A DNA stretch of 64,000 bases from an uncultured Alphaproteobacteria bacterium (GCA_963728585.1 CAVSLB010000006.1:565304-629303); one strand, 5' to 3'; positions 1-64,000 are shown, counted from the stretch's first letter. Program-made: numbers and translations. Notes: generated by a model not told the origin, from the letters alone.

Positions 1-79
1 GTTGCAGATACGCGCTGAGTGCAAGCAGAAAAACCAGCAACGCCGGAGCTGTTATCGCGAAGTATGTGAAGATCGGCAT
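1..79 (-). CDS. partial CDS (N-terminus only, continues past window start); hydrophobic N-terminal segment, function unknown
   Basis: ATG at 79-77 on the minus strand opens MPIFTYFAITAPALLVFLLALSAYLQ..., open to the window edge. Absent from the ORF track because it is truncated. Confidence 0.3.
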   Translation of the reverse strand, partial: MPIFTYFAITAPALLVFLLALSAYLQ

Positions 80-117
80 TACTTTTCGAACCCCCCGCCC
101 CTCGACCACAGCGATCA

Positions 118-260
118 TTGTTGAAACAAGCGGGCCGCCGGACGGTGTGCGGGTGCCCGGCGGCCCTCACCGTTCGGGGACATTGGGACGTACCCCTGGG
201 GCTGAATGGAGATTACAATTCCGGTGGGTCGCCGACAGGACGACTTGGCGTCAACCTTAA
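118..260 (-). repeat. copy 1 (reverse orientation) of a ~145 bp structured intergenic repeat of unknown family
   Basis: Reverse complement starts TTAAGGTTGACGCCAAGT, contains GGAATTGTAATCTCCATTCAGCC and the hairpin GGGCCGCCGG-N15-CCGGCGGCCC. The same blocks occur at 30693-30832 and 37664-37812. Confidence 0.75.
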
Positions 261-419
261 TTCCGGCGGCCGCTTCCCGCGGCGCGGAAACCCGAGCATT
301 CTTGGCAAAAATATAGGGGCCGCGTTTCAACGGCCCCTATGAGTTTGGGTTGAAATGAACGCGAAAGTTTCGCAGGCTCTGCGGAGAGCGTTCAATATAT
401 ACAGTTATACGTGCGGAGA

Positions 420-545
420 TCAGCACCACGGCTCCCGCCGCGGGCAGCAAAGGTAGGGCCGCGCCAGCCCGTCGGCGATCAGCACCGCCGCAACGTCTTT
501 GCCTGCCGCCTTCAGCACACCGCAGCCTCGCCCGGACTATGGCAA
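420..545 (-). pseudogene. 3' fragment of a thermonuclease-like gene (paralogue of 1386-1818)
   Basis: About 120 nt align with 1386-1510, with a 12-nt gap. Minus strand reads ...GCGVLKAAGKDVAAVLIADGLARPYLCCPRREPWC* (stop at 420-422). No N-terminal part or start codon. Confidence 0.6.
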
Positions 546-554
546 TCGGCTGTG

Positions 555-1289
555 CTATTCGCGTGGGTAAACAAACACGAAGCGGACGCGCGAGTGCACG
601 AGGGAATCAGAGGGCGCGTCGCCGCCAACGACGCCACCAATGAGGAGGAGTGATGAGCCGCCGTTGGCCACTGTAAACTGAACAAGGCCGCCCGCACGGG
701 TGGCAATCGGCTCCATCGCGATATGAAGAAATTCGCTCAGTGGTTGATCCAAATACTGGAGCCGCAGTTGCGGTCCGACCTCAGGGGGACAGAGTTCAAA
801 GCCGAGTTGCTTCGCTCGCGCATAAACCTCCGCAATTGGCGCACCGTCGTATCCGAACCCCAACTCAGAAACCGAGAGGACGACGAGATTCACTTCCGCT
901 TTCGTCGTCCTCAGGACGAAGGCAGGTCGATCAATAATTGCCAATGCCGAATTGCCAAGAGCACACCGCGGCGTCGGCAGTTTCATCGCGCCGATGGGAA
1001 ATATGGCCTGGCCGCTATTACCGTCCCATGAGTTTTCCAGCCCACAGTTTAGCGAAAGCAAATCTTCGCGAAGGATATTGACGGCACTGTAAGTGCCGAG
1101 CGCGATCGTTTTCCAGGTCGTGGTACTCCCAGCTGCCTTGGCATCGGTCAACACGGTCCATTGATCCTCCGATGCACTAGGCGCCCGAATAGGGCTTCGC
1201 GTATCCGATTGCGCGAGAGGTGCGTTGGCAGCTCCGAGACTGACAACCAAAACGCACGCGGTGCTCAGAAAACGGCGCTGGAGCCTCAT
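555..1289 (-). CDS. secreted hypothetical protein
   Basis: ORF 555-1313. The internal start MRLQRRFLSTACVLVVSLGAANAPLAQS looks like a Sec signal peptide. No domain recognised. Confidence 0.6.
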   Translation of the reverse strand: MRLQRRFLSTACVLVVSLGAANAPLAQSDTRSPIRAPSASEDQWTVLTDAKAAGSTTTWKTIALGTYSAVNILREDLLSLNCGLENSWDGNSGQAIFPIGAMKLPTPRCALGNSALAIIDRPAFVLRTTKAEVNLVVLSVSELGFGYDGAPIAEVYARAKQLGFELCPPEVGPQLRLQYLDQPLSEFLHIAMEPIATRAGGLVQFTVANGGSSLLLIGGVVGGDAPSDSLVHSRVRFVFVYPRE

Positions 1290-1385
1290 GGCATCCTCCG
1301 CTGGTTCCGCCATGCGATTGAACGACGGATGAAAGGCAGGACCCTTACGCGCTGAGTATCAATAGGAGCCACGCCACTACGCGGC

Positions 1386-1818
1386 TCAGCACCAAGGCTC
1401 CCGCCGCGGGCAACTATCGCCGCTGCAAAGGTAGGGCCGCGCTAATCCGTCGGCGATCAGCACGTCCGCAACGTCTTTGCCCGCCGCCTTCAGCACTCCG
1501 CACGCTCGCTCGGAATTGCAGGCTGGCGTACCTTCGGTTCCAGCCGGACAGGAGCATTGGACAAGCGCGAGGTCGAGGCCACCGCCGGCAACGAGCTGGC
1601 GCAGCTTGAGCGCGGCCTTGGCCGCAAGCGATCGCTCAGAATTCGCAGTTCGCATACATATCCGCTTCCGGCGTGTCGAAGCCAACTAGGCCGACGGTCT
1701 TCCCGCCGGCAGTAATGGTGTCGGCATCGATCACCTGGATCGCGCCGGATGCGACGGGGTCGGCGCTTGCGTTCGCGGCAATCAGGAGCAAGAGGCAGGC
1801 GAGAGCCGGAATCCTCAT
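1386..1818 (-). pseudogene. thermonuclease (SNase-like) family protein, frameshifted by +1 nt near 1640
   Basis: ORF 1636-1818 gives a signal peptide plus VIDADTITAGGKTVGLVGFDTPE (SNase-like motif). ORF 1386-1685 gives the C-terminal Cys-rich part (...CGVLKAAGKDVADVLIADGLARPYLC...). Deleting one base of the AA/TT pair at 1640-1641 joins ...ANCE-SERSLAAKAALKL... Confidence 0.75.
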
Positions 1819-1871
1819 TGTAGTTGTCCTCTGTTGTTATACCGTCTCCTATAACGGCACTGACGACATGC

Positions 1872-2366
1872 CTACGGGACGCGTTTCCACTTCAACTCGT
1901 TTGAGCCGCCGGAGGCGGCGACCTCACTGGACAATGTCAGTTCGTCAGTGGAAAGCGCGAGAGACCACTTGCGATCCGTACCATTGAAACTTGGAAATGA
2001 GCTGCTCTCGACGTGCTGGGTGAGTAATTTGCCCGTAGCGTCGATCGAATATGTCCCGAAATATGAGAGGACGCCCTGGGCCATGGACTCAAATTCGTTT
2101 CCAGCATCAGACCCAGTATCAGACCGAAGAATTTGGTAATTAAATTGGCCAGTGCTGGCGAAAGACTGCGTGCCTGCCCCGTTTCCGCCGAAAGGATCGA
2201 ACTTGGTGCCATCGGGCCGGGTGTCGACCGCCGACACGAACTTCCAGGTTCCGACAAGCTGTTCCTTGAGCGATTTTTCTTGGGCGAAAGCGTCGCCCGA
2301 CACCCAGCCGGCCGTTCCTCCTATTGCTATGATCACCGCCAGAACGAGAATCTCACGTCGACGCAT
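1872..2366 (-). CDS. lipocalin-like domain-containing secreted protein
   Basis: Signal peptide MRRREILVLAVIIAIGGTAGWVSGDAFAQ followed by LVGTWKFVSAV...GTYSID..., typical of the bacterial lipocalin-like domain family. SD GAGGAGG lies upstream. Confidence 0.75.
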   Translation of the reverse strand: MRRREILVLAVIIAIGGTAGWVSGDAFAQEKSLKEQLVGTWKFVSAVDTRPDGTKFDPFGGNGAGTQSFASTGQFNYQILRSDTGSDAGNEFESMAQGVLSYFGTYSIDATGKLLTQHVESSSFPSFNGTDRKWSLALSTDELTLSSEVAASGGSNELKWKRVP

Positions 2367-2516
2367 CGTGACCTCCTCTTTTGCCTAGAATAAATAGAAG
2401 TCCGCGCCTGCATGGCGCCGTGCAGTAATGGTAGGCGTTGATCAAGCGAGAGCTGGCATCCTCATTATAGTAGTCCTCTGTTGTTGTACCGGCTCCTATA
2501 TGCGGCACTGACATGC

Positions 2517-3036
2517 CTACTGGACGCGTTTCCATTTCAACTCGTTTGAGCCGCCGGAGGCGGCGACCTGACTGGCCAATGTCAGCTCGTCAGCGGAAAG
2601 CGCGATGGACCACTTCCGGTCAGCTCCGTTGAAATTCGGGAATGAGCTGCTCTCGACGTGCTGGGTGAGTATTTTGCCCGTAGTGTCGATCGAATATGTC
2701 CCGAAATATGAAAGGACGCCCTGGGCCATGGACTTAAATTCCTCGGGGGTGCCCTGCTGACGATTGTTGGATGCCAGCTTTGGAATATCAGATCGGATAT
2801 TCTGGAACGAGAAATGCGAGAGACCATCGAACGTCATCAAACCTGTCCCCTTGCCGTCGGTGGGATCAAACCGGGTGCCATCGGACCGGGTGTTGACAAC
2901 AGAGACTAACGCCCATGTTCCGACGAGCTGTTCCTTGACCAATTTTTCTTCGGCAGAAGAGTCGCCCGACAACCAGCCGGCGGTTGCTCCTATTGCTATG
3001 ATCACCGCCAGAACGAGAATCTCACGTCGACTGCAT
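2517..3036 (-). pseudogene. tandem paralogue of the lipocalin-like gene with a 1-nt insertion in codon 2
   Basis: Same SD and ATG context as copy 1 (ggaggtcacgATG). Copy 1 reads ATGCGTCGACGTGAG (MRRRE). Copy 2 reads ATGCAGTCGACGTGA, so the extra base at 3032 puts a stop at codon 5. The conserved ...RREILVLAVIIAIGATAGW... continues in the next frame with no in-frame start. Confidence 0.7.
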
Positions 3037-3458
3037 CGTGACCTCCTCTTTTGCCATGAATAATAGAAGTCCGCGCCACCAAGGCGCGTGCCCGTATGCG
3101 CGGGGCTGCTCCCGCTTCGAAAGCCAGTTCTGATGAGTGCGAGAATGCCTACCGACGGCACCAGGGCTGCAAACGATAGAAGCGGAGACTTCGGTACGTC
3201 GCCGTTTTGAGCAGCTCTTCGGACAAACCAACGTTTGTTCGGTAGCCGATAGTGGACCTTCTGTGGAGAAAGACAATAGACATTCGCCGCTGCGCGCGAA
3301 CAGCCTGTCAGGCTGGTGTCGTTTAGAAGGACCTTAAGTGCCGGGCGTTCTGTTATGCCTGTTGCCTGGTCACCAACTACGTAAGGCGAGCTGACGTACC
3401 CGCTGCAAGCGAAGGTAATCCCCACCACTGATGAAACACAAACTGCTGCCGATCTTCG

Positions 3459-3480
3459 CCGCCCTTTTGGGCGGTTTTTT
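3459..3480 (+). terminator. rho-independent terminator-like hairpin with no obvious upstream gene
   Basis: CCGCCC-TTTT-GGGCGG followed by T6. Confidence 0.45.
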
Positions 3481-3580
3481 ATTGGCCTGGTCGGTCATGC
3501 CGCCTGTGCAAGCAAACGCTGGCCCGGCGTTGCGCCGATGATCTTCTGTTTTATCCCGCCTGCCACTGGAGATGTGACCC

Positions 3581-3769
3581 ATGTTCTACATCGCTATCCC
3601 GTCGCTCATCTTCGGCCTGTTCATGGCCTGGATGGCCTGGGGCGACAGGAAGTATGAGCCGGACCCGCTCAGGCTCGGCCCCTGGGGTCACTACAGCCTG
3701 ACGGTCGCGCTGCTTGTCGGCTCCGCGTCAACCGTCGCCACCGCCATTGGCGTGGTGTTCTTCGGATGA
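3581..3769 (+). CDS. small two-TM membrane protein (holin-like position in the lysis cassette)
   Basis: GGAG SD 9 nt upstream. 62 aa with two hydrophobic segments. Its stop overlaps the lysozyme start (ATGA at 3766-3769). Confidence 0.55.
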   Translation: MFYIAIPSLIFGLFMAWMAWGDRKYEPDPLRLGPWGHYSLTVALLVGSASTVATAIGVVFFG

Positions 3770-4872
3770 GCGAGAAATTTCACAGCAAGCTCGTGTTCGC
3801 GGCGGCGGGCCTGATCTTCTTCGGCGGCGTGATCGTCTGGACACTCGTCTACGGCAAGCCGGAGAACTCCCTGCATGTAAGCGCGCAGTCCTGGAGCTTC
3901 ATGCTCTGCGCCGGCCTTTTCGCCGGCATTGGCTTCGGCGCCATCGCGCATCTCATCCCCGGATTCAAGGCTCCTGAAAAATCAACGCCGGCGACGACGC
4001 CGCCACCCGTCCGAGATAAAACCAGAATGAAACGCAAGCTTGGCAAGAAGGGCCTCGATCTCATCAAGAGCTTCGAGTCCTTCGTCCCCTATGTTTATGA
4101 CGACCTCATTCCCCCGGTTAAGGGAAAATATCGGGAGTGGAACGGCGGCGCGGTCAAGGGAACGCTGACCATCGGCTACGGCCACACCGACGCGGCCAAA
4201 CATCCGCTCAAGATCGAGCGGGGCCTCAAAATATCGCAAGCCAGGGCGCTGGAAATCCTCGACGTCGATCTCGATGAGTGCGAGGAGGCGGTGGACCGGC
4301 TGGTCAGGGTTTCGCTCACCCAAGGCCAGTTCGACGCGCTGGTTTCCTTCGCCTTCAACTGCGGCACCGGCAATCTGCGGAAGTCCTCGCTGCTGAGGAA
4401 ACTCAACGCCGGCGATTATGATGGCGCCCGCGCGTGCTTCGATCTCTACACCCGCTCCAAGGGGAAAGTTCTGCGCGGCCTTGTGCGCAGGCGCGATGCC
4501 GAGCAGGCTTTGTGGGGCGATACCGCCGATGGCGTGCTGCTTCCGGAGGAGCCGGTCACGCACCCGGCGGAAGTCGACGCTCCCATTGCGCCCATCGATG
4601 CCCCGCCGCCGGCGCAGCAGGACGATGCCCCGCCGCAGGCCGCGCCCGAACCGGCATCCAGGACCGGCATCAGCGAAGGCGCGAAAGTCGGCATCGGCGC
4701 CGGTTTCGTCGGTCTGTTGACGCAAGCCTGGGAAGTCCTCACGCAAGCACCCGAAACACTGTTGCAAGCGATGGTCGCTGCGACACAGAAGCCCGCCTTC
4801 TGGATCTTTGCCGTTGTGATCGGCGCTTGCGTCTATGTCTGGCATCGCCGCAGTCAACAGAAAGTGGCCTAG
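3766..4872 (+). CDS. GH24 (phage T4-type) lysozyme with N-terminal and C-terminal TM segments and a Pro-rich linker
   Basis: LDLIKSFESFVPYVYDD...GTLTIGYGHT...LTQGQFDALVSFAFNCGTGN...RGLVRRRDAEQALW matches the GH24 E/D/T catalytic-core pattern. Hydrophobic N-terminus (2 segments) and C-terminus (FWIFAVVIGACVYVW). Confidence 0.85.
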   Translation: MSEKFHSKLVFAAAGLIFFGGVIVWTLVYGKPENSLHVSAQSWSFMLCAGLFAGIGFGAIAHLIPGFKAPEKSTPATTPPPVRDKTRMKRKLGKKGLDLIKSFESFVPYVYDDLIPPVKGKYREWNGGAVKGTLTIGYGHTDAAKHPLKIERGLKISQARALEILDVDLDECEEAVDRLVRVSLTQGQFDALVSFAFNCGTGNLRKSSLLRKLNAGDYDGARACFDLYTRSKGKVLRGLVRRRDAEQALWGDTADGVLLPEEPVTHPAEVDAPIAPIDAPPPAQQDDAPPQAAPEPASRTGISEGAKVGIGAGFVGLLTQAWEVLTQAPETLLQAMVAATQKPAFWIFAVVIGACVYVWHRRSQQKVA

Positions 4873-5235
4873 ATGCTCGGCGCATGGACCTTCGCCAATC
4901 TCTGGAACCTGCTGCTCGGCTCTTTCTCGCTCGCAAGCCTGATCGGCATGGCCGCGGCCGCCGTCGCGGTGCTGAGCCCGCCGTTTCTTTCCGCTCTCAT
5001 CCCCAACCTGCGCTGGATCGCGGTCTATGTCGCGCTCGGCGCCTTCTCTTACTCCTTCGTCGCAGGAAAGTTTTACCATGACGGACTTACCGCCAAGCAA
5101 TCGGAATGGGACGCGGCGCTGGCGCGCGAGGCTGTCGACGGCGAAAAGGCGCGCCGCGATGCCGAGCGCTCTGTTGCTCGCGACACTCCTGACAGCCTGC
5201 GCACCGACCCGCGCAACCGTGACAACTGGAAATAG
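4873..5235 (+). CDS. membrane protein with charged C-terminal tail (i-spanin-like or holin-like)
   Basis: Starts immediately after the lysozyme stop (TAGATG). Hydrophobic N-terminal ~70 aa, then KQSEWDAALAREAVDGEKARRDAER... Confidence 0.55.
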   Translation: MLGAWTFANLWNLLLGSFSLASLIGMAAAAVAVLSPPFLSALIPNLRWIAVYVALGAFSYSFVAGKFYHDGLTAKQSEWDAALAREAVDGEKARRDAERSVARDTPDSLRTDPRNRDNWK

Positions 5236-5369
5236 CGTGGCAGATTTCAAGGCGCGCTGCTCCGGCTGGCGCGCGATCAGCTTTCTCCGCCAAGGGCGAC
5301 ACCCCGCGCACCATCAAAGAAGTCCGCACGCATAATCAGACGGGCAAGAACAAGAAGTGTTGGAAGTGA
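5159..5369 (+). pseudogene. candidate o-spanin-type lipoprotein overlapping the previous gene out of frame; +1 frameshift near 5283
   Basis: ATG at 5159 inside 4873-5235 in another frame: MPSALLLATLLTAC (lipobox LTAC)APTRATVTTGNSVADFKARCSGWRAISF. Deleting one T of TTT 5282-5284 continues ...SAKGDTPRTIKEVRTHNQTGKNKKCWK*, stop 5367-5369. Confidence 0.45.
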
Positions 5370-5623
5370 TGCACGAGCCCGGCGACTACAAACACTGGCA
5401 CCTCGACAGGCGCGTCCCGCTCGCGCTCATCGTCACGATTGTCATGCAAACCGCGGGGCTGGTGTGGTGGGCCTCCAGCCTTTCCGAACGGGTCAATTCG
5501 CTCGAGCGCACGCGGGAAGCCACGGCTCCGCAAGCCGACCGCCTGACCAGGGTGGAGGTCAAGCTGGAGGTCGTGCAGCAGGGCATCGACCGCATCGAGC
5601 GGCTGATCCGCAAAGACCCGTAA
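5369..5623 (+). CDS. small membrane-anchored coiled-coil protein
   Basis: ATG overlaps the preceding stop (TGATG). MHEPGDYKHWHLDRRVPLALIVTIVMQTAGLVWWASSL, then a heptad-like segment. Confidence 0.5.
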   Translation: MHEPGDYKHWHLDRRVPLALIVTIVMQTAGLVWWASSLSERVNSLERTREATAPQADRLTRVEVKLEVVQQGIDRIERLIRKDP

Positions 5624-5768
5624 CACTCCGATAGAGGGGGGCGGCAATGCCCTTCCGCCGGTGGCTGCCGAACGTGCTGCTGGCACTGATCGGCAGCGCC
5701 ATCCTGTTCGCCGTCGTCATCGCGCGATCGCGCAAACACCGAAAATCAAAACCCACGAGAGGCAACGA

Positions 5769-6650
5769 ATGCGCCTGATCCGCGCCGCGACCATCATGCT
5801 CGCCTTTTGCTCCGCGCCGACGCCGGCGCCGGCGCAAGGCTGGCCGGTCAGGGAGATCAATCATGCCATTGAGCAGACCAATTTCATCGTCAACGGCGGC
5901 TGCTCGGGCACGCTGATCAGCATCCGCGAAAAGCTGATCCTGACCAATTACCATTGCATCGAGCGTGAGGTTTCCTCGATCGAGCGCGAGGTGATGGACG
6001 AGCAGGGCTTTGTGCGCAAGGTGAAGGTCCGCAAATACAACGACGTCCCGGTGGTGCAGAACCGCTATGACGGTTTTATCCGCACCGGCTCGGCCTCCTA
6101 TGTCACCGAGATCGTGGCGGAGGCGAAGACCCGCGACCTTGCGCTGCTGAAAATCAAGGGCGAGATCCCCCACACTTATGCCAGCCCGTTGCTGCCGGAC
6201 GGCGAGAAGGTCGTGCGCGGCGAGCGCGTCTACACCGTGGGCAATCCGGCCGGCGAGGATGCCTCGCTGGTCGAGGGCATCGTGTCAAACGTCAACCGCA
6301 CCTTTGAGTTCGCCTGGACCGACGGCGCCAAGCTGCCGATGATCCAGTTCTCCGGCGGGCTGTTCGGCGGAAATAGCGGCGGCGCCTTATACGACTCCCG
6401 GGGACGGCTGATCGGCGTTCCCGCCGCCGGCTATCCCAGCGCCACTTTCATCGGCTTCGCCATTCCGGTCGAAGTGGTCAAGCTGTTCCTGCAGGACGAC
6501 TGCCTTGCTTCGGTGTTTGACGACGCGGCCGACGACAAGAAATGCCGCGCGGAAAAGGAGCCCGGAAGAAGAAAGATTAGGGCGGCGACGCCAGAGGGAT
6601 TGGCGGCTGCGCCAAAGGTAGAAATTCCAAAGCTACGGGTTTCGGGTTAG
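5769..6650 (+). CDS. trypsin-like (S1 family) serine protease, secreted
   Basis: Signal-like MRLIRAATIMLAFCSAPTPAPAQG. His motif LTNYHCI and Ser motif GNSGGALYD. Confidence 0.8.
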   Translation: MRLIRAATIMLAFCSAPTPAPAQGWPVREINHAIEQTNFIVNGGCSGTLISIREKLILTNYHCIEREVSSIEREVMDEQGFVRKVKVRKYNDVPVVQNRYDGFIRTGSASYVTEIVAEAKTRDLALLKIKGEIPHTYASPLLPDGEKVVRGERVYTVGNPAGEDASLVEGIVSNVNRTFEFAWTDGAKLPMIQFSGGLFGGNSGGALYDSRGRLIGVPAAGYPSATFIGFAIPVEVVKLFLQDDCLASVFDDAADDKKCRAEKEPGRRKIRAATPEGLAAAPKVEIPKLRVSG

Positions 6651-6717
6651 TATGCTATCGTTTCCGAGTTCCTGGTCTTCGCGGGACGTCGGCTCGTCTC
6701 TCCAAGGGAGAAGGCCC

Positions 6718-7533
6718 ATGAAAACAGTGCTCGGGTTGTCCGTTGCTCTGGCGGTTACGCAAGTTGCACAAGCCGCGGATATCGAGGCCGGAAAAGAGAT
6801 GGCCGAGGCTGTGTGCGCGGCATGCCACGGCGCAAACGGCGTCAGCGTCAGCGATACCACCATTCCCAATCTCGCCGCGCAGCGCGTGGGCTATCTCGAG
6901 GCGCAGCTGAAGGCATTCAAGGAAGGCACGCGCAAGGCACAGGCCGCGACGAGTCCGACCGCTATCATGAATGCGATTGCGGCCCAACTCAGCGCCGAGG
7001 ATATCGCCAACGTCGCGGCGTATTTTGCCTCGCAGCCAGGTGCGGTGGCGGGCACCAAGTCCGCGTTGCTGCCGAACTTCGCAACGACCAGAGTGACCTT
7101 CCCCGAAGGCTACAAGGACTCGTACACGAAGTACCTCACCATCAACTTCCCCGCGACCAAGCAGGTGCGCCACTACTACGCCAACTCAGCCGCGCTGGCG
7201 GCGGCGAAGGCGGGCCAGCCGCTGCCCGACGGCTCGGTGCTGTTCGTCGAAGTGTATGCGGCGAAACTTGACGCCGACAAAACACCGATCACCGGCGGCG
7301 ACGGCTTCTACGAGGCGGATAAACTCATCCTATACACGGCGATGGCGCGCGAAGAGGGCTGGGGCAAGGACATCCCCGAGAAGCTGCGCAACGAAAATTG
7401 GAACTACGCGATTTTCACGACCGACAAGCAACAGCGGCCGGGTGTGAACCAGGCCGAATGCCTCGCCTGCCACAAACCGCTCGACAAGGTCAGCTACACC
7501 TTCACGCTGAAGCAGCTCGCCGGCGCAAAGTAA
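6718..7533 (+). CDS. c-type cytochrome fused to a cytochrome P460-family domain
   Basis: Signal peptide MKTVLGLSVALAVTQVAQA. First CxxCH (CAACHG) sits in a class I cytochrome c-like domain. The C-terminal ~170 aa carry a late CLACHKP and ...PDGSVLFVEVY...NWNYAIF..., as in the P460 / cytochrome c'-beta fold family. Confidence 0.75.
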   Translation: MKTVLGLSVALAVTQVAQAADIEAGKEMAEAVCAACHGANGVSVSDTTIPNLAAQRVGYLEAQLKAFKEGTRKAQAATSPTAIMNAIAAQLSAEDIANVAAYFASQPGAVAGTKSALLPNFATTRVTFPEGYKDSYTKYLTINFPATKQVRHYYANSAALAAAKAGQPLPDGSVLFVEVYAAKLDADKTPITGGDGFYEADKLILYTAMAREEGWGKDIPEKLRNENWNYAIFTTDKQQRPGVNQAECLACHKPLDKVSYTFTLKQLAGAK

Positions 7534-7584
7534 GCCGCGTGACACCGGCTGCATTGCCGAAGAAACAGACACCGCAAAAATGAG

Positions 7585-7613
7585 AAGGCCGCCTCTTGGG
7601 CGGCCTTTCTTCT
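7585..7613 (+). terminator. rho-independent terminator after the cytochrome gene
   Basis: AAGGCCGCC-TCTT-GGGCGGCCTT followed by a T-rich tract. Confidence 0.7.
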
Positions 7614-7870
7614 GATTGCCTGATTTCGTTTCGTGCCTCTCGCCGTCCGGCTTGGCGCTCGCCTTTCTAGAATAGGCGCTTTGTTCGATGCAGGTGTTTA
7701 GCCCACTCGTCGGCATAGGTGAGAACGCCTTTCTTTACGGTTGCCATTGTTGTTCTGCTTCAAGTTTGTAGCGTTCTTTTATACTGATCTTCCCCCAGCG
7801 CAAACTCCTCAGCCTCACCTCGCCATCCTTTCCGATCCCGATCCCGTCAATTCCTGCGGAGGGCTGATCC

Positions 7871-8065
7871 GTGTCTGATGACGACTATTGGCCGGCAGAG
7901 CCTTTCCTCGGCATCGGCTCGACCCACACCCTCTCCGAGCGCGCCGTGAAAAAGAGCAGAAAAGAACCGATCGGCTTTGTGCATTTCCCCGAAAAGCCGA
8001 AAGCCAAATCCAGACGCGCGCCGAAGCCTCATCCCAAGCCGAAATCCAAAAGGCGCAAGCGATGA
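7871..8065 (+). CDS. small Lys/Arg/Pro-rich protein, first of four translationally coupled genes
   Basis: GTG start. Stop overlaps the next start (ATGA at 8062-8065). Confidence 0.45.
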   Translation: MSDDDYWPAEPFLGIGSTHTLSERAVKKSRKEPIGFVHFPEKPKAKSRRAPKPHPKPKSKRRKR

Positions 8066-8289
8066 GGTTTTCCGCCGAGCTCACCGCCGCTTTCCTGATC
8101 CTTGCCTCCATGTGGTGCGCTGCCGACAAGAGCTTGCTGGCGCCGTGGCTGGGCATGCTCGGCTGCATCATCCTGGTCGCGCTCTTTATCCAACAACAGC
8201 AATGGGGGCTGCTGCCGATGGAGCTATTCGCCATCGCGCTTTATTGCAGGCAAGCGCTGCGCTGGCGCAATGCGCGGGTGACACGATGA
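8062..8289 (+). CDS. small two-TM membrane protein
   Basis: MRFSAELTAAFLILASMWCAA...GCIILVALFIQQQQWGLLPMELFAIALY. ATGA overlaps at both ends (8062, 8286). Confidence 0.5.
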   Translation: MRFSAELTAAFLILASMWCAADKSLLAPWLGMLGCIILVALFIQQQQWGLLPMELFAIALYCRQALRWRNARVTR

Positions 8290-8660
8290 TGCCGCTCGCG
8301 CTCCTTCGCAAATATCGCTGCGTTTATCTGGCGTCGCCCTACAGCCTTTCTCGCGGCGGGCCGGAGCTGGCCTTGGCGGAAGCCTGCAAGCTCGGCGGCG
8401 AACTGGTGGCGGAAGGCATCAAAATTTTCTCCCCGATCGCGCAGAGCCATGCCTTCTGCGAGCACGCCGACCTCGACCCGCTCGACCACGAGCTCTGGCT
8501 CGAGCAGGACGAGTTCTTCATGGCCGCCTGCGACGCGCTGGTGGTGGCGCAATTTGCCGGATGGGAGGACTCCTACGGCATCGCGCAGGAGGTCAATTAC
8601 TTCCGGAGCAACAACAAGCCGATCCATTACCTCGACCCGATCCGGATGGAACTGCGCTAG
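8286..8660 (+). CDS. DUF1937 (nucleoside 2-deoxyribosyltransferase-like, phage-associated) family protein
   Basis: VYLASPYS...IKIFSPIAQSH...ACDALVVAQFAGWEDSYGIAQEVNYFRSNNKPIHYLDP matches the DUF1937 pattern as I recall it. Confidence 0.7.
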   Translation: MMPLALLRKYRCVYLASPYSLSRGGPELALAEACKLGGELVAEGIKIFSPIAQSHAFCEHADLDPLDHELWLEQDEFFMAACDALVVAQFAGWEDSYGIAQEVNYFRSNNKPIHYLDPIRMELR

Positions 8661-8836
8661 TGGCGATACCGGAAATCCACGTCAATGCCTGGCATATCAA
8701 AAGGCAGGGCGACGCGTTCATCGTCACCATCGGCTCCGCCGATGCCAGGACTCAGCGGCTGATCATCGGCATGAATCACGCGCTGGATTTCTCCTTGAAG
8801 ATCGAGGCGGCGCTGAAGGAAGCGGCAGGTGAGTGA
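8660..8836 (+). CDS. small hypothetical protein (58 aa)
   Basis: GTG overlaps the previous stop (TAGTG). Last member of the coupled chain. Confidence 0.4.
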   Translation: MAIPEIHVNAWHIKRQGDAFIVTIGSADARTQRLIIGMNHALDFSLKIEAALKEAAGE

Positions 8837-8920
8837 AGCGGGATTGCCATGAGGAGAGCCTGCCAAAACGCGCGATGAATGAGGACAATGGCCGCAGCGG
8901 ATGCGGACATGGCCGGCGGG

Positions 8921-9133
8921 CTATTGGCCGCCTGGCGGGCTCCCGACCATGCGCACCGCGTGTCTCACCGCTTCCGCATCCGGCTGCATCTGGGAAACAC
9001 TGGCCGCGTTGGCGAGGTCGCGGAAGGCTTGCGCCAGCTTTTGGTAACCGGCTTGCAAAGCGCAATTCGGCGCCTGTGCCGCGCGAATCTCAAGCTCTGC
9101 GGCCCTTTGCAGATAATCGCCCGGTGTAAACAT
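8921..9133 (-). CDS. small helical protein, member of a 4-copy family in this window
   Basis: DYLQRAAELEIRAAQAPNCALQAGYQKLAQAFRDLANAA aligns with the ORFs at 35163, 36729 and 38579. Confidence 0.5.
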   Translation of the reverse strand: MFTPGDYLQRAAELEIRAAQAPNCALQAGYQKLAQAFRDLANAASVSQMQPDAEAVRHAVRMVGSPPGGQ

Positions 9134-9367
9134 TCCCGCCCCCCGCGGATGAATCCGTCCCGCGGAAATGCAATCTCATTTAAGCAAAATCAAGGCGGAC
9201 AGAATTAAAAACAGACACCGCGGAAACCAAATAGGACCGAAACCGGACACTGCGCATGAAGTGCAACGGTCCGTGAAGTTGTTCACGTCCGCTCCAGGTC
9301 ATGACTGCGTTGTTGCCGAGAGTTGCGTGACACTGCCGCATGCGGCCGCCGACATGCGGATCAAAAA

Positions 9368-9442
9368 TGGTGGGCGCTGTAGGGATTGAACCTACGACCT
9401 CTCCCGTGTGAAGGGAACGCTCTCCCGCTGAGCTAAGCGCCC
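9368..9442 (-). tRNA. tRNA-Val (anticodon CAC), CCA encoded
   Basis: Reverse complement GGGCGCTTAGCTCAGCGGGAGAGCGTTCCCTTCACACGGGAGAGGTCGTAGGTTCAATCCCTACAGCGCCCACCA folds as a cloverleaf. Anticodon loop is TTCACAC. Confidence 0.95.
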
Positions 9443-9582
9443 GCCCAACCTCATCGCGAGACAAGAGCCCGGATTTAGTGGTTCCGGCAGGCCTTAAGTC
9501 AAGCTGCGCGAAAACCTTGAAGAACCGCCCGCGAGAGCCGCTTTGCCTCTCGTCCCGCCCGGCGGCCGTCCCCCCAGAAAAA

Positions 9583-10867
9583 TCAGTTTGGCTTCTGCGG
9601 CGCGATTTGCGTCACGCGGCTTTGCAGGGCGCGGATGCGCTCGGCCAGACTGCCTTTGCTCTCACCCTCGGCGCCGGCCCCGATATTCGGGGCGGTTGGC
9701 TCCCCGCCAATCGACACGCTCGGCGCCTCCCCGGCCAAAATGGTTTCGATCGGCGAGCCCGGGCCTTCCAGCGCCGCGGTCAGCCGGGCGACTTCCGCCG
9801 CGACATCGTTGATGCGCTCGCGCAAGAGCGCGCTCTCCACGCGCTCGGAAGCCCATGACGCCTCGGTATCGCGCTTCATGCTCGCCATTTCGCGGCGCAG
9901 CGCGGCCTGCTCTTCCGCGCGCGGTAGAGCTGCTCGCTCGAGCGCGGCCTTTTCCCCCTTCAGGCTTTCGATTTCGGAGCGCTGGCTGCCGCCGATGCCG
10001 GCGAGCTGGGCGCGCAGATCCGCCTCGGTCGTGCGCATGCCCTCGAGCTGGCTCTTCAGCTCGTTGCATTGATAGTCGCGCTCCGCCAGCAGCCTTGCTT
10101 GATCGGCTGAGCCGCGTCTCCAGTTCCTGCGCGCGGCGGCCGAGGATTTCGGCTTCTTTCGTCTGCGCGATCAGCTGGTGTTCGAGATCGGAGACACGAT
10201 CGGCCAGGTTGCCGACCTTGCTGCGCTCGGCGTTGAGCAGATCGCTCGCTTCCGCGGCATCGAAGCGTTCGCGGTCGAGCCGGTCCTCCGTGGTCTTGAA
10301 CTCGCGTTCGGTGTCGTTGACGTGATCCTTCAGCGCATCGACCTGGGTGCGCAGCGCGACCAGTTCGACGCGCTGGCTGTCATTGACCACCGATTGCTGA
10401 TCGAGCTTGCCGGTGAGCCTGGCGAGATCCTCCTGCTTCTCCGCCAGCGCGCGTTCGGCCTCGCGCATGGCGTTGAGTTTGAACGAGAGCTCTTCTTCGG
10501 TCGCGCGCAGCTGATCCTTCAGCGCCTTGTCGCGCGCTTCCAGCGCGAAGATGGTCGCGGTCTTTTCCCCCAGCTCCATCTTCAGGCGATTGATGGCATC
10601 GGATTTCTTGCCGAGCTCGGCGAGCTGGCTCGTGGTCTTGGCCTTCATCTGCTCGACGCTCATTTCCAGGCGCCGTGTCGACATGGCAAATTCGGCGCGC
10701 AGCTGATCCTTGTCGGCCTGGATTTCCGCCATCGAAAGCGGCGTGGCCGCCTCCAGGCGGCGCATGGTGAGGCGCACCGCGCGGGCTTGCACAAGCGGGA
10801 TGATGATCAGGCCGATGAGTGCCGCGAACAGGAACCCAATCCCGAAGAACATGATGGGTTCGACCAT
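9583..10867 (-). pseudogene. N-terminally membrane-anchored long coiled-coil protein, +1 frameshift near 10100-10125
   Basis: ORF 9662-10867 is coiled-coil up to ...AQELETRLS, then becomes Arg/Gly-rich nonsense. The adjacent frame continues ADQARLLAERDYQCNELKSQLEGMRTTEADL... into ORF 9583-10038. Confidence 0.7.
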
Positions 10868-10961
10868 CGAAGAGCTCTCCTAAGCGTGACGCTATTTCTC
10901 CGCCAGCATGCCACGGCGGAAGCGACGCCACCAGCTTTGGCTGGCGGGCCGATCGTTGTCG

Positions 10962-11606
10962 TCAGAACGGATTCCAGGTCGCCTGCGGCGTGAACTTCAG
11001 ATAGCCGATATTCGCGCCGAGCCGCATGCCGACCCCCGAGCGGATCGGAACCACCACCATGCCGCTGGCCGTCAACGCCGTCATGCCGAATCCCCCGATA
11101 AAATACGCAGAACCGTCGATGCCGGCGAAGCGCTGGTAGACCGCGTCGGTGGCGGGAAGATTGTAGACCAGCATCATGGTGCGTGCGCCTTCGCCGCCCC
11201 AGTCGAAGCCGACCGTCGGCCCCTGCCAGTAAACGCGCAGATCGCCGGCATTCTTGGTGTAGAGCGTGCCTTCGCCGTAGCGCAGCCCGCCGACAAAGGC
11301 GCCGGAGGCTTCCTCGCCGAGGATATAGCCGTTGGGCTGACCCCATTGGGCGGTGGCCTTTTCCACAATCGACGCGAGCCCGCGCGATACCGTGCCAAAG
11401 AAGGTGTGGCCGGCATCGACGATTTCCTGCGGCGAAAACTGTTTGTCCCCGGAGCGCGCCGCGGGCGGGGGAGCGGCGGGCGGCGGAGCGGTGATCACCG
11501 CCGGAGGAGGCTGCGCCGGGGCGGGCGCCATTTGCGCGGCGGCCGGGCCGATGCCGAGGCAGGTCGCGAGCAAAGGGAGAGCGAGAAACGGCAGAGCGGC
11601 GCGCAT
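10962..11606 (-). CDS. DUF1134 (EipA-like) periplasmic protein
   Basis: Signal MRAALPFLALPLLATCLG, Pro/Ala linker, then ...GYILGEEASGAFVGGLRYGEGTLY...GPTVGFDWGGEGARTMMLVYNL...GMRLGANIGYLKFT. Confidence 0.75.
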   Translation of the reverse strand: MRAALPFLALPLLATCLGIGPAAAQMAPAPAQPPPAVITAPPPAAPPPAARSGDKQFSPQEIVDAGHTFFGTVSRGLASIVEKATAQWGQPNGYILGEEASGAFVGGLRYGEGTLYTKNAGDLRVYWQGPTVGFDWGGEGARTMMLVYNLPATDAVYQRFAGIDGSAYFIGGFGMTALTASGMVVVPIRSGVGMRLGANIGYLKFTPQATWNPF

Positions 11607-11950
11607 CGAATGCTCCTTCGAAAGAAGTGCCGGTATAATGTGTTGCTGACGCAGACTGCTTGGGTGGACCCCGACGGTCCGAATCGCCCCATATTTAAGG
11701 TAAAGTATGTCGGCACAGCGGCAAAAACGGAAGCTTCCGAGCGCCGCCTTTTTCGCCAAACTACATCCGGGATTGCTGCCTGCCACCGCGCCGGCCTTGC
11801 CTCCACCAATTCGTCCCGCGGATTTTAGCTGGGGGTTTGGCCTTGGGCGGCTTCGACCTTTGGTGGCATGCCGCACGCGAGCGGTGTATGTAGCAAACAT
11901 ACGAATCGCCGCGTGTCACCCGCATCGCTGCCCAAAACCGGAGAGTCCCG

Positions 11951-12586
11951 ATGTCCAGCCCGATCGTCCTGGAATCTCTCGATCTTGCGGCATTGCTCTG
12001 CTCGCGGGTCTGTCACGACCTGATCAGCCCGGTCGGCGCCATCGTCAACGGCCTGGAAGTGCTGGAGGAAGAAAACGACGAGGAGACCAAGACCTTCGCG
12101 CTCGACCTGATCAAGCGGAGCGCGCGCACGGCCTCGGCCAAGCTGCAATTCTGCCGGCTGGCCTTCGGCGCGGCAGGGTCGGCGGGGGTGCAGATCGATG
12201 TGGGCGATGCAGAGAAAATGGCGCGCGGGTTCATTGAGGATGAGAAAACCAAGCTTGTCTGGAATCTGCCCCGCGTGCTGCTGGCGAAGAACCGGGTCAA
12301 GCTCCTGCTGAATATGCTGATTATCGCGGGCCAGGCGATCCCGCGCGGCGGGGTGCTGACGGTCGACCCGGTGGGTGAGGGCGATTCCATGAGCTTTCGC
12401 ATCACCGCGGCCGGGACGAACGGCCGGGTGCCGCCGCATGCGACGGACTTACTGGCCGGCACGGCGCCCGAGGGGGTCGATGCCCATGCCATCCAGCCCT
12501 TTTATACCGGCATGCTGGCCCGCAGCGTCGGTTTGGGGGTCTCGGTGGCGGCCGAAAACGACGCCATCGTGGTCGCCGCGCGCTAA
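11951..12586 (+). CDS. chpT: histidine phosphotransferase ChpT
   Basis: LDLAALLCSRVCHDLISPVGAIVNGLEVLEEE is the ChpT-type His motif. About 210 aa, in the ctrA neighbourhood. Confidence 0.85.
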   Translation: MSSPIVLESLDLAALLCSRVCHDLISPVGAIVNGLEVLEEENDEETKTFALDLIKRSARTASAKLQFCRLAFGAAGSAGVQIDVGDAEKMARGFIEDEKTKLVWNLPRVLLAKNRVKLLLNMLIIAGQAIPRGGVLTVDPVGEGDSMSFRITAAGTNGRVPPHATDLLAGTAPEGVDAHAIQPFYTGMLARSVGLGVSVAAENDAIVVAAR

Positions 12587-12600
12587 CCGGAAAATTTTGG

Positions 12601-12615
12601 TTAACAAATACTAAC
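12601..12615 (+). promoter_or_regulatory. weak CtrA-box-like sequence upstream of cheA
   Basis: TTAACAAATACTAAC. The half-sites TTAA and CTAA are spaced N6, not the canonical N7. Confidence 0.2.
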
Positions 12616-12740
12616 AATTTGTTTCTACAGCCGGTTTTCGTTTCCTCCGATACGAAAATTAAACGCTTTACCAACACACTGGCGAACTCGCGAGAGGTGG
12701 CGGCCAGCGGGGGCCGTGCCTGCGATCAAGGCCAGTTTCA

Positions 12741-15369
12741 ATGGACGATTTGTTGCGCGAATTTCTGACGGAAACCAACGAGAGTCTTGGCGTTGTCGAC
12801 GTCGAGCTTGTGCGTTTCGAGCAGGAACCAAACAACGCCAGCATCCTGGCCAACATTTTCCGCCTCGTTCACACCATCAAGGGCACTTGCGGCTTTCTCG
12901 GCCTGCCGCGCCTGGAAGCGCTGACGCACGCCGCCGAAGCCCTGATGGGTAAATTCCGCGAGGGCATGCCGGTCACCGGCGAGGCGGTGACGCTCGTTCT
13001 CTTCACCATCGACCGCATCAAGGAAATCCTCGACGAGCTGGAGAAGCACCATAAGGAGCCGGCAGGCAGCGACGAGGATCTGATCGACAAGCTCCAGGCG
13101 GTGCTGATGCAGACGCAGCCCACGGCTCCCCCGCCGCCGGGAACGGTTGGCTCGCTGGTTGAGCAAAGGCTGGAGCGCCGGTTGCGTCCCGGCGAAGTTT
13201 CGCTCGACGAATTGGAACGCGCCTTTCGCGAGACTCCCGGCCCGGAGCCGTTAAAGGCAAGCGCCGCTCCCGCCAGGGCCGCATCGGGGCAGAAGCCGAG
13301 GGACGACGAGAACGCCTCGGATTCCAAGATCTCCCATCAGTCGATCCGCGTGAATGTCGACACGCTCGAACAGCTGATGACCATGGTCTCCGAGTTGGTG
13401 CTGACGCGCAATCAACTCCTGGAGATGGTGCGCCGGCACGAGGACTTCGGAATTTAAGGTGCCGCTGCAGCGGCTCTCCAGCGTCACCGCCGAGTTGCAG
13501 GAAGGCGTCATGAAGACGCGCATGCAGCCGGTCGGCAATGCCTGGCAGAAGCTGCCGCGGATCGTGCGCGATTTGTCTGCCGAGCTCGGCAAGCAGATCG
13601 AGCTGGAGCTGAACGGCGCGGACACCGAGCTCGACCGCCAGGTGCTTGACCTGATCAAGGACCCGCTCACCCACATGGTCCGTAATTCGGCGGATCACGG
13701 CCTGGAGACTGCCGAGCAGCGACGCGCGGCCGGCAAGCCGGAGAAAGGCACGATACGGCTCTCGGCTTATCACGAGGGCGGTTACATCATTATCGAGATC
13801 GCCGACGACGGCCGCGGCCTCGATACCGAGAAGATCAAGGCGAAGGCGATCGCCAACGGGCTGGTCTCCGAGGCCGATGCGGACAAGATGTCGGAAGCGC
13901 AAATCCAGCGCTTCATCTTCACGCCGGGTTTCTCAACCGTGAGCGCGATCACCAGCGTATCCGGCCGCGGCGTCGGAATGGACGTGGTGCGCGCCAATAT
14001 CGATCAGATCGGCGGGACGATCGATGTCAGGTCCATGCAGGGCCGCGGCATGAGCGTGACCATCAAGATTCCGCTGACGCTCGCGATTATCGCGGCGCTT
14101 ATCGTGGAGGCCGGCGGGCACCGCTTCGCCATCCCGCAGCTTTCGGTGGTGGAATTGGTGCGCGCCCGCGGCAATTCCGAACATCGCATCGAGCGCATCA
14201 AGGACGCGGCGATGCTGCGGCTGCGCCACAAGCTGCTGCCGCTGTCCAAGCTCAGTCATTTGCTTGGTCTGGATCGGAACAAGCCGCAGGAAACCGACAC
14301 CGGCTTCATCGTCGTGACGCAAGTCGGCAACGAAACCTTCGGTGTCGTCGTGGACAGCGTGTTCCATACCGAAGAAATCGTGGTCAAGCCGATGTCCACC
14401 ATGCTGCGTCACATCGGCCTGTTCTCCGGCAACACCATTCTCGGCGACGGTTCGGTGATTCTGATTGTCGATCCCAACGGGCTTGCCCAGGCGCTCGGCA
14501 CCTCCGCGCGCGCCAGTAGCCAGATCGGCGAGGAAGCGGAAGCCGAAGCCGCGGAAACCAAGCAGTCGACCTCCATGCTGGTGTTCCGGGCCGGTTCTCC
14601 GCATCCGCGGGCAGTACCGCTTTCACTGATCACCCGGCTGGAAGAGATCGACGTCAACCGCATGGAGTTCTCCAACGGCCGCTATGTGGTGCAATACCGC
14701 GGCCAGCTGATGCCGCTTATTCCCATCAACGATGCGGTGCAGGTGAAGACCCACGGCCAGCAGTCGCTGCTGGTGTTCTCCGACGAAGGCCGCTCGATGG
14801 GCCTGATGGTCGACGAGATCGTCGATATCGTCGACGACACTCTCAATATCGAGGTCCGCGGCAATCGGCCGGGCGTGCTCGGTTCCGCCGTCATCAAGGG
14901 TCAGGCCACCGAGATCATCGATATCGAGCATTATCTGCCGCTGGCTTTCGAGGACTGGTTCCGCTCCAAGGACTTCTACGAGAGGCGGATCTCGCGCAGC
15001 GTCCTGCTGGTCGACGACTCGGCATTTTTCCGCAACATGCTGGCGCCCGTGCTGAAGGCCGCCGGTTACGACGTCACCACCGCCGCCGGCGGTGAGGAAG
15101 CGATGGCCCTGTTCCAGAAGGGCCGGCGCTTCGACGTCATTCTCACCGATATCGACATGCCGGGCATGGACGGTTTTGTTTTTGCCGAGAAGTTGCGCGA
15201 CGATCCGCGCACAGCCGGCATTCCGATCATCGGAATTTCTTCAATGGTTTCGCAGGATTTCGTCCAGCGCGGGCGCGAAGTGGGCTTCCACGACTATGTG
15301 GCGAAGTTCGACCGTCAGGGTCTGATTGCCGCCCTGAAGGAGCAGACCGCCGAGGCGCAGGCGGCATAG
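12741..15369 (+). pseudogene. cheA: chemotaxis histidine kinase CheA with C-terminal receiver domain, +1 frameshift at 13446
   Basis: ORF 12741-13457 carries Hpt (FRLVHTIKGTCGFLG). ORF 13459-15369 carries the kinase, a CheW-like domain and REC. Deleting one T at 13446-13447 gives continuous ...LEMVRRHED-SEFKVPLQRLSSVTAELQEGVMKTRMQP... Confidence 0.9.
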
Positions 15370-15378
15370 GACACAGAG

Positions 15379-15846
15379 ATGCCAACGGAAAGCAGCAGCA
15401 CCGGGCCTTCGACCGAATACGTGACCGCCATGATCGGCGGGCAGCTATTCGGGCTGCCGATCGCGCGCGTACAGGACGTGTTCATGCCGGACCGCATGAC
15501 GCAGGTTCCGCTGTCGTCGCCCGACATCGCCGGCATCCTCAATCTGCGGGGCCGCATCGTCACCGTCATCGACATGCGCTGCCGGTTGGGCGTGCCGCAG
15601 CAAAAGAGCGAGCAGCCGCCGATGGCGATCGGAATCGAATGTCGCGGCGAATCCTATGGGCTGCTGATCGACGATATTCGTGAGGTCATGAAGCTTCCCG
15701 ACAGCATGCGAGAGGATAATCCGATTAATCTTGACGCGCGGCTGGCGCAGCTTTCGAACGGCATTATCCGCCTGGACTCGCAGCTGCTGGTCGTCCTCGA
15801 CATCGATCGCGTGCTGCATGTCGGCGCGCAGATACAGGCGGCGTAA
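15379..15846 (+). CDS. cheW: chemotaxis coupling protein CheW
   Basis: 155 aa CheW-like domain (MIGGQLFGLPIARVQDVF...ILNLRGRIVTVIDM). Confidence 0.9.
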   Translation: MPTESSSTGPSTEYVTAMIGGQLFGLPIARVQDVFMPDRMTQVPLSSPDIAGILNLRGRIVTVIDMRCRLGVPQQKSEQPPMAIGIECRGESYGLLIDDIREVMKLPDSMREDNPINLDARLAQLSNGIIRLDSQLLVVLDIDRVLHVGAQIQAA

Positions 15847-15915
15847 GCCCGGGTTGCGGGCGGAACGAGTTTTGGAATGCGCGGGGGTTCCCGCGGAAAG
15901 GAAAGTGAGGGCGTG

Positions 15916-16281
15916 ATGAAGACTTGCTTGGTGGTTGATGATTCGAGCGTCATCCGAAAGGTAGCTCGGCGCATCCTCGAGGGTCTGCAGTTTCAGATCA
16001 TCGAGGCTGAAGACGGCGAGCAGGCGCTGCAGTCGTGCCAGAATCAGTTGCCGGATGCGGTGCTGCTCGATTGGAACATGCCGAAGATGGACGGCTACGA
16101 ATTTCTGCGGCAGCTGCGCCGCATGCCTGGCGGCGATGTCCCGCGCGTGGTGTTCTGCACCACGGAGAACGACGTGGCCCATATCGCGCGCGCCCTGCAC
16201 GCGGGTGCGAACGAGTACATCATGAAGCCCTTCGACAAGGAAATCGTCGAAGCCAAGCTTCAGGAAGTAGGCCTGCTCTGA
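15916..16281 (+). CDS. cheY: chemotaxis response regulator CheY (single receiver domain)
   Basis: MKTCLVVDDSSVIRK...VLLDWNMPKMDG...ANEYIMKPF. Confidence 0.9.
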   Translation: MKTCLVVDDSSVIRKVARRILEGLQFQIIEAEDGEQALQSCQNQLPDAVLLDWNMPKMDGYEFLRQLRRMPGGDVPRVVFCTTENDVAHIARALHAGANEYIMKPFDKEIVEAKLQEVGLL

Positions 16282-16348
16282 TCAGCAGTTCGCTGCTCCT
16301 GCCCTGATGGGCAGTTCGCTGCTCTTCGCTCGTTTTTTTGTAATTTGA

Positions 16349-17556
16349 GTGCCGCCGATGAGCGTTGCCGCCGCCGTCACGTCGCCTATCTCAGCAGTGA
16401 CGCAGCAGCCCATCCGCGTAATGGTCGTGGATGACGCCGTCGTGGTGCGCGGGCTGGTCTCGCGCTGGGTCAACGCCGAACCGGATTTGAAGATCGTCGC
16501 CTCGCTGCGCACCGGGCAGGATGCGCTCGACGAGTTGGATCATGCCGATCCGGAAGTCGTCCTGCTCGACGTCGAAATGCCGGTGCTCGACGGCATCACG
16601 GCGTTGCCGCTGCTGCTGCAAAGGCGCTCCAATCTCGCTGTGATCATGGTTTCCACCGTGACCCGGCGCAACGCCGAGGTGACGCTGAAGGCGCTGAGCC
16701 TGGGCGCCGCGGATTATGTTTCCGAAACCGGAAACCAACCACGAAATCACCACGTCCGAAACCTTCCGCCACGAACTGATCGAGAAGATCCGCCACATCG
16801 GATGGCGCCGCCGCGGGCGGAGATTCCCGCCCTCAAGCCCTGGCCCGGGGCCGGCGGAACGGCCGCGCAAGCCCTTGCCGGTGGAAGGCACTGCGGCGGA
16901 GAGCAATGTCCATGCGCTGCAGCCGCTGCAGGCGCCGCCTGGAGATCAAATTGCGGCCGCTGGCTGCGAGCATCCCGCGGATCTTGCTGATCGGTGCATC
17001 GACCGGCGGGCCGCAGGCGCTCGACACCGTGTTGTCTTCGCTCGGCAGCGTGATCGACCGTGCGCCGGTGCTGATCACCCAGCACATGCCGCCGACCTTC
17101 ACCACCATCCTCGCCGAACACCTGACGCGGGTAAGTGGAAGGCCGGCGCGCGAGGCAAGCGATGGTGAGCCGATCTTGGCCGGCAACGTCTATGTCGCGC
17201 CCGGCGGCCGGCATCTGCAGGTGGCACGCGTTGCCGGGACCGCGGTGGCGAAGATCAACAACGGGCCGCCGGTGAATTTCTGCAAACCTGCGATCGACCC
17301 TCTCTTCGGGTCGGCGGCCAAAGTCTGGGGCACCTGGAATCTCGCCGTCGTTCTCACCGGCATGGGCTCCGACGGTACGGAAGGGGCCGGCGAAATCGTT
17401 GCGGCCGGCGGCAACGTCTTGGCCCAGGACGAAGCCACCAGCGTGGTCTGGGGAATGCCGGGCTCGGCAGCGCATGCCGGCCATTGTGCGGCCGTGCTGC
17501 CGCTCGATCGGATCGCCGGGAAAATCACCCGCCTGTTCAGTGGAGACCGGCAGTGA
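16349..17556 (+). pseudogene. cheB: protein-glutamate methylesterase CheB, at least two +1 frameshifts (~16720, ~16935-16950)
   Basis: The REC domain ends ...GAADYV, then TTT at 16719-16721 shifts into ...[25 protein letters not shown] (ORF 16716). The catalytic domain [13 protein letters not shown]...GMGSDG... lies in a third frame (ORF 16906-17556). Frames run 2 -> 0 -> 1. Confidence 0.9.
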
Positions 17557-18424
17557 ACCCGGCCGACTACGATCTCCTCCGCAGGCTGCTGAAGGCAGCG
17601 CTCCGGCCTCGCCCTCGGCCCGGACAAGCAGTATCTGGTGGAAAGCCGGCTATTGCCGGTATCGCGCCGGATTGGCGTCGCGGGCCTCAACGGGCTGATG
17701 GAAAAGATCCGCCAGCCCGAAAACGAAGACCTGATCGTCCAGGTGGTCGAGGCCATGGCCACCAATGAATCGCTATTCTTTCGAGACAAAATACCCTTCG
17801 ACCATTTCCGCGACACCATCATTCCGGCGTTGCTGACCTCGCGCGCCAATCAGCGGCGCATCCGCATCTGGTGCGCGGCCGCCTCCACCGGGCAGGAGCC
17901 TTATTCACTGGCTATGGCATTGAAGGAGATGGGGCCGCAAGCTTTCCGGCTGGCAGACCGAGATTTTGGCAACCGACTTCTCGCTCGAGGTTTTGGAAAA
18001 GGCCAAGGCCGGAATTTACAGCCAGTTCGAGGTGCAGCGCGGGCTGCCGATTCAGATGCTGGTGAAATACTTCACCCAGGTCGGCGAGATGTGGCAGATC
18101 GCGCCGGAGATCCGCGCCATGGTGCGGTTCCGCCAGTTCAACCTGCTGCATGATTGCTCGCATCTCGGCATCTTCGACGTGGTGTTCTGCCGCAACGTGC
18201 TGATCTATTTCGACCGGCAGACCAAGATCGAGGTGCTGGACCGCATCGCGCGAGTCATCGAGAGCGATGGCTTTCTGGTGCTCGGCGCGGCGGAGACGGT
18301 GGTCGGCCTTACCAGCAGCTTCCGGCCGATCCCGGACAAGCGGGCGCTTTACGGGCCCAACCCCGTGCATCTGCGCGCGGGAGCGGCGGGCCTTCGGCGC
18401 TTTGTCGCGGCCAGCTCGCGGTAA
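17553..18424 (+). pseudogene. cheR: chemotaxis methyltransferase CheR, two +1 frameshifts (~17597, ~17940)
   Basis: GTG overlaps the cheB stop (GTGA). Frames run 0 -> 1 -> 2: MNPADYDLLRRLLK / ...GLALGPDKQYLVESRL...FFRD...IWCAAASTGQEPYSLAMALKEMGPQ / ...LSGWQTEILATDFS...VFCRNVLIYFD... Confidence 0.9.
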
Positions 18425-18763
18425 AACTAAAGCCGCTTGAACGAACCATAGACGTTGCGGGTGTGGCGGCGGCGCGGGGCCGCTGCCGCCAAGGCGGCCA
18501 TCACTGTCCGGATCATGTCTTTCTCGCTCGGCTGGCGCCTCAAGCGCCCGCTTCGCGGACACTAACCCCGCGGGCCGGGCGTTTATCCCGCGCGGTTGCC
18601 GGAGTTGAAAACCCCGCTTTTCGGCAGGATTTTCTTGGAAAAATCCGCTGGCTGTAACAAGGTAATCGACGAAGGGGGCCGCGTTCCTACCCGGCAGCGC
18701 ACGCGGCGGGGTGTAAGCTGCAAAGTCGGGTGATCGAGACCGACCTAACCGCAGGAGAGTCCC

Positions 18764-19363
18764 ATGACAAGCGCATATCCGCAGTCCCCAGCCCTTTCAG
18801 GCGGCTTGATGCTGCACGCCCTGGCCCGCAATTGGTGGCTCATCCTGTTGCGCGGTATCTGCGCCATCCTGTTCGGCCTGCTGGCCTTTATCTGGCCCGG
18901 GATTACCTTGCTCACGCTCGCGCTGCTCTACGGCATCTTTGCCTTGATCGAAGGCGCGCTGGCGCTGGCGGCGGCGATCATGGGCGGGTCGCCCGCGCCG
19001 CGTTGGTGGCTGGCGGTCGTGGGCCTGCTCGGCATTGCCGTCGGCATTCTCACCATCATGATGCCGGGCATCACCGCGTTCCTCCTGGTGCTGTTCATCG
19101 CGGCCTGGGCCATCGTCAGCGGCATTATGCAGATCGTCGGCGCGATCCGGTTGCGCAAGGAGATCGACAACGAATGGATGCTGGTGGCGGTCGGCGTCAT
19201 CTCGGTCGCCTTCGGCGTGCTGGTCGCGCTGCAGCCGATGCTGGGCGCGCTCAGCCTGGTCTTTGTGATCGGCGCCTATGCCATCATCTATGGCATCGCT
19301 CTGGTCGCCCTTGCTTTCCGGCTGCGCGGCCATAGCCACCCGGCGCCTGCGTCAGCGACCTGA
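18764..19363 (+). CDS. HdeD/DUF308 family membrane protein
   Basis: WWLILLRGICAILFGLLAFIWPGITLLTLALLYGIFALIEG, repeated-TM pattern typical of DUF308. Confidence 0.75.
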   Translation: MTSAYPQSPALSGGLMLHALARNWWLILLRGICAILFGLLAFIWPGITLLTLALLYGIFALIEGALALAAAIMGGSPAPRWWLAVVGLLGIAVGILTIMMPGITAFLLVLFIAAWAIVSGIMQIVGAIRLRKEIDNEWMLVAVGVISVAFGVLVALQPMLGALSLVFVIGAYAIIYGIALVALAFRLRGHSHPAPASAT

Positions 19364-19371
19364 CGGCGGGG

Positions 19372-19553
19372 CCGCCCAAACAAAAGCCCCGCCGTGAGGC
19401 GGGGCTGAAGTCAGGAGGAGAGAGCCCTTCGGCTCCGGAACAACCGTCGTCAGGCAGCCGAAATCTTGGCTTCGTCGTCGCTCGGCTCGCGCAGCACATA
19501 GCCGCGGCCCCAGACCGTCTCGATGTAGTTTTTGCCGCTGGCAGGCATTCGCC
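19372..19553 (-). pseudogene. duplicated 3' end of ctrA (last ~34 codons plus 3' UTR and terminator)
   Basis: About 181 nt nearly identical to 22203-22385, including the terminator hairpin AGCCCCGCC-N4-GGCGGGGCT. One extra C relative to the intact copy near 19539. Homology stops abruptly at 19553. Confidence 0.85.
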
Positions 19554-19630
19554 CCGCGCATCTGCGCGCATCAGCAGGCTTTCGGCGCTTGGTCGCGGCC
19601 AGCTCGCGCTGAACGCTAAAGCCGCTTAGC
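19552..19630 (+). pseudogene. diverged duplicate of the cheR 3' end (last ~20 codons plus ~20 nt)
   Basis: ccccgcgcatctgcgcgc...ttcggcgctt.gtcgcggccagctcgcg.t.a..ctaaagccgctt aligns with 18361-18440 at roughly 80% identity by eye. Confidence 0.65.
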
Positions 19631-19883
19631 CGACGTCGCGCGCATCCTCGTCCGATGCTCCTTCGAGCGTGAAGCCAACTTTCAAGGTCACCTGAAAGTG
19701 CGCGACCTGACCATCGACGATATGCCCGCTGGTCCTGACGATTTCAAACCATCGCAGATGCCGCAGCGTCTTATGGGCGCGCATGATGGCGAGCCTGATG
19801 GCGTCTTCGATGCTGATGCCGGAGGTTCCGACCAGCTCGATCACGCGATAGGCATGGTTGGATTGCGCCGCCTCGCTCAGCAT
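19626..19883 (-). CDS. dodecin family protein
   Basis: ...[66 protein letters not shown] matches the dodecin pattern. An upstream in-frame ATG at 19961 is possible but would add an atypical extension. Confidence 0.8.
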
Positions 19884-20218
19884 GGAGACTTGCGCCGCGA
19901 AATCTGCGGCGCCGTCGCGGCCCGTTATTCCTGCAATTCCGCCTCCAGGATTTTCTTTCACGATCGCCTCGCATGTAATGAAAGATGAAAGCTTCTGATC
20001 AACCCGCGAATATCCCCAAGGGTTCCTGCGAGCAAAGCATCATCCAGGTGGTGACGATGCAGGAGCCACCGGCCGACCTTCTGCTCGCCATCACACCTGG
20101 AATTTCCGCTTTTGATCCTTGTTGGACATATTCCAGGGCCCAGCGTTTTCCAGGGCCCAGCGTTGAACGCAACGCGGTTCCGCTTGGAACCAACGCGAAA
20201 CCGATGCGGTTTAAGGGC

Positions 20219-20942
20219 ATGAACGCTTTATCAAATTGGCCCGCGCAATCGGCTTTTGCTCGCCCTGCCATCCCGCAATCTCAGGCGGCTTATGCCGGAA
20301 CTTGAACAGATTCCTGCGAACGCGAGCAGGTCCTGATCGACGCCGACAGTTCGCTCGACCATGTCTTCTTTCCCGATAGCGGCGTCGTCTCGGTGGTCGC
20401 GGTCTATGCGGACGGCAGCATCATTGAGATGGCAACGGTCGGCAGGGAGGGTTGCACGGGTATGCAAGCCTTCTTCGGCGCCAAGATTTCCTCTGTCCGG
20501 CTTCTCGTCCAAATCCCGGGGAGCGCAGCCAAGATGTCGCGCGTGGCGTTCACACGGGCGATGGAGTCGATGCCGGCCTTCCGAAATCTCATGTCCGCTT
20601 ACATCCAGGCCTTTCTCGAGCAGGTCATGGTGTCGGTAGCGTGCAACGGTGCGCACAGCCTCAAGCAGCGGCTGGCGCGTTGGCTGCTCATGATGCGTGA
20701 TCGCGGTGACGAGGATGCACTGCCGATCTCTCAGGACCTGCTGGCCGAAATGCTGGGTGTCCAGAGGCCGACCATCACGAATGCCGCCCGGGAGCTGGAA
20801 CGGTGCCGGTTTGATTGAGCGCGGCCGACGGCAAGTCACGATACTGGATCGGCGGGGTCTGACGAAGGCATCTTGTGAATGTTATCAGTTGGTCCGGACG
20901 CGCGTCGCTTTTCACCTTCCGAAAACATACCCAGAAAAATGA
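20219..20942 (+). pseudogene. Crp/Fnr-family regulator, decayed duplicate of 21378-22094 (+1, -1, +1 indels)
   Basis: Nucleotide alignment with the intact copy shows an extra base at ~20245, a missing base at ~20320-20335 and an extra base at ~20805. The product is split over ORFs ending at 20305, 20393-20818 and 20697-20942. Confidence 0.85.
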
Positions 20943-21060
20943 ACTTCTCCGAACGGTAATGTAGATTACCGACAGCACGTCCCTAACGAGCGCACAGTCA
21001 GAACCGGCAGGCTGACGTGGGCGCTCCGGTAGCGTTCCCGCTTGTAGGTAGGGGGCCGCT

Positions 21061-21307
21061 ATGCCGATAGATTCGCTTCTCGCAAATACCAGCCTTTGAT
21101 CCGGACACGACCGCACTGTTGGCGTCGGCTTTCGACACCGCATGGGACACGATCAAGAAATCGGGCAGCCCTCTTGCCGCGAATGACCAGGCTGCGTCGA
21201 CACGTGAAGTGCTCGCTAAGCGCATCATTGAAATGGGGCAGCGGGGTGAGCGGGACCAGCAGCGGCTCGTCGATGATGCACTCGATCATTTGGCAGGCCC
21301 AAAATGA
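21061..21307 (+). pseudogene. small hypothetical protein (~81 aa), +1 frameshift in TTT at 21095-21097
   Basis: ATG at 21061 (MPIDSLLANTSL) hits a stop after 12 codons. The next frame continues DPDTTALLASAFDTAWDTIKKSGSPLAANDQ... (ORF 21119-21307). Confidence 0.5.
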
Positions 21308-21377
21308 CCCGCGGCCGAGGCGAAGCTGGTGGTGATCGTTATTTTTTTTCTGAGCCAGGTGCGCGCGGTTTAAGGGT

Positions 21378-22094
21378 ATGAACGCCGTATCAAATTGGCC
21401 CCGCAATCGGCTTTTGCTCGCCCTGCCATCCCGCAATCTCAAGCGGCTTATGCCGGAGCTTGAACACATTCGCTGCCAACGCGGGCAGGTCCTGATGGAC
21501 GCTGATAGTTCGCTCGACCATGTATTCTTCCCCGATAGCGGTGTCGTCTCGGTGGTGGCGGTTTATGCGGACGGCAGCATCATTGAGATGGCAACGATCG
21601 GCAGGGAGGGTTGCACCGGTGTGCAAGCCGTCTTCGGTGCCAAGAGTTCCTCCGTCCGGCTTCTCGTCCAAATCCCGGGGAGCGCAGCCAAGATGTCGCG
21701 CGCGGCGTTCACACGCGCCATGGGGTCGATGCCGTCCTTCCGAAATCTCATGTACGCTTACGTCCAGGCCTTTCTTGAGCAGGTCATGGTGTCGGTAGCG
21801 TGCAACGGTGCGCACAGCCTCAAGCAGCGGCTGGCGCGTTGGCTGCTCATGATGCGTGACCGCGGCGACGATGACGCACTGCCGATCACTCAGGACCTGC
21901 TCGCCGAAATGCTGGGTGTCCAGAGGCCAACCATCACGAATACTGCCCGGGAGCTGGAACGTGCCGGTTTGATCGCGCGCGGCCGACAGCAAGTCACGAT
22001 ACTGGATCGGCAGGGCCTCATGGAGGCATCCTGTGAATGTTATCAGTTGGTCCGAGAGCGCGTCGCTTTTCACCTTCCCAAAACATACGCGTAG
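21378..22094 (+). CDS. Crp/Fnr family transcriptional regulator
   Basis: 238 aa with a cNMP-binding-like N-terminal domain and C-terminal HTH (ITQDLLAEMLGVQRPTITNTARELERAGLI). Confidence 0.85.
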   Translation: MNAVSNWPRNRLLLALPSRNLKRLMPELEHIRCQRGQVLMDADSSLDHVFFPDSGVVSVVAVYADGSIIEMATIGREGCTGVQAVFGAKSSSVRLLVQIPGSAAKMSRAAFTRAMGSMPSFRNLMYAYVQAFLEQVMVSVACNGAHSLKQRLARWLLMMRDRGDDDALPITQDLLAEMLGVQRPTITNTARELERAGLIARGRQQVTILDRQGLMEASCECYQLVRERVAFHLPKTYA

Positions 22095-22210
22095 AAAAGG
22101 GCCTCTTACAGACCGATGCCCAGGCTGCTCAAAGTGTTCAATATTGACCGAACGTCGCGCGACGCCGGTTTCCGCCGTGGGCCGATAATCCAGCCGATAC
22201 CAGCCGCCCA

Positions 22211-22238
22211 AACAAAAGCCCCGCCTTGCGGCGGGGCT
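22211..22238 (-). terminator. ctrA rho-independent terminator
   Basis: The minus strand reads AGCCCCGCC-GCAA-GGCGGGGCT followed by TTTGTTT. Confidence 0.75.
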
Positions 22239-22281
22239 GAAGTCAGGAGGAGAGAGCCCTTGGGCTCCGGAACAACCGTCG

Positions 22282-22986
22282 TCAGGCAGCGGAAATCTTG
22301 GCTTCGTCGTCGCTCGGCTCGCGCAGCACATAGCCGCGGCCCCAGACCGTCTCGATGTAGTTCTTGCCGCTGGAGGCATTCGCCAGCTTCTTGCGCAGCT
22401 TGCAGATGAAGACGTCGATGATCTTCAGCTCCGGCTCGTCCATGCCGCCGTAGAGATGATTAAGGAACATCTCCTTGGTCAGCGTGGTGCCTTTGCGCAG
22501 CGAGAGCAGCTCGAGCATCTGGTATTCCTTGCCGGTCAGATGCACGCGGGCGCCGTTCACTTCCACCGTCTTGGTGTCCAGATTGACCACGAGGTCGCCG
22601 GTCTGGATGACCGATTGGGCGTGGCCCTTGGAGCGGCGCACGATGGCGTGGATGCGCGCGACCAGCTCGTCTTTGTGGAATGGCTTGGTCATGTAGTCGT
22701 CGGCGCCGAATCCGAGACCCCTGACCTTGTCCTCGATGCCGGCGAGCCCGGAGAGGATCAGGATAGGTGTTTTGACTTTGGAGACGCGCAATGACCGCAA
22801 CACCTCGAAGCCCGACATGTCCGGCAGATTCAGGTCCAGCAGGATGATGTCGTAATCGTAGAGTTTTCCGAGATCGACGCCTTCTTCGCCCAGATCGGTC
22901 GTATAGACGTTGAAACTCTCGGATTTCAGCATCAGCTCGATTGACTGAGCGGTGGCGCTGTCGTCCTCAATCAGCAATACGCGCAT
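22282..22986 (-). CDS. ctrA: cell-cycle response regulator CtrA (OmpR family)
   Basis: [67 protein letters not shown]... is near-canonical CtrA, with a winged-helix C-terminus. Confidence 0.95.
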
Positions 22987-23084
22987 GCCAATCCCCTTCC
23001 TCGCCGTTCTGGCTCAGGTCGGCACGCCGCAGCGGCGGCCCTTGAAACGCCTTGAAACAAACTGATTCGTAACACTAACGAAAC

Positions 23085-23092
23085 ATGGTTAA
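23085..23092 (-). promoter_or_regulatory. CtrA half-site 8-mer TTAACCAT ~100 nt upstream of ctrA (candidate autoregulation site)
   Basis: The plus strand ATGGTTAA at 23085-23092 is TTAACCAT in the ctrA orientation. Confidence 0.35.
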
Positions 23093-23726
23093 CAAAACCT
23101 GATTCTCCAACGCAAGCATCCTCTCGGAGAAACCCCCAGTTTCGCCGTAAGGTGTTGTGCAGGAGAGGCTTTTTTCCCATGTCGTCGTTCGTGTGTCGCT
23201 TTAGGAGAAAGCTCCAAGCGACTCTGAAGATTTGCCCCTTGTTAGGAAATGGGGCGAGTTTGCCTCAAGTCCAAAAGAACGGCGACGCAATGATTAACGA
23301 CGCGGGTAAACAGCGCGTTAATAGGGTCAATCCAGCATTTTCCTTTTGGAAAGGTTTGACTTGACTTCGGGGTGCCGTCTTCGCAGCGGGCGCAATGACC
23401 TCGGCAAGTCGTGGGCTCCGCCGGGACGGATACTCGATTAACGGCGGCGCCATCGCCGGCGCCTTTAATGGGCGGTGGACGCTGAGGATCCCAAGAAGAC
23501 ATCCGCGCCCGCGCCAATCGCCACCGCTTGGCCACGACGTCAATGGAAAGGATCAGGGAGGGGACCCCGATTTGGCGAGCATTATCAGCCTCTGGAGCAA
23601 CTCCTCGGGGCTTTAGAAACACAAAACTAACGTTATTGGGCCACAATGGCTCCGGTTAAGAGCGCTTCGGTGGCTGGGCTTGTGCGGCCCGTCCGCTGCG
23701 ATCGCGACTTCAGGGAGTAAGAGTTG

Positions 23727-24149
23727 ATGAAGTCCCGTGATACGCTTATCCGGCTGAAGAAATTTCAGGTCGACGAGAAGCGCCGCAAAGTCGCGCAGAT
23801 CGAAAGCATGATCGCGGATTTCGACCGGATGGCTTTCGACCTTGAACGCGAGATCCGGGTCGAGCAGGAGCGGGCCGGTATTCATGATCCCACGCATTTC
23901 GCCTATCCCACTTATGCCAAGGCGGCGATCCAGCGGCGCGAAAATATCAAGCGCTCAGGGGACGAATTAAAGGTCCAACTCGATGCCGCAAAGAACGCGC
24001 TGGCGGACGCCTTCGAAGAGCTAAAGAAGGTGGAGCTGCTCGACGAGCGCGACCAGATGCGCGAACGTGCCGCCGAGGAGGCGCAGGAGCGCGCCGATCT
24101 CGACAGCATCGGATTGATGCGCAGCCGGACCTCCGCCCCGCTGGCCTGA
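23727..24149 (+). CDS. fliJ: flagellar export protein FliJ
   Basis: MKSRDTLIRLKKFQVDEKRRKVAQIESMIADF...FAYPTYAKAAIQRRENIKRS...ELKKVELLDERD. Alphaproteobacterial FliJ pattern, in a ctrA-adjacent position. Confidence 0.8.
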   Translation: MKSRDTLIRLKKFQVDEKRRKVAQIESMIADFDRMAFDLEREIRVEQERAGIHDPTHFAYPTYAKAAIQRRENIKRSGDELKVQLDAAKNALADAFEELKKVELLDERDQMRERAAEEAQERADLDSIGLMRSRTSAPLA

Positions 24150-24231
24150 TTTTTCCTTGTCGGTCTTGCTGCTGAAAAAATTCGCGCGCCACTCGGGCGC
24201 GCGAAGTGCGGTCAACTTTTGATCGCCAAAA

Positions 24232-24453
24232 TCAACGCACCGTCGAAATTTCTCGCTCGCCAACCACTACGGTCTGGCCGGCCCGGATGACCGGCACCAG
24301 ATCTTGATTGCGCGCGCTGGCGACGCCGGAGGTGGTCGCGGTATCGCGGGCAGCAATGCCCACACCGGCGACCACAGTAGCGCCGATAAGTGCCACCACC
24401 ACGATCTTGAGATGGGTGAGGCGGTCGGCGCCGTAAATGGAATGGTTCATCAT
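24232..24453 (-). CDS. small membrane-anchored hypothetical protein
   Basis: MMNHSIYGADRLTHLKIVVVALIGATVVAGVGIAA... has a single TM segment. Confidence 0.5.
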   Translation of the reverse strand: MMNHSIYGADRLTHLKIVVVALIGATVVAGVGIAARDTATTSGVASARNQDLVPVIRAGQTVVVGEREISTVR

Positions 24454-24714
24454 GTCCTCCCGGGATTCCGGGTAACGTTCCACGCCTCTGCTCTTTCGGA
24501 GCAGGCACAGGTCCCGATATCACTGCGATTGACGGGCGGATAACGTGGTGGCCCCGCGGAAGTTCCCGCTCACGGATACGTGATTGGACGATCCCGGGGC
24601 TGGTACGGGTTGGGCACGCCCCCACCCAGGGCCGCGGGGGGTCAATCAGGCGAGGCTGCGCAGGGCGCGCATAAGTCTGACGCGGGAAGATCGGGCAGAA
24701 GGAAAGGCGGAGGC

Positions 24715-24990
24715 TTACGGGCGATACTGCTGGATGCGCGTGGTGCGCAGGCCGGCCAGGCCGTGCTGGTCGATCGAGTATTGCCAGGAAAGAAATTCTT
24801 CGACCGTCAGGGTGTAGCGGCCGCAGGCCTCTTCGAGGGAGAGCAATCCACCGCGCACGGCGGCGACCACCTCCGCCTTGCGGCGGATGACCCAGCGTTT
24901 CGTCCCCGGTGCGGGAAGATCCGCGATCGTCAGGGGACTGCCATCGGGCCCGATGACGTACTTCACCCTCGGGCGATGGGTTTCTGTCAT
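24715..24990 (-). CDS. sciP: DUF1153 domain protein (SciP-like CtrA-associated regulator)
   Basis: ...YVIGPDGSPLTIADLPAPGTKRWVIRRKAEVVAAVRGGLLSLEEACGRYTLTVEEFLSWQ...GLAGLRTTRIQQYR is the DUF1153 pattern. The SciP assignment rests on family membership plus synteny. Confidence 0.7.
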   Translation of the reverse strand: MTETHRPRVKYVIGPDGSPLTIADLPAPGTKRWVIRRKAEVVAAVRGGLLSLEEACGRYTLTVEEFLSWQYSIDQHGLAGLRTTRIQQYRP

Positions 24991-25042
24991 TTGGTACACT
25001 CACATACTCACGGCCACAGGCGCCAAATGTAGCTGTGGCGGC

Positions 25043-25057
25043 TTAAAAATTGCCTAA
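25043..25057 (-). promoter_or_regulatory. CtrA-box-like site (TTAG-N7-TTAA in gene orientation) ~60 nt upstream of the sciP-like gene
   Basis: The plus strand reads TTAAAAATTGCCTAA. One mismatch to TTAA-N7-TTAA. Confidence 0.3.
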
Positions 25058-25341
25058 GCCCTACGATTTAATTGCGAAAATATTCGCCATAAGCCCCGAG
25101 GCGCAGGATTTCCGTGCCGTTGCGGGACTCTGCTCTGTCTGTCGCGCGCTTGGGCGGGCGGAAGTTTACATTCGTGCATGAATAAGGCCGGTCGGTAGAC
25201 AGGCGCAGGCCAGGCATCAGATCGAAGTCGCCGTTTCGTCAGCCCCGCAGTCCCTCGAGAACTGCCGGGAAGGGCCAAACCGCCGGGGGTTTAGCCGGTT
25301 CGCGCATTGCGCCGGTGCCTTCGCTGCCTATAGTAAGAGTG

Positions 25342-26529
25342 ATGTTGAACAGCCTGGAAACCGAGGGACGGCCGCAAGACACGCGCGTGGTCGTCGCCAT
25401 GTCGGGAGGCGTCGATTCCTCGGTCGTGGCCGCCCTGTTGAAGGCGGAAGGCTACGACGTCGTCGGCGTCACCCTGCAGCTTTACGACCACGGCGCGGCC
25501 ACCCATCGCAAGGGCGCCTGCTGCGCCGGGCAGGACATCCATGATGCCCGGCAGGTGGCCGAGCGCATCGGGATCCCGCATTACGTGCTGGACTACGAGA
25601 GCCGCTTCAAACAGGCGGTGATCGACCGCTTTGCCGAAAGCTATGTGGCGGGCGAGACGCCGGTGCCTTGCGTGGAATGCAACCAGTCGATCAAGTTCCG
25701 CGACCTGCTCATCACCGCGCGCGAGCTGGGCGCGGGCGTGCTGGCGACCGGCCATTACGTCGCTTCGCGCGCCCTGCCGGGGGGCGGGCGGGGGCTCTAT
25801 CGCGCGCGCGATGTGGAACGCGACCAGAGCTATTTTCTGTTTGCCACGACGGGCGAGCAGCTCGATCTGCTGCGCTTTCCGCTGGGCGACCTCAGCAAGC
25901 CGCAGACACGCGAGCTGGCACGCCGTTTCGGGCTTTCGGTCGCCGAAAAGCACGACAGCCAGGATATCTGCTTCGTGCCGACCGGCCGCTACAGCGATGT
26001 GATTGAGCGTCTGAAGCCGGACGCCGCCGAGCCGGGCGAGATCACCGATCTGCAAGGCAATGTGCTCGGCACGCATGCCGGTATCATTCATTTCACCATC
26101 GGCCAGCGTCGTGGGCTCGGCGTTGCCACCGGCGCGCCGCTTTATGTGGTGCGGCTGGACGCCCGCACCCGCCGGGTGGTGGTCGGACCGCGGGCAGCTT
26201 TACGCACCGCGCGCATGCAATTGCGCGACGTGAATTGGCTGGGCGAGGGCAGCCTTGAGCAGGTGCTGGCGGATGAGCGGCTGGAGCTTTTCGTCAAGGT
26301 GCGCTCGACCCGGGCGCCGCGTCCGGCTTGGCTGCGGTCCTGTGCCGGGGGAGTCGAGGTCGAGCTGGTCGACGGCGAGGACGGCGTTTCGCCCGGCCAA
26401 GCCTGCGTTTTCTATGACGCCGCGGAGGGGCAGGCGCGTGTGCTTGGCGGCGGCTTCATCAAGAGCGCGAGTGCCGCGGGCGCTTCCATCTCCTTGGCGG
26501 AGCCGGCTCCGGCTGCAGCGCAGGGATGA
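25342..26529 (+). CDS. mnmA: tRNA 2-thiouridine(34) synthase MnmA
   Basis: [19 protein letters not shown] (PP-loop)...[10 protein letters not shown]...DQSYFL... Confidence 0.9.
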
Positions 26530-26565
26530 CCCGCGTCGTTATTTGTAATTCATTGAGACCGAGCG

Positions 26566-27228
26566 ATGGGGGCTGAGCTCGACAGAGAGACGATTGCCAA
26601 AGCCTATGCGCGCTGGGCGCCGATCTACGATCGGGTCTTCGGAAAGGTGTTCGAGCGCGGGCGGCTGACGGCGATCGAAGCGGCCGAGCGGATCGGCGGA
26701 GACATTCTGGAAGTCGGCGTCGGCACCGGCATCTCACTTCCCGACTATTCGCGCAGCAACCGCATCGTCGGGATCGACATTTCCGAGCCGATGTTGCGCA
26801 AGGCCTTGCAGCGCGTGGCCGAGCACAAGCTCGATAATGTGCGGGCGCTGGCGGTAATGGACGCCGAGAAGCTCGCGCTGCCGGATGCTTCTTTCGACGT
26901 GGTGGTCGCGCAATATGTCATTACGGCCGTCCCCAATCCCGAAGCCACTTTGGATGAGTTCGCGCGCGTGCTGCGGCCCGGCGGCGAGATCATCCTGGTC
27001 AACCACATCGGCGCCGAGCAGGGGATGCGCCGCGCCTTCGAGCAGGGCTTCGCCCCGCTGGCGCGCCGGCTCGGCTGGCGCCCGGAATTTCGCTTTGGGC
27101 GGCTGGCGAGATGGGCCGAGCAGCACGGAGGCGTCAGCGTGGTGGAACACCGGCCGGTGCCGCCGCTCGGGCATTTTTCGCTGATCCGGTTCCGGCGAAA
27201 CGACGGCGGCAACGGCAAAGTAAGATAG
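26566..27228 (+). CDS. class I SAM-dependent methyltransferase (phospholipid N-methyltransferase-like)
   Basis: ILEVGVGTGISL (motif I)...LRPGGEIILVNH. Confidence 0.75.
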   Translation: MGAELDRETIAKAYARWAPIYDRVFGKVFERGRLTAIEAAERIGGDILEVGVGTGISLPDYSRSNRIVGIDISEPMLRKALQRVAEHKLDNVRALAVMDAEKLALPDASFDVVVAQYVITAVPNPEATLDEFARVLRPGGEIILVNHIGAEQGMRRAFEQGFAPLARRLGWRPEFRFGRLARWAEQHGGVSVVEHRPVPPLGHFSLIRFRRNDGGNGKVR

Positions 27229-27602
27229 CCGCCGCGCTCAGGATTTTTGCCGGCCGCCGATGTTCTTGCGCACGATGGCGACGATCAACAGCGCAAATGC
27301 CGCCAAGCGCGGGATGTAAAGCAGGCTGCGTTCCTCGCCCGTCACGTCAACTGCATATAAACGATCGTGAAAGCATTAATGAAGAGTGACGTCCACTGAA
27401 GAGACGACGCGCTGCCGCTTCCGTCGAACAGGAACGTCCTGCATTCTACGCGCTTTGCCTGTACGCTTCGCATCTGTCGTTAATCCTATTCCATCTACGA
27501 CGCGCGTTGCTTTGGTTTAACACCGCCAGCCGGGAAACCAACGGCACTGCTGCCGGTTTTGTCGAGGTAGCCCCTTATCCTCCCGACGGACTTGAGGCTG
27601 CA

Positions 27603-27643
27603 AAGGAGCCCCGAGTGGAGAGCCTTGGGGCTCCTTTTCTTTT
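27603..27643 (+). terminator. strong hairpin plus T-tract with no adjacent annotated gene
   Basis: AAGGAGCCCC-N14-GGGGCTCCTT followed by TTCTTTT. Confidence 0.4.
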
Positions 27644-27853
27644 GCAGGAGTTCAAGCTGGCGCGGCACAATTTGCCGGCGATGAGCCCGCACCGGGACGC
27701 TGCGTGTTGCCGCTCGCTTGACCTAAAAATATACGCCGCAATCTATTCAAATTGGTACGCCCGGTTGTACACGCCCCTTAGCAAATTCAACAGATTCGTC
27801 TTCCAGTTTGGTGTTCCGAGCCAGATAAGCGTTGCCGTATACAATAACTGAGG

Positions 27854-28321
27854 GTGAGTTTCATGTTCAGAGCATTTTCGGCATTGACGGCGGCAGCGGC
27901 TCTTGGGCTCGCCGCGGTGAGCATCAGCGCGACGAGCAGTGATGCTACGAGTGGTTCAAGACGTTTTCTCTGCCACGCTTATGGAGCCGGGGACACCGAT
28001 TTTTCTGCACAGTACGAGGAACGTATCGAAAAGAAAGGAACGCGCGCAAAGTTTCGTGCGGAGTTTGAGACCAGCACGACGGACGGCTTTATTGCCGGAC
28101 AGCCGGTGGTCTTTTCGGTCGATGCTGTCGTCGTCGGCACGCTGCCGTTAGGGTCCGTCGGCCCGGGAGATTTGGAAGCCGAGCTTCGCCTGGACACCAA
28201 CGCGCAGGGCCGCGGCCATAAAAAACCCTTCCCACCGACTTTCCCGGCGATCCAAGCGGGCTCGGTTCTGCAAGCCGCCGTCGGCAGCGTGGTGCTTGGC
28301 TGTCTGGTAACCATGGTTTAG
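27854..28321 (+). CDS. secreted hypothetical protein
   Basis: Signal MSFMFRAFSALTAAAALGLAAVSISA. No domain recognised. Confidence 0.5.
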   Translation: MSFMFRAFSALTAAAALGLAAVSISATSSDATSGSRRFLCHAYGAGDTDFSAQYEERIEKKGTRAKFRAEFETSTTDGFIAGQPVVFSVDAVVVGTLPLGSVGPGDLEAELRLDTNAQGRGHKKPFPPTFPAIQAGSVLQAAVGSVVLGCLVTMV

Positions 28322-28493
28322 CGCGCAAGTATGCGGTGGTAGGCGTCAACTCGCGCAAAGTGGCGGCAAATTAAAGTTGGAATTAATCTGTTCCGAGAAT
28401 TGAGATACTCGTGAATTAATATAGCGGCACTGCAGCAGCTCAAAAGGCGTGAAAGTGCCGCAAGCAAGCGAAGTGGTTCCCTTCTCCGACGCT

Positions 28494-28685
28494 ATGGCAC
28501 CGCAGTGCTCCCAGTGCCAAACGAAAATGGTCCTCGAAACCGTCGAGCCTCACCCCGTCTGCAGCGGCAAGGATATTCACACCTATCGTTGCAAAAAATG
28601 CGGGCTTGCTGACCAAATAGAGGTTTTGCAAGTACGCCCCGAAACGTCCCTCCCGACCGCCGGAACTCCAATGGAGCCTGAATGA
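28494..28685 (+). CDS. small zinc-ribbon protein
   Basis: MAPQCSQCQTKMVLETVEPHPVCSGKDIHTYRCKKCG has two CxxC pairs. The longer GTG start at 28449 is also possible. Confidence 0.5.
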   Translation: MAPQCSQCQTKMVLETVEPHPVCSGKDIHTYRCKKCGLADQIEVLQVRPETSLPTAGTPMEPE

Positions 28686-29267
28686 ACGGGCAGCCTCCCG
28701 ACCTCGTGGGCCTCCTTGCAATTCTGGCGCAAGCCGGCCGGGCAAAGACTCGAGGTTTCGGTTCGCGAACTGCGCGACGTCATCGGAAGGCGTTCCTTCG
28801 CGCCGCTGCTGCTGGCCGCAAGCATTGTCGGGTTTACGCCGCTCGGTGGCATTCCCGGCGTTCCAACCACGCTGGCGACCATCGTCGTCATCATCGCTGT
28901 GCAGATCGTCATGGGTTTCGAAAGCCTGTGGCTTCCCAGGTTCCTGCTCGACCGCAAGGTCGAGGGAAAGAAGCTGGTGCGCGGGGCTAAGTCGCTGCGT
29001 CCGGTGGCGCGGGCGATCGACAGGGCGATCCGCCCGCGGCTGACGTTTCTGACCCAGCGGCCCACGTCGTATGTCATTGCGGTCGTCTGTGTCATGATCG
29101 CCCTGGCGGTGCCGCCGCTCGAGCTGGTGCCTTTCGTCGACATTCCGCTTTGGGCGGCGCTGGTTGCGTTTAGCCTCGCGCTTGTCGCCCATGACGGCCT
29201 GCTCGCCATCGCCGCGTTCGTTCTAGCAATCACCGGCGCGATTTTGGTTGGCATTGCCGTGCTGTAG
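28682..29267 (+). pseudogene. exoD: exopolysaccharide synthesis protein ExoD family, +1 frameshift in GGG at 28740-28742
   Basis: ATG at 28682 gives MNGQPPDLVGLLAILAQAGR. The next frame continues ...QRLEVSVRELRDVIGRRSFAPLLLAASIVGFTPLGGIPGVPT..., a typical ExoD N-terminus and membrane domain. Confidence 0.7.
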
Positions 29268-29452
29268 GGATTTCTGTCCTGCCTCCCGCAAGGAAGGAAC
29301 CCGCGGTGACCGCGTGAATTTTGCAACTTTGTTTAAAATTCGTCTGGAATCCGGCAGAACGTGGGTAGCCAGAAGCGGTTTTGACGGCTATAGCGTCAGC
29401 TTCCCCCGATGCAAATACCCCTGCCAAGCTGCCCGTTCGTACATCGGAACAA

Positions 29453-29899
29453 ATGATAACACCAACGCAGTGCAAAGCGATTATAGCGGCGACGTTGCTG
29501 GCCTTGGCTCTGCCCGGCTGCGGGTCTCAACTGCAGTGGGCTTCGCCTTCGGCGATCGCAATAAATCCATCGCCTGCTTTTAAGCCGCCTCGAAATCGCG
29601 CTCCGGCATCGAACCAATCTCCACTCGACGCTGATGAAGCAAACATCACTGGCTCAGTCCGCAGGGATGAAGCCACGCCGGAAAAACGGGTTAACAAGCA
29701 GGCGAGCTGCGACCGCCGGCAGGCAGTCTCGGCCGGCATGACGCGAGCGCAGGTTTATGCGTCATGTTGGGGTAAGCCGACGAGCATCGACGTTTCGACA
29801 ACAGGACCGTACAAGTTCGAGCTGTTGGTCTATGAAGGCTATGATTATGTCTACCTGGAAGATGGTGTAGTGACATCCATTCAGGTCTCGAACCGGTAA
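29453..29899 (+). CDS. putative lipoprotein
   Basis: MITPTQCKAIIAATLLALALPGC (lipobox LPGC). Confidence 0.5.
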   Translation: MITPTQCKAIIAATLLALALPGCGSQLQWASPSAIAINPSPAFKPPRNRAPASNQSPLDADEANITGSVRRDEATPEKRVNKQASCDRRQAVSAGMTRAQVYASCWGKPTSIDVSTTGPYKFELLVYEGYDYVYLEDGVVTSIQVSNR

Positions 29900-29949
29900 C
29901 GGGTCGAACGGCGCGCTCGCGTCGGGCGTCCTTGTCGAGGAGATTAGCC

Positions 29950-30594
29950 GTGAAACATATCCGGCCGGCGATTTGGCTATTGTCGCTTTGCCTGAGCGGA
30001 TTGCTTCTGTTTGCTTCCCCTGCAGTTGCTCAAGGACAATACACCGTCAAACCGGTCGCGGAGAAGAAGGTGAAGCAACTTCCGGAAGGGCCACTGTTCT
30101 GGCGGATAGAGAATTTCCCGACACTTGCGCAGGCGCAGGCAGCAGCCGGCGCGGAAGCTTGGAATCCGGATACCGTAAGCTACCAACCGTCAACGGCGCT
30201 TGCCGCCGAGGTTGCCGGCAAGGTCTGGCTATTCACGTTGGGTCCAAAAGGCGGCTCGACGCCGGGAGCCAGCAAGGTGACCGAGGTCGGGCCCGTGCCA
30301 CCGATCAAAGCAGCCGAGTATCTGCTGCGCATCAATCACGGCTACGGTCCGCCGGGCGCCAAGACAGCGGTGCACACTCACCCTGGATCGGAAGCCTTCT
30401 ATGTGGTCGAGGGCCGCTTAGGCCAAAGGACCGCCCATGGAACGAGTCACGTGGAGGCGGGGCAGTTCTTGAACGGACATTCTGCGGACATGCCGATGGA
30501 AATTTCCAACAGCGGCACGACCGAGTTAACGGCCCTGGTCATGTTTGTTGTGGATGCAAGCCGGCCATTCTCTGTTCCGGCCAAGTTTGAATGA
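29950..30594 (+). CDS. secreted cupin-domain protein
   Basis: GTG at 29950, 7 nt after GAGGAG. Signal MKHIRPAIWLLSLCLSGLLLFASPAVAQG. Cupin motif VHTHPGSEAFYVVEG. Confidence 0.65.
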   Translation: MKHIRPAIWLLSLCLSGLLLFASPAVAQGQYTVKPVAEKKVKQLPEGPLFWRIENFPTLAQAQAAAGAEAWNPDTVSYQPSTALAAEVAGKVWLFTLGPKGGSTPGASKVTEVGPVPPIKAAEYLLRINHGYGPPGAKTAVHTHPGSEAFYVVEGRLGQRTAHGTSHVEAGQFLNGHSADMPMEISNSGTTELTALVMFVVDASRPFSVPAKFE

Positions 30595-30692
30595 CGCTTC
30601 GGCGCGTCGGGCGACCCCTTCCGCCAAAATGCCGGTTCCGTCGCGTGTGTACTTTGATTGGGCGTAAGACCCGGGGAACGCAGCGACCGGTG

Positions 30693-30832
30693 TTAAGGTT
30701 GACGCCAAGTGGTCCCGCCGGCAGTCCGCAGGAATTGTAATCTCCATTCAGCCGTGGGGATATGTCCTCGCGTTCCCCGCGGTTAGGGCTGCCGCGGTCT
30801 AGAGGAACCCGGCGGCCCGCTCAGTTCAACAA
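30693..30832 (+). repeat. copy 2 of the ~145 bp structured intergenic repeat
   Basis: TTAAGGTTGACGCCAAGT...GGAATTGTAATCTCCATTCAGCC...GGTTAGGGCTGCCG-loop-CCGGCGGCCCGC. Confidence 0.75.
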
Positions 30833-30898
30833 GGGATCCCCCGCTGTGCCAGGGCACCGGTTCTTTCAAGCCACCAGGGAAGTTTGAGGCGGAGGACT

Positions 30899-31249
30899 TT
30901 ATATCCTGAACTCAGCCCCGGCCACGGAACGCATTCGCGTCCGAACGGCGCCGCCGTCATTGCCGGACTTCACCAAGCACATATTCCCATTGCAGGGTCC
31001 GACTATCTTGCCAACGTGACGGTGACGCCGCGAGCACCAGATCACCATTGCCCCGACTTGCGCCGATGTGGGCCGGCCCCAATTTTTCCAATTGCAGGCA
31101 AGATTATATTTGGTCCCGGGGTCTGAATTGACGAGGTTGTGTCGGGCGAACTGTCCGCACCAGCCACTGCGGGCGGAGGCCTCGGATGTTAACCCGACTA
31201 ACGCGACAGTCATAAGTACGAGGTACGCTTTGTACGCCTTCATAATCAT
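30899..31249 (-). CDS. CHAP/NlpC-P60-like secreted cysteine peptidase domain protein
   Basis: Signal MIMKAYKAYLVLMTVALVGLTSEASA. Putative catalytic Cys in GWCGQF and His in HRHVGKIV. Confidence 0.5.
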   Translation of the reverse strand: MIMKAYKAYLVLMTVALVGLTSEASARSGWCGQFARHNLVNSDPGTKYNLACNWKNWGRPTSAQVGAMVIWCSRRHRHVGKIVGPCNGNMCLVKSGNDGGAVRTRMRSVAGAEFRI

Positions 31250-31406
31250 ATCCTCGCTATTGTGAAATTTCGCGAGAACCCGCACGCCGCCTGATTGTTT
31301 GGGTGCCTCGCTTTTGCCTAAAACTTTCGCGTAACGGCTGCGGCGTCTATTTGTTCCGGCATTCGCACTGCGCCGCCCTGCCTCCCGGGGCGCTCATTAT
31401 TATTGA

Positions 31407-31634
31407 TTATTGCTGCGCGTTCCATGCGGCCCTAAACGCGTTCATCGCATCCCTGCGGGTCGGCTGAAATCCCTCATGCGGCCCTTTGCCGTGCCGCAGC
31501 GAAAATTGAATAGTCCAACACCACGACAGGTCCTGCGGGCCGGAACTTGAACGGAAGATCCGGCCAACGGGTTTGCCGCTATCGAGCGCGACGAGGAAAA
31601 AGTCGAGCCTTTCGTCAGGCTTAAGAAGACGCAT
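31407..31634 (-). CDS. small conserved hypothetical protein
   Basis: ...WCWTIQFSLRHGKGPHEGFQPTRRDAMNAFRAAW resembles a small-protein family common in Hyphomicrobiales. That is from memory, not searched. Confidence 0.45.
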   Translation of the reverse strand: MRLLKPDERLDFFLVALDSGKPVGRIFRSSSGPQDLSWCWTIQFSLRHGKGPHEGFQPTRRDAMNAFRAAWNAQQ

Positions 31635-31705
31635 GGGGTGACTGCTAGGCCGTAGGCTCGTTACGTTACTTCTCGCGTGGGAAGCCGGGGGAAGACCACG
31701 GGCAA

Positions 31706-31736
31706 GAGAAAAAGCCCCGGGTTTGCCACCGGGGCT
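31706..31736 (-). terminator. rho-independent terminator (minus strand)
   Basis: The minus strand reads AGCCCCGG-N8-CCGGGGCT followed by TTTTTCTC. Confidence 0.55.
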
Positions 31737-31913
31737 TTAACGCTTCGCCAGGCACGAGGGGTTTGGGGAGCAACCGCCTGACGCGTCGCTATTATGCGGC
31801 AATGCGGAAGGCCCTGTGATAACAAGCCCGTGAGTTGGAAAAAGCTTTGGCCCGCGGCGCTGGCCTTGGTCGAGCCGTCTGCCGCCGTGCCAGGCTGCGC
31901 GGGCCGGCCGCCT

Positions 31914-32072
31914 TTATCCCGCCATCCAGCCAACGAGCGCCAGGACGCCATAACCGATCAGCACAAACCACGCCACCGTGAGCGTAATCGCCGACGTAAC
32001 TGTCAGCAGCGCTATGATTATGACAATCAGACGGGCTTTGCGGTCCGGGGGATCAGCGGAGCCTTTGTCCAT
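31914..32072 (-). CDS. tiny membrane protein (52 aa), paralogue of 40117-40278
   Basis: MDKGSADPPDRKARLIVIIIALLTVTSAITLTVAWFVLIGYGVLALVGWMAG aligns with MDKGSADPHQDRKVRLIILSVGLLTAALAIALTVAWFSLLGYGVVTLLDFIAG. Confidence 0.55.
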   Translation of the reverse strand: MDKGSADPPDRKARLIVIIIALLTVTSAITLTVAWFVLIGYGVLALVGWMAG

Positions 32073-32450
32073 ATTCGGCTTTTTTCCAGGGCACCTGTTC
32101 TGGTTGCTATGATCAAGCCATGCGGCCGTAGAGCACCCCCTTACGAAAGCCATTAAACTTAATGCACATTCTTCTCCTGCCAACGCGGGGCGAGCAGGGA
32201 GGAAGAAACGGCGACGGATGCTCAAGTTTTAGCCGCCCGCATGCAGCTAAGTGCGACACGAACCTCGAGGCGTTTCTCGAGTTGCTTGAGATAACTAGGT
32301 TTTGTAACGCCTTAAGCTGGCGGCCGCCGACATGGCAACTGCACTCGGTAAGTGCTATATCTGACATATCACCGGCAGTGGCTTTGCCCCAGGCGTCGGT
32401 GACTGAGAGACGCGACCGCGCTCCCGCCTCGAAGAGGAATGGAGAGCTTC

Positions 32451-33179
32451 ATGAGTTTCGTCACCCAACCGTTTCCTGCAATCGCTGAATTCGGGGAGAC
32501 TTCGCAGTCCTCCGCCCGCACCTACGAGACGTGGAGCTCGCCCATTCCGCTATCCTGTTTGACGTCGGTCACGAGATCGAGCGCATCTATTTCCCAAGCG
32601 CTGGCGTAGTCTCCCTCGTTGTGGTGCTGACAACAGGGGAGATAATAGAAGCCGGGATGATTGGCCCGGATGGCGTGGTCGGCACGTCGGCCGCCCTTCA
32701 CGGCGGGATCGCCCTCTATCGCGCGGTCGTGCAGATTCAAGGCACTGCTTCATACATCGACGCGACGTCGGCGAGGGCAGCAGTCACCACCAGCAAATCA
32801 CTACGACTTCAAACTCTACGAGCAAGATCAACTGCTGCTCGCGCAGGCGCAGCAGTCGGCTGCTTGCAATGCCACGCACAACATAGAGGAACGCCTTTGC
32901 CGATGGCTGCTGCGGACACGCGACCTCGTGGGAGGGGACGTATTTGCGCTCACGCAAGAGTTCATGGCGCAGATGCTCGGCGTTCGCCGCACCGGCGTAA
33001 CCTTGGCCGCGCACCATCTGCAGAAGATCGGGCTAATCGAATACCAACGCGGTCAGGTTCGGATACTCGATGCGGAAGGGCTGCAAGAAGCAGCCTGCGA
33101 ATGTCACGGGGCCTTCAAAGACCTAGCTGCGCGCTTGCTCGCCGGTGCGCCCACGCCCCGCCTGTCCCTCGTGCCGTAA
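32451..33179 (+). pseudogene. Crp/Fnr family regulator with three +1 frameshifts (~32465, ~32497, ~32812)
   Basis: Frames run 0 -> 1 -> 2 -> 0: MSFVT / NRFLQSLNSG / DFAVLRPHLRDVELAHSAILFDVGHEIERIYFPSAGVVSLVVVL...AAVTTSKSLRLQ / LYEQDQLLLAQAQQSAACNATHNIEERLCRWLLRTRD... It is colinear with the intact paralogue at 34133-34852. Confidence 0.8.
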
Positions 33180-33320
33180 AACAGGGGTTTGCACAGGCCC
33201 GGCGACGGCTCCGAATCATCCACGACCGTTGCCGGTTCCATGAGCTGCCCGCGCGGTGCCTGGCTGCGCAGAGACCTTTTCCTCTTCTTGTTCCGCGTGC
33301 GCGGCAGCTTTCGTTTGCCG

Positions 33321-33360
33321 AAATAAAAAAGGCCCCCATCCCATGGTGGAAATGGGGGCC
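33321..33360 (-). terminator. rho-independent terminator (minus strand)
   Basis: GGCCCCCA-N14-TGGGGGCC, with an A-run on the plus side that is a T-run on the minus strand. Confidence 0.5.
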
Positions 33361-33646
33361 TGCGAGGTTTTCTAGGGAAGAAAATTCCCTAGGGCTACTT
33401 AGCATCGCTCCATTTGCCGGAGAAATAAAGAGGCTTTTACCTCGCGCTCGGCCGACGCAGTTTGCCAACTTTTGTTAGGATTTGTCCGGGATCAGACAGA
33501 CTGCGGGCCGATAATTTGCGAGGTTAAGGGGCTCGGGCGGTTGGGTGCCCCTTGCATTTGCCCCCTAACTTGTACGCCCTGCGTTCCTCCCGAACTCAGC
33601 CCCGGTCGCAGCCGGGGCTTTTTCGTAAGGTTGCTTTTCATCGAAC

Positions 33647-33800
33647 CTAAAATGTGCCGACTTCTACGCGCATATACGCGGCGGCGTTGTTGTTCTTCGT
33701 CTTTATCCAGCATTTGGCGCGGCCTGAGCGATAGGGCGAGTCAATACGCTTTGACACGATGCCCTCCAGCCCGAGCCGGCAAGCGGGTCCGTGCCTCGAC
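33647..33800 (-). pseudogene. C-terminal fragment of an ATP-dependent DNA ligase (LigD ligase domain)
   Basis: ...ACRLGLEGIVSKRIDSPYRSGRAKCWIKTKN matches the conserved C-terminal ligase/OB motif region. Nothing ligase-like lies upstream. Confidence 0.6.
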
Positions 33801-33876
33801 ATTAATGTGCCCCTTAGCTTAGTGTGATGCGGCAAATAGGAACGTCGTCCGCGATAGTGGATTATGCTCCGCAGGA

Positions 33877-34125
33877 ATGACAATGGCACGGTACTATTTC
33901 CACCTTATCGGTGCATCCACGTGGCAGGCCTCTGACCCTGAGGAGTTTCCGGATGATGAAGCTGCCGCTGCGGATGGCCGCCAAGTCGCCCGCGATATGG
34001 CTGCGAACCGGCGTCCGAGTGAGCTGGGTCGCCGTGGGATACTGCGGGTGACCGACCAGGACGGAGTGGAAATACTGGCCCTCCAGCTTTCCGAAGCGTT
34101 CGCTGCGCACACCGATGTCAAGTAG
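33877..34125 (+). CDS. DUF6894 family protein
   Basis: MARYYFHLIGAS...PDDEAAAADGRQVARDMAA...ILRVTDQDGVEILALQL fits the DUF6894 pattern as I recall it. Confidence 0.6.
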   Translation: MTMARYYFHLIGASTWQASDPEEFPDDEAAAADGRQVARDMAANRRPSELGRRGILRVTDQDGVEILALQLSEAFAAHTDVK

Positions 34126-34132
34126 CCCCTCT

Positions 34133-34852
34133 TCAGGGCGCCGAGGCAATTTCAACTCGCGGTATCATTCGCGCCGCCTGGGCCTTGACCGCCTCATGAC
34201 ACTCGCACGCGGCCTCCTGCAGCGCTTCCACGTCCACGACTTGAATTAGCCCCCGGCGGTACTTGATCAGTTTCGCTGCCTGCAAATTGCGAGCGGCCAA
34301 AGTCACGCTGGTGCGCCGCACGCCCAGCATCTGCGCAATGTATTCCTGCGTCAGAGGCAGGGTGTCTTCGCCAACAAGGTCGCGCGTTCTGAGAAGCCAA
34401 CGGCAGAGCCGTTCTTCCACGTCATGCTTAGCGTTGCAGGCTGCTGATTGTTGCGCCTGAGCCATCAGTATCTGGTCGTGCTGGTAAAGCTTTTTGCGCA
34501 ATGCTCTGCTGGCCGTGACAGCCGCCTGGGCGTGAACCATGTCGATCACCGATCCGGCGCCTTCAATCTGCACAACCGCTCGGTTAAGCGCGACAGCATC
34601 ATCGAGTGCCGCCGCGGTGCCCACCACACCATCGCGGCCAATCATTCCGGCCTCGATGAGGTCGCCGTCGGCCAGCACCACGACTAGCGAGATCACACCG
34701 GAATGGGGGAAATACAGATGGGGGATTTTGCCGCCCACATCGAACAAGACCTTGGAATGTTCGAGCTTCACGTCATGCAGGTGCGGCCGGAGAAGCTCGA
34801 AATCGCCGTTGGTGAGGGACCGTAGGAAGCCGTTCGGCGGTCTGTTTGTCAT
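34133..34852 (-). CDS. Crp/Fnr family transcriptional regulator
   Basis: MTNRPPNGFLRSLTNGDFELLRPHL...AACNAKHDVEERLCRWLLRTRD...TQEYIAQMLGVRRTSVTLAARNLQAAKLI. Confidence 0.85.
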   Translation of the reverse strand: MTNRPPNGFLRSLTNGDFELLRPHLHDVKLEHSKVLFDVGGKIPHLYFPHSGVISLVVVLADGDLIEAGMIGRDGVVGTAAALDDAVALNRAVVQIEGAGSVIDMVHAQAAVTASRALRKKLYQHDQILMAQAQQSAACNAKHDVEERLCRWLLRTRDLVGEDTLPLTQEYIAQMLGVRRTSVTLAARNLQAAKLIKYRRGLIQVVDVEALQEAACECHEAVKAQAARMIPRVEIASAP

Positions 34853-35162
34853 GCGCTCCATCCCTTCCAGGGCGGGAGCGCTGTCGCGTCTCTCAGGCAC
34901 CGGCGGCCAAGTTAAGATGCCCGGTGATGCATCCGATATACGCTCTTTCGCTCGAATAGATAGGGCAGCACAGGGTCAGTGTGTGCGCTATCAGACAGAG
35001 CCTGTGAACTCCTTAAGCCCAGAGATACTGACCATAGGCACTGTTCTACTTCGGGTTTTGCGTGTCCTTCACAAAAATGCGGATGTGTCACTTAACGATC
35101 AGACGACGAAAACTTCCCGCGATTAGGGTCACAACAGGGTGCAAAATATTGCCGGTGACGTG

Positions 35163-35372
35163 ATGTTGAAATCAGAATTTTACATCGCGCGGGCCTTTAA
35201 ATTGGAGGCCGCAGCGAAGCAAGCATCCGACCCGAAAACCCGGGCGGTTCTGATAGAACTAGCGCTTAGATTTCACGAAATGGCTAATTTGGCCAGCGGC
35301 GGCAATTCCAAAGGCGACGATGTAGTGAAGCTTACCGAGCGTATGGTTGGAAAGACCGCCGGCCAGCATTAG
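35163..35372 (+). CDS. small helical protein, family member 2
   Basis: FYIARAFKLEAAAKQASDPKTRAVLIELALRFHEMANLA. The C-terminal ERMVG is shared with 8921-9133. Confidence 0.5.
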   Translation: MLKSEFYIARAFKLEAAAKQASDPKTRAVLIELALRFHEMANLASGGNSKGDDVVKLTERMVGKTAGQH

Positions 35373-35424
35373 CTCTCGGTTGCACTATCGGGATCGCTGC
35401 CATCGTGCGTGAGCAATAGAAAAA

Positions 35425-35458
35425 GGACCTCCGTTTTGGCCATCCGGAGGCCCTTTTT
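35425..35458 (+). terminator. rho-independent terminator
   Basis: GGACCTCCG-N11-CGGAGGCCC followed by TTTTT. Confidence 0.55.
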
Positions 35459-35766
35459 GGCAGCCGAGTACACAACACACAGAGAGAAAACGGCTGCCTG
35501 GGGGAACAGCCACTGTCCCGTTGCTGTCTAGGTAAGGCGCGTCGGAACGTGAGTCTGTTCGCTCCGTGACAGTAGTAGCCGGATTGGCGTTCAAACAATC
35601 GAGAGGCGAGAAGCAGTAACGAAATGGTACTGTCATATAGCGAACAGACAGCGCCTTCTGGCAAGCCACGTTTACCGTGCGGTCGAGGATCAAATGGCCG
35701 CAAACGCTGAACGATGGACTACTGAGCTACTCGGCAGGCCGACCCGAACTGCCGTGCGGGGCGAGA

Positions 35767-35880
35767 ATGAAGCTCGCGCGGATCGTGCCTCATCTCATTA
35801 TTCGGCACGCTGAACTTCGCACCTACGAATGCGCAGAATGCGGCGACACTCTCGCCAAGACATTCCGCGACGATAGGTAA
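35767..35880 (+). CDS. small zinc-ribbon-like protein (possibly a truncated N-terminal half)
   Basis: MKLARIVPHLIIRHAELRTYECAECGDTLAKTFRDDR resembles the C-terminal half of 28494-28685. Confidence 0.35.
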   Translation: MKLARIVPHLIIRHAELRTYECAECGDTLAKTFRDDR

Positions 35881-36030
35881 TACTGGACGCCGCCCCCCTC
35901 TTGCGCGTCCAGTTAGGCCCCGGCACCGTGTCGGGGCTCTTTTTTTGTTCGCAAGCTGCGCAGGCTAATCTGCATTATGAGCGTTCTCGGAACCATCGTT
36001 CTGCGTCCCACCGGCTTCGCCAGCCGGATT
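35860..36030 (+). repeat. ~172 bp repeated module, copy 1 (gene 3' end, hairpin, then terminator)
   Basis: ...taatactggacgc-N-gcgtccagtt.ggccccgg-N-cggggct-T7..gttcgcaagctgcg..ggctaatct.cat... is repeated at 36933-37107. Confidence 0.75.
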
Positions 36031-36417
36031 TCGAAGTGATCTACAAAGACCCTGACGGGCGGGAGCCGACCGAGCCGGTAGTTACTGCTCGGATCGGCGG
36101 CGCGGTGGATTAATTGAAATGGGGCGAGAGTGAACTTTTGGGTTATTAGGCGGTTAACATTTGCAAGCGCAGAACCCTCCTGTGTGCCGTGAAGTCGCCT
36201 CGCCTCGGTCAATCCACCTGACCGGGGCGTTGCTTTTCGAGTGTCCTAATTTCCCCATGGCGGGTGTCCTAATCGCTCGGGTGGAGTCCGAAACCGTACC
36301 GTCAAGCGATCAGCGGCGATTTAACATTGCTTATCGCCGACAGCAGCTACCAAGCCCAGGCGTCGGTTGACTGAGAGACCGATTTGCGCTCCCGCCTGGA
36401 AGTAGGGAGCCAAACCC

Positions 36418-36624
36418 ATGGCCGACAATCTAACCAGTCTGTACAAGTCACCACCAGCACTCGACGAACATATCGTGGTCCTGCAAAGCGAAATCCAAAA
36501 GCAAGAATCAACTCTGGCGAGCCTTACCGGCGATGGTCATGAGACCGCAGACGCCAAAAGGCGTCTGGTCAATTTGCTGACAACGCTCAACGCTCTTTTG
36601 CAGATGAAAATTAAAGCAAGGTAG
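36418..36624 (+). CDS. small coiled-coil hypothetical protein
   Basis: 68 aa ORF preceded by the conserved leader motif and GGGAG. Confidence 0.45.
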   Translation: MADNLTSLYKSPPALDEHIVVLQSEIQKQESTLASLTGDGHETADAKRRLVNLLTTLNALLQMKIKAR

Positions 36625-36728
36625 GCCGCCTCAGTTGGTGGCTCCTTTCATTGTTAACAAAGATGCAAAATTAAGGTCAGTGCGCTAACCATGTTGCGCG
36701 CGGCTGGCGTGCTGCTATCTTCCCGAAA

Positions 36729-36902
36729 ATGAAGAAGCAGATTGACCAGTACGTAGAGATAGCGGAGCAGTTTGAGGGCAAGGCCGACAATGCCGAGGAC
36801 GCCACACTCAAACTCACTTACAGAGAGCTTGCTCGCAGATTTCGGATGCTGGCCGACCATGAGAGAGCACAAGGGCTCGTGCGGATAGATGCCGCAAGTT
36901 GA
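36729..36902 (+). CDS. small helical protein, family member 3 (57 aa, below the ORF-track cutoff)
   Basis: MKKQIDQYVEIAEQFEGKADNAEDATLKLTYRELARRFRMLADHERAQGLVRIDAAS*, translated by hand. Confidence 0.45.
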   Translation: MKKQIDQYVEIAEQFEGKADNAEDATLKLTYRELARRFRMLADHERAQGLVRIDAAS

Positions 36903-36932
36903 AGCCGCCTCGTCCGGTCACACCTTCGTTCG

Positions 36933-37107
36933 AACATTCGATTGCGATTAGTAATACTGGACGCCCCCTAGCCCCCTCGTGCGTCCAGTTTGGCCCCGGC
37001 TCGGTGTCGGGGCTTTTTTTTGGTTCGCAAGCTGCGGTGGCTAATCTACATCTATGACCTCTCGGAAACCATCGTTCTGCGACCCAACGATTTCAGCCAG
37101 CCCGATT
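36933..37107 (+). repeat. ~172 bp repeated module, copy 2
   Basis: Aligns with 35860-36030. Includes the terminator GGCCCCGG-N8-CGGGGC plus T8 (36991-37021). Confidence 0.75.
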
Positions 37108-37237
37108 AACCGATGCCATCCTAAATGCGCGCGGCCTCAGACTCGCGTCTGTCCCAGTAAATAAGGCGAGCGCCAGGCGGCCCTACGCCTGCCGACGCCG
37201 TTTTACAACCTCGCAATATCTGGTAACATCGCGGTGT

Positions 37238-37603
37238 TTGTGGCCAAGATGCCGTGGTGACGAAACGCCGCTGGAACTGTCCTTGGCTCAAATGAATTAT
37301 AGATACCTGTTGGCGCTACCGGGGCTGCTCATGCCGCGCTTTTGCGCACGCGATGAAAGAGGATGGCTGGTGCCTACGCGCGGCACGATGGCGCGCACCG
37401 TCTACGACGTGTTGGTAGCTGCGGAGCAATGTGAAGAAGCGTTCAAGTCTGCGGTTCTGGCCCGGTTGCTCGGCACCACCGTCAATACCGTGCAAGCGAC
37501 GGTTTGGCGAATACGGCGCGGCGCCAGATCGGCCCGGCGTTCTCGACCCGCTCGGGTCAAGATCAAATGGACGCACTCTTCACCGCCCCACATGGATGCT
37601 TAG
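37238..37603 (+). CDS. hypothetical protein with a possible HTH (LARLLGTTVNTVQATVWRIRR)
   Basis: ORF only, weak support. Confidence 0.3.
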   Translation: MWPRCRGDETPLELSLAQMNYRYLLALPGLLMPRFCARDERGWLVPTRGTMARTVYDVLVAAEQCEEAFKSAVLARLLGTTVNTVQATVWRIRRGARSARRSRPARVKIKWTHSSPPHMDA

Positions 37604-37663
37604 CCAGCGACCTATAACCGCCAAGGCCCAGTTCCCCCGCCTGGAGGCCTTTTGCGTCCAGAG

Positions 37664-37812
37664 TTAAGGTTGACGCCAAGTCTTCATGCCGGCGATCCGC
37701 TGGAATTGTAATCTCGCAGTCAGCCATGGGTACATGTTCCCCGTAACCCTATGGTTAGGGCCGCCGGGCTGACCCCGAGAATGCCTCCGGCGGCCCGCCC
37801 GGTTGCGATCGA
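37664..37812 (+). repeat. copy 3 of the ~145 bp structured intergenic repeat
   Basis: TTAAGGTTGACGCCAAGT...GGAATTGTAATCTCGCAGTCAGCC...GGTTAGGGCCGCCGG-N19-CCGGCGGCCCGC. Confidence 0.75.
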
Positions 37813-38578
37813 ATTGATGAACTCTGTTCGGGCCGCTCGCATTTTGCAGCGACACGCGTCGTTACGAACCGGATCCAATTGCGGCGCTTGACTGTCACGC
37901 GCGCCTCCTTGGCGATTGAACATTGCCGGAAAAGAATTTAGCTGTCCGCCATTCAAGGCAGGCTGGCGCCACCCGGTGCAGGATGCGTTAGGAACGTGCC
38001 GTCTTGCAACCCGCATATAGTTGAGCGCCTCGGCCTTGTCCCTGCGAGCGTTGAGACGCCCGAAGAAGCCAAGGGGCATGGTGCGAGTGCTTGGATTCCG
38101 CAGACACGCCGCACTATCACTGGGCTTCGCCCTCATTAGCGAGGGCGAAGTCGATCCTTGCACCGTGGGCCAGACAGTGACGTGCTTCCCTCGGACACAA
38201 CTTCTCTAAGAAACATCCCTCCAGAAGTGCCACCCAGAGTACACGGCATGACCATGTTTTTTCCCGCGCTGAAAAGGGGTCAATGGCGGTTTAGCGCTCA
38301 AGTCGGCGCTCCGGCCGGCAACACCACTGCCAATGTGGACTTCCGCACGTTCCTGGTGCAGGCGTATTAGAAATAGCGCCGCGCGCTAAACGTATGCACG
38401 GCCGCGCCGGTTCACGCTGGCGCGGCATGCAGCCCTGATGCCCTGGAGATGTTTGGCACCCAGCGCGAGGCCGCCTAATCATGCAAGCGGGATCGCGTTT
38501 GCCCCCAATCGACGCCAGTGCGGCGCGCGCGTCGGCCACGCCAAGGCCTGAAGGCGAGCGCCCAACGTGCAGCGCGAG

Positions 38579-38767
38579 CTAGCGCCAGCTGGTCTCCGCC
38601 TGCCGCGCCAAGCCATCCCATGTCGTGGCCAGGTCGAGATACTTCTGCCGGATCGTCTGTTGGTCTTCTGACTGTCCGGCCTGTTGCCGGCAATACTCTG
38701 CCTGCGCCCGATAATACGGGGGATCTCTGAGGCCATTTTCGTCGCGAGGCAGGTTTAATGATGCCAT
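38579..38767 (-). CDS. small helical protein, family member 4
   Basis: YYRAQAEYCRQQAGQSEDQQTIRQKYLDLATTWDGLARQA. Confidence 0.5.
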   Translation of the reverse strand: MASLNLPRDENGLRDPPYYRAQAEYCRQQAGQSEDQQTIRQKYLDLATTWDGLARQAETSWR

Positions 38768-39008
38768 ACGGGCACCAAAGCAATAGCGTCAAAAAAGTTC
38801 AGGGGCGAAGGAGAAATTGGATAATGAAAGATGAAAGGCAGTCCCACCATTCACACGCGAGGCTTTATTTGCAGCCCGGCCCCAGTGCCAATCTGCCGGC
38901 ATGGCCCCACCCGGAACCGTCGTTCTTCGCCCAACGACGAGTTCGGCCAGCCGGACTCCGGACCGGTCGGCGGCCTTTCGGCCACAGTCGGCAGGCATGG
39001 AGAGTATG

Positions 39009-39049
39009 CAAAGCAAAAGGAGCCCCAAGGCTCAACTTTCGGGGGCTCC
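39009..39049 (-). terminator. rho-independent terminator for 39076-39585
   Basis: The minus strand reads GGAGCCCC-N14-GGGGCTCC followed by TTTTGCTTT. Confidence 0.6.
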
Positions 39050-39075
39050 CTTCGATGCGTCAAGCAGCCGTGACT

Positions 39076-39585
39076 TCAGTTCAATCGCTGCACCATCACC
39101 GTGTAGTCGTCGAGGGTGGCCGTGTTGCCGGGTCCAACTGAATCCCAGACGATCCGAATCGCTGCGCTGGCGTTAGCTTGAACCCGTGTGCACCATGTCA
39201 TGCTGGCTGTGGTTTGAGTGGGCCCTTGATGAAAGGTGTTGGGGCTGTTTGGATTGATGTCGATCCAGGGGCCGCCGTCGACGCGCACCTGAGCTTGGAC
39301 GGAAAAAAAGCCACCCGCGGTAGTATTGTCTGCTTCGCCCGAAAGCGTGACGATGTAGGTGTCAGGATTACCGCCGCTTGGGCCAGCGTTAATTGTGCTA
39401 TTAGCGAGGACCTGATTGCCCGCGTTGTCGGCGAGGGTATCCGGATCGTTCTGAGTGACGACGATGGTCTGCTCCAGCGCGCCGCCAACACAGGTAACGA
39501 CTTCAGCCAGGGCGATGGTCTGGGCAGCCAAGGTTACGAAACCGGCCAAGGCCGCCGCCTGCAGCAAATTGCGAAAAGTGTTCAT
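39076..39585 (-). CDS. secreted hypothetical protein
   Basis: Signal MNTFRNLLQAAALAGFVTLAAQTIALA. Beta-rich, Thr/Asn/Gly-rich mature part. Confidence 0.6.
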   Translation of the reverse strand: MNTFRNLLQAAALAGFVTLAAQTIALAEVVTCVGGALEQTIVVTQNDPDTLADNAGNQVLANSTINAGPSGGNPDTYIVTLSGEADNTTAGGFFSVQAQVRVDGGPWIDINPNSPNTFHQGPTQTTASMTWCTRVQANASAAIRIVWDSVGPGNTATLDDYTVMVQRLN

Positions 39586-40116
39586 TGTTCTCTCACCGCT
39601 ATGATGATTGGTTTTTTTGCCGTTGCGCGCTGAAAGCGCCCCTTGATCATGCGCTCGGCAAGCGCACGCTATATCAGCTTTCACATACGAAAGCTGCGAT
39701 CAAATTCCAGATAGCTTTCCCGAAGCGGGGGATTTGAGACTTAGACTCCCTGCGGATTCTGGCTCTGCCGCCCGCTTGCTATAATATTGGGAGGGAACAA
39801 CCACTCTCCGGAGTTGAACCAGCGATAGCGGCTTCACCGTTCCGACCGCGGCATATCCCCGGTCGTGATGTTTTGTCGCCTGGGTGTATTCTCTCGGTTA
39901 GCGGCCCCGGCGCAAGTGAGCTTCGTTTCCTTGGTGCCGCTGCAATGAAACGGCTTGGCTAGTCCTTCGGCAATCAGCACCGCAGCAACGTGTTTGCCTG
40001 TCTGCTCACCACAGCCTCGCGTTAAGCATTGGGATTAACGCTCTTTAGCTTTCGCAGTGGCGTGATGTGCAAGCTTTGTGTCTTGGTTTGGCAATAAGAA
40101 GCATGGAAAAAGCCAA

Positions 40117-40278
40117 ATGGACAAAGGCTCCGCTGATCCCCACCAGGACCGCAAAGTCCGTCTGATTATTCTGAGCGTAGGATTGTTGACTGCAGCTTTG
40201 GCGATTGCCTTAACGGTAGCGTGGTTCTCGCTGCTCGGTTATGGCGTCGTCACGCTTCTCGATTTCATCGCAGGATAA
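40117..40278 (+). CDS. tiny membrane protein, paralogue of 31914-32072
   Basis: See 31914-32072. Both end in ...AG*. Confidence 0.55.
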   Translation: MDKGSADPHQDRKVRLIILSVGLLTAALAIALTVAWFSLLGYGVVTLLDFIAG

Positions 40279-40283
40279 GGCGA

Positions 40284-40796
40284 GTGGTCCGCTGGGTCAC
40301 CGCATTCGCCTATTTGACTGCCGCACTTCTTTCATACCGGGCAATTCGTCTGCATGCGAAAACGCCCCCCTCAGACCAGCGCCGCTTGCTCGTGACGTTC
40401 TGGGTCGTTGTGTTCTGTGCCATGACACTGCTCGGAGTGAACAGGGCGCTCGACCTGGAGTCCTGGTTGACAGACTTTGCTCGCGACTTGGCGCAAGCTG
40501 GAAGGTGGTATGAACAACGAGGCGTGTTTCAAGCAATATTCGTCGCTATCGTCAGTCTGGCGGGTTTCGCAATTTCCGTAAGCGCTGCCCTGATAATACG
40601 GCCGATCATATGGCGGGTGTTGGAGGCAGTTGCGGGATTAGGCTTTCTGGTCACGTTCGTGGTCGTGAGAACCAGTTCCTGGCACTGGGTGGATTTTCTT
40701 CTTGGGTCCGGGCGCAATTGGGTACTAGAGCTTGGTGGCATCGCGCTCGTCTCCTTGTCAGCTCTACATCAGAGCAGCGATCAACCTAGGCTCTGA
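40284..40796 (+). CDS. multi-TM membrane protein, function unknown
   Basis: GTG at 40284, 8 nt after AGGATAAGG. At least four hydrophobic segments. Confidence 0.5.
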   Translation: MVRWVTAFAYLTAALLSYRAIRLHAKTPPSDQRRLLVTFWVVVFCAMTLLGVNRALDLESWLTDFARDLAQAGRWYEQRGVFQAIFVAIVSLAGFAISVSAALIIRPIIWRVLEAVAGLGFLVTFVVVRTSSWHWVDFLLGSGRNWVLELGGIALVSLSALHQSSDQPRL

Positions 40797-40895
40797 TCCA
40801 AGAAGCGCTGAGAAACATTAGCACCAACATCCAGCAAGGCCGTCCGTCAGGGTCTTTGTAGACCACGCTGTATTCCGGCTGACTGAACTCGTTGG

Positions 40896-41051
40896 GTGCA
40901 GCTGGTCCAGGGTAGGCTTATAGGCGCGCTGCCCGGGGTCACGATAGGTGATGATGCGATCATCGGAGCCGGAGCCGTGGTCACTCGCAACGTTGCTGCT
41001 GGAGCCGCGATGGTGGGCAACCCGGCCCGCCGAATTTCAAAACGCGACTAG
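40896..41051 (+). pseudogene. 3' fragment of a hexapeptide-repeat (LbH) acetyltransferase
   Basis: Hand translation ...GVTIGDDAIIGAGAVVTRNVAAGAAMVGNPARRISKRD* gives a typical LbH acetyltransferase C-terminus. An in-frame stop lies ~45 nt upstream and there is no N-terminal part. Confidence 0.5.
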
Positions 41052-41080
41052 GCTCTCGAATGATCCGGGGTGTGGAGCGG

Positions 41081-41154
41081 TAGCGGGGACTGGAGTTGAA
41101 CCAGCGACCTACGGATTATGATTCCGCCGCTCTAACCAACTGAGCTACCCCGCC
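41081..41154 (-). tRNA. tRNA with CAT anticodon (elongator Met or lysidine-modified Ile2; not initiator-like)
   Basis: Reverse complement GGCGGGGTAGCTCAGTTGGTTAGAGCGGCGGAATCATAATCCGTAGGTCGCTGGTTCAACTCCAGTCCCCGCTA folds as a cloverleaf. Anticodon loop is ATCATAA. The T-arm resembles E. coli tRNA-Ile2, so Met versus Ile2 cannot be decided by eye. Confidence 0.85.
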
Positions 41155-41239
41155 GCCGTGCTGGAGATATGGAAGCTGAGGCAAAAGCTGTCAAGGCAAA
41201 GCACTCTGTCACCGAAAAGCGCCGCCGAGATTGGAGAAA

Positions 41240-43177
41240 TCACCCCACCGAAGCCCTGGCGGAACCGTTGCCGTCGCGCAGCCGCTCCCGCACAGGCTTG
41301 GGCTTTCCGTCCGCCGAGACCACGAAGATACGCTGCAGCACGTGCCGCTCCACCGGTTTTTGGATCACCGGAACATGCGTGAAACGCTCATCGATGCTTT
41401 CTGCGCCGTAGCCGGTAACGAAAATAAATGGCACCCCGCGCTGCGGTCAGCAAGTCCGCCAGTGGATAGACCATCTCGCCATCGAGATTCACGTCAAGGA
41501 TCGCCGCGTCGATTTCGTCGGCTTCAATTGATGCTATGGCGTCGGAGCACCGGCTGAACGGCCCGACCACGGAGCAGCCCAAGGTGGTGAGTGACTCGGT
41601 GACCACCATGGCGACCAGCGCTTCGTCCTCGACGATCATCACGCGGTTTCCGGAGATCGAAATGCGCGGGTCGGGAGCGAGCGCGTCCTTGTCAGCAGCG
41701 CGGCGCCGGGCATAGCGCTCTGCCGCTTCCTTGGTGTCGCCCTGCGGCATGGAGAATGTGCATTTCAATCCCTGCGGCAGCCAATCGAATGTTACCCGTC
41801 CGCCCAACTGACGTTCGATGCTGGCAAGGACAATGCGCGTGCCGAAGCCGAGCGTGGCCGGCTTGGAGGTCTCCGGGCCGCCGGTTTCCGTCCAGGTAAA
41901 TTCGATGCTGCGGCCGTCCGAGGTCCAGGCCAGCTTGACCTTGCCGGACTGCGAGGACAGCGCTCCGTATTTCGCAGCATTGGTGACAAGCTCATGCAAC
42001 ACCAGCGCGAGGGTCTGCGCGGCCGCCGGCTGCAGCACAATTCCCGGGCCCGATGCCTGCACCTGATCCTGTTCGCTGGTGCGATAAGGCGCGAACTCCT
42101 CGGCGACGAGGCCGGCGAGATCGGCGCCTTCCCAGCGCGACTGAGACAGGACCGTATGCACGCGTGACAGCGCCTTGATCCGCCCTTCCACCGCCGTGAC
42201 ATAAGCTTCGATGCTGTTAGCCTTGGTCATGCGCACGATCGCCTGCACCAGCGCCAGCGCGTTTTTGGCGCGGTGATCCACCTCGCGCGCGAGCAATGCC
42301 TGGCGCTCCTCGGCCATCTTGCGGTCGGTGATATCGACGGTGACGCCGCTGACGCGCACGACCCGGTTCTGCGCGTCGACGCTGGCGGCCGCCGTACCCG
42401 CGCACCAGCGGATCTCGCCGTTCGGGCGGCGGACGCGAAATTCGGTTTCGTATGCGCCGCCTTCCTTGAACATGCGCTCCATCGCGGTGCTGAAGCGTTC
42501 CCAATCCTCCGGGTGAAGCAGCGTGCGGACATGCTCCGGCGTTACCGCGAAAGACCCGGGCTCGACGCCAAAGATCCGATGCTGCCCTTCGTCCCACATC
42601 CAGTCCCTATTGACGAGGTCCCAGTCCCAGGAGCCCATGTTGCTTGCGGCGAGCGCCAGGCTCCGCCGCTGCTCGCTCTGGCGCAGCTGGGCGGCAGATG
42701 CTTCGACGTCGGCGGTGCGCGCGGCTACCCGTTGCTCCAGTTCCGCGTTAAGCCGCTCGAGCTGCCGCGTCTTGCGGTAAAGCTCGGCGAAAACCCTGAC
42801 CTTGGCGCGCAGCACCTCGGGAATGACCGGAACGGGAACGTAATCCACCGCGCCCATCTCATAGCCGCGCAGGCGATCGACATCGGTGAGGTGAATGGCC
42901 GAGATGAAGATCATCGCCGTGCTCTGGAAACGGGGATGTTCGCGGATCATGGCCGCGAGCTGGAACCCGTCCAGGTCGGGCATGCAGACGTCCACCAGCA
43001 CAACGGCGATGTCCGTCTTCAGCAGCTGTTCCAGCGCCTCGCGTCCCGAAGAGGCCTTGATGAGATTCTCATTCAGGTCCTTCAGGATGACTTCATAGCT
43101 CAACAGCTTCGCCGGCTGGTCGTCGACCAGGAGAATGTTGACCTTCTCGTTTCCGGTCATATCCGATTTCTCCGCCA

Positions 43178-43178
<1 letters not shown>
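41240..43178 (-). pseudogene. REC-PAS-HWE histidine kinase-REC signalling protein, +1 frameshift in the C4 run at 41434-41437
   Basis: ILLVDDQPAKL...DVCMPDLDG (REC), then PAS (WDWDLVNRDWMWDE...), then the HWE-type H-box EVDHRAKNALALVQAI and a second REC (VMIVEDEALVA...). Removing one base joins ...LADLLTAARG-VPFIFVTGYGAESIDE... (ORF 41240-41434). The start ATG overlaps the upstream stop (TAATG at 43176-43180). Confidence 0.85.
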
Positions 43179-49479
<6,301 letters not shown>

Positions 49480-49908
49480 TGATGTCCTCCTGGGCCGTTC
49501 GGCGGTTTTTTGCGACGCCTGACTACGGCAATAATGATTTCAACACGGGATGCCTTTGCGCGGGAGGCATTCCGAGCATCGCTACCGTGAGCGATAGGGT
49601 GGTCAGGGGTTTCCCCACATGTGCGGCGCTTTCGCCGCGACTGCTGTTGAGCACTTTCGGATACTCTCAACGAAGCAGCTTAACCTATTGGCAGGCCCAC
49701 CGGTTCTGGCCCGTACTCAAAAAAAAGTGATGGTAATAAGGTGCTTAAATCCCAATTTCCCCACCATTAACCTTGCGGCGGACGGGGACGTACTCTTGGG
49801 CCGGCCGGACGGGATTGGCGGCATCCAAAAAAGACGCCCGGAGCCAGCGGCCCCGGACGTGCTGTTGCTTGAGGGTGGGGCTTTGAACCCCCGACCGGGC
49901 CGGGACCC

Positions 49909-50937
49909 TTACTTAATCAATTCGCCGATCTTGGCGACGATCGGCTTGGGCGTGGCATAAATCTTCTTAACCAAAGCCTCCAGATTTTCCCCGGTTGCCG
50001 GGGCCAGATCCAGCTTGCGCTGCTTCACTTCGGCAATGAACTCCGGGTCCTTCATGGTCGCGTTGAAGGCATCGCGCATCATTTTCAGCACCTCGGGAGA
50101 CAGGTCGGGCGGAGCCACGAAGGGGCGGCCGATGCCCTGACCGGCGTAGAGAAATTCGATCGCCTTCTTGGTGTCCTCGTCCTTGGCGAATTGCAGGACA
50201 AAGGGGACCTCCTTGATCTCGGGATTCGGCTGTGCGCCGCCCTGGAACAGGAGGGTGACCGTCTTTTTTTCCACCCAGTCCGGCCGCTTGCCGTGCACGC
50301 TGTCGAGGCTTTCGCAGATGCCGTCGACTTCGCCGCGTTCCATGGCGAGGAATACGTCGGAGGAGGAGGGATAGCCGCCGATCAACTTGAATTTCATCCC
50401 GAGTAGCGCATTGAGCGCCTTGGGATAGGAATGGGTACCGGTGCCCGGGCCGGTATCGCCCAAAATGATTTCCGTCGTGAACAGGTCTTCCGCCTTTTTC
50501 ACCTTGGCATTCTTGTAGGCGATGCAGACGTTGGTTTCCGTCGTGGGCGTGCCGAGCCATGAAATCTTCAGCGGATCGAAGCGCGCGCCTTCCAGGCCGG
50601 TCAGTGGGCCAAGCGGTGCGTCGCGCGCGATGATGCCCATCACCGTGCCGTCCTTCGGCGCGGCGGTGTAGATATGGGCGGCGGCGGTGAAGCTGCCGGC
50701 GCCGGGCATGTTTTGCGAAACAACGTTGGGATTGCCGGGCAGGTGCTTGCCGATATGCCGCGCGACGGTGCGCGCCCACAGGTCATAGCCGCCGCCGGGG
50801 CCGAAGCCGATGATCATCTGTACGGTCTTGCCGGCATAGTAATTCGGGCCGGGCGCCTGGGCGGATGCGGTCAGCGTTCCCCCCATCAGCAGCGCCGCGG
50901 CAAATCCAAATAAATGTGACGCCGATGTTTTTTTCAT
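49909..50937 (-). CDS. Bug-family tripartite tricarboxylate transporter substrate-binding protein (TctC-like)
   Basis: Signal MKKTSASHLFGFAAALLMGGTLTASA. ...GPGGGYDLWAR...GAGS... and the length are typical of Bug proteins. Confidence 0.8.
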   Translation of the reverse strand: MKKTSASHLFGFAAALLMGGTLTASAQAPGPNYYAGKTVQMIIGFGPGGGYDLWARTVARHIGKHLPGNPNVVSQNMPGAGSFTAAAHIYTAAPKDGTVMGIIARDAPLGPLTGLEGARFDPLKISWLGTPTTETNVCIAYKNAKVKKAEDLFTTEIILGDTGPGTGTHSYPKALNALLGMKFKLIGGYPSSSDVFLAMERGEVDGICESLDSVHGKRPDWVEKKTVTLLFQGGAQPNPEIKEVPFVLQFAKDEDTKKAIEFLYAGQGIGRPFVAPPDLSPEVLKMMRDAFNATMKDPEFIAEVKQRKLDLAPATGENLEALVKKIYATPKPIVAKIGELIK

Positions 50938-51089
50938 GAGCTGTTTCCTCCACCCTTTTCACGACGGGCCATGCGCCAGAGGACGCGTGGCAGCGCCGAA
51001 ATCGGCGTTTTCATAGCAAATCACCGGCGGATTGCCCATGACTTGGACGGGCCGCAGGCAGGTCCAGGCTGCGCTAATTGTCTCAGGGG

Positions 51090-52118
51090 TTAACGCATGC
51101 CCCGCAGCGTCGCGCTCGGGCTCTCGCCGAAATAGTCTTTGTAGTCGCGCGCGAACTGGCTCTTATTTTCGTAACCCACAGCGGCGGCGACTTCAGCCAC
51201 GCGTGCGCCGCGAAGCTGCGCCTCCAGCAGGCTGCGCCGGGCGTGCAACAGGCGCACGCCCTTGAGATATTTCTTCGGGCTGGCGCCCCGATGCTGTTTG
51301 AAGCCGTAATAGAGCGTGCGCGCGCTCACCCCGGTTGCCGCGGTGAGGTCGCCGATGTCGATCGGCTTCATGTAATTTTCCGCTACGAATTGTTCGGCGC
51401 GCCGAATGTAATAGGGCGCCACCTGGGTGGAGCGGTCGGCGATGGAGCGCTCGCCGTGCGTTCCCAGGCTGCGCAGCAATAACAGCGAAAGCAGGCGCTC
51501 GGCATGCATGGCTGCCGAGGGCTCAGACAAGGTCGAATGATCGCTGCTCAAATCATGAATGACGGTCTCGATGAAGCGCGCCAGCGCCAATGACTGATCG
51601 AGGTGGATAAGCGTGAGCGGCTGGTCGCTCAGTTCCTTGGCCGATTTAAAGGCGGCGAGGTTCACCACTTCGCGGCCGATCCGCAGATTCAGCAGGTCGC
51701 ATTGGCCTTCCCAGCGCCTTCGCAGCACGCCAGCCGCGCTGACGACGAGGGCATCGCCCGGTTTCACCTTGATCCAGGTTTCGCCCTGGCTGGCCTCGAA
51801 CTCCCCGCGCAACGGAATATGCAGCACCACGTGGTGGTCAGGGGTGCGGAAGGTGGCGGTCTCGCATTTGGCTTCGCAATTCCAGCTCAGGAAGCGCAGG
51901 TCGATACGGCCGACGCGCGCATGGGCTTCACCATAGCCAATGAAGCGGCCAGAGTTGGTGACGGCAAAAGAGCTGCGTCCGGCGGAAAAGTCGAGAATGC
52001 GCTGACGCGTAGACAGAATGTCCGCGGCGGCAAAATGCTCGCAGCGGTTCATCAAGTCGGAGCAGCTTTTGATCCACTCCGAAACGGCAAGCGAACTGGG
52101 ACTGTGGGTCTCGGCCAT
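51090..52118 (-). CDS. AraC family transcriptional regulator
   Basis: C-terminal double HTH (...IGDLTAATGVSARTLYYGFKQHRGASPKKYLKGVRLLHARRSL...AVGYENKSQFARDYKDYFGESPS). Confidence 0.85.
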   Translation of the reverse strand: MAETHSPSSLAVSEWIKSCSDLMNRCEHFAAADILSTRQRILDFSAGRSSFAVTNSGRFIGYGEAHARVGRIDLRFLSWNCEAKCETATFRTPDHHVVLHIPLRGEFEASQGETWIKVKPGDALVVSAAGVLRRRWEGQCDLLNLRIGREVVNLAAFKSAKELSDQPLTLIHLDQSLALARFIETVIHDLSSDHSTLSEPSAAMHAERLLSLLLLRSLGTHGERSIADRSTQVAPYYIRRAEQFVAENYMKPIDIGDLTAATGVSARTLYYGFKQHRGASPKKYLKGVRLLHARRSLLEAQLRGARVAEVAAAVGYENKSQFARDYKDYFGESPSATLRGMR

Positions 52119-52274
52119 GGTCCCGGGACTATAGACAAGTGGGCGCAAATTTGCACCCGGGCGCAAGCTTTTGCGCGCCCTGTATACTCATTGCACCCAG
52201 CGTATGGACAAGGCATGGCCTGCTGGCGTCAATAACCGCTGCCGCTTAACGCCAAGCCGGGAGCCATTTTCCGC

Positions 52275-53060
52275 ATGTTGACGACGGACCAAAGCAAGAC
52301 CCTGATCCATGTCAGCGGCATGGACATCGAGCTGGAGCGACGGGGCCGCGGGCAGCCGCTGCTGCTGCTGTATGGAGAAGAGGGCCTCGAGCCGGAAGCC
52401 CCCTTCATCGACGAACTGGCCAAGGATTTTGAAATTTTCATTCCGTCCCCGCCGGGCTTCGGCAATTCCGAGCGGCCGGATTGGATCAGCAATATCGACG
52501 ACATCTCCTACGTCTATCTCGACCTCGTTGAGAAACTCGCGCTGAAGAATCTGCCGGTAATCGGCTTCTCGCTGGGCGGCTGGCTGGCGGCAGAGATCGC
52601 GACCAAGGACAACTCTTTCATTTCCAGGCTGGTGCTGGTCGGTGCCTATGGCGTCAAACCCGGCGGGCCGTTTGACCGCGACATCGCGGATTTCTGGTGT
52701 CTGCATCCCTCCGAGGTGCTGAAGCTGAAGTGGCACGATCCGGAAAGGGGCAAGCGCGACTTTCCTTCCATGCCGGAGGAGAAGCTAACGATCGTCGCGC
52801 GCAATGTGGAATCCATGGCGCGCTTTTGCTGGGAGCCCTTCATGCATAATCCCAAGCTGAAGCGCAGGCTGCATCGCATCAAGGTGCCGACCCGGCTGAT
52901 CTGGGGCGAGCATGACGGCATCGTGACGCCGGCCTATGGCAAAGCTTACGCGGATGCCATTCCCGGCGCGATCTTGCAGGTGATCCCCGGCGCGGGACAT
53001 TTCCCGCAGCTCGAACAACCCGAAACATTCATGGCAGCGCTGCGCGAGTTCTTGCGCTAG
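52275..53060 (+). CDS. alpha/beta hydrolase
   Basis: Nucleophile elbow GFSLGG; C-terminal GAGHFPQLE. Confidence 0.8.
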   Translation: MLTTDQSKTLIHVSGMDIELERRGRGQPLLLLYGEEGLEPEAPFIDELAKDFEIFIPSPPGFGNSERPDWISNIDDISYVYLDLVEKLALKNLPVIGFSLGGWLAAEIATKDNSFISRLVLVGAYGVKPGGPFDRDIADFWCLHPSEVLKLKWHDPERGKRDFPSMPEEKLTIVARNVESMARFCWEPFMHNPKLKRRLHRIKVPTRLIWGEHDGIVTPAYGKAYADAIPGAILQVIPGAGHFPQLEQPETFMAALREFLR

Positions 53061-53096
53061 CCGCAGAGCCTGAAGAAATAGGAAGGACGACGACCG

Positions 53097-54263
53097 ATGC
53101 AGGCCTGGCACTTCACCGAGATGCCCTATCCGCATGTCCCGCAAGGGGACGCGCTGGAATCGATGCGGGTAACGATCCCGAGCAAGCTCTACGATCCGAA
53201 GATCGGTTCCGATCTCTACAACCGCTATCTCGACGAGCATGTGATCGCCGACGAGCTCGGCCTCAACATCATGCTCAACGAGCATCATCAGACTGCGACT
53301 TGTCTGGATGCGGCCGCCCCGCTGATGGCTGCCATCCTGGCGCGGCAGACCAAGAAGGCCCGCATCTGCATTCTCGGCAATCCGATCGCCAACCGCGGGG
53401 ATCCCATCCGCATCGCCGAGGAAATGGCGATCATCGACAATATTTCACGCGGACGCCTGGACGTCGGCATCGTTCGCGGGGTGCCCTACGAAGTATTCGC
53501 CGCCAACACCAACCCGACGCAGACGCTGGAGCGTCTCTGGGAAGGCGTCGACCTGATCGTGAAAGCCTGGACCAGCCACGATGGGCCGTTCAATTTCGAA
53601 GGCCGCTTCACGCATCGGCGCGTGGTGAACGTATGGCCGCGCCCTTACCAGCAGCCGCATCCGATGATCTGGATCACCGGCTCCAGCGACTACGACAACA
53701 TCAAGAAGGTGGCGAGCCGGGGCTATGTCTTCGCAACCTTCCTGCAGCCGCATGACAAGGTGAAGCTGATGTTCGATGCCTATCGTTCGACCATGGCCGA
53801 CCACGGGCTGCCGGGCGGGGCGGGGATGGCTTTCATGCCGCTGGTTTATACCGCCGACTCCGAGGAGGAGGCGGAAAAGGGCGCGAAAGAACTCACCTGG
53901 TACATGCAGACAAAAACGCCGCCGCAATTCCGCAATCCGCCCGGCTATGTCGGCGTCGAAACCAACGTGAAGGCGCTGCAGGGCGCCTATACCGGCCGCA
54001 CCGACGCGGTGCGTGCCAAAGGCATGGACTATCTGCGCGAGCAGGGCGTGCTGATGTACGGAACGCCGGATTCCGTCGCAAGGCAGGTGAAGCGTTACTA
54101 CGATCTGGTCGGCGGCTTCGATCATCTGTTGATGATGCAGCAGGCCGGCTTCCTCGATCACAAGCGGACGGTTTCCAGCATGACGCTGTTCGCCAAGGAG
54201 GTGTATCCGCAGATCAAGGATTTGCCGCGCACCGTGATGCAAAAGGCGAAAGCGATGGCCTGA
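53097..54263 (+). CDS. LLM-class (luciferase-like) flavin-dependent monooxygenase
   Basis: MQAWHFTEMPYP...LNEHHQT...RLDVGIVRG... Length is about 388 aa. Adjacent to a flavin reductase gene. Confidence 0.8.
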   Translation: MQAWHFTEMPYPHVPQGDALESMRVTIPSKLYDPKIGSDLYNRYLDEHVIADELGLNIMLNEHHQTATCLDAAAPLMAAILARQTKKARICILGNPIANRGDPIRIAEEMAIIDNISRGRLDVGIVRGVPYEVFAANTNPTQTLERLWEGVDLIVKAWTSHDGPFNFEGRFTHRRVVNVWPRPYQQPHPMIWITGSSDYDNIKKVASRGYVFATFLQPHDKVKLMFDAYRSTMADHGLPGGAGMAFMPLVYTADSEEEAEKGAKELTWYMQTKTPPQFRNPPGYVGVETNVKALQGAYTGRTDAVRAKGMDYLREQGVLMYGTPDSVARQVKRYYDLVGGFDHLLMMQQAGFLDHKRTVSSMTLFAKEVYPQIKDLPRTVMQKAKAMA

Positions 54264-55112
54264 ATGGGGCAAGGCAAGTTCATTTCCGTCGACGGCATCC
54301 GGACGCATTATTTCGAGGCCGGTGAAAGCCATCGCGGGCGCAAACCAAGCGTATTGTTGCTACATTCGGCGGAATATGGCGGGGCTGCGGAGTTCTCCTG
54401 GGAATTTAACCTGCAAGCGCTTGGCCGGCACTACCACGTGCTGGCGCCGGATCACCTCGGTTTCGGGCTGACCGACAAGATCTTCGATTTCAATGGCCAA
54501 TTCGATCGCCGTATCACGCACATCAAACGCTTCATCGAGGTGATGGGCGTCGGCCCGGTGCATGTGATGGGGTCGTCGATGTCGGGGGGATTGAGCCTGA
54601 CGGTGGCGGCGCGGAAACAGCCGGATTGGCCAATCGTGAGCATTGTCTGTTGTTCCGGCGGAGGCGACGCGCCCGACAACGACCAGCGCAAGATCATCAA
54701 CAGCTATGACGGCTCGCGCGAGCACATGCGGCGCATCATCCAGGTGATGTTCGTCGATCCGAAATGGTCGAGCGATGAAGCTTATCTCGATCGCCGCTGG
54801 GAGATGTCGCACCTGCCGGGCGCCTGGGAAGCCACCTCCGCCGCGCGCTTCAAGGCGCCATTTCGGACGGCGGGCGCCAAGCGCGAGCGCGACAATATTG
54901 ATTACGCCGCCATCCGGGTGCCGACGCTGGTGATGGCAGGCAGGCTCGATTGCCTGCGCGCGCCCGGCTATACCGAAACTTTCGTGCCGAAAATTCCGCG
55001 CGCATCGCTGCATGTGTTCGAGCAGGCCGGGCACATGGGCAATATCGAATGCGCCGATGAGTTCAACGAACGCGTGCTCGCTTTTCTGGCTGAGCAAAAG
55101 GTGCCGGCATGA
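54264..55112 (+). CDS. alpha/beta hydrolase (C-C/meta-cleavage-product hydrolase-like)
   Basis: Start abuts the previous stop (TGAATG). Nucleophile elbow GSSMSGG; ...AGHMGNIE. Confidence 0.75.
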   Translation: MGQGKFISVDGIRTHYFEAGESHRGRKPSVLLLHSAEYGGAAEFSWEFNLQALGRHYHVLAPDHLGFGLTDKIFDFNGQFDRRITHIKRFIEVMGVGPVHVMGSSMSGGLSLTVAARKQPDWPIVSIVCCSGGGDAPDNDQRKIINSYDGSREHMRRIIQVMFVDPKWSSDEAYLDRRWEMSHLPGAWEATSAARFKAPFRTAGAKRERDNIDYAAIRVPTLVMAGRLDCLRAPGYTETFVPKIPRASLHVFEQAGHMGNIECADEFNERVLAFLAEQKVPA

Positions 55113-55615
55113 GCGGTGAGGACCTTCAAGAGGTTTTCCGGCTCGCGATGCGGCGCGTCGCCAGTACGGTGACGATTGTCTCCGCGCGGGATGGCGGAGA
55201 GCGGCACGGCACCACGGCGACTTCCGTCACCTCCATCAGCATGGAGCCGCCGTCGCTGCTGGTCTGCTTCAATCAGAACAGCCGCCTGCATTACTTCCTG
55301 CACAGGCAGGACCGTTTCTGCATTAACGTGCTGCACACGTCGAATCTCGATGTCGCCAAGGTCTTCAGCAGCAACGCGACGGGGGAGGAGCGCTTTGCCA
55401 CCGGCGATTGGCGCGCGGATGCCGACGATGTGCCGTATCTCGCCACCGCGCAGGCTAATTTTTTCTGCGGCAAGGAGCAGGAGATCAACTATGGCTCGCA
55501 CACCATCTTTATCGGCCGGGTATTGCAGGCCTTGACGCGCGAGGACATCTCTCCGCTGGTCTACCGCGACGGCCGTTATGGCTCGGTCGCGCCGGACACC
55601 GAATCGGTCAAATAA
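55109..55615 (+). CDS. flavin reductase family protein (two-component monooxygenase reductase partner)
   Basis: ATGA overlap with the previous gene. ...FRLAMRRVASTVTIVSARDGGERHGTTATSVTSISMEPPSLLVCFN.... Confidence 0.8.
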   Translation: MSGEDLQEVFRLAMRRVASTVTIVSARDGGERHGTTATSVTSISMEPPSLLVCFNQNSRLHYFLHRQDRFCINVLHTSNLDVAKVFSSNATGEERFATGDWRADADDVPYLATAQANFFCGKEQEINYGSHTIFIGRVLQALTREDISPLVYRDGRYGSVAPDTESVK

Positions 55616-55619
55616 GAGA

Positions 55620-56489
55620 TCAGGCGCGTTTCTTCGCGCTGGCGCGCGCGCGGCCTGCGCGGGCGCGCTGCACACCGCGGCGCGTGCCGCGCGCCCGGCG
55701 CGGATGCGCACGGCCGCCTTGCTTCAGACTCTCGCGCAGCGCCTCGAGCACGCTGCTCGGCTTGGCCGGCACCTCGGGCGGCTCGAACTCCTTGATCTTG
55801 CGGCCTGCCTTCTTGGCCTTGATCAGGGTTTTCAGCGCGGCCTGATAATGATCCTGAAATTCCGAAGGCCGGAATTTGCCCATCTTTTTCTCGATCAGCA
55901 TCTCGGCCACGTCCAGCAATTCGCCCCCTACCTTGGACTTCGTGCCGCGAAAAGCATCCTTGGCATCGCGTACTTCCTCCGGCGAACGCAATGTGGTGGC
56001 GAGCATGCCGCTTTCACGCGGCTCCAGCAGCAGGACATGGTCGCGCTCGTGCATGATCACCGTCGCCAGCGCGCCGATTTCCTTCTTGCGCATCGCGTCT
56101 CGGATGACGGCGAAGGCTTCCTGCGACGCGTCATCGTTGGGTGCGAGAAAATAAGGCCGGTCGAAGTAAAGCGGATCGATTTCCTCGCGCGGGACGAATT
56201 TGGTGATCTCCATCACCCGCGTACTCTCAAGCGCGATCTTTTCCAGATCCTCGTCCTCCACCTCGACGGTGGAGCCCTTGCTGATCTGGTAGCCCTTCAC
56301 TTGCTGCTCGCGCGGGACTTCCTTTCCGGTTTCCTCGTCGACCATGCGCATGCGCAGGCGGTTGCCGGTTTTGCGGTTGAGCTTGTGGAAGTGTACTTTA
56401 TTTGCGGCAGTCACCGCCGGATAGAGCGCAACCGAGCAATTCACCAGGGACAGACGGAGATAGCCCTTCCAAATTGAGCGCGCGGCCAT
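55620..56489 (-). CDS. ku: non-homologous end-joining protein Ku
   Basis: MAARSIWKGYLRLSLVNCSVALYPA... is the canonical bacterial Ku N-terminus, with a basic C-terminal tail. Confidence 0.9.
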   Translation of the reverse strand: MAARSIWKGYLRLSLVNCSVALYPAVTAANKVHFHKLNRKTGNRLRMRMVDEETGKEVPREQQVKGYQISKGSTVEVEDEDLEKIALESTRVMEITKFVPREEIDPLYFDRPYFLAPNDDASQEAFAVIRDAMRKKEIGALATVIMHERDHVLLLEPRESGMLATTLRSPEEVRDAKDAFRGTKSKVGGELLDVAEMLIEKKMGKFRPSEFQDHYQAALKTLIKAKKAGRKIKEFEPPEVPAKPSSVLEALRESLKQGGRAHPRRARGTRRGVQRARAGRARASAKKRA

Positions 56490-56493
56490 GACC

Positions 56494-56664
56494 TCAGCGC
56501 CCGAAATAGAACAGCCAAAGCAGGGCGAAGATAATGACGATGGCGCTGAGCCCGACGATCAGCACGGTGCGCACGTTTTGTCCGGCGATGCCTTGCCGCG
56601 CCTCGTTGGTCGATTTCACCGGCCGCGGCGCTGTGGAGTCGGGGTTGGGGTTACGGACATCCAT
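56494..56664 (-). CDS. small C-terminally membrane-anchored protein (56 aa)
   Basis: MDVRNPNPDSTAPRPVKSTNEARQGIAGQNVRTVLIVGLSAIVIIFALLWLFYFGR. This is the 3' part of the long ORF 56494-57153, whose upstream part is antisense to 56792-57166. Confidence 0.45.
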   Translation of the reverse strand: MDVRNPNPDSTAPRPVKSTNEARQGIAGQNVRTVLIVGLSAIVIIFALLWLFYFGR

Positions 56665-56791
56665 GGACTGGCTCCGCCTTGCAAATTGGACGTGATCGGT
56701 CGCAATAGAATCCAACGCCGGGGCGACGCGATAGTTCCTAGCGTTAGGCGATTGTGCGGAACCTTGCGGCTGCGGCGCCGGTTGAATCTCC

Positions 56792-57166
56792 ATGAAGGCA
56801 TGGCACGCCACGCGGAAGTTCTGGCTGGAAATTGCCGCATTCCTGGCCGGGGCTGTTTTGGCATCCGTCATCGTTGCGCCGGCGCTGGGGCAGGGTATGT
56901 CACCCCCCGCGCCGGGCTCGCCGGCATGCTCACCCTCTTCGCCGCCGGGATCACCCGGTACGGTCACGACCGGTAAGGGCGAACCGGTCAATCCGGCAAC
57001 GCCGCCGGAGGATCTCAGCAAGCGCCTCGCGCAATCGGATGGAGTAATCTGCCCGCCACCCGCCGTCGACCCGCAGATGAAATTGCCGACGCCGGAAACC
57101 GGCAGAACGCCGGTCATCCCGCCGCCCGGCAGCCCGGGCGGCGACCCCAGCATCCGGCCGAAATAG
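56792..57166 (+). CDS. Pro-rich secreted/anchored hypothetical protein
   Basis: N-terminal TM/signal WLEIAAFLAGAVLASVIVAPALG, then Pro-rich ...GVICPPPAVDPQMKLPTPETGRTPVIPPPGSPGGDPSIRPK. Confidence 0.5.
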   Translation: MKAWHATRKFWLEIAAFLAGAVLASVIVAPALGQGMSPPAPGSPACSPSSPPGSPGTVTTGKGEPVNPATPPEDLSKRLAQSDGVICPPPAVDPQMKLPTPETGRTPVIPPPGSPGGDPSIRPK

Positions 57167-57171
57167 CTTTG

Positions 57172-58773
57172 CTATGAGCCTTTGCCGGCGCTGAAGAAGG
57201 CCTTCATATCGGCGCTGAAACTTTTGCGCGGCTCATCGGCGACATAGAACATGTGACCGCCGGAATAGAGTTTAAGCTGCGCGCGCTCCGGTTGCGTGAA
57301 CGGCGGCAGATGATCGAGGACGTAGCGGCTCGCCATGTAAGGCGTCACCAGGTCCGCATAGCCGTGTGCGATGATCAGCCGGAATGAGGGGTTGAAAGCC
57401 AAGAGGATGCGCAGATCGTCGCTGGCGCTCGGCTCGCTGCGGCCGCCCTCCCGCCAGTTCCAGTTGCCGCTGGTTTCCCCCGAGAGCAGCACGTAGCTCA
57501 TGTCGGTATGGAAGCCCAACTGCTCGCGTGCATAGCCGACGAATGCGCCCGCATAAGCGCGGGTGAATCCATCCAGCACCGGATCCGGCCCGCGGTCGCC
57601 GCGGCTATCCGGGAAAGGATCGTCCATGGCGAAGGAGCCGTCGTAGCGGCTGACCGTCATGCCATTGGCGGAGCGAAGACTCTTTAGGTAGTAATCGCGC
57701 AGGAAGCCACGCGATTTCGCCACGTCCTCTTCGGGAATGCCCGTCATCTTCGCCACCTTCGCGTAAAAGATGCGTGCCGCTTCGCCCTGTGGTGGGGGGC
57801 CGGCGAGGGTGGTGAGATATTCGCTCAGCGCGAAGCGCTCCGCCTGCGCCAAGGCTTCCTTGCTCATCGTGTTGCTGCGCTCGAGCTCGGCCGCGGCAAG
57901 CGACGGCAGATAGAGGGCGGCGCCAAGCGCAAAGCGGTCGCCGCCAAACTGGAAAGCGCCTTCCAGCATCGGCGAGACCATGACGATACCGGAGATCGCG
58001 ATGCCTTGGTCCTGTTGCAGGGCGCGCGCAACCTTGGCGGCGCGGAAGCCGCCATAGCTCTCGCCCAAAAGATATTTCGGCGAGGCGCTGCGTCCATTCT
58101 TGGCGGTGTAGAGCGCGATGACCTTGGCAAAGAAATCCGCGTCGCGCCGCACCCCGCGGAAAGCATCATTGCCGTCCGGCTTGGCCGCACGCGACCACCC
58201 GCTGCCGACCGGGTCGATCATCACCAGGTCGGTGAACTCGAGCCAGGTCTGCGGATTGGAGCGCAACTGCGCCGTGGCTGCGTCATTGCGGTCGCCGAAC
58301 TGCAAAATTTTCGGGCCGACCAGGCCGAGATGCAGATAGGCGGAAGCGGCTCCCGGCCCGCCATTGAAACCAAAGGTGACGGGCCTTGGCGCATCATTGC
58401 CGCCTTTGGCCACGTAAGCGGTGTAGAAGACCGCGGCGGTCTGTTCGCCGGACTGGTCATAAAGCGCGAGCGTTCCCGCCGTGGCGGTGTAAGCCAGGGT
58501 TTTGCCGCTTGCCAGCTCGATGCTGTGATCGGTAACGGAATCGGCAGGCAAGAGCCGAAGCACGCCAGAGGGCGTTTCGCGGCGCTGCTCGGTTTGCTGC
58601 TGTTTCGGTTCCTCCCGTTGCGGCTCCTGCCGTTGTTGCTGTTGCTGCTCCTGCCGCTGTGGCGGGTTGCTGCCGGTTCGTCCCTGCCGCTGCTGCGCCG
58701 AAACCGTGGCGGGCAGTGCCAGCGCCAGCGCCGCGATCAACAACTGACGGGTGAAGCACTTCATTCGCGTCAT
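57172..58773 (-). CDS. peptidase S10 (serine carboxypeptidase) family protein, secreted
   Basis: Signal MTRMKCFTRQLLIAALALALPATVSA, a Gln-rich linker, NGGPGAASAY and the catalytic GESYGG. Confidence 0.8.
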   Translation of the reverse strand: MTRMKCFTRQLLIAALALALPATVSAQQRQGRTGSNPPQRQEQQQQQRQEPQREEPKQQQTEQRRETPSGVLRLLPADSVTDHSIELASGKTLAYTATAGTLALYDQSGEQTAAVFYTAYVAKGGNDAPRPVTFGFNGGPGAASAYLHLGLVGPKILQFGDRNDAATAQLRSNPQTWLEFTDLVMIDPVGSGWSRAAKPDGNDAFRGVRRDADFFAKVIALYTAKNGRSASPKYLLGESYGGFRAAKVARALQQDQGIAISGIVMVSPMLEGAFQFGGDRFALGAALYLPSLAAAELERSNTMSKEALAQAERFALSEYLTTLAGPPPQGEAARIFYAKVAKMTGIPEEDVAKSRGFLRDYYLKSLRSANGMTVSRYDGSFAMDDPFPDSRGDRGPDPVLDGFTRAYAGAFVGYAREQLGFHTDMSYVLLSGETSGNWNWREGGRSEPSASDDLRILLAFNPSFRLIIAHGYADLVTPYMASRYVLDHLPPFTQPERAQLKLYSGGHMFYVADEPRKSFSADMKAFFSAGKGS

Positions 58774-58780
58774 GGCTCGC

Positions 58781-58987
58781 TCACTCCAGCTCGACATCGC
58801 CTTCTACGTCAAATGTCAGGTTCAAGCCCTCAACACGAATCGTCGCCTTGGCCAATAGCGATTCGTTTCCCTTCAAGCGCCCGTCGGCGACCGCATCGCG
58901 CACCGCCATCTCGATCTCGCGCTGGGAGGTAATTCCGACCTTCTTGAGAAATTTGCGCAGCGTGGCGTTGAGCGTTTCCTCATTCAT
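58781..58987 (-). CDS. DUF6494 family protein
   Basis: MNEETLNATLRKFLKKVGITSQREIEMAVRDAVADGRLKGNESLLAKATIRVEGLNLTFDVEGDVELE. Confidence 0.6.
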   Translation of the reverse strand: MNEETLNATLRKFLKKVGITSQREIEMAVRDAVADGRLKGNESLLAKATIRVEGLNLTFDVEGDVELE

Positions 58988-59267
58988 TGTCTTTATCCTT
59001 CTCCGCGGCCAGCCAAGGCTCCCTTGCCCCCGCCTCCGCGCAAAGCCTATGCTATTTTGGCCGGGGTGGCTCCCACCTATTGCAGTGCCGACTGAGCGAT
59101 TTTGATTGCGGTTTGAGCCGGCCGCGCTAAAGCAGGCAAGCCTTGTATCTGGCACCTATCGATATTTAATTTGGCCTTTCTTGCTGCGCCATCGCGCGGA
59201 ACTAACGGCCGCATCCGAGGGTTAAGTCGTTGCGCACGCGTTTTATTTCCCTGTCAGCGAGGCGAGT

Positions 59268-60539
59268 ATGCCGCCTGTTACGCCCGTACGGGTCTTCGAT
59301 CGTAGCTCCCCAATGAGTCCAATCGCGGCGAAATCGACGGTGCCTTCAGGAGATTTGCGCGACCGATGGTCGCGCGATTACCGCGCCGTTCGAGCGGAAA
59401 CTGAAAGGCGCGCTGCGCCGCTTTCACCGGAGGATCAGGTGGTGCAGTCGATGCCGGACGCCAGTCCGACGAAATGGCATCGCGCGCATACCACCTGGTT
59501 CTTCGAGCAATTCCTGCTGCTGGAAAACGATCCGCATTACCAGCGCTTCGATGAGCGCTTTGGCTATTTGTTCAATTCCTATTACGTCGCGGTGGGACCG
59601 CGGCATGCGCGTCCTCAGCGCGGGCTGGTAACGCGGCCGGGCGCCCACGAGGTTGCTGCCTACCGTGCGCATGTGGATGCCGCCGTGGAGCAACTGCTCA
59701 CGGCCGGCCATGAGGAGGCGCTGCAAAAAATCATTCCGATTGTGGAAATGGGCCTGCACCACGAGCAGCAGCATCAGGAGTTGATCCTCACCGATATCCT
59801 GCATGCCTTCGCGCAAAATCCGACGCATCCGGTCTATGACGGGAAATGGCAGATGCCGGGCAGCCAGCCCAACTCCGCAGGCTTCGCCGACGTGGCAAGC
59901 GGCATCCACACCATCGGCCATGATGACGAAGGATTCTTCTTCGACAATGAAGGCCCGCAACACCGGGTGTTTCTGCAGCCGGCGCGCGTCGCGCGCAATC
60001 TCGTCACCAACGCCGAATGGTTCGATTTCATTGCCGCGGACGGCTACGCAACTCCTGCCCTGTGGCTGTCGGATGGGTGGGATATGGCGAAAGCCGCGGG
60101 CTGGGAGGCACCGGGCTATTGGCAGAAAGTCGACGACGAGTGGTTCACGATGACACTCGGTGGTTTGCGTCCGGTCGACCCAGCAGCGCCGGTCTGTCAC
60201 GTCAGTTACTATGAAGCGGACGCTTTCGCGCGCTGGCGGGGCTGCCGTCTACCCAGCGAGGCGGAATGGGAAGTGACCGCGCGGGCGGGCGCGCTGGCCG
60301 ACGCTTTCGGCTCCGTTTGGCAGTGGACGCAAAGCTCTTACGCTCCTTATCCCGGCTACCGCCCGGTGGCAGGCGCGCTCGGTGAATACAATGGCAAGTT
60401 CATGGTCAATCAAATGGTCTTGCGCGGCAGCTCGCTGGCGACGCCGGAAGGCCACGCACGCGTGAGTTATCGCAACTTCTTCCCGCCGTCGGCGCGTTGG
60501 CAATTCAGCGGGTTACGCCTGGCGGATGACGGCAATTGA
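59268..60539 (+). CDS. egtB: ergothioneine biosynthesis protein EgtB (sulfoxide synthase; DinB_2 plus FGE-sulfatase domains)
   Basis: ...QSMPDASPTKWHRAHTTWFFEQF...HHEQQHQELILTD...GNVWQWT-like SVWQWTQSSYAPYPGY...VLRGSS. The alternative start at 59313 is possible. Confidence 0.85.
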   Translation: MPPVTPVRVFDRSSPMSPIAAKSTVPSGDLRDRWSRDYRAVRAETERRAAPLSPEDQVVQSMPDASPTKWHRAHTTWFFEQFLLLENDPHYQRFDERFGYLFNSYYVAVGPRHARPQRGLVTRPGAHEVAAYRAHVDAAVEQLLTAGHEEALQKIIPIVEMGLHHEQQHQELILTDILHAFAQNPTHPVYDGKWQMPGSQPNSAGFADVASGIHTIGHDDEGFFFDNEGPQHRVFLQPARVARNLVTNAEWFDFIAADGYATPALWLSDGWDMAKAAGWEAPGYWQKVDDEWFTMTLGGLRPVDPAAPVCHVSYYEADAFARWRGCRLPSEAEWEVTARAGALADAFGSVWQWTQSSYAPYPGYRPVAGALGEYNGKFMVNQMVLRGSSLATPEGHARVSYRNFFPPSARWQFSGLRLADDGN

Positions 60540-60576
60540 TGCCGTACCCGAAAATCACAAACAAGATTGGTGCTCC

Positions 60577-61544
60577 ATGGTCGCGTTAAAAAAGACGGTG
60601 CAGAAATTCGAACTGCCAGATCCCGCCTCGCTATTCGCAGCGGACGTGCTGAAGGGCTTAAAGTCGACGCCGAAGCGGATTCCACCGAAATACTTTTACG
60701 ATAGGGCCGGCTGCGCGCTGTTCGAGCGGATCACAGACCTGCCGGAATATTACCTGACGCGCAGCGAGCTGCGCATCCTGGAGGACAACGCGGCGGCTAT
60801 CGCCAATTATATTCCGTCGGGCTCGGCGCTGGTGGAATTTGGCAGCGGCTCGAGCCGCAAGACACGCATCCTGCTCGCCGCAGCACCGCAGCTTGCGGCC
60901 TATGTGCCGGTGGATATCTGCGGCGAGATGCTGGAGGACGAAGCGGCCGAGCTGCGCCAGGAATTTCCCAAGCTCGATGATCTCGCCCGTGGCGGCGGAT
61001 TTTGCCCAACCGTTCGATCTGCCGGCCTCGGTGCCCGCCGCCCGCGTCGGATTTTTTCCCGGCTCGACCATCGGCAATTTCGAGCCGCACGAGGCCGCCG
61101 CTTTCCTGCGTCACGCCGGGCAAATTCTTGGCCGCGGCGCCACTCTGATCGTCGGCACGGATTTGCAGAAAGACAACAGCATCATTAACGCCGCTTACAA
61201 CGATGCTGCCGGAATAACCCGGGACTTCAATCTCAACATCCTCGTGCGCATCAACCGCGAACTCGATGGAAAATTCGACCTCGGCAGCTTCGAGCATCAC
61301 GCCTTTTATAATCGCGAGCGCCACCGCATCGAAATGCACCTGGCGAGCAGCAAGCGGCAAAAGGTGCGGGTGGCGGGCGAGACCATCGAGTTCCGCGCCG
61401 GCGAGACGATCCATACGGAAAGCAGCTACAAGTATTCGGTCGATTCATTCAGCGCGCTGGCGCGCGGCATCCGGATGGACGCTGGTGGCGTCCTGGAGCG
61501 ACCCGGACCGCTATTTCTGCGTCCATGCTCTGGCCCTGCGGTAA
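60577..61544 (+). pseudogene. egtD: L-histidine N-alpha-methyltransferase EgtD, two +1 frameshifts (~60978, ~61466)
   Basis: ...PKRIPPKYFYDRAGCALFERITDLPEYYLTRSE...LVEFGSGSS... / ISPVAADFAQPFDLP...GFFPGSTIGNF...ESSYKYSVDSFSALAR / ASGWTLVASWSDPDRYFCVHALALR*. Frames run 1 -> 2 -> 0. Confidence 0.85.
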
Positions 61545-61674
61545 GGCGGACGTCGGCACACCTAAGCCTTTAGACGAGTATTCAGGGCCTTGGATGCCCT
61601 GAAGGGTTCGATATAGTCGCGGCCGCAAAATGACGGCCTTAGCCGTCAATCGGACGATCCAGAGCGGGGACAGC

Positions 61675-62559
61675 ATGAAAATCGTTGGCTTCAAGGGACA
61701 GGACGGGCGGCGCCTGGGCGTTGTCGAGGGCGACCAGCTCATCGACTTGCAGGCAGCAGATCCGAACGCGCCGAAGGACCTCGGCATGTGGCTGCGTCAG
61801 AGCAAGGGCGACCTATCCGCTATCGCCGATCTTGCCAAACGGGCCCCGGCTTCGGCGCGCGTGCCGCTCCAGACCATCACCTATTCGCTGCCGGTGGCCG
61901 CTCCGGGGAAGATCGTCTGCCTGGGACTTAACTATCTCGAGCACATCAAGGAAGGCTTCCAGAAAGACAACATTCCGAAATTTCCCACGATTTTCATGCG
62001 CTGCACGACCTCGCTGGTCGCGCATGATCAGCCGATGCTGCGCCCATCCATGACCAACAGCCTGGATTACGAAGCCGAGCTGGTGGTGATCATCGGCAAG
62101 CCCGCCAAGCATCTGACGATGGCCAACGCACTCTCATGCATCGCCGGCTATTCCTGCTTCAACGACGGCTCGGTGCGCGAATTTCAACGCCGCACCAGCC
62201 AGTGGGACATGGGCAAGAATTTCGACGCCACCGGAGGTTTCGGGCCGTGGATGATCTCGGCGGATGAAGTCCCGCCCGCGGGCAAGGGCCTGAAGATCGA
62301 GAGCCGGCTTAATGGCAAGGTCATGCAATCCGACAACACCGACAATATGATGTTTCCGGTGGCGGAGACGCTTGTCGACATCAGCCAGGCCATGACGCTG
62401 GAACCGGGCGACGTCATCGTCACCGGCACGCCTTCGGGCGTGGGCTTCGCGCGCAAGCCTCCGGTCTGGATGAACGAAGGCGACGTTTGCGAGATCGAGA
62501 TAGAAGGCGTGGGCCTGCTTCGTAATCCCATCAAGGAAGCAAAGCCGGCCGCGCAGTAG
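61675..62559 (+). CDS. fumarylacetoacetate hydrolase (FAH) family protein (fumarylpyruvate hydrolase-like, given the neighbouring gentisate dioxygenase)
   Basis: MKIVGFKGQDGRRLGVVEG...GLNYLEH...DYEAELVVIIGK...GDVIVTGTPSGVG. Confidence 0.8.
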   Translation: MKIVGFKGQDGRRLGVVEGDQLIDLQAADPNAPKDLGMWLRQSKGDLSAIADLAKRAPASARVPLQTITYSLPVAAPGKIVCLGLNYLEHIKEGFQKDNIPKFPTIFMRCTTSLVAHDQPMLRPSMTNSLDYEAELVVIIGKPAKHLTMANALSCIAGYSCFNDGSVREFQRRTSQWDMGKNFDATGGFGPWMISADEVPPAGKGLKIESRLNGKVMQSDNTDNMMFPVAETLVDISQAMTLEPGDVIVTGTPSGVGFARKPPVWMNEGDVCEIEIEGVGLLRNPIKEAKPAAQ

Positions 62560-62575
62560 TGGAATTGGGGACGGA

Positions 62576-63151
62576 ATGGCCGAAAAGCTGAACGTCCTGA
62601 GCATCTGCGGGAGCCTGCGGAAAGGCTCGTTCAATGCCATCGTGGAGCGGGCGCTGCCTGCGCTGGCGCCGGAGCAAATGAGCATCACTCCGGCGCCGCC
62701 GCACCGCCAGTTTCCGATCTACAATTTCGACATCCAGCATGAGCAGGGCATTCCCGCCGACGTCGCCACACTGGGCAAGGCGATCCTCGCCGCCGACGGC
62801 GTGGTGATCGTCAGTGCGGAATATAATTTTTCGATTCCCGGCGGCTTGAAGAATGCGATCGACTGGCTGTCGCGGATGAAGGAACCGTCGCCCTTCGCAG
62901 GCAAACCTTTTGCGATTCAGTCCGCGACCAGCGGGTCGGTCGGCGGCGCGCGGATGCAATATCACCTGCGCCAGGTGCTGAACGGGCTTAACGCCTTCGT
63001 CCTCAACAGCCCGGAGATCTTCATCGGCAATGCCAAGTCGAAGGTGGATGAAGCAAAGCGCGAGCTGACGGACGAGACCACCCGCGATTTCATCCGCAAG
63101 CAGCTTGCTGCCTTTGCCGTCTTCATCGAGCGGGTTCGCCCGAAGGGCTGA
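62576..63151 (+). CDS. NADPH-dependent FMN reductase family oxidoreductase
   Basis: LNVLSICGSLRKGSFN...DGVVIVSAEYNFSIPGGLKNAIDWLS. Confidence 0.8.
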   Translation: MAEKLNVLSICGSLRKGSFNAIVERALPALAPEQMSITPAPPHRQFPIYNFDIQHEQGIPADVATLGKAILAADGVVIVSAEYNFSIPGGLKNAIDWLSRMKEPSPFAGKPFAIQSATSGSVGGARMQYHLRQVLNGLNAFVLNSPEIFIGNAKSKVDEAKRELTDETTRDFIRKQLAAFAVFIERVRPKG

Positions 63152-63198
63152 CTGCTCTATAATGCGGCCGGAGGGTCCGAGGACCTAGGGAGCACAGC

Positions 63199-64000
63199 AT
63201 GCCGATCTCCACCGCGAAAAATGCCGCAGGCGCGAGCGGCCCGTCGCGCTCTCCGGAAGAAATTCGTGCGTTGCGCGGCGCCTATTATGAGCGCATCGGC
63301 CGCAAGCATATGGCGCCGCTATGGGAGGTAATGCGCGAACTGGTTCCGAACGAGCCGGCGACGCCATTTCTTCCGGCGCTTTGGCGTTTTGATGATTTCA
63401 AGCCGATGGTGTTTGAGGGCGGCGAGCTGATCACCGCCAAGGAAGCCGAGCGCCGGGTGCTGGTGCTGGAAAATCCCGGCATGCGCGGAAAATCCGCGAT
63501 CACCCAATCGCTCTATGCCGGTATCCAGCTCGTGCTGCCGGGTGAGATCGCACCGCCGCATCGGCACACCGCGAGCGCTATCCGCTTTATCCTGGAAGGC
63601 GAGGGCGCCTATACCCAAGTCGACGGCGAGAAGACGGAGATGCGTCCGGGCGATTTCGTCATCACGCCGGGCTGGACCGCGCACGACCACGGCAACGACA
63701 CCAGGCAGCCGATGATGTGGCTCGACGTGCTCGATCTGCCGATGGTGAATTTTTATGCCGCCGCTTTCTTCGAGGATTTGGGTGAAGAGCCGCAGAATAC
63801 CCGGCGCGGGCATGGCGATTCGATCGAGCGCTTCGGATCGGGGGTTTTTCCCGATGGCAGCGACACCTCGCTCAGACGCAGCCCGATCGTCAATTATCCC
63901 TATGCGCGCATGAAGCCGATTTTGCAGCGCCTGCAGCGCTCGGGCGATGTCGATCCGCGGCATGGCGCGCGCATCCGCTATGCCAATCCGTTCAACGGCG
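63199..64000 (+). CDS. gentisate 1,2-dioxygenase (partial, continues past the window end)
   Basis: Hand translation from ATG 63199: MPISTAKN...YYERIGRKHMAPLWEVM...LENPGMRGKSAITQSLYAGIQLVLPGEIAPPHRHTASAIRFILEGEGAYTQVDGE...GDFVITPGWTAHDHGN. Absent from the ORF track because no stop lies within the window. Confidence 0.8.
   Translation, partial: MPISTAKNAAGASGPSRSPEEIRALRGAYYERIGRKHMAPLWEVMRELVPNEPATPFLPALWRFDDFKPMVFEGGELITAKEAERRVLVLENPGMRGKSAITQSLYAGIQLVLPGEIAPPHRHTASAIRFILEGEGAYTQVDGEKTEMRPGDFVITPGWTAHDHGNDTRQPMMWLDVLDLPMVNFYAAAFFEDLGEEPQNTRRGHGDSIERFGSGVFPDGSDTSLRRSPIVNYPYARMKPILQRLQRSGDVDPRHGARIRYANPFNG

Follow-up and report, generated by a model that had tools for sequence, protein, structure and literature searches.

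Single extra nucleotides in the genes of an alphaproteobacterial contig are very probably consensus errors of a long-read metagenome assembly

Are the genes that appear broken in this DNA broken in the bacterium, or only in its assembled sequence? The initial annotation of the window, by which we mean the whole 64,000-nt stretch analysed, listed 22 frame disruptions in conserved genes, each due to one additional nucleotide. In this study, we show that all 22 are real features of the window sequence, that each is a +1 change without a codon gap, and that every true site lies no more than about 11 nt from the coordinate first proposed. The orthologous DNA of relatives was the basis for 20 of the 22 sites, whereas a paralogue was used for 3032 and the frame together with a profile match for ~5283. 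Beyond that list there are further coding +1 events at 20244, 20799, 21355, 40788 and perhaps 39979, as well as six extra bases in non-coding DNA. Apart from these additions and from 20312-20313, already recorded as a loss, the sites given below are the refined positions of the original 22. In the junction peptides a slash marks the point of repair.

1644, minus strand: extra base (C on the plus strand) in an SNase-like nuclease gene (1386-1818); absent from relative L002; the pieces join as ...YANCE/SERSLAAKA.
3032, minus strand: extra base in the second lipocalin paralogue (2517-3036), just 3' of its ATG; a Lipocalin_5 domain is detected; the paralogue at 1872-2366 has an identical ribosome-binding site and start, ATGC-GTCGACGTGAG, without the extra base, and otherwise the same 5' end.
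5270-5290 (~5283), plus strand: a lysis cassette whose o-spanin-like lipoprotein ORF changes frame by +1, from frame arithmetic and a PHROG match; the repaired 69-aa lipoprotein matches PHROG 1275 (Rz-like spanin) over the junction (E = 1.4e-4), the base itself being placed only within this interval.
10105, minus strand: extra G in a coiled-coil protein gene (9583-10867); absent from L002; L091 has a G at the adjoining site, so that both alleles are present in the window.
13445-13446, plus strand: extra base in cheA (12741-15369), where the window reads GAGGA[CT]TCGG; relatives have a single site here, C in L083 and T in five sister contigs.
16724, plus strand: extra G in cheB; absent from seven relatives; adjoining G in L091 and L094.
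16937, plus strand: extra G in cheB, breaking the CCCC run of the relatives; absent from seven relatives; L091 and L094 have a G at the adjoining site.
17596, plus strand: extra C in cheR; absent from six relatives, among which no alternative allele is seen.
17938, plus strand: extra C in cheR; a chimera of two natural haplotypes, GGGGCCG-AA and GGG-CCGCGA.
20244, plus strand: extra C in Crp/Fnr copy 1 (19998-20942); absent from L096-L098; it is the allele of the tandem paralogue, copy 2.
20312-20313, plus strand: missing G in Crp/Fnr copy 1, by alignment; the junction between copy-1 sequence ATTGCCTG and copy-2 sequence ATTCGCTG.
20799, plus strand: extra A in Crp/Fnr copy 1; absent from L096-L098; a copy-1/copy-2 chimera.
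21093, plus strand: extra C in a small 81-aa ORF (21062-21307); absent from L096-L098, where an intact 81-aa gene is called.
21355, plus strand: extra C at the 5' end of Crp/Fnr copy 2; absent from L096-L098; L094 and L095 have a C at the adjoining site; coding if the relatives' 254-aa start is right.
23436, non-coding: window-specific extra G; absent from seven relatives.
28752, plus strand: extra G in exoD (28682-29267); absent from L089, which keeps one frame through AGRAKTQVSVRELR.
31295, non-coding: window-specific extra T; absent from L138-L140.
32457, 32490 and 32808, plus strand: an extra T at each, in a crp-like gene (32439-33179); all absent from eight JGI contigs.
39979, coding status uncertain, no strand assigned: extra A; absent from L101 and L102.
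40788, plus strand: extra A near the 3' end of a membrane-protein ORF (40221 to ~40830); absent from five JGI contigs, in which the gene is called at 178 aa and ends further downstream than the window ORF.
41444, minus strand: extra C in the C-terminal receiver domain of an HWE kinase (41250-43193); absent from six JGI contigs; L099 has a C at the adjoining site.
43770, minus strand: extra C in a poly-HAMP hybrid kinase (43178 to ~49478), from four JGI contigs without the base and protein-to-DNA alignment; the L099 allele in tandem.
44082, minus strand: extra G in the same kinase, from protein-to-DNA alignment and JGI contigs; L099 has a G at the adjoining site.
45167, minus strand: extra C in the H-box of the same kinase, from protein-to-DNA alignment and JGI contigs.
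46269, minus strand: extra base in the same kinase, from protein-to-DNA alignment against a Rhizobium homologue; absent from L099.
49433, minus strand: extra G near the 5' end of the same kinase; absent from L001; an L001-like/L099-like chimera.
49659, non-coding: extra G; absent from L001; an L001-like/L099-like chimera.
49902, non-coding: extra G; absent from L001; the L099 allele in tandem.
60979, plus strand: extra G in egtD (60526-61544), whose pieces split Pfam Methyltransf_33 as 1-124 and 109-282; absent from L087 and L088.
61465, plus strand: extra C in egtD; absent from L087 and L088, which differ here (GGG vs CGG), the window being the union of both.
61588, non-coding: extra C; absent from L087 and L088.
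63166, non-coding: extra G; absent from L087.

The coding tally in the window is thus 26 insertions against one deletion (two-sided binomial P = 4e-7); the lost G in Crp copy 1 is confirmed by alignment and is the only coding one-base deletion. The sequence contexts differ from those first described, according to which about half of the sites fall in homopolymers of 2-4 nt: only 13 of the 32 extra bases are in runs, all of 2-3 nt. Counting the extra base itself, run length is 1 in 19 events, 2 in 11 and 3 in two, and none of the 32 lies in a run of about 4 nt or more, as would be seen with nanopore, 454 or Ion homopolymer error. The proposal that removal of one base restores conserved motifs holds for HELRTP/LNSILILG, RGVPFIFVTGYG and HED/SEFK. 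Removing 25 bases and adding one yields 15 full-length ORFs without an internal stop, and the repaired proteins align over their full length to references with few or no gaps: CheA (875 aa) has 861 identical residues and no gaps, the HWE kinase is identical to P0001 at 637 of 642 positions, and the crp-like protein to P0121 at 243 of 245. Even the Crp copy at 19998-20942, regarded at first as decayed, gives a full-length protein once its three indels are fixed, with 302 of 318 aligned positions identical to the orthologue.

It might be supposed that these are genuine and very recent losses in one strain, brought about by a relaxation of selection on accessory genes, among them those for chemotaxis and signalling. 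The genes hit are indeed mostly accessory (che, kinases, crp paralogues, egtD, exoD and the lysis cassette), and the regions 22.2-28.7 kb and 49.5-60.9 kb are free of coding events. However, the uneven spread along the window noted earlier is not significant (chi-square P = 0.15 and 0.11), and the comparison with relatives speaks against such losses. More than 25 independent contigs from other samples, mostly short-read and at 96-99% identity, lack every extra base that they cover and have the genes intact; they include six JGI contigs (98.3-98.9% identity) that align to one another without gaps, a set of eight JGI contigs at 98.3-99.1%, and L001, L083-L088 and L096-L098. No relative compared has its genes split at the same points, and no event is common to the window and any relative. 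Intact CheA (875 aa), HWE kinase (645 aa), Crp (245 aa) and other proteins are called on the relatives' contigs, and the broken CheA and ExoD pieces are found on one 779,555-bp ENA/NCBI contig only. Relaxed selection is not borne out by the substitutions either, since the broken genes show no loss of the synonymous excess: the ratio of synonymous to non-synonymous differences is 58:14 for the two disrupted kinases vs 47:9 in intact genes, and 15:14 for cheA in the window vs 62:45 between two intact relatives. Moreover, nonsense mutations, larger deletions and IS insertions are all absent, and as many as five events occur in one gene without other decay. The usual indel bias in bacteria is toward deletion, in contrast to the insertion-only spectrum in non-repeat contexts seen here. 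Non-coding DNA carries extra bases too, and the rate, scaled to a whole genome, would break about every second or third gene. We consider genuine pseudogenization very unlikely.

The distribution between coding and non-coding DNA, tallied by hand from the relatives' gene calls, is also informative. One-base deletions occur at 0.04 per kb in coding vs 3.1 per kb in non-coding DNA, an approximately 80-fold depletion, whereas insertions have a roughly similar density in both, 0.75 vs 1.7 per kb (Fisher P = 5e-5). Deletions are filtered by selection and insertions are not. It is also conceivable that the genes are expressed despite the extra base, through programmed +1 recoding by ribosomal frameshifting or transcriptional slippage, and the one sign common to all events would be in keeping with this. 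Nevertheless, the contexts have no shift-site motif in common, the sites are conserved in no relative, some genes would need up to five of them, and extra bases are present in non-coding DNA as well; the probability of recoding is practically negligible.

These findings suggest that the extra bases are very probably consensus or polishing errors of a long-read metagenome assembly and not mutations of the organism. The systematic insertion-type consensus error that the initial annotation favoured is supported by the relatives that lack the bases, by the unchanged synonymous excess and by truncated products confined to a single contig. The extra bases being almost certainly assembly mistakes, the genes of the bacterium are most likely intact. 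The deposit pattern of the window contig (ENA and NCBI) is that of the Microflora Danica Nanopore/Flye/Medaka contigs of sister lineages, from which we infer an origin of the same long-read type. The Microflora Danica assemblies are Nanopore-only, built with Flye --meta and one round of Medaka, and sequencing errors have been noted in them at low coverage (PMC12313526). Flye is reported to merge strains into one consensus when they are roughly 98% identical (PMC8302730), and heterozygosity is said to cause errors on collapse of haplotypes (PMC7433188).

Ordinary random indel errors from low coverage or chemistry, unrelated to polymorphism, could be the source, and any match to a relative's allele would then be incidental. 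The sister long-read contigs do err at a similar rate, about one event per 1.6-3 kb with many in homopolymers, and have frameshifts of their own in cheA, cheB, exoD and the poly-HAMP kinase at other positions. Their spectrum, however, is 16 insertions to 11 deletions (Fisher against the 26:1 of the window, P = 0.002), which indicates that the near-pure insertion bias of the window is not general to that pipeline; the 19 singletons among the 32 extra bases, with none in a run longer than 3, also argue against random error. The identity of the extra base is contrary evidence as well. In 14 of 31 insertions it is the allele that a relative or the tandem paralogue has at the adjoining site (null 5.4%, P = 2e-10); among the 21 insertions for which a relative of less than 96% identity exists, the count is 13 (null 6.9%, P = 1e-10). 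These matches are 8-9 times as frequent as chance would give. For the remaining 17 of 31 no matching allele is present among the relatives compared, a count that favours random error but includes several sites with near relatives only. The same signature is seen in 7 of 16 contig-specific insertions of the sister long-read contigs (P = 7e-5). We regard purely random error as unlikely. Whether the extra base is a synonymous alternative was also tallied, and the result (13 of 25 vs a null of 0.42) is not significant.

It appears from these matches that both alleles were written side by side in the window. As far as sequence comparison indicates, the consensus error goes with points of difference between two similar templates and is not one of homopolymers or chemistry. 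Two similar templates would be piled onto one consensus at many sites, the second being the tandem paralogue in the case of Crp copy 1 and reads of a related, co-occurring lineage elsewhere. At a substitution or a small multi-base difference between the templates, the consensus would keep both alleles and gain one base; this pairing would give almost exclusively insertions, in non-homopolymer contexts and in coding and non-coding DNA alike, while a GC/CG double difference would once have led to the loss of a base. For Crp copy 1 a second similar template is shown in the same genome: all three events are copy-1/copy-2 junctions, and the junction alleles all come from copy 2, 92% identical and 1.16 kb away. 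For the other sites, relatives at 90-95% identity exist in samples other than that of the window. We infer that templates were probably mixed at the consensus step. It is also imaginable that the mutations are real and that an unknown process acting on heteroduplex DNA, formed by recombination with a diverged relative or paralogue, fixes the two bases of a mismatch side by side; we hold this to be exceedingly improbable, and if true it would mean a burst of +1 frameshifts in one strain, not yet purged by selection. A literature search for the exact error mode, both alleles in tandem with a +1 frame shift, found no description of it; the signature has some methodological value.

Genuine frameshift pseudogenes are well known from decaying bacterial genomes, such as those of host-restricted pathogens. 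As in those genomes, the window genes are cut by small indels and automated annotation would call them pseudogenes; unlike them, the window genes remain under unrelaxed purifying selection and are free of nonsense mutations, larger deletions and IS elements, and the insertion-only events are found in no relative. Programmed frameshift sites, as in prfB, are conserved across relatives and have a defined shift motif. The window resembles them in having one extra nucleotide between two in-frame gene parts, and departs from them in that its sites occur in no relative and have no common motif. The closer likeness is to the indel errors that split gene calls in long-read assemblies and metagenome-assembled genomes: adjacent ORF pieces make up one gene, that gene is whole in independent assemblies, an event occurs about once every 2-3 kb, and sister contigs are affected at other positions. 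Published errors of this type are homopolymer-centred and include deletions, in contrast to the 19 of 32 singletons, the lack of runs longer than 3 and the 26:1 ratio of the window. Compared with the errors described for collapsed haplotypes, strains or paralogues, the window differs in an outcome not found in the literature, the retention of both alleles in tandem with a +1 shift, and it agrees with them in that its extra base is the allele of the other template at the adjoining site.

In this study, we conclude that the extra bases which interrupt conserved genes in the window are not a real biological feature, and the evidence says that the affected genes are intact in nature. The initial annotation had preferred consensus error as its main reading; our results support it and narrow the cause to collapsed templates, not chemistry. 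The window has a G+C content of 61% and consists of alphaproteobacterial DNA, with uncultured Hyphomicrobiales/Xanthobacteraceae-like MAGs as its nearest genome-level relatives. Orthologous DNA was obtained by exact-protein look-ups using intact neighbour genes and intact homologues of the broken genes, and the contigs recovered (L handles) fall into three groups:

Group 1, 96-99% identity, mostly short-read, from many other samples: L001, L083-L088, L096-L098, L100-L105, L138-L145
Group 2, long-read, 95% sister species: L089, L090, L092, L093
Group 3, 90-94% lineage: L091/L099, L094, L095

Among species representatives, the best is a Microflora Danica MAG contig (L002, the same as L093) with about 95% identity to the window; a metagenome scan returned one close contig only, and four exact-protein look-ups gave no hit. 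In a collection of 15 billion proteins, two of the window's broken products, a 636-aa fragment of CheA and a 183-aa fragment of ExoD, each occur on one 779,555-bp NCBI/ENA contig only, which is evidently where the window comes from. Frames were followed with our own frameshift-aware protein-to-DNA aligner, queried with the poly-HAMP kinase homologue of a Rhizobium plasmid (82% amino-acid identity) and with paralogues, and with a codon-usage Viterbi frame tracker. The tracker recovered frame changes in high-GC3 genes and was blind at 1-3.5 kb and 27-41 kb, and homology was therefore used instead. Automatic calling of target-specific indels gave too much noise to be used for the window, since that set of relatives consisted mostly of other species.

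All 22 frame disruptions reported initially are indeed one-base surpluses, each within 11 nt of where it had been placed and with no codon gap. Twenty were demonstrated against orthologous DNA; the surplus at 3032 was seen against the otherwise identical start region of the paralogue, and that at 5283 is based on frame arithmetic and a spanin-profile match across the junction only. The list was incomplete: four more +1 events lie in coding DNA (20244, 20799, 21355, and 40788), another at 39979 is of uncertain coding status, and the non-coding DNA holds six further extra bases, specific to the window, that had also been overlooked. The sole -1 event, ascribed to a decayed Crp duplicate, is real (at 20312/13); the gene is not decayed, since correcting its three indels restores a protein that matches the orthologue at 302 of 318 aligned positions. 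The tally in coding DNA is 26 insertions vs 1 deletion (P = 4e-7). Several candidates were discarded. Apparent -1 transitions at 3763, 8278/8657, 43178, and 58781 are gene boundaries, DUF1937 and DUF6494 being complete domains. A fourth crp-like event at 32436, taken from a paralogue alignment, is absent against orthologues, and the extra bases at 12709, 19375, and 19401 were left out as natural length variants because they are shared with the sister species. At window position 8341, L002 (about 4460) carries one additional base within the DUF1937 domain; the window's own domain is intact in one frame, and the base apparently missing from the window is most likely a surplus in L002, so that the error probably lies in the species-representative MAG.

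Wherever a contig from another sample spans a site, the extra base is absent and the gene intact. Six JGI contigs that span 39.9-46.2 kb show 1.1-1.7% substitutions relative to the window and have no gaps among themselves; their sole gap differences from the window are six window-extra bases. Orthologues are not split at the same points: near relatives are intact, and sister contigs are split at other positions. Deleting 25 bases and adding one gives 15 ORFs with no internal stop, and the repaired proteins can be aligned to references along their entire length:

CheA: 875 aa, 861 identical, 0 gaps
HWE kinase: 637/642 identical
Crp-like protein: 243/245 identical
EgtD: 283/295 identical
CheB, CheR, and the 2,099-aa kinase: full length

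The initial annotation had allowed for relaxed selection on chemotaxis and signalling genes, pointing to an uneven spread of the events, but spatial clustering along the window is not significant. Most substitutions between the window and its relatives fall at third positions and are synonymous, to the same extent in broken and intact genes. Synonymous to non-synonymous ratios do not indicate relaxation either, at 58:14 in the kinases vs 47:9 in intact genes, and at 15:14 in cheA vs 62:45 between two intact relatives. Five frameshifts in one gene with no other decay are not plausible for a pseudogene. Moreover, in the ~31 kb for which near relatives are available, coding and non-coding DNA have similar insertion densities, and one-base deletions are about 80-fold rarer in coding DNA (Fisher P = 5e-5), as expected if the deletions are natural polymorphisms filtered by selection and the insertions were never under selection. 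Genuine pseudogenisation and programmed frameshifting both failed their defining tests and were rejected.

With consensus error as the preferred reading, the sequence context of the insertions points to its origin. The proposal that about half of the sites sit in homopolymers of 2-4 nt did not hold, as 19 of 32 inserted bases are singletons and the others belong to runs of 2 nt (11 bases) or 3 nt (2 bases). Neither a G/C bias of the inserted bases (24/32 vs 61% GC, P = 0.08) nor the test of the extra base as a synonymous alternative was significant. What recurs is an extra base equal to the allele of another template at an adjacent site, so that both alleles stand side by side. At 13445, the window reads GAGGA-CT-TCGG, where one relative has GAGGA-C-TCGG and five have GAGGA-T-TCGG. 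The extra base is the adjacent-site allele of a more distant relative at 10105, 16724, 16937, 20244, 20799, 21355, 41444, and 44082, and at 17938, 21093, 43770, 49433, and 61465 the window combines two multi-base haplotypes into a chimera. At the cheR start (17926-17940), relatives carry two natural haplotypes of equal length, ATGGGGCCG-AA vs ATGGG-CCGCGA, with compensating one-base shifts and different residues at positions 3-4. We removed the extra bases, re-aligned the relatives and asked whether any of them carries the removed base at a flanking site. This was the case for 14 of 31 insertions vs 5.4% of random insertions (P = 2e-10), and for 13 of 21 vs 6.9% where a relative of <96% identity exists (P = 1e-10). 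For 17 insertions no matching allele was found among the relatives compared, which for some were near relatives only; site 46269 is not a tandem allele.

For the first Crp/Fnr gene (19998-20942), a second template lies within the window itself, namely the tandem paralogue 1,158 nt downstream (92% identical). This paralogue is the source of the alleles at each of the three lesions; one of them, the -1, falls on a GC/CG double difference. Between the lesions the gene retains its own alleles, so this is not gene conversion, and recombination between sequences of equal length cannot gain a base. Both paralogues and a small ORF lie in a 2.8-kb insert (19371-22373) bounded by a 171-nt direct repeat (19371-19541 and 22203-22373, 97% identical); the sister species lacks the insert, and its single repeat copy aligns to both ends.

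The sister long-read contigs have frameshifts of their own in cheA, cheB, exoD, and the poly-HAMP kinase, at positions unlike those of the window. CheA is split in L089, L090, and L092, CheB and ExoD in L089, and the poly-HAMP kinase in L099 (1390 + 704 aa), with both insertions and deletions involved. The tandem-allele signature is also present in 7 of their 16 contig-specific insertions (P = 7e-5). Their spectrum is more balanced (16 insertions vs 11 deletions), and the near-pure insertion bias of the window would therefore require collapsed-template events to make up a high share. Sister contigs that share the window's deposit pattern are Nanopore-only, assembled with Flye --meta and given one Medaka polish (PMC12313526), and we infer that the window was made by the same pipeline. 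Flye is documented to merge strains that are roughly 98% identical into a single consensus (PMC8302730). Most likely, a consensus step given two templates occasionally wrote both alleles in series; the step responsible may have been the assembler's bubble polishing, Medaka or mis-mapped reads.

Other loci in the window are as follows:

127-534 and 1386-1653: incomplete duplicate of the 3' part of the nuclease region, with the GC-rich element GGCTCCCGCCGCGGGC repeated at 437 and 1403, in both copies
3766-5620: phage-type lysis cassette
3766-4872: endolysin (Phage_lysozyme)
4873-5235: i-spanin-like ORF, overlapped by an o-spanin-like lipoprotein
8087-8283: 197 nt missing from L002, overlapping a weak, sub-threshold match to a PnuC-type transporter N-terminus that lacks any C-terminal part; possibly a gene remnant
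9368-9442: tRNA-Val (anticodon CAC), adjoining the coiled-coil gene, 90-100% identical in many distant relatives
41079-41154: tRNA-Met
43178-49478: poly-HAMP hybrid kinase, 2,099 aa

The lysis cassette and two lipocalin paralogues occupy a ~5-kb segment (within 1653-6638) that the sister species contig L002 lacks. Between a UbiE-like methyltransferase and the tRNA-Met, the interval 27300-41154 has lower GC (57-60%) and weak codon bias. L099, from the 90-94% lineage, carries a wholly different set of genes between these flanks, suggesting that the region is variable or an island; at 34.9-39.95 kb there are no long ORFs and no similar plasmid DNA was found. The poly-HAMP kinase gene shares about 80% DNA and 82% protein identity with genes on many Rhizobium plasmids. 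Since the rest of the window has no such matches, its acquisition by horizontal transfer is possible.

Taken at face value, the window would describe an alphaproteobacterium without chemotaxis, two sensor kinases, ergothioneine synthesis and several regulators, and automated annotation would label the affected genes as pseudogenes. A one-base insertion that matches the neighbouring allele of a relative or paralogue offers a simple, reference-based way to recognise collapsed strains or paralogues in long-read MAGs, and could serve to flag and repair such frameshifts. In the literature searched, we found no description of the tandem retention of both alleles with a +1 frameshift; haplotype-collapse errors are known in general terms (PMC7433188). 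The signature is apparently under-described and useful for quality control. Indel frameshifts in long-read assemblies are themselves well known, but they have been described mainly as homopolymer errors (PMC9262707), and the present case warns that consensus indels of this type reach beyond homopolymers.
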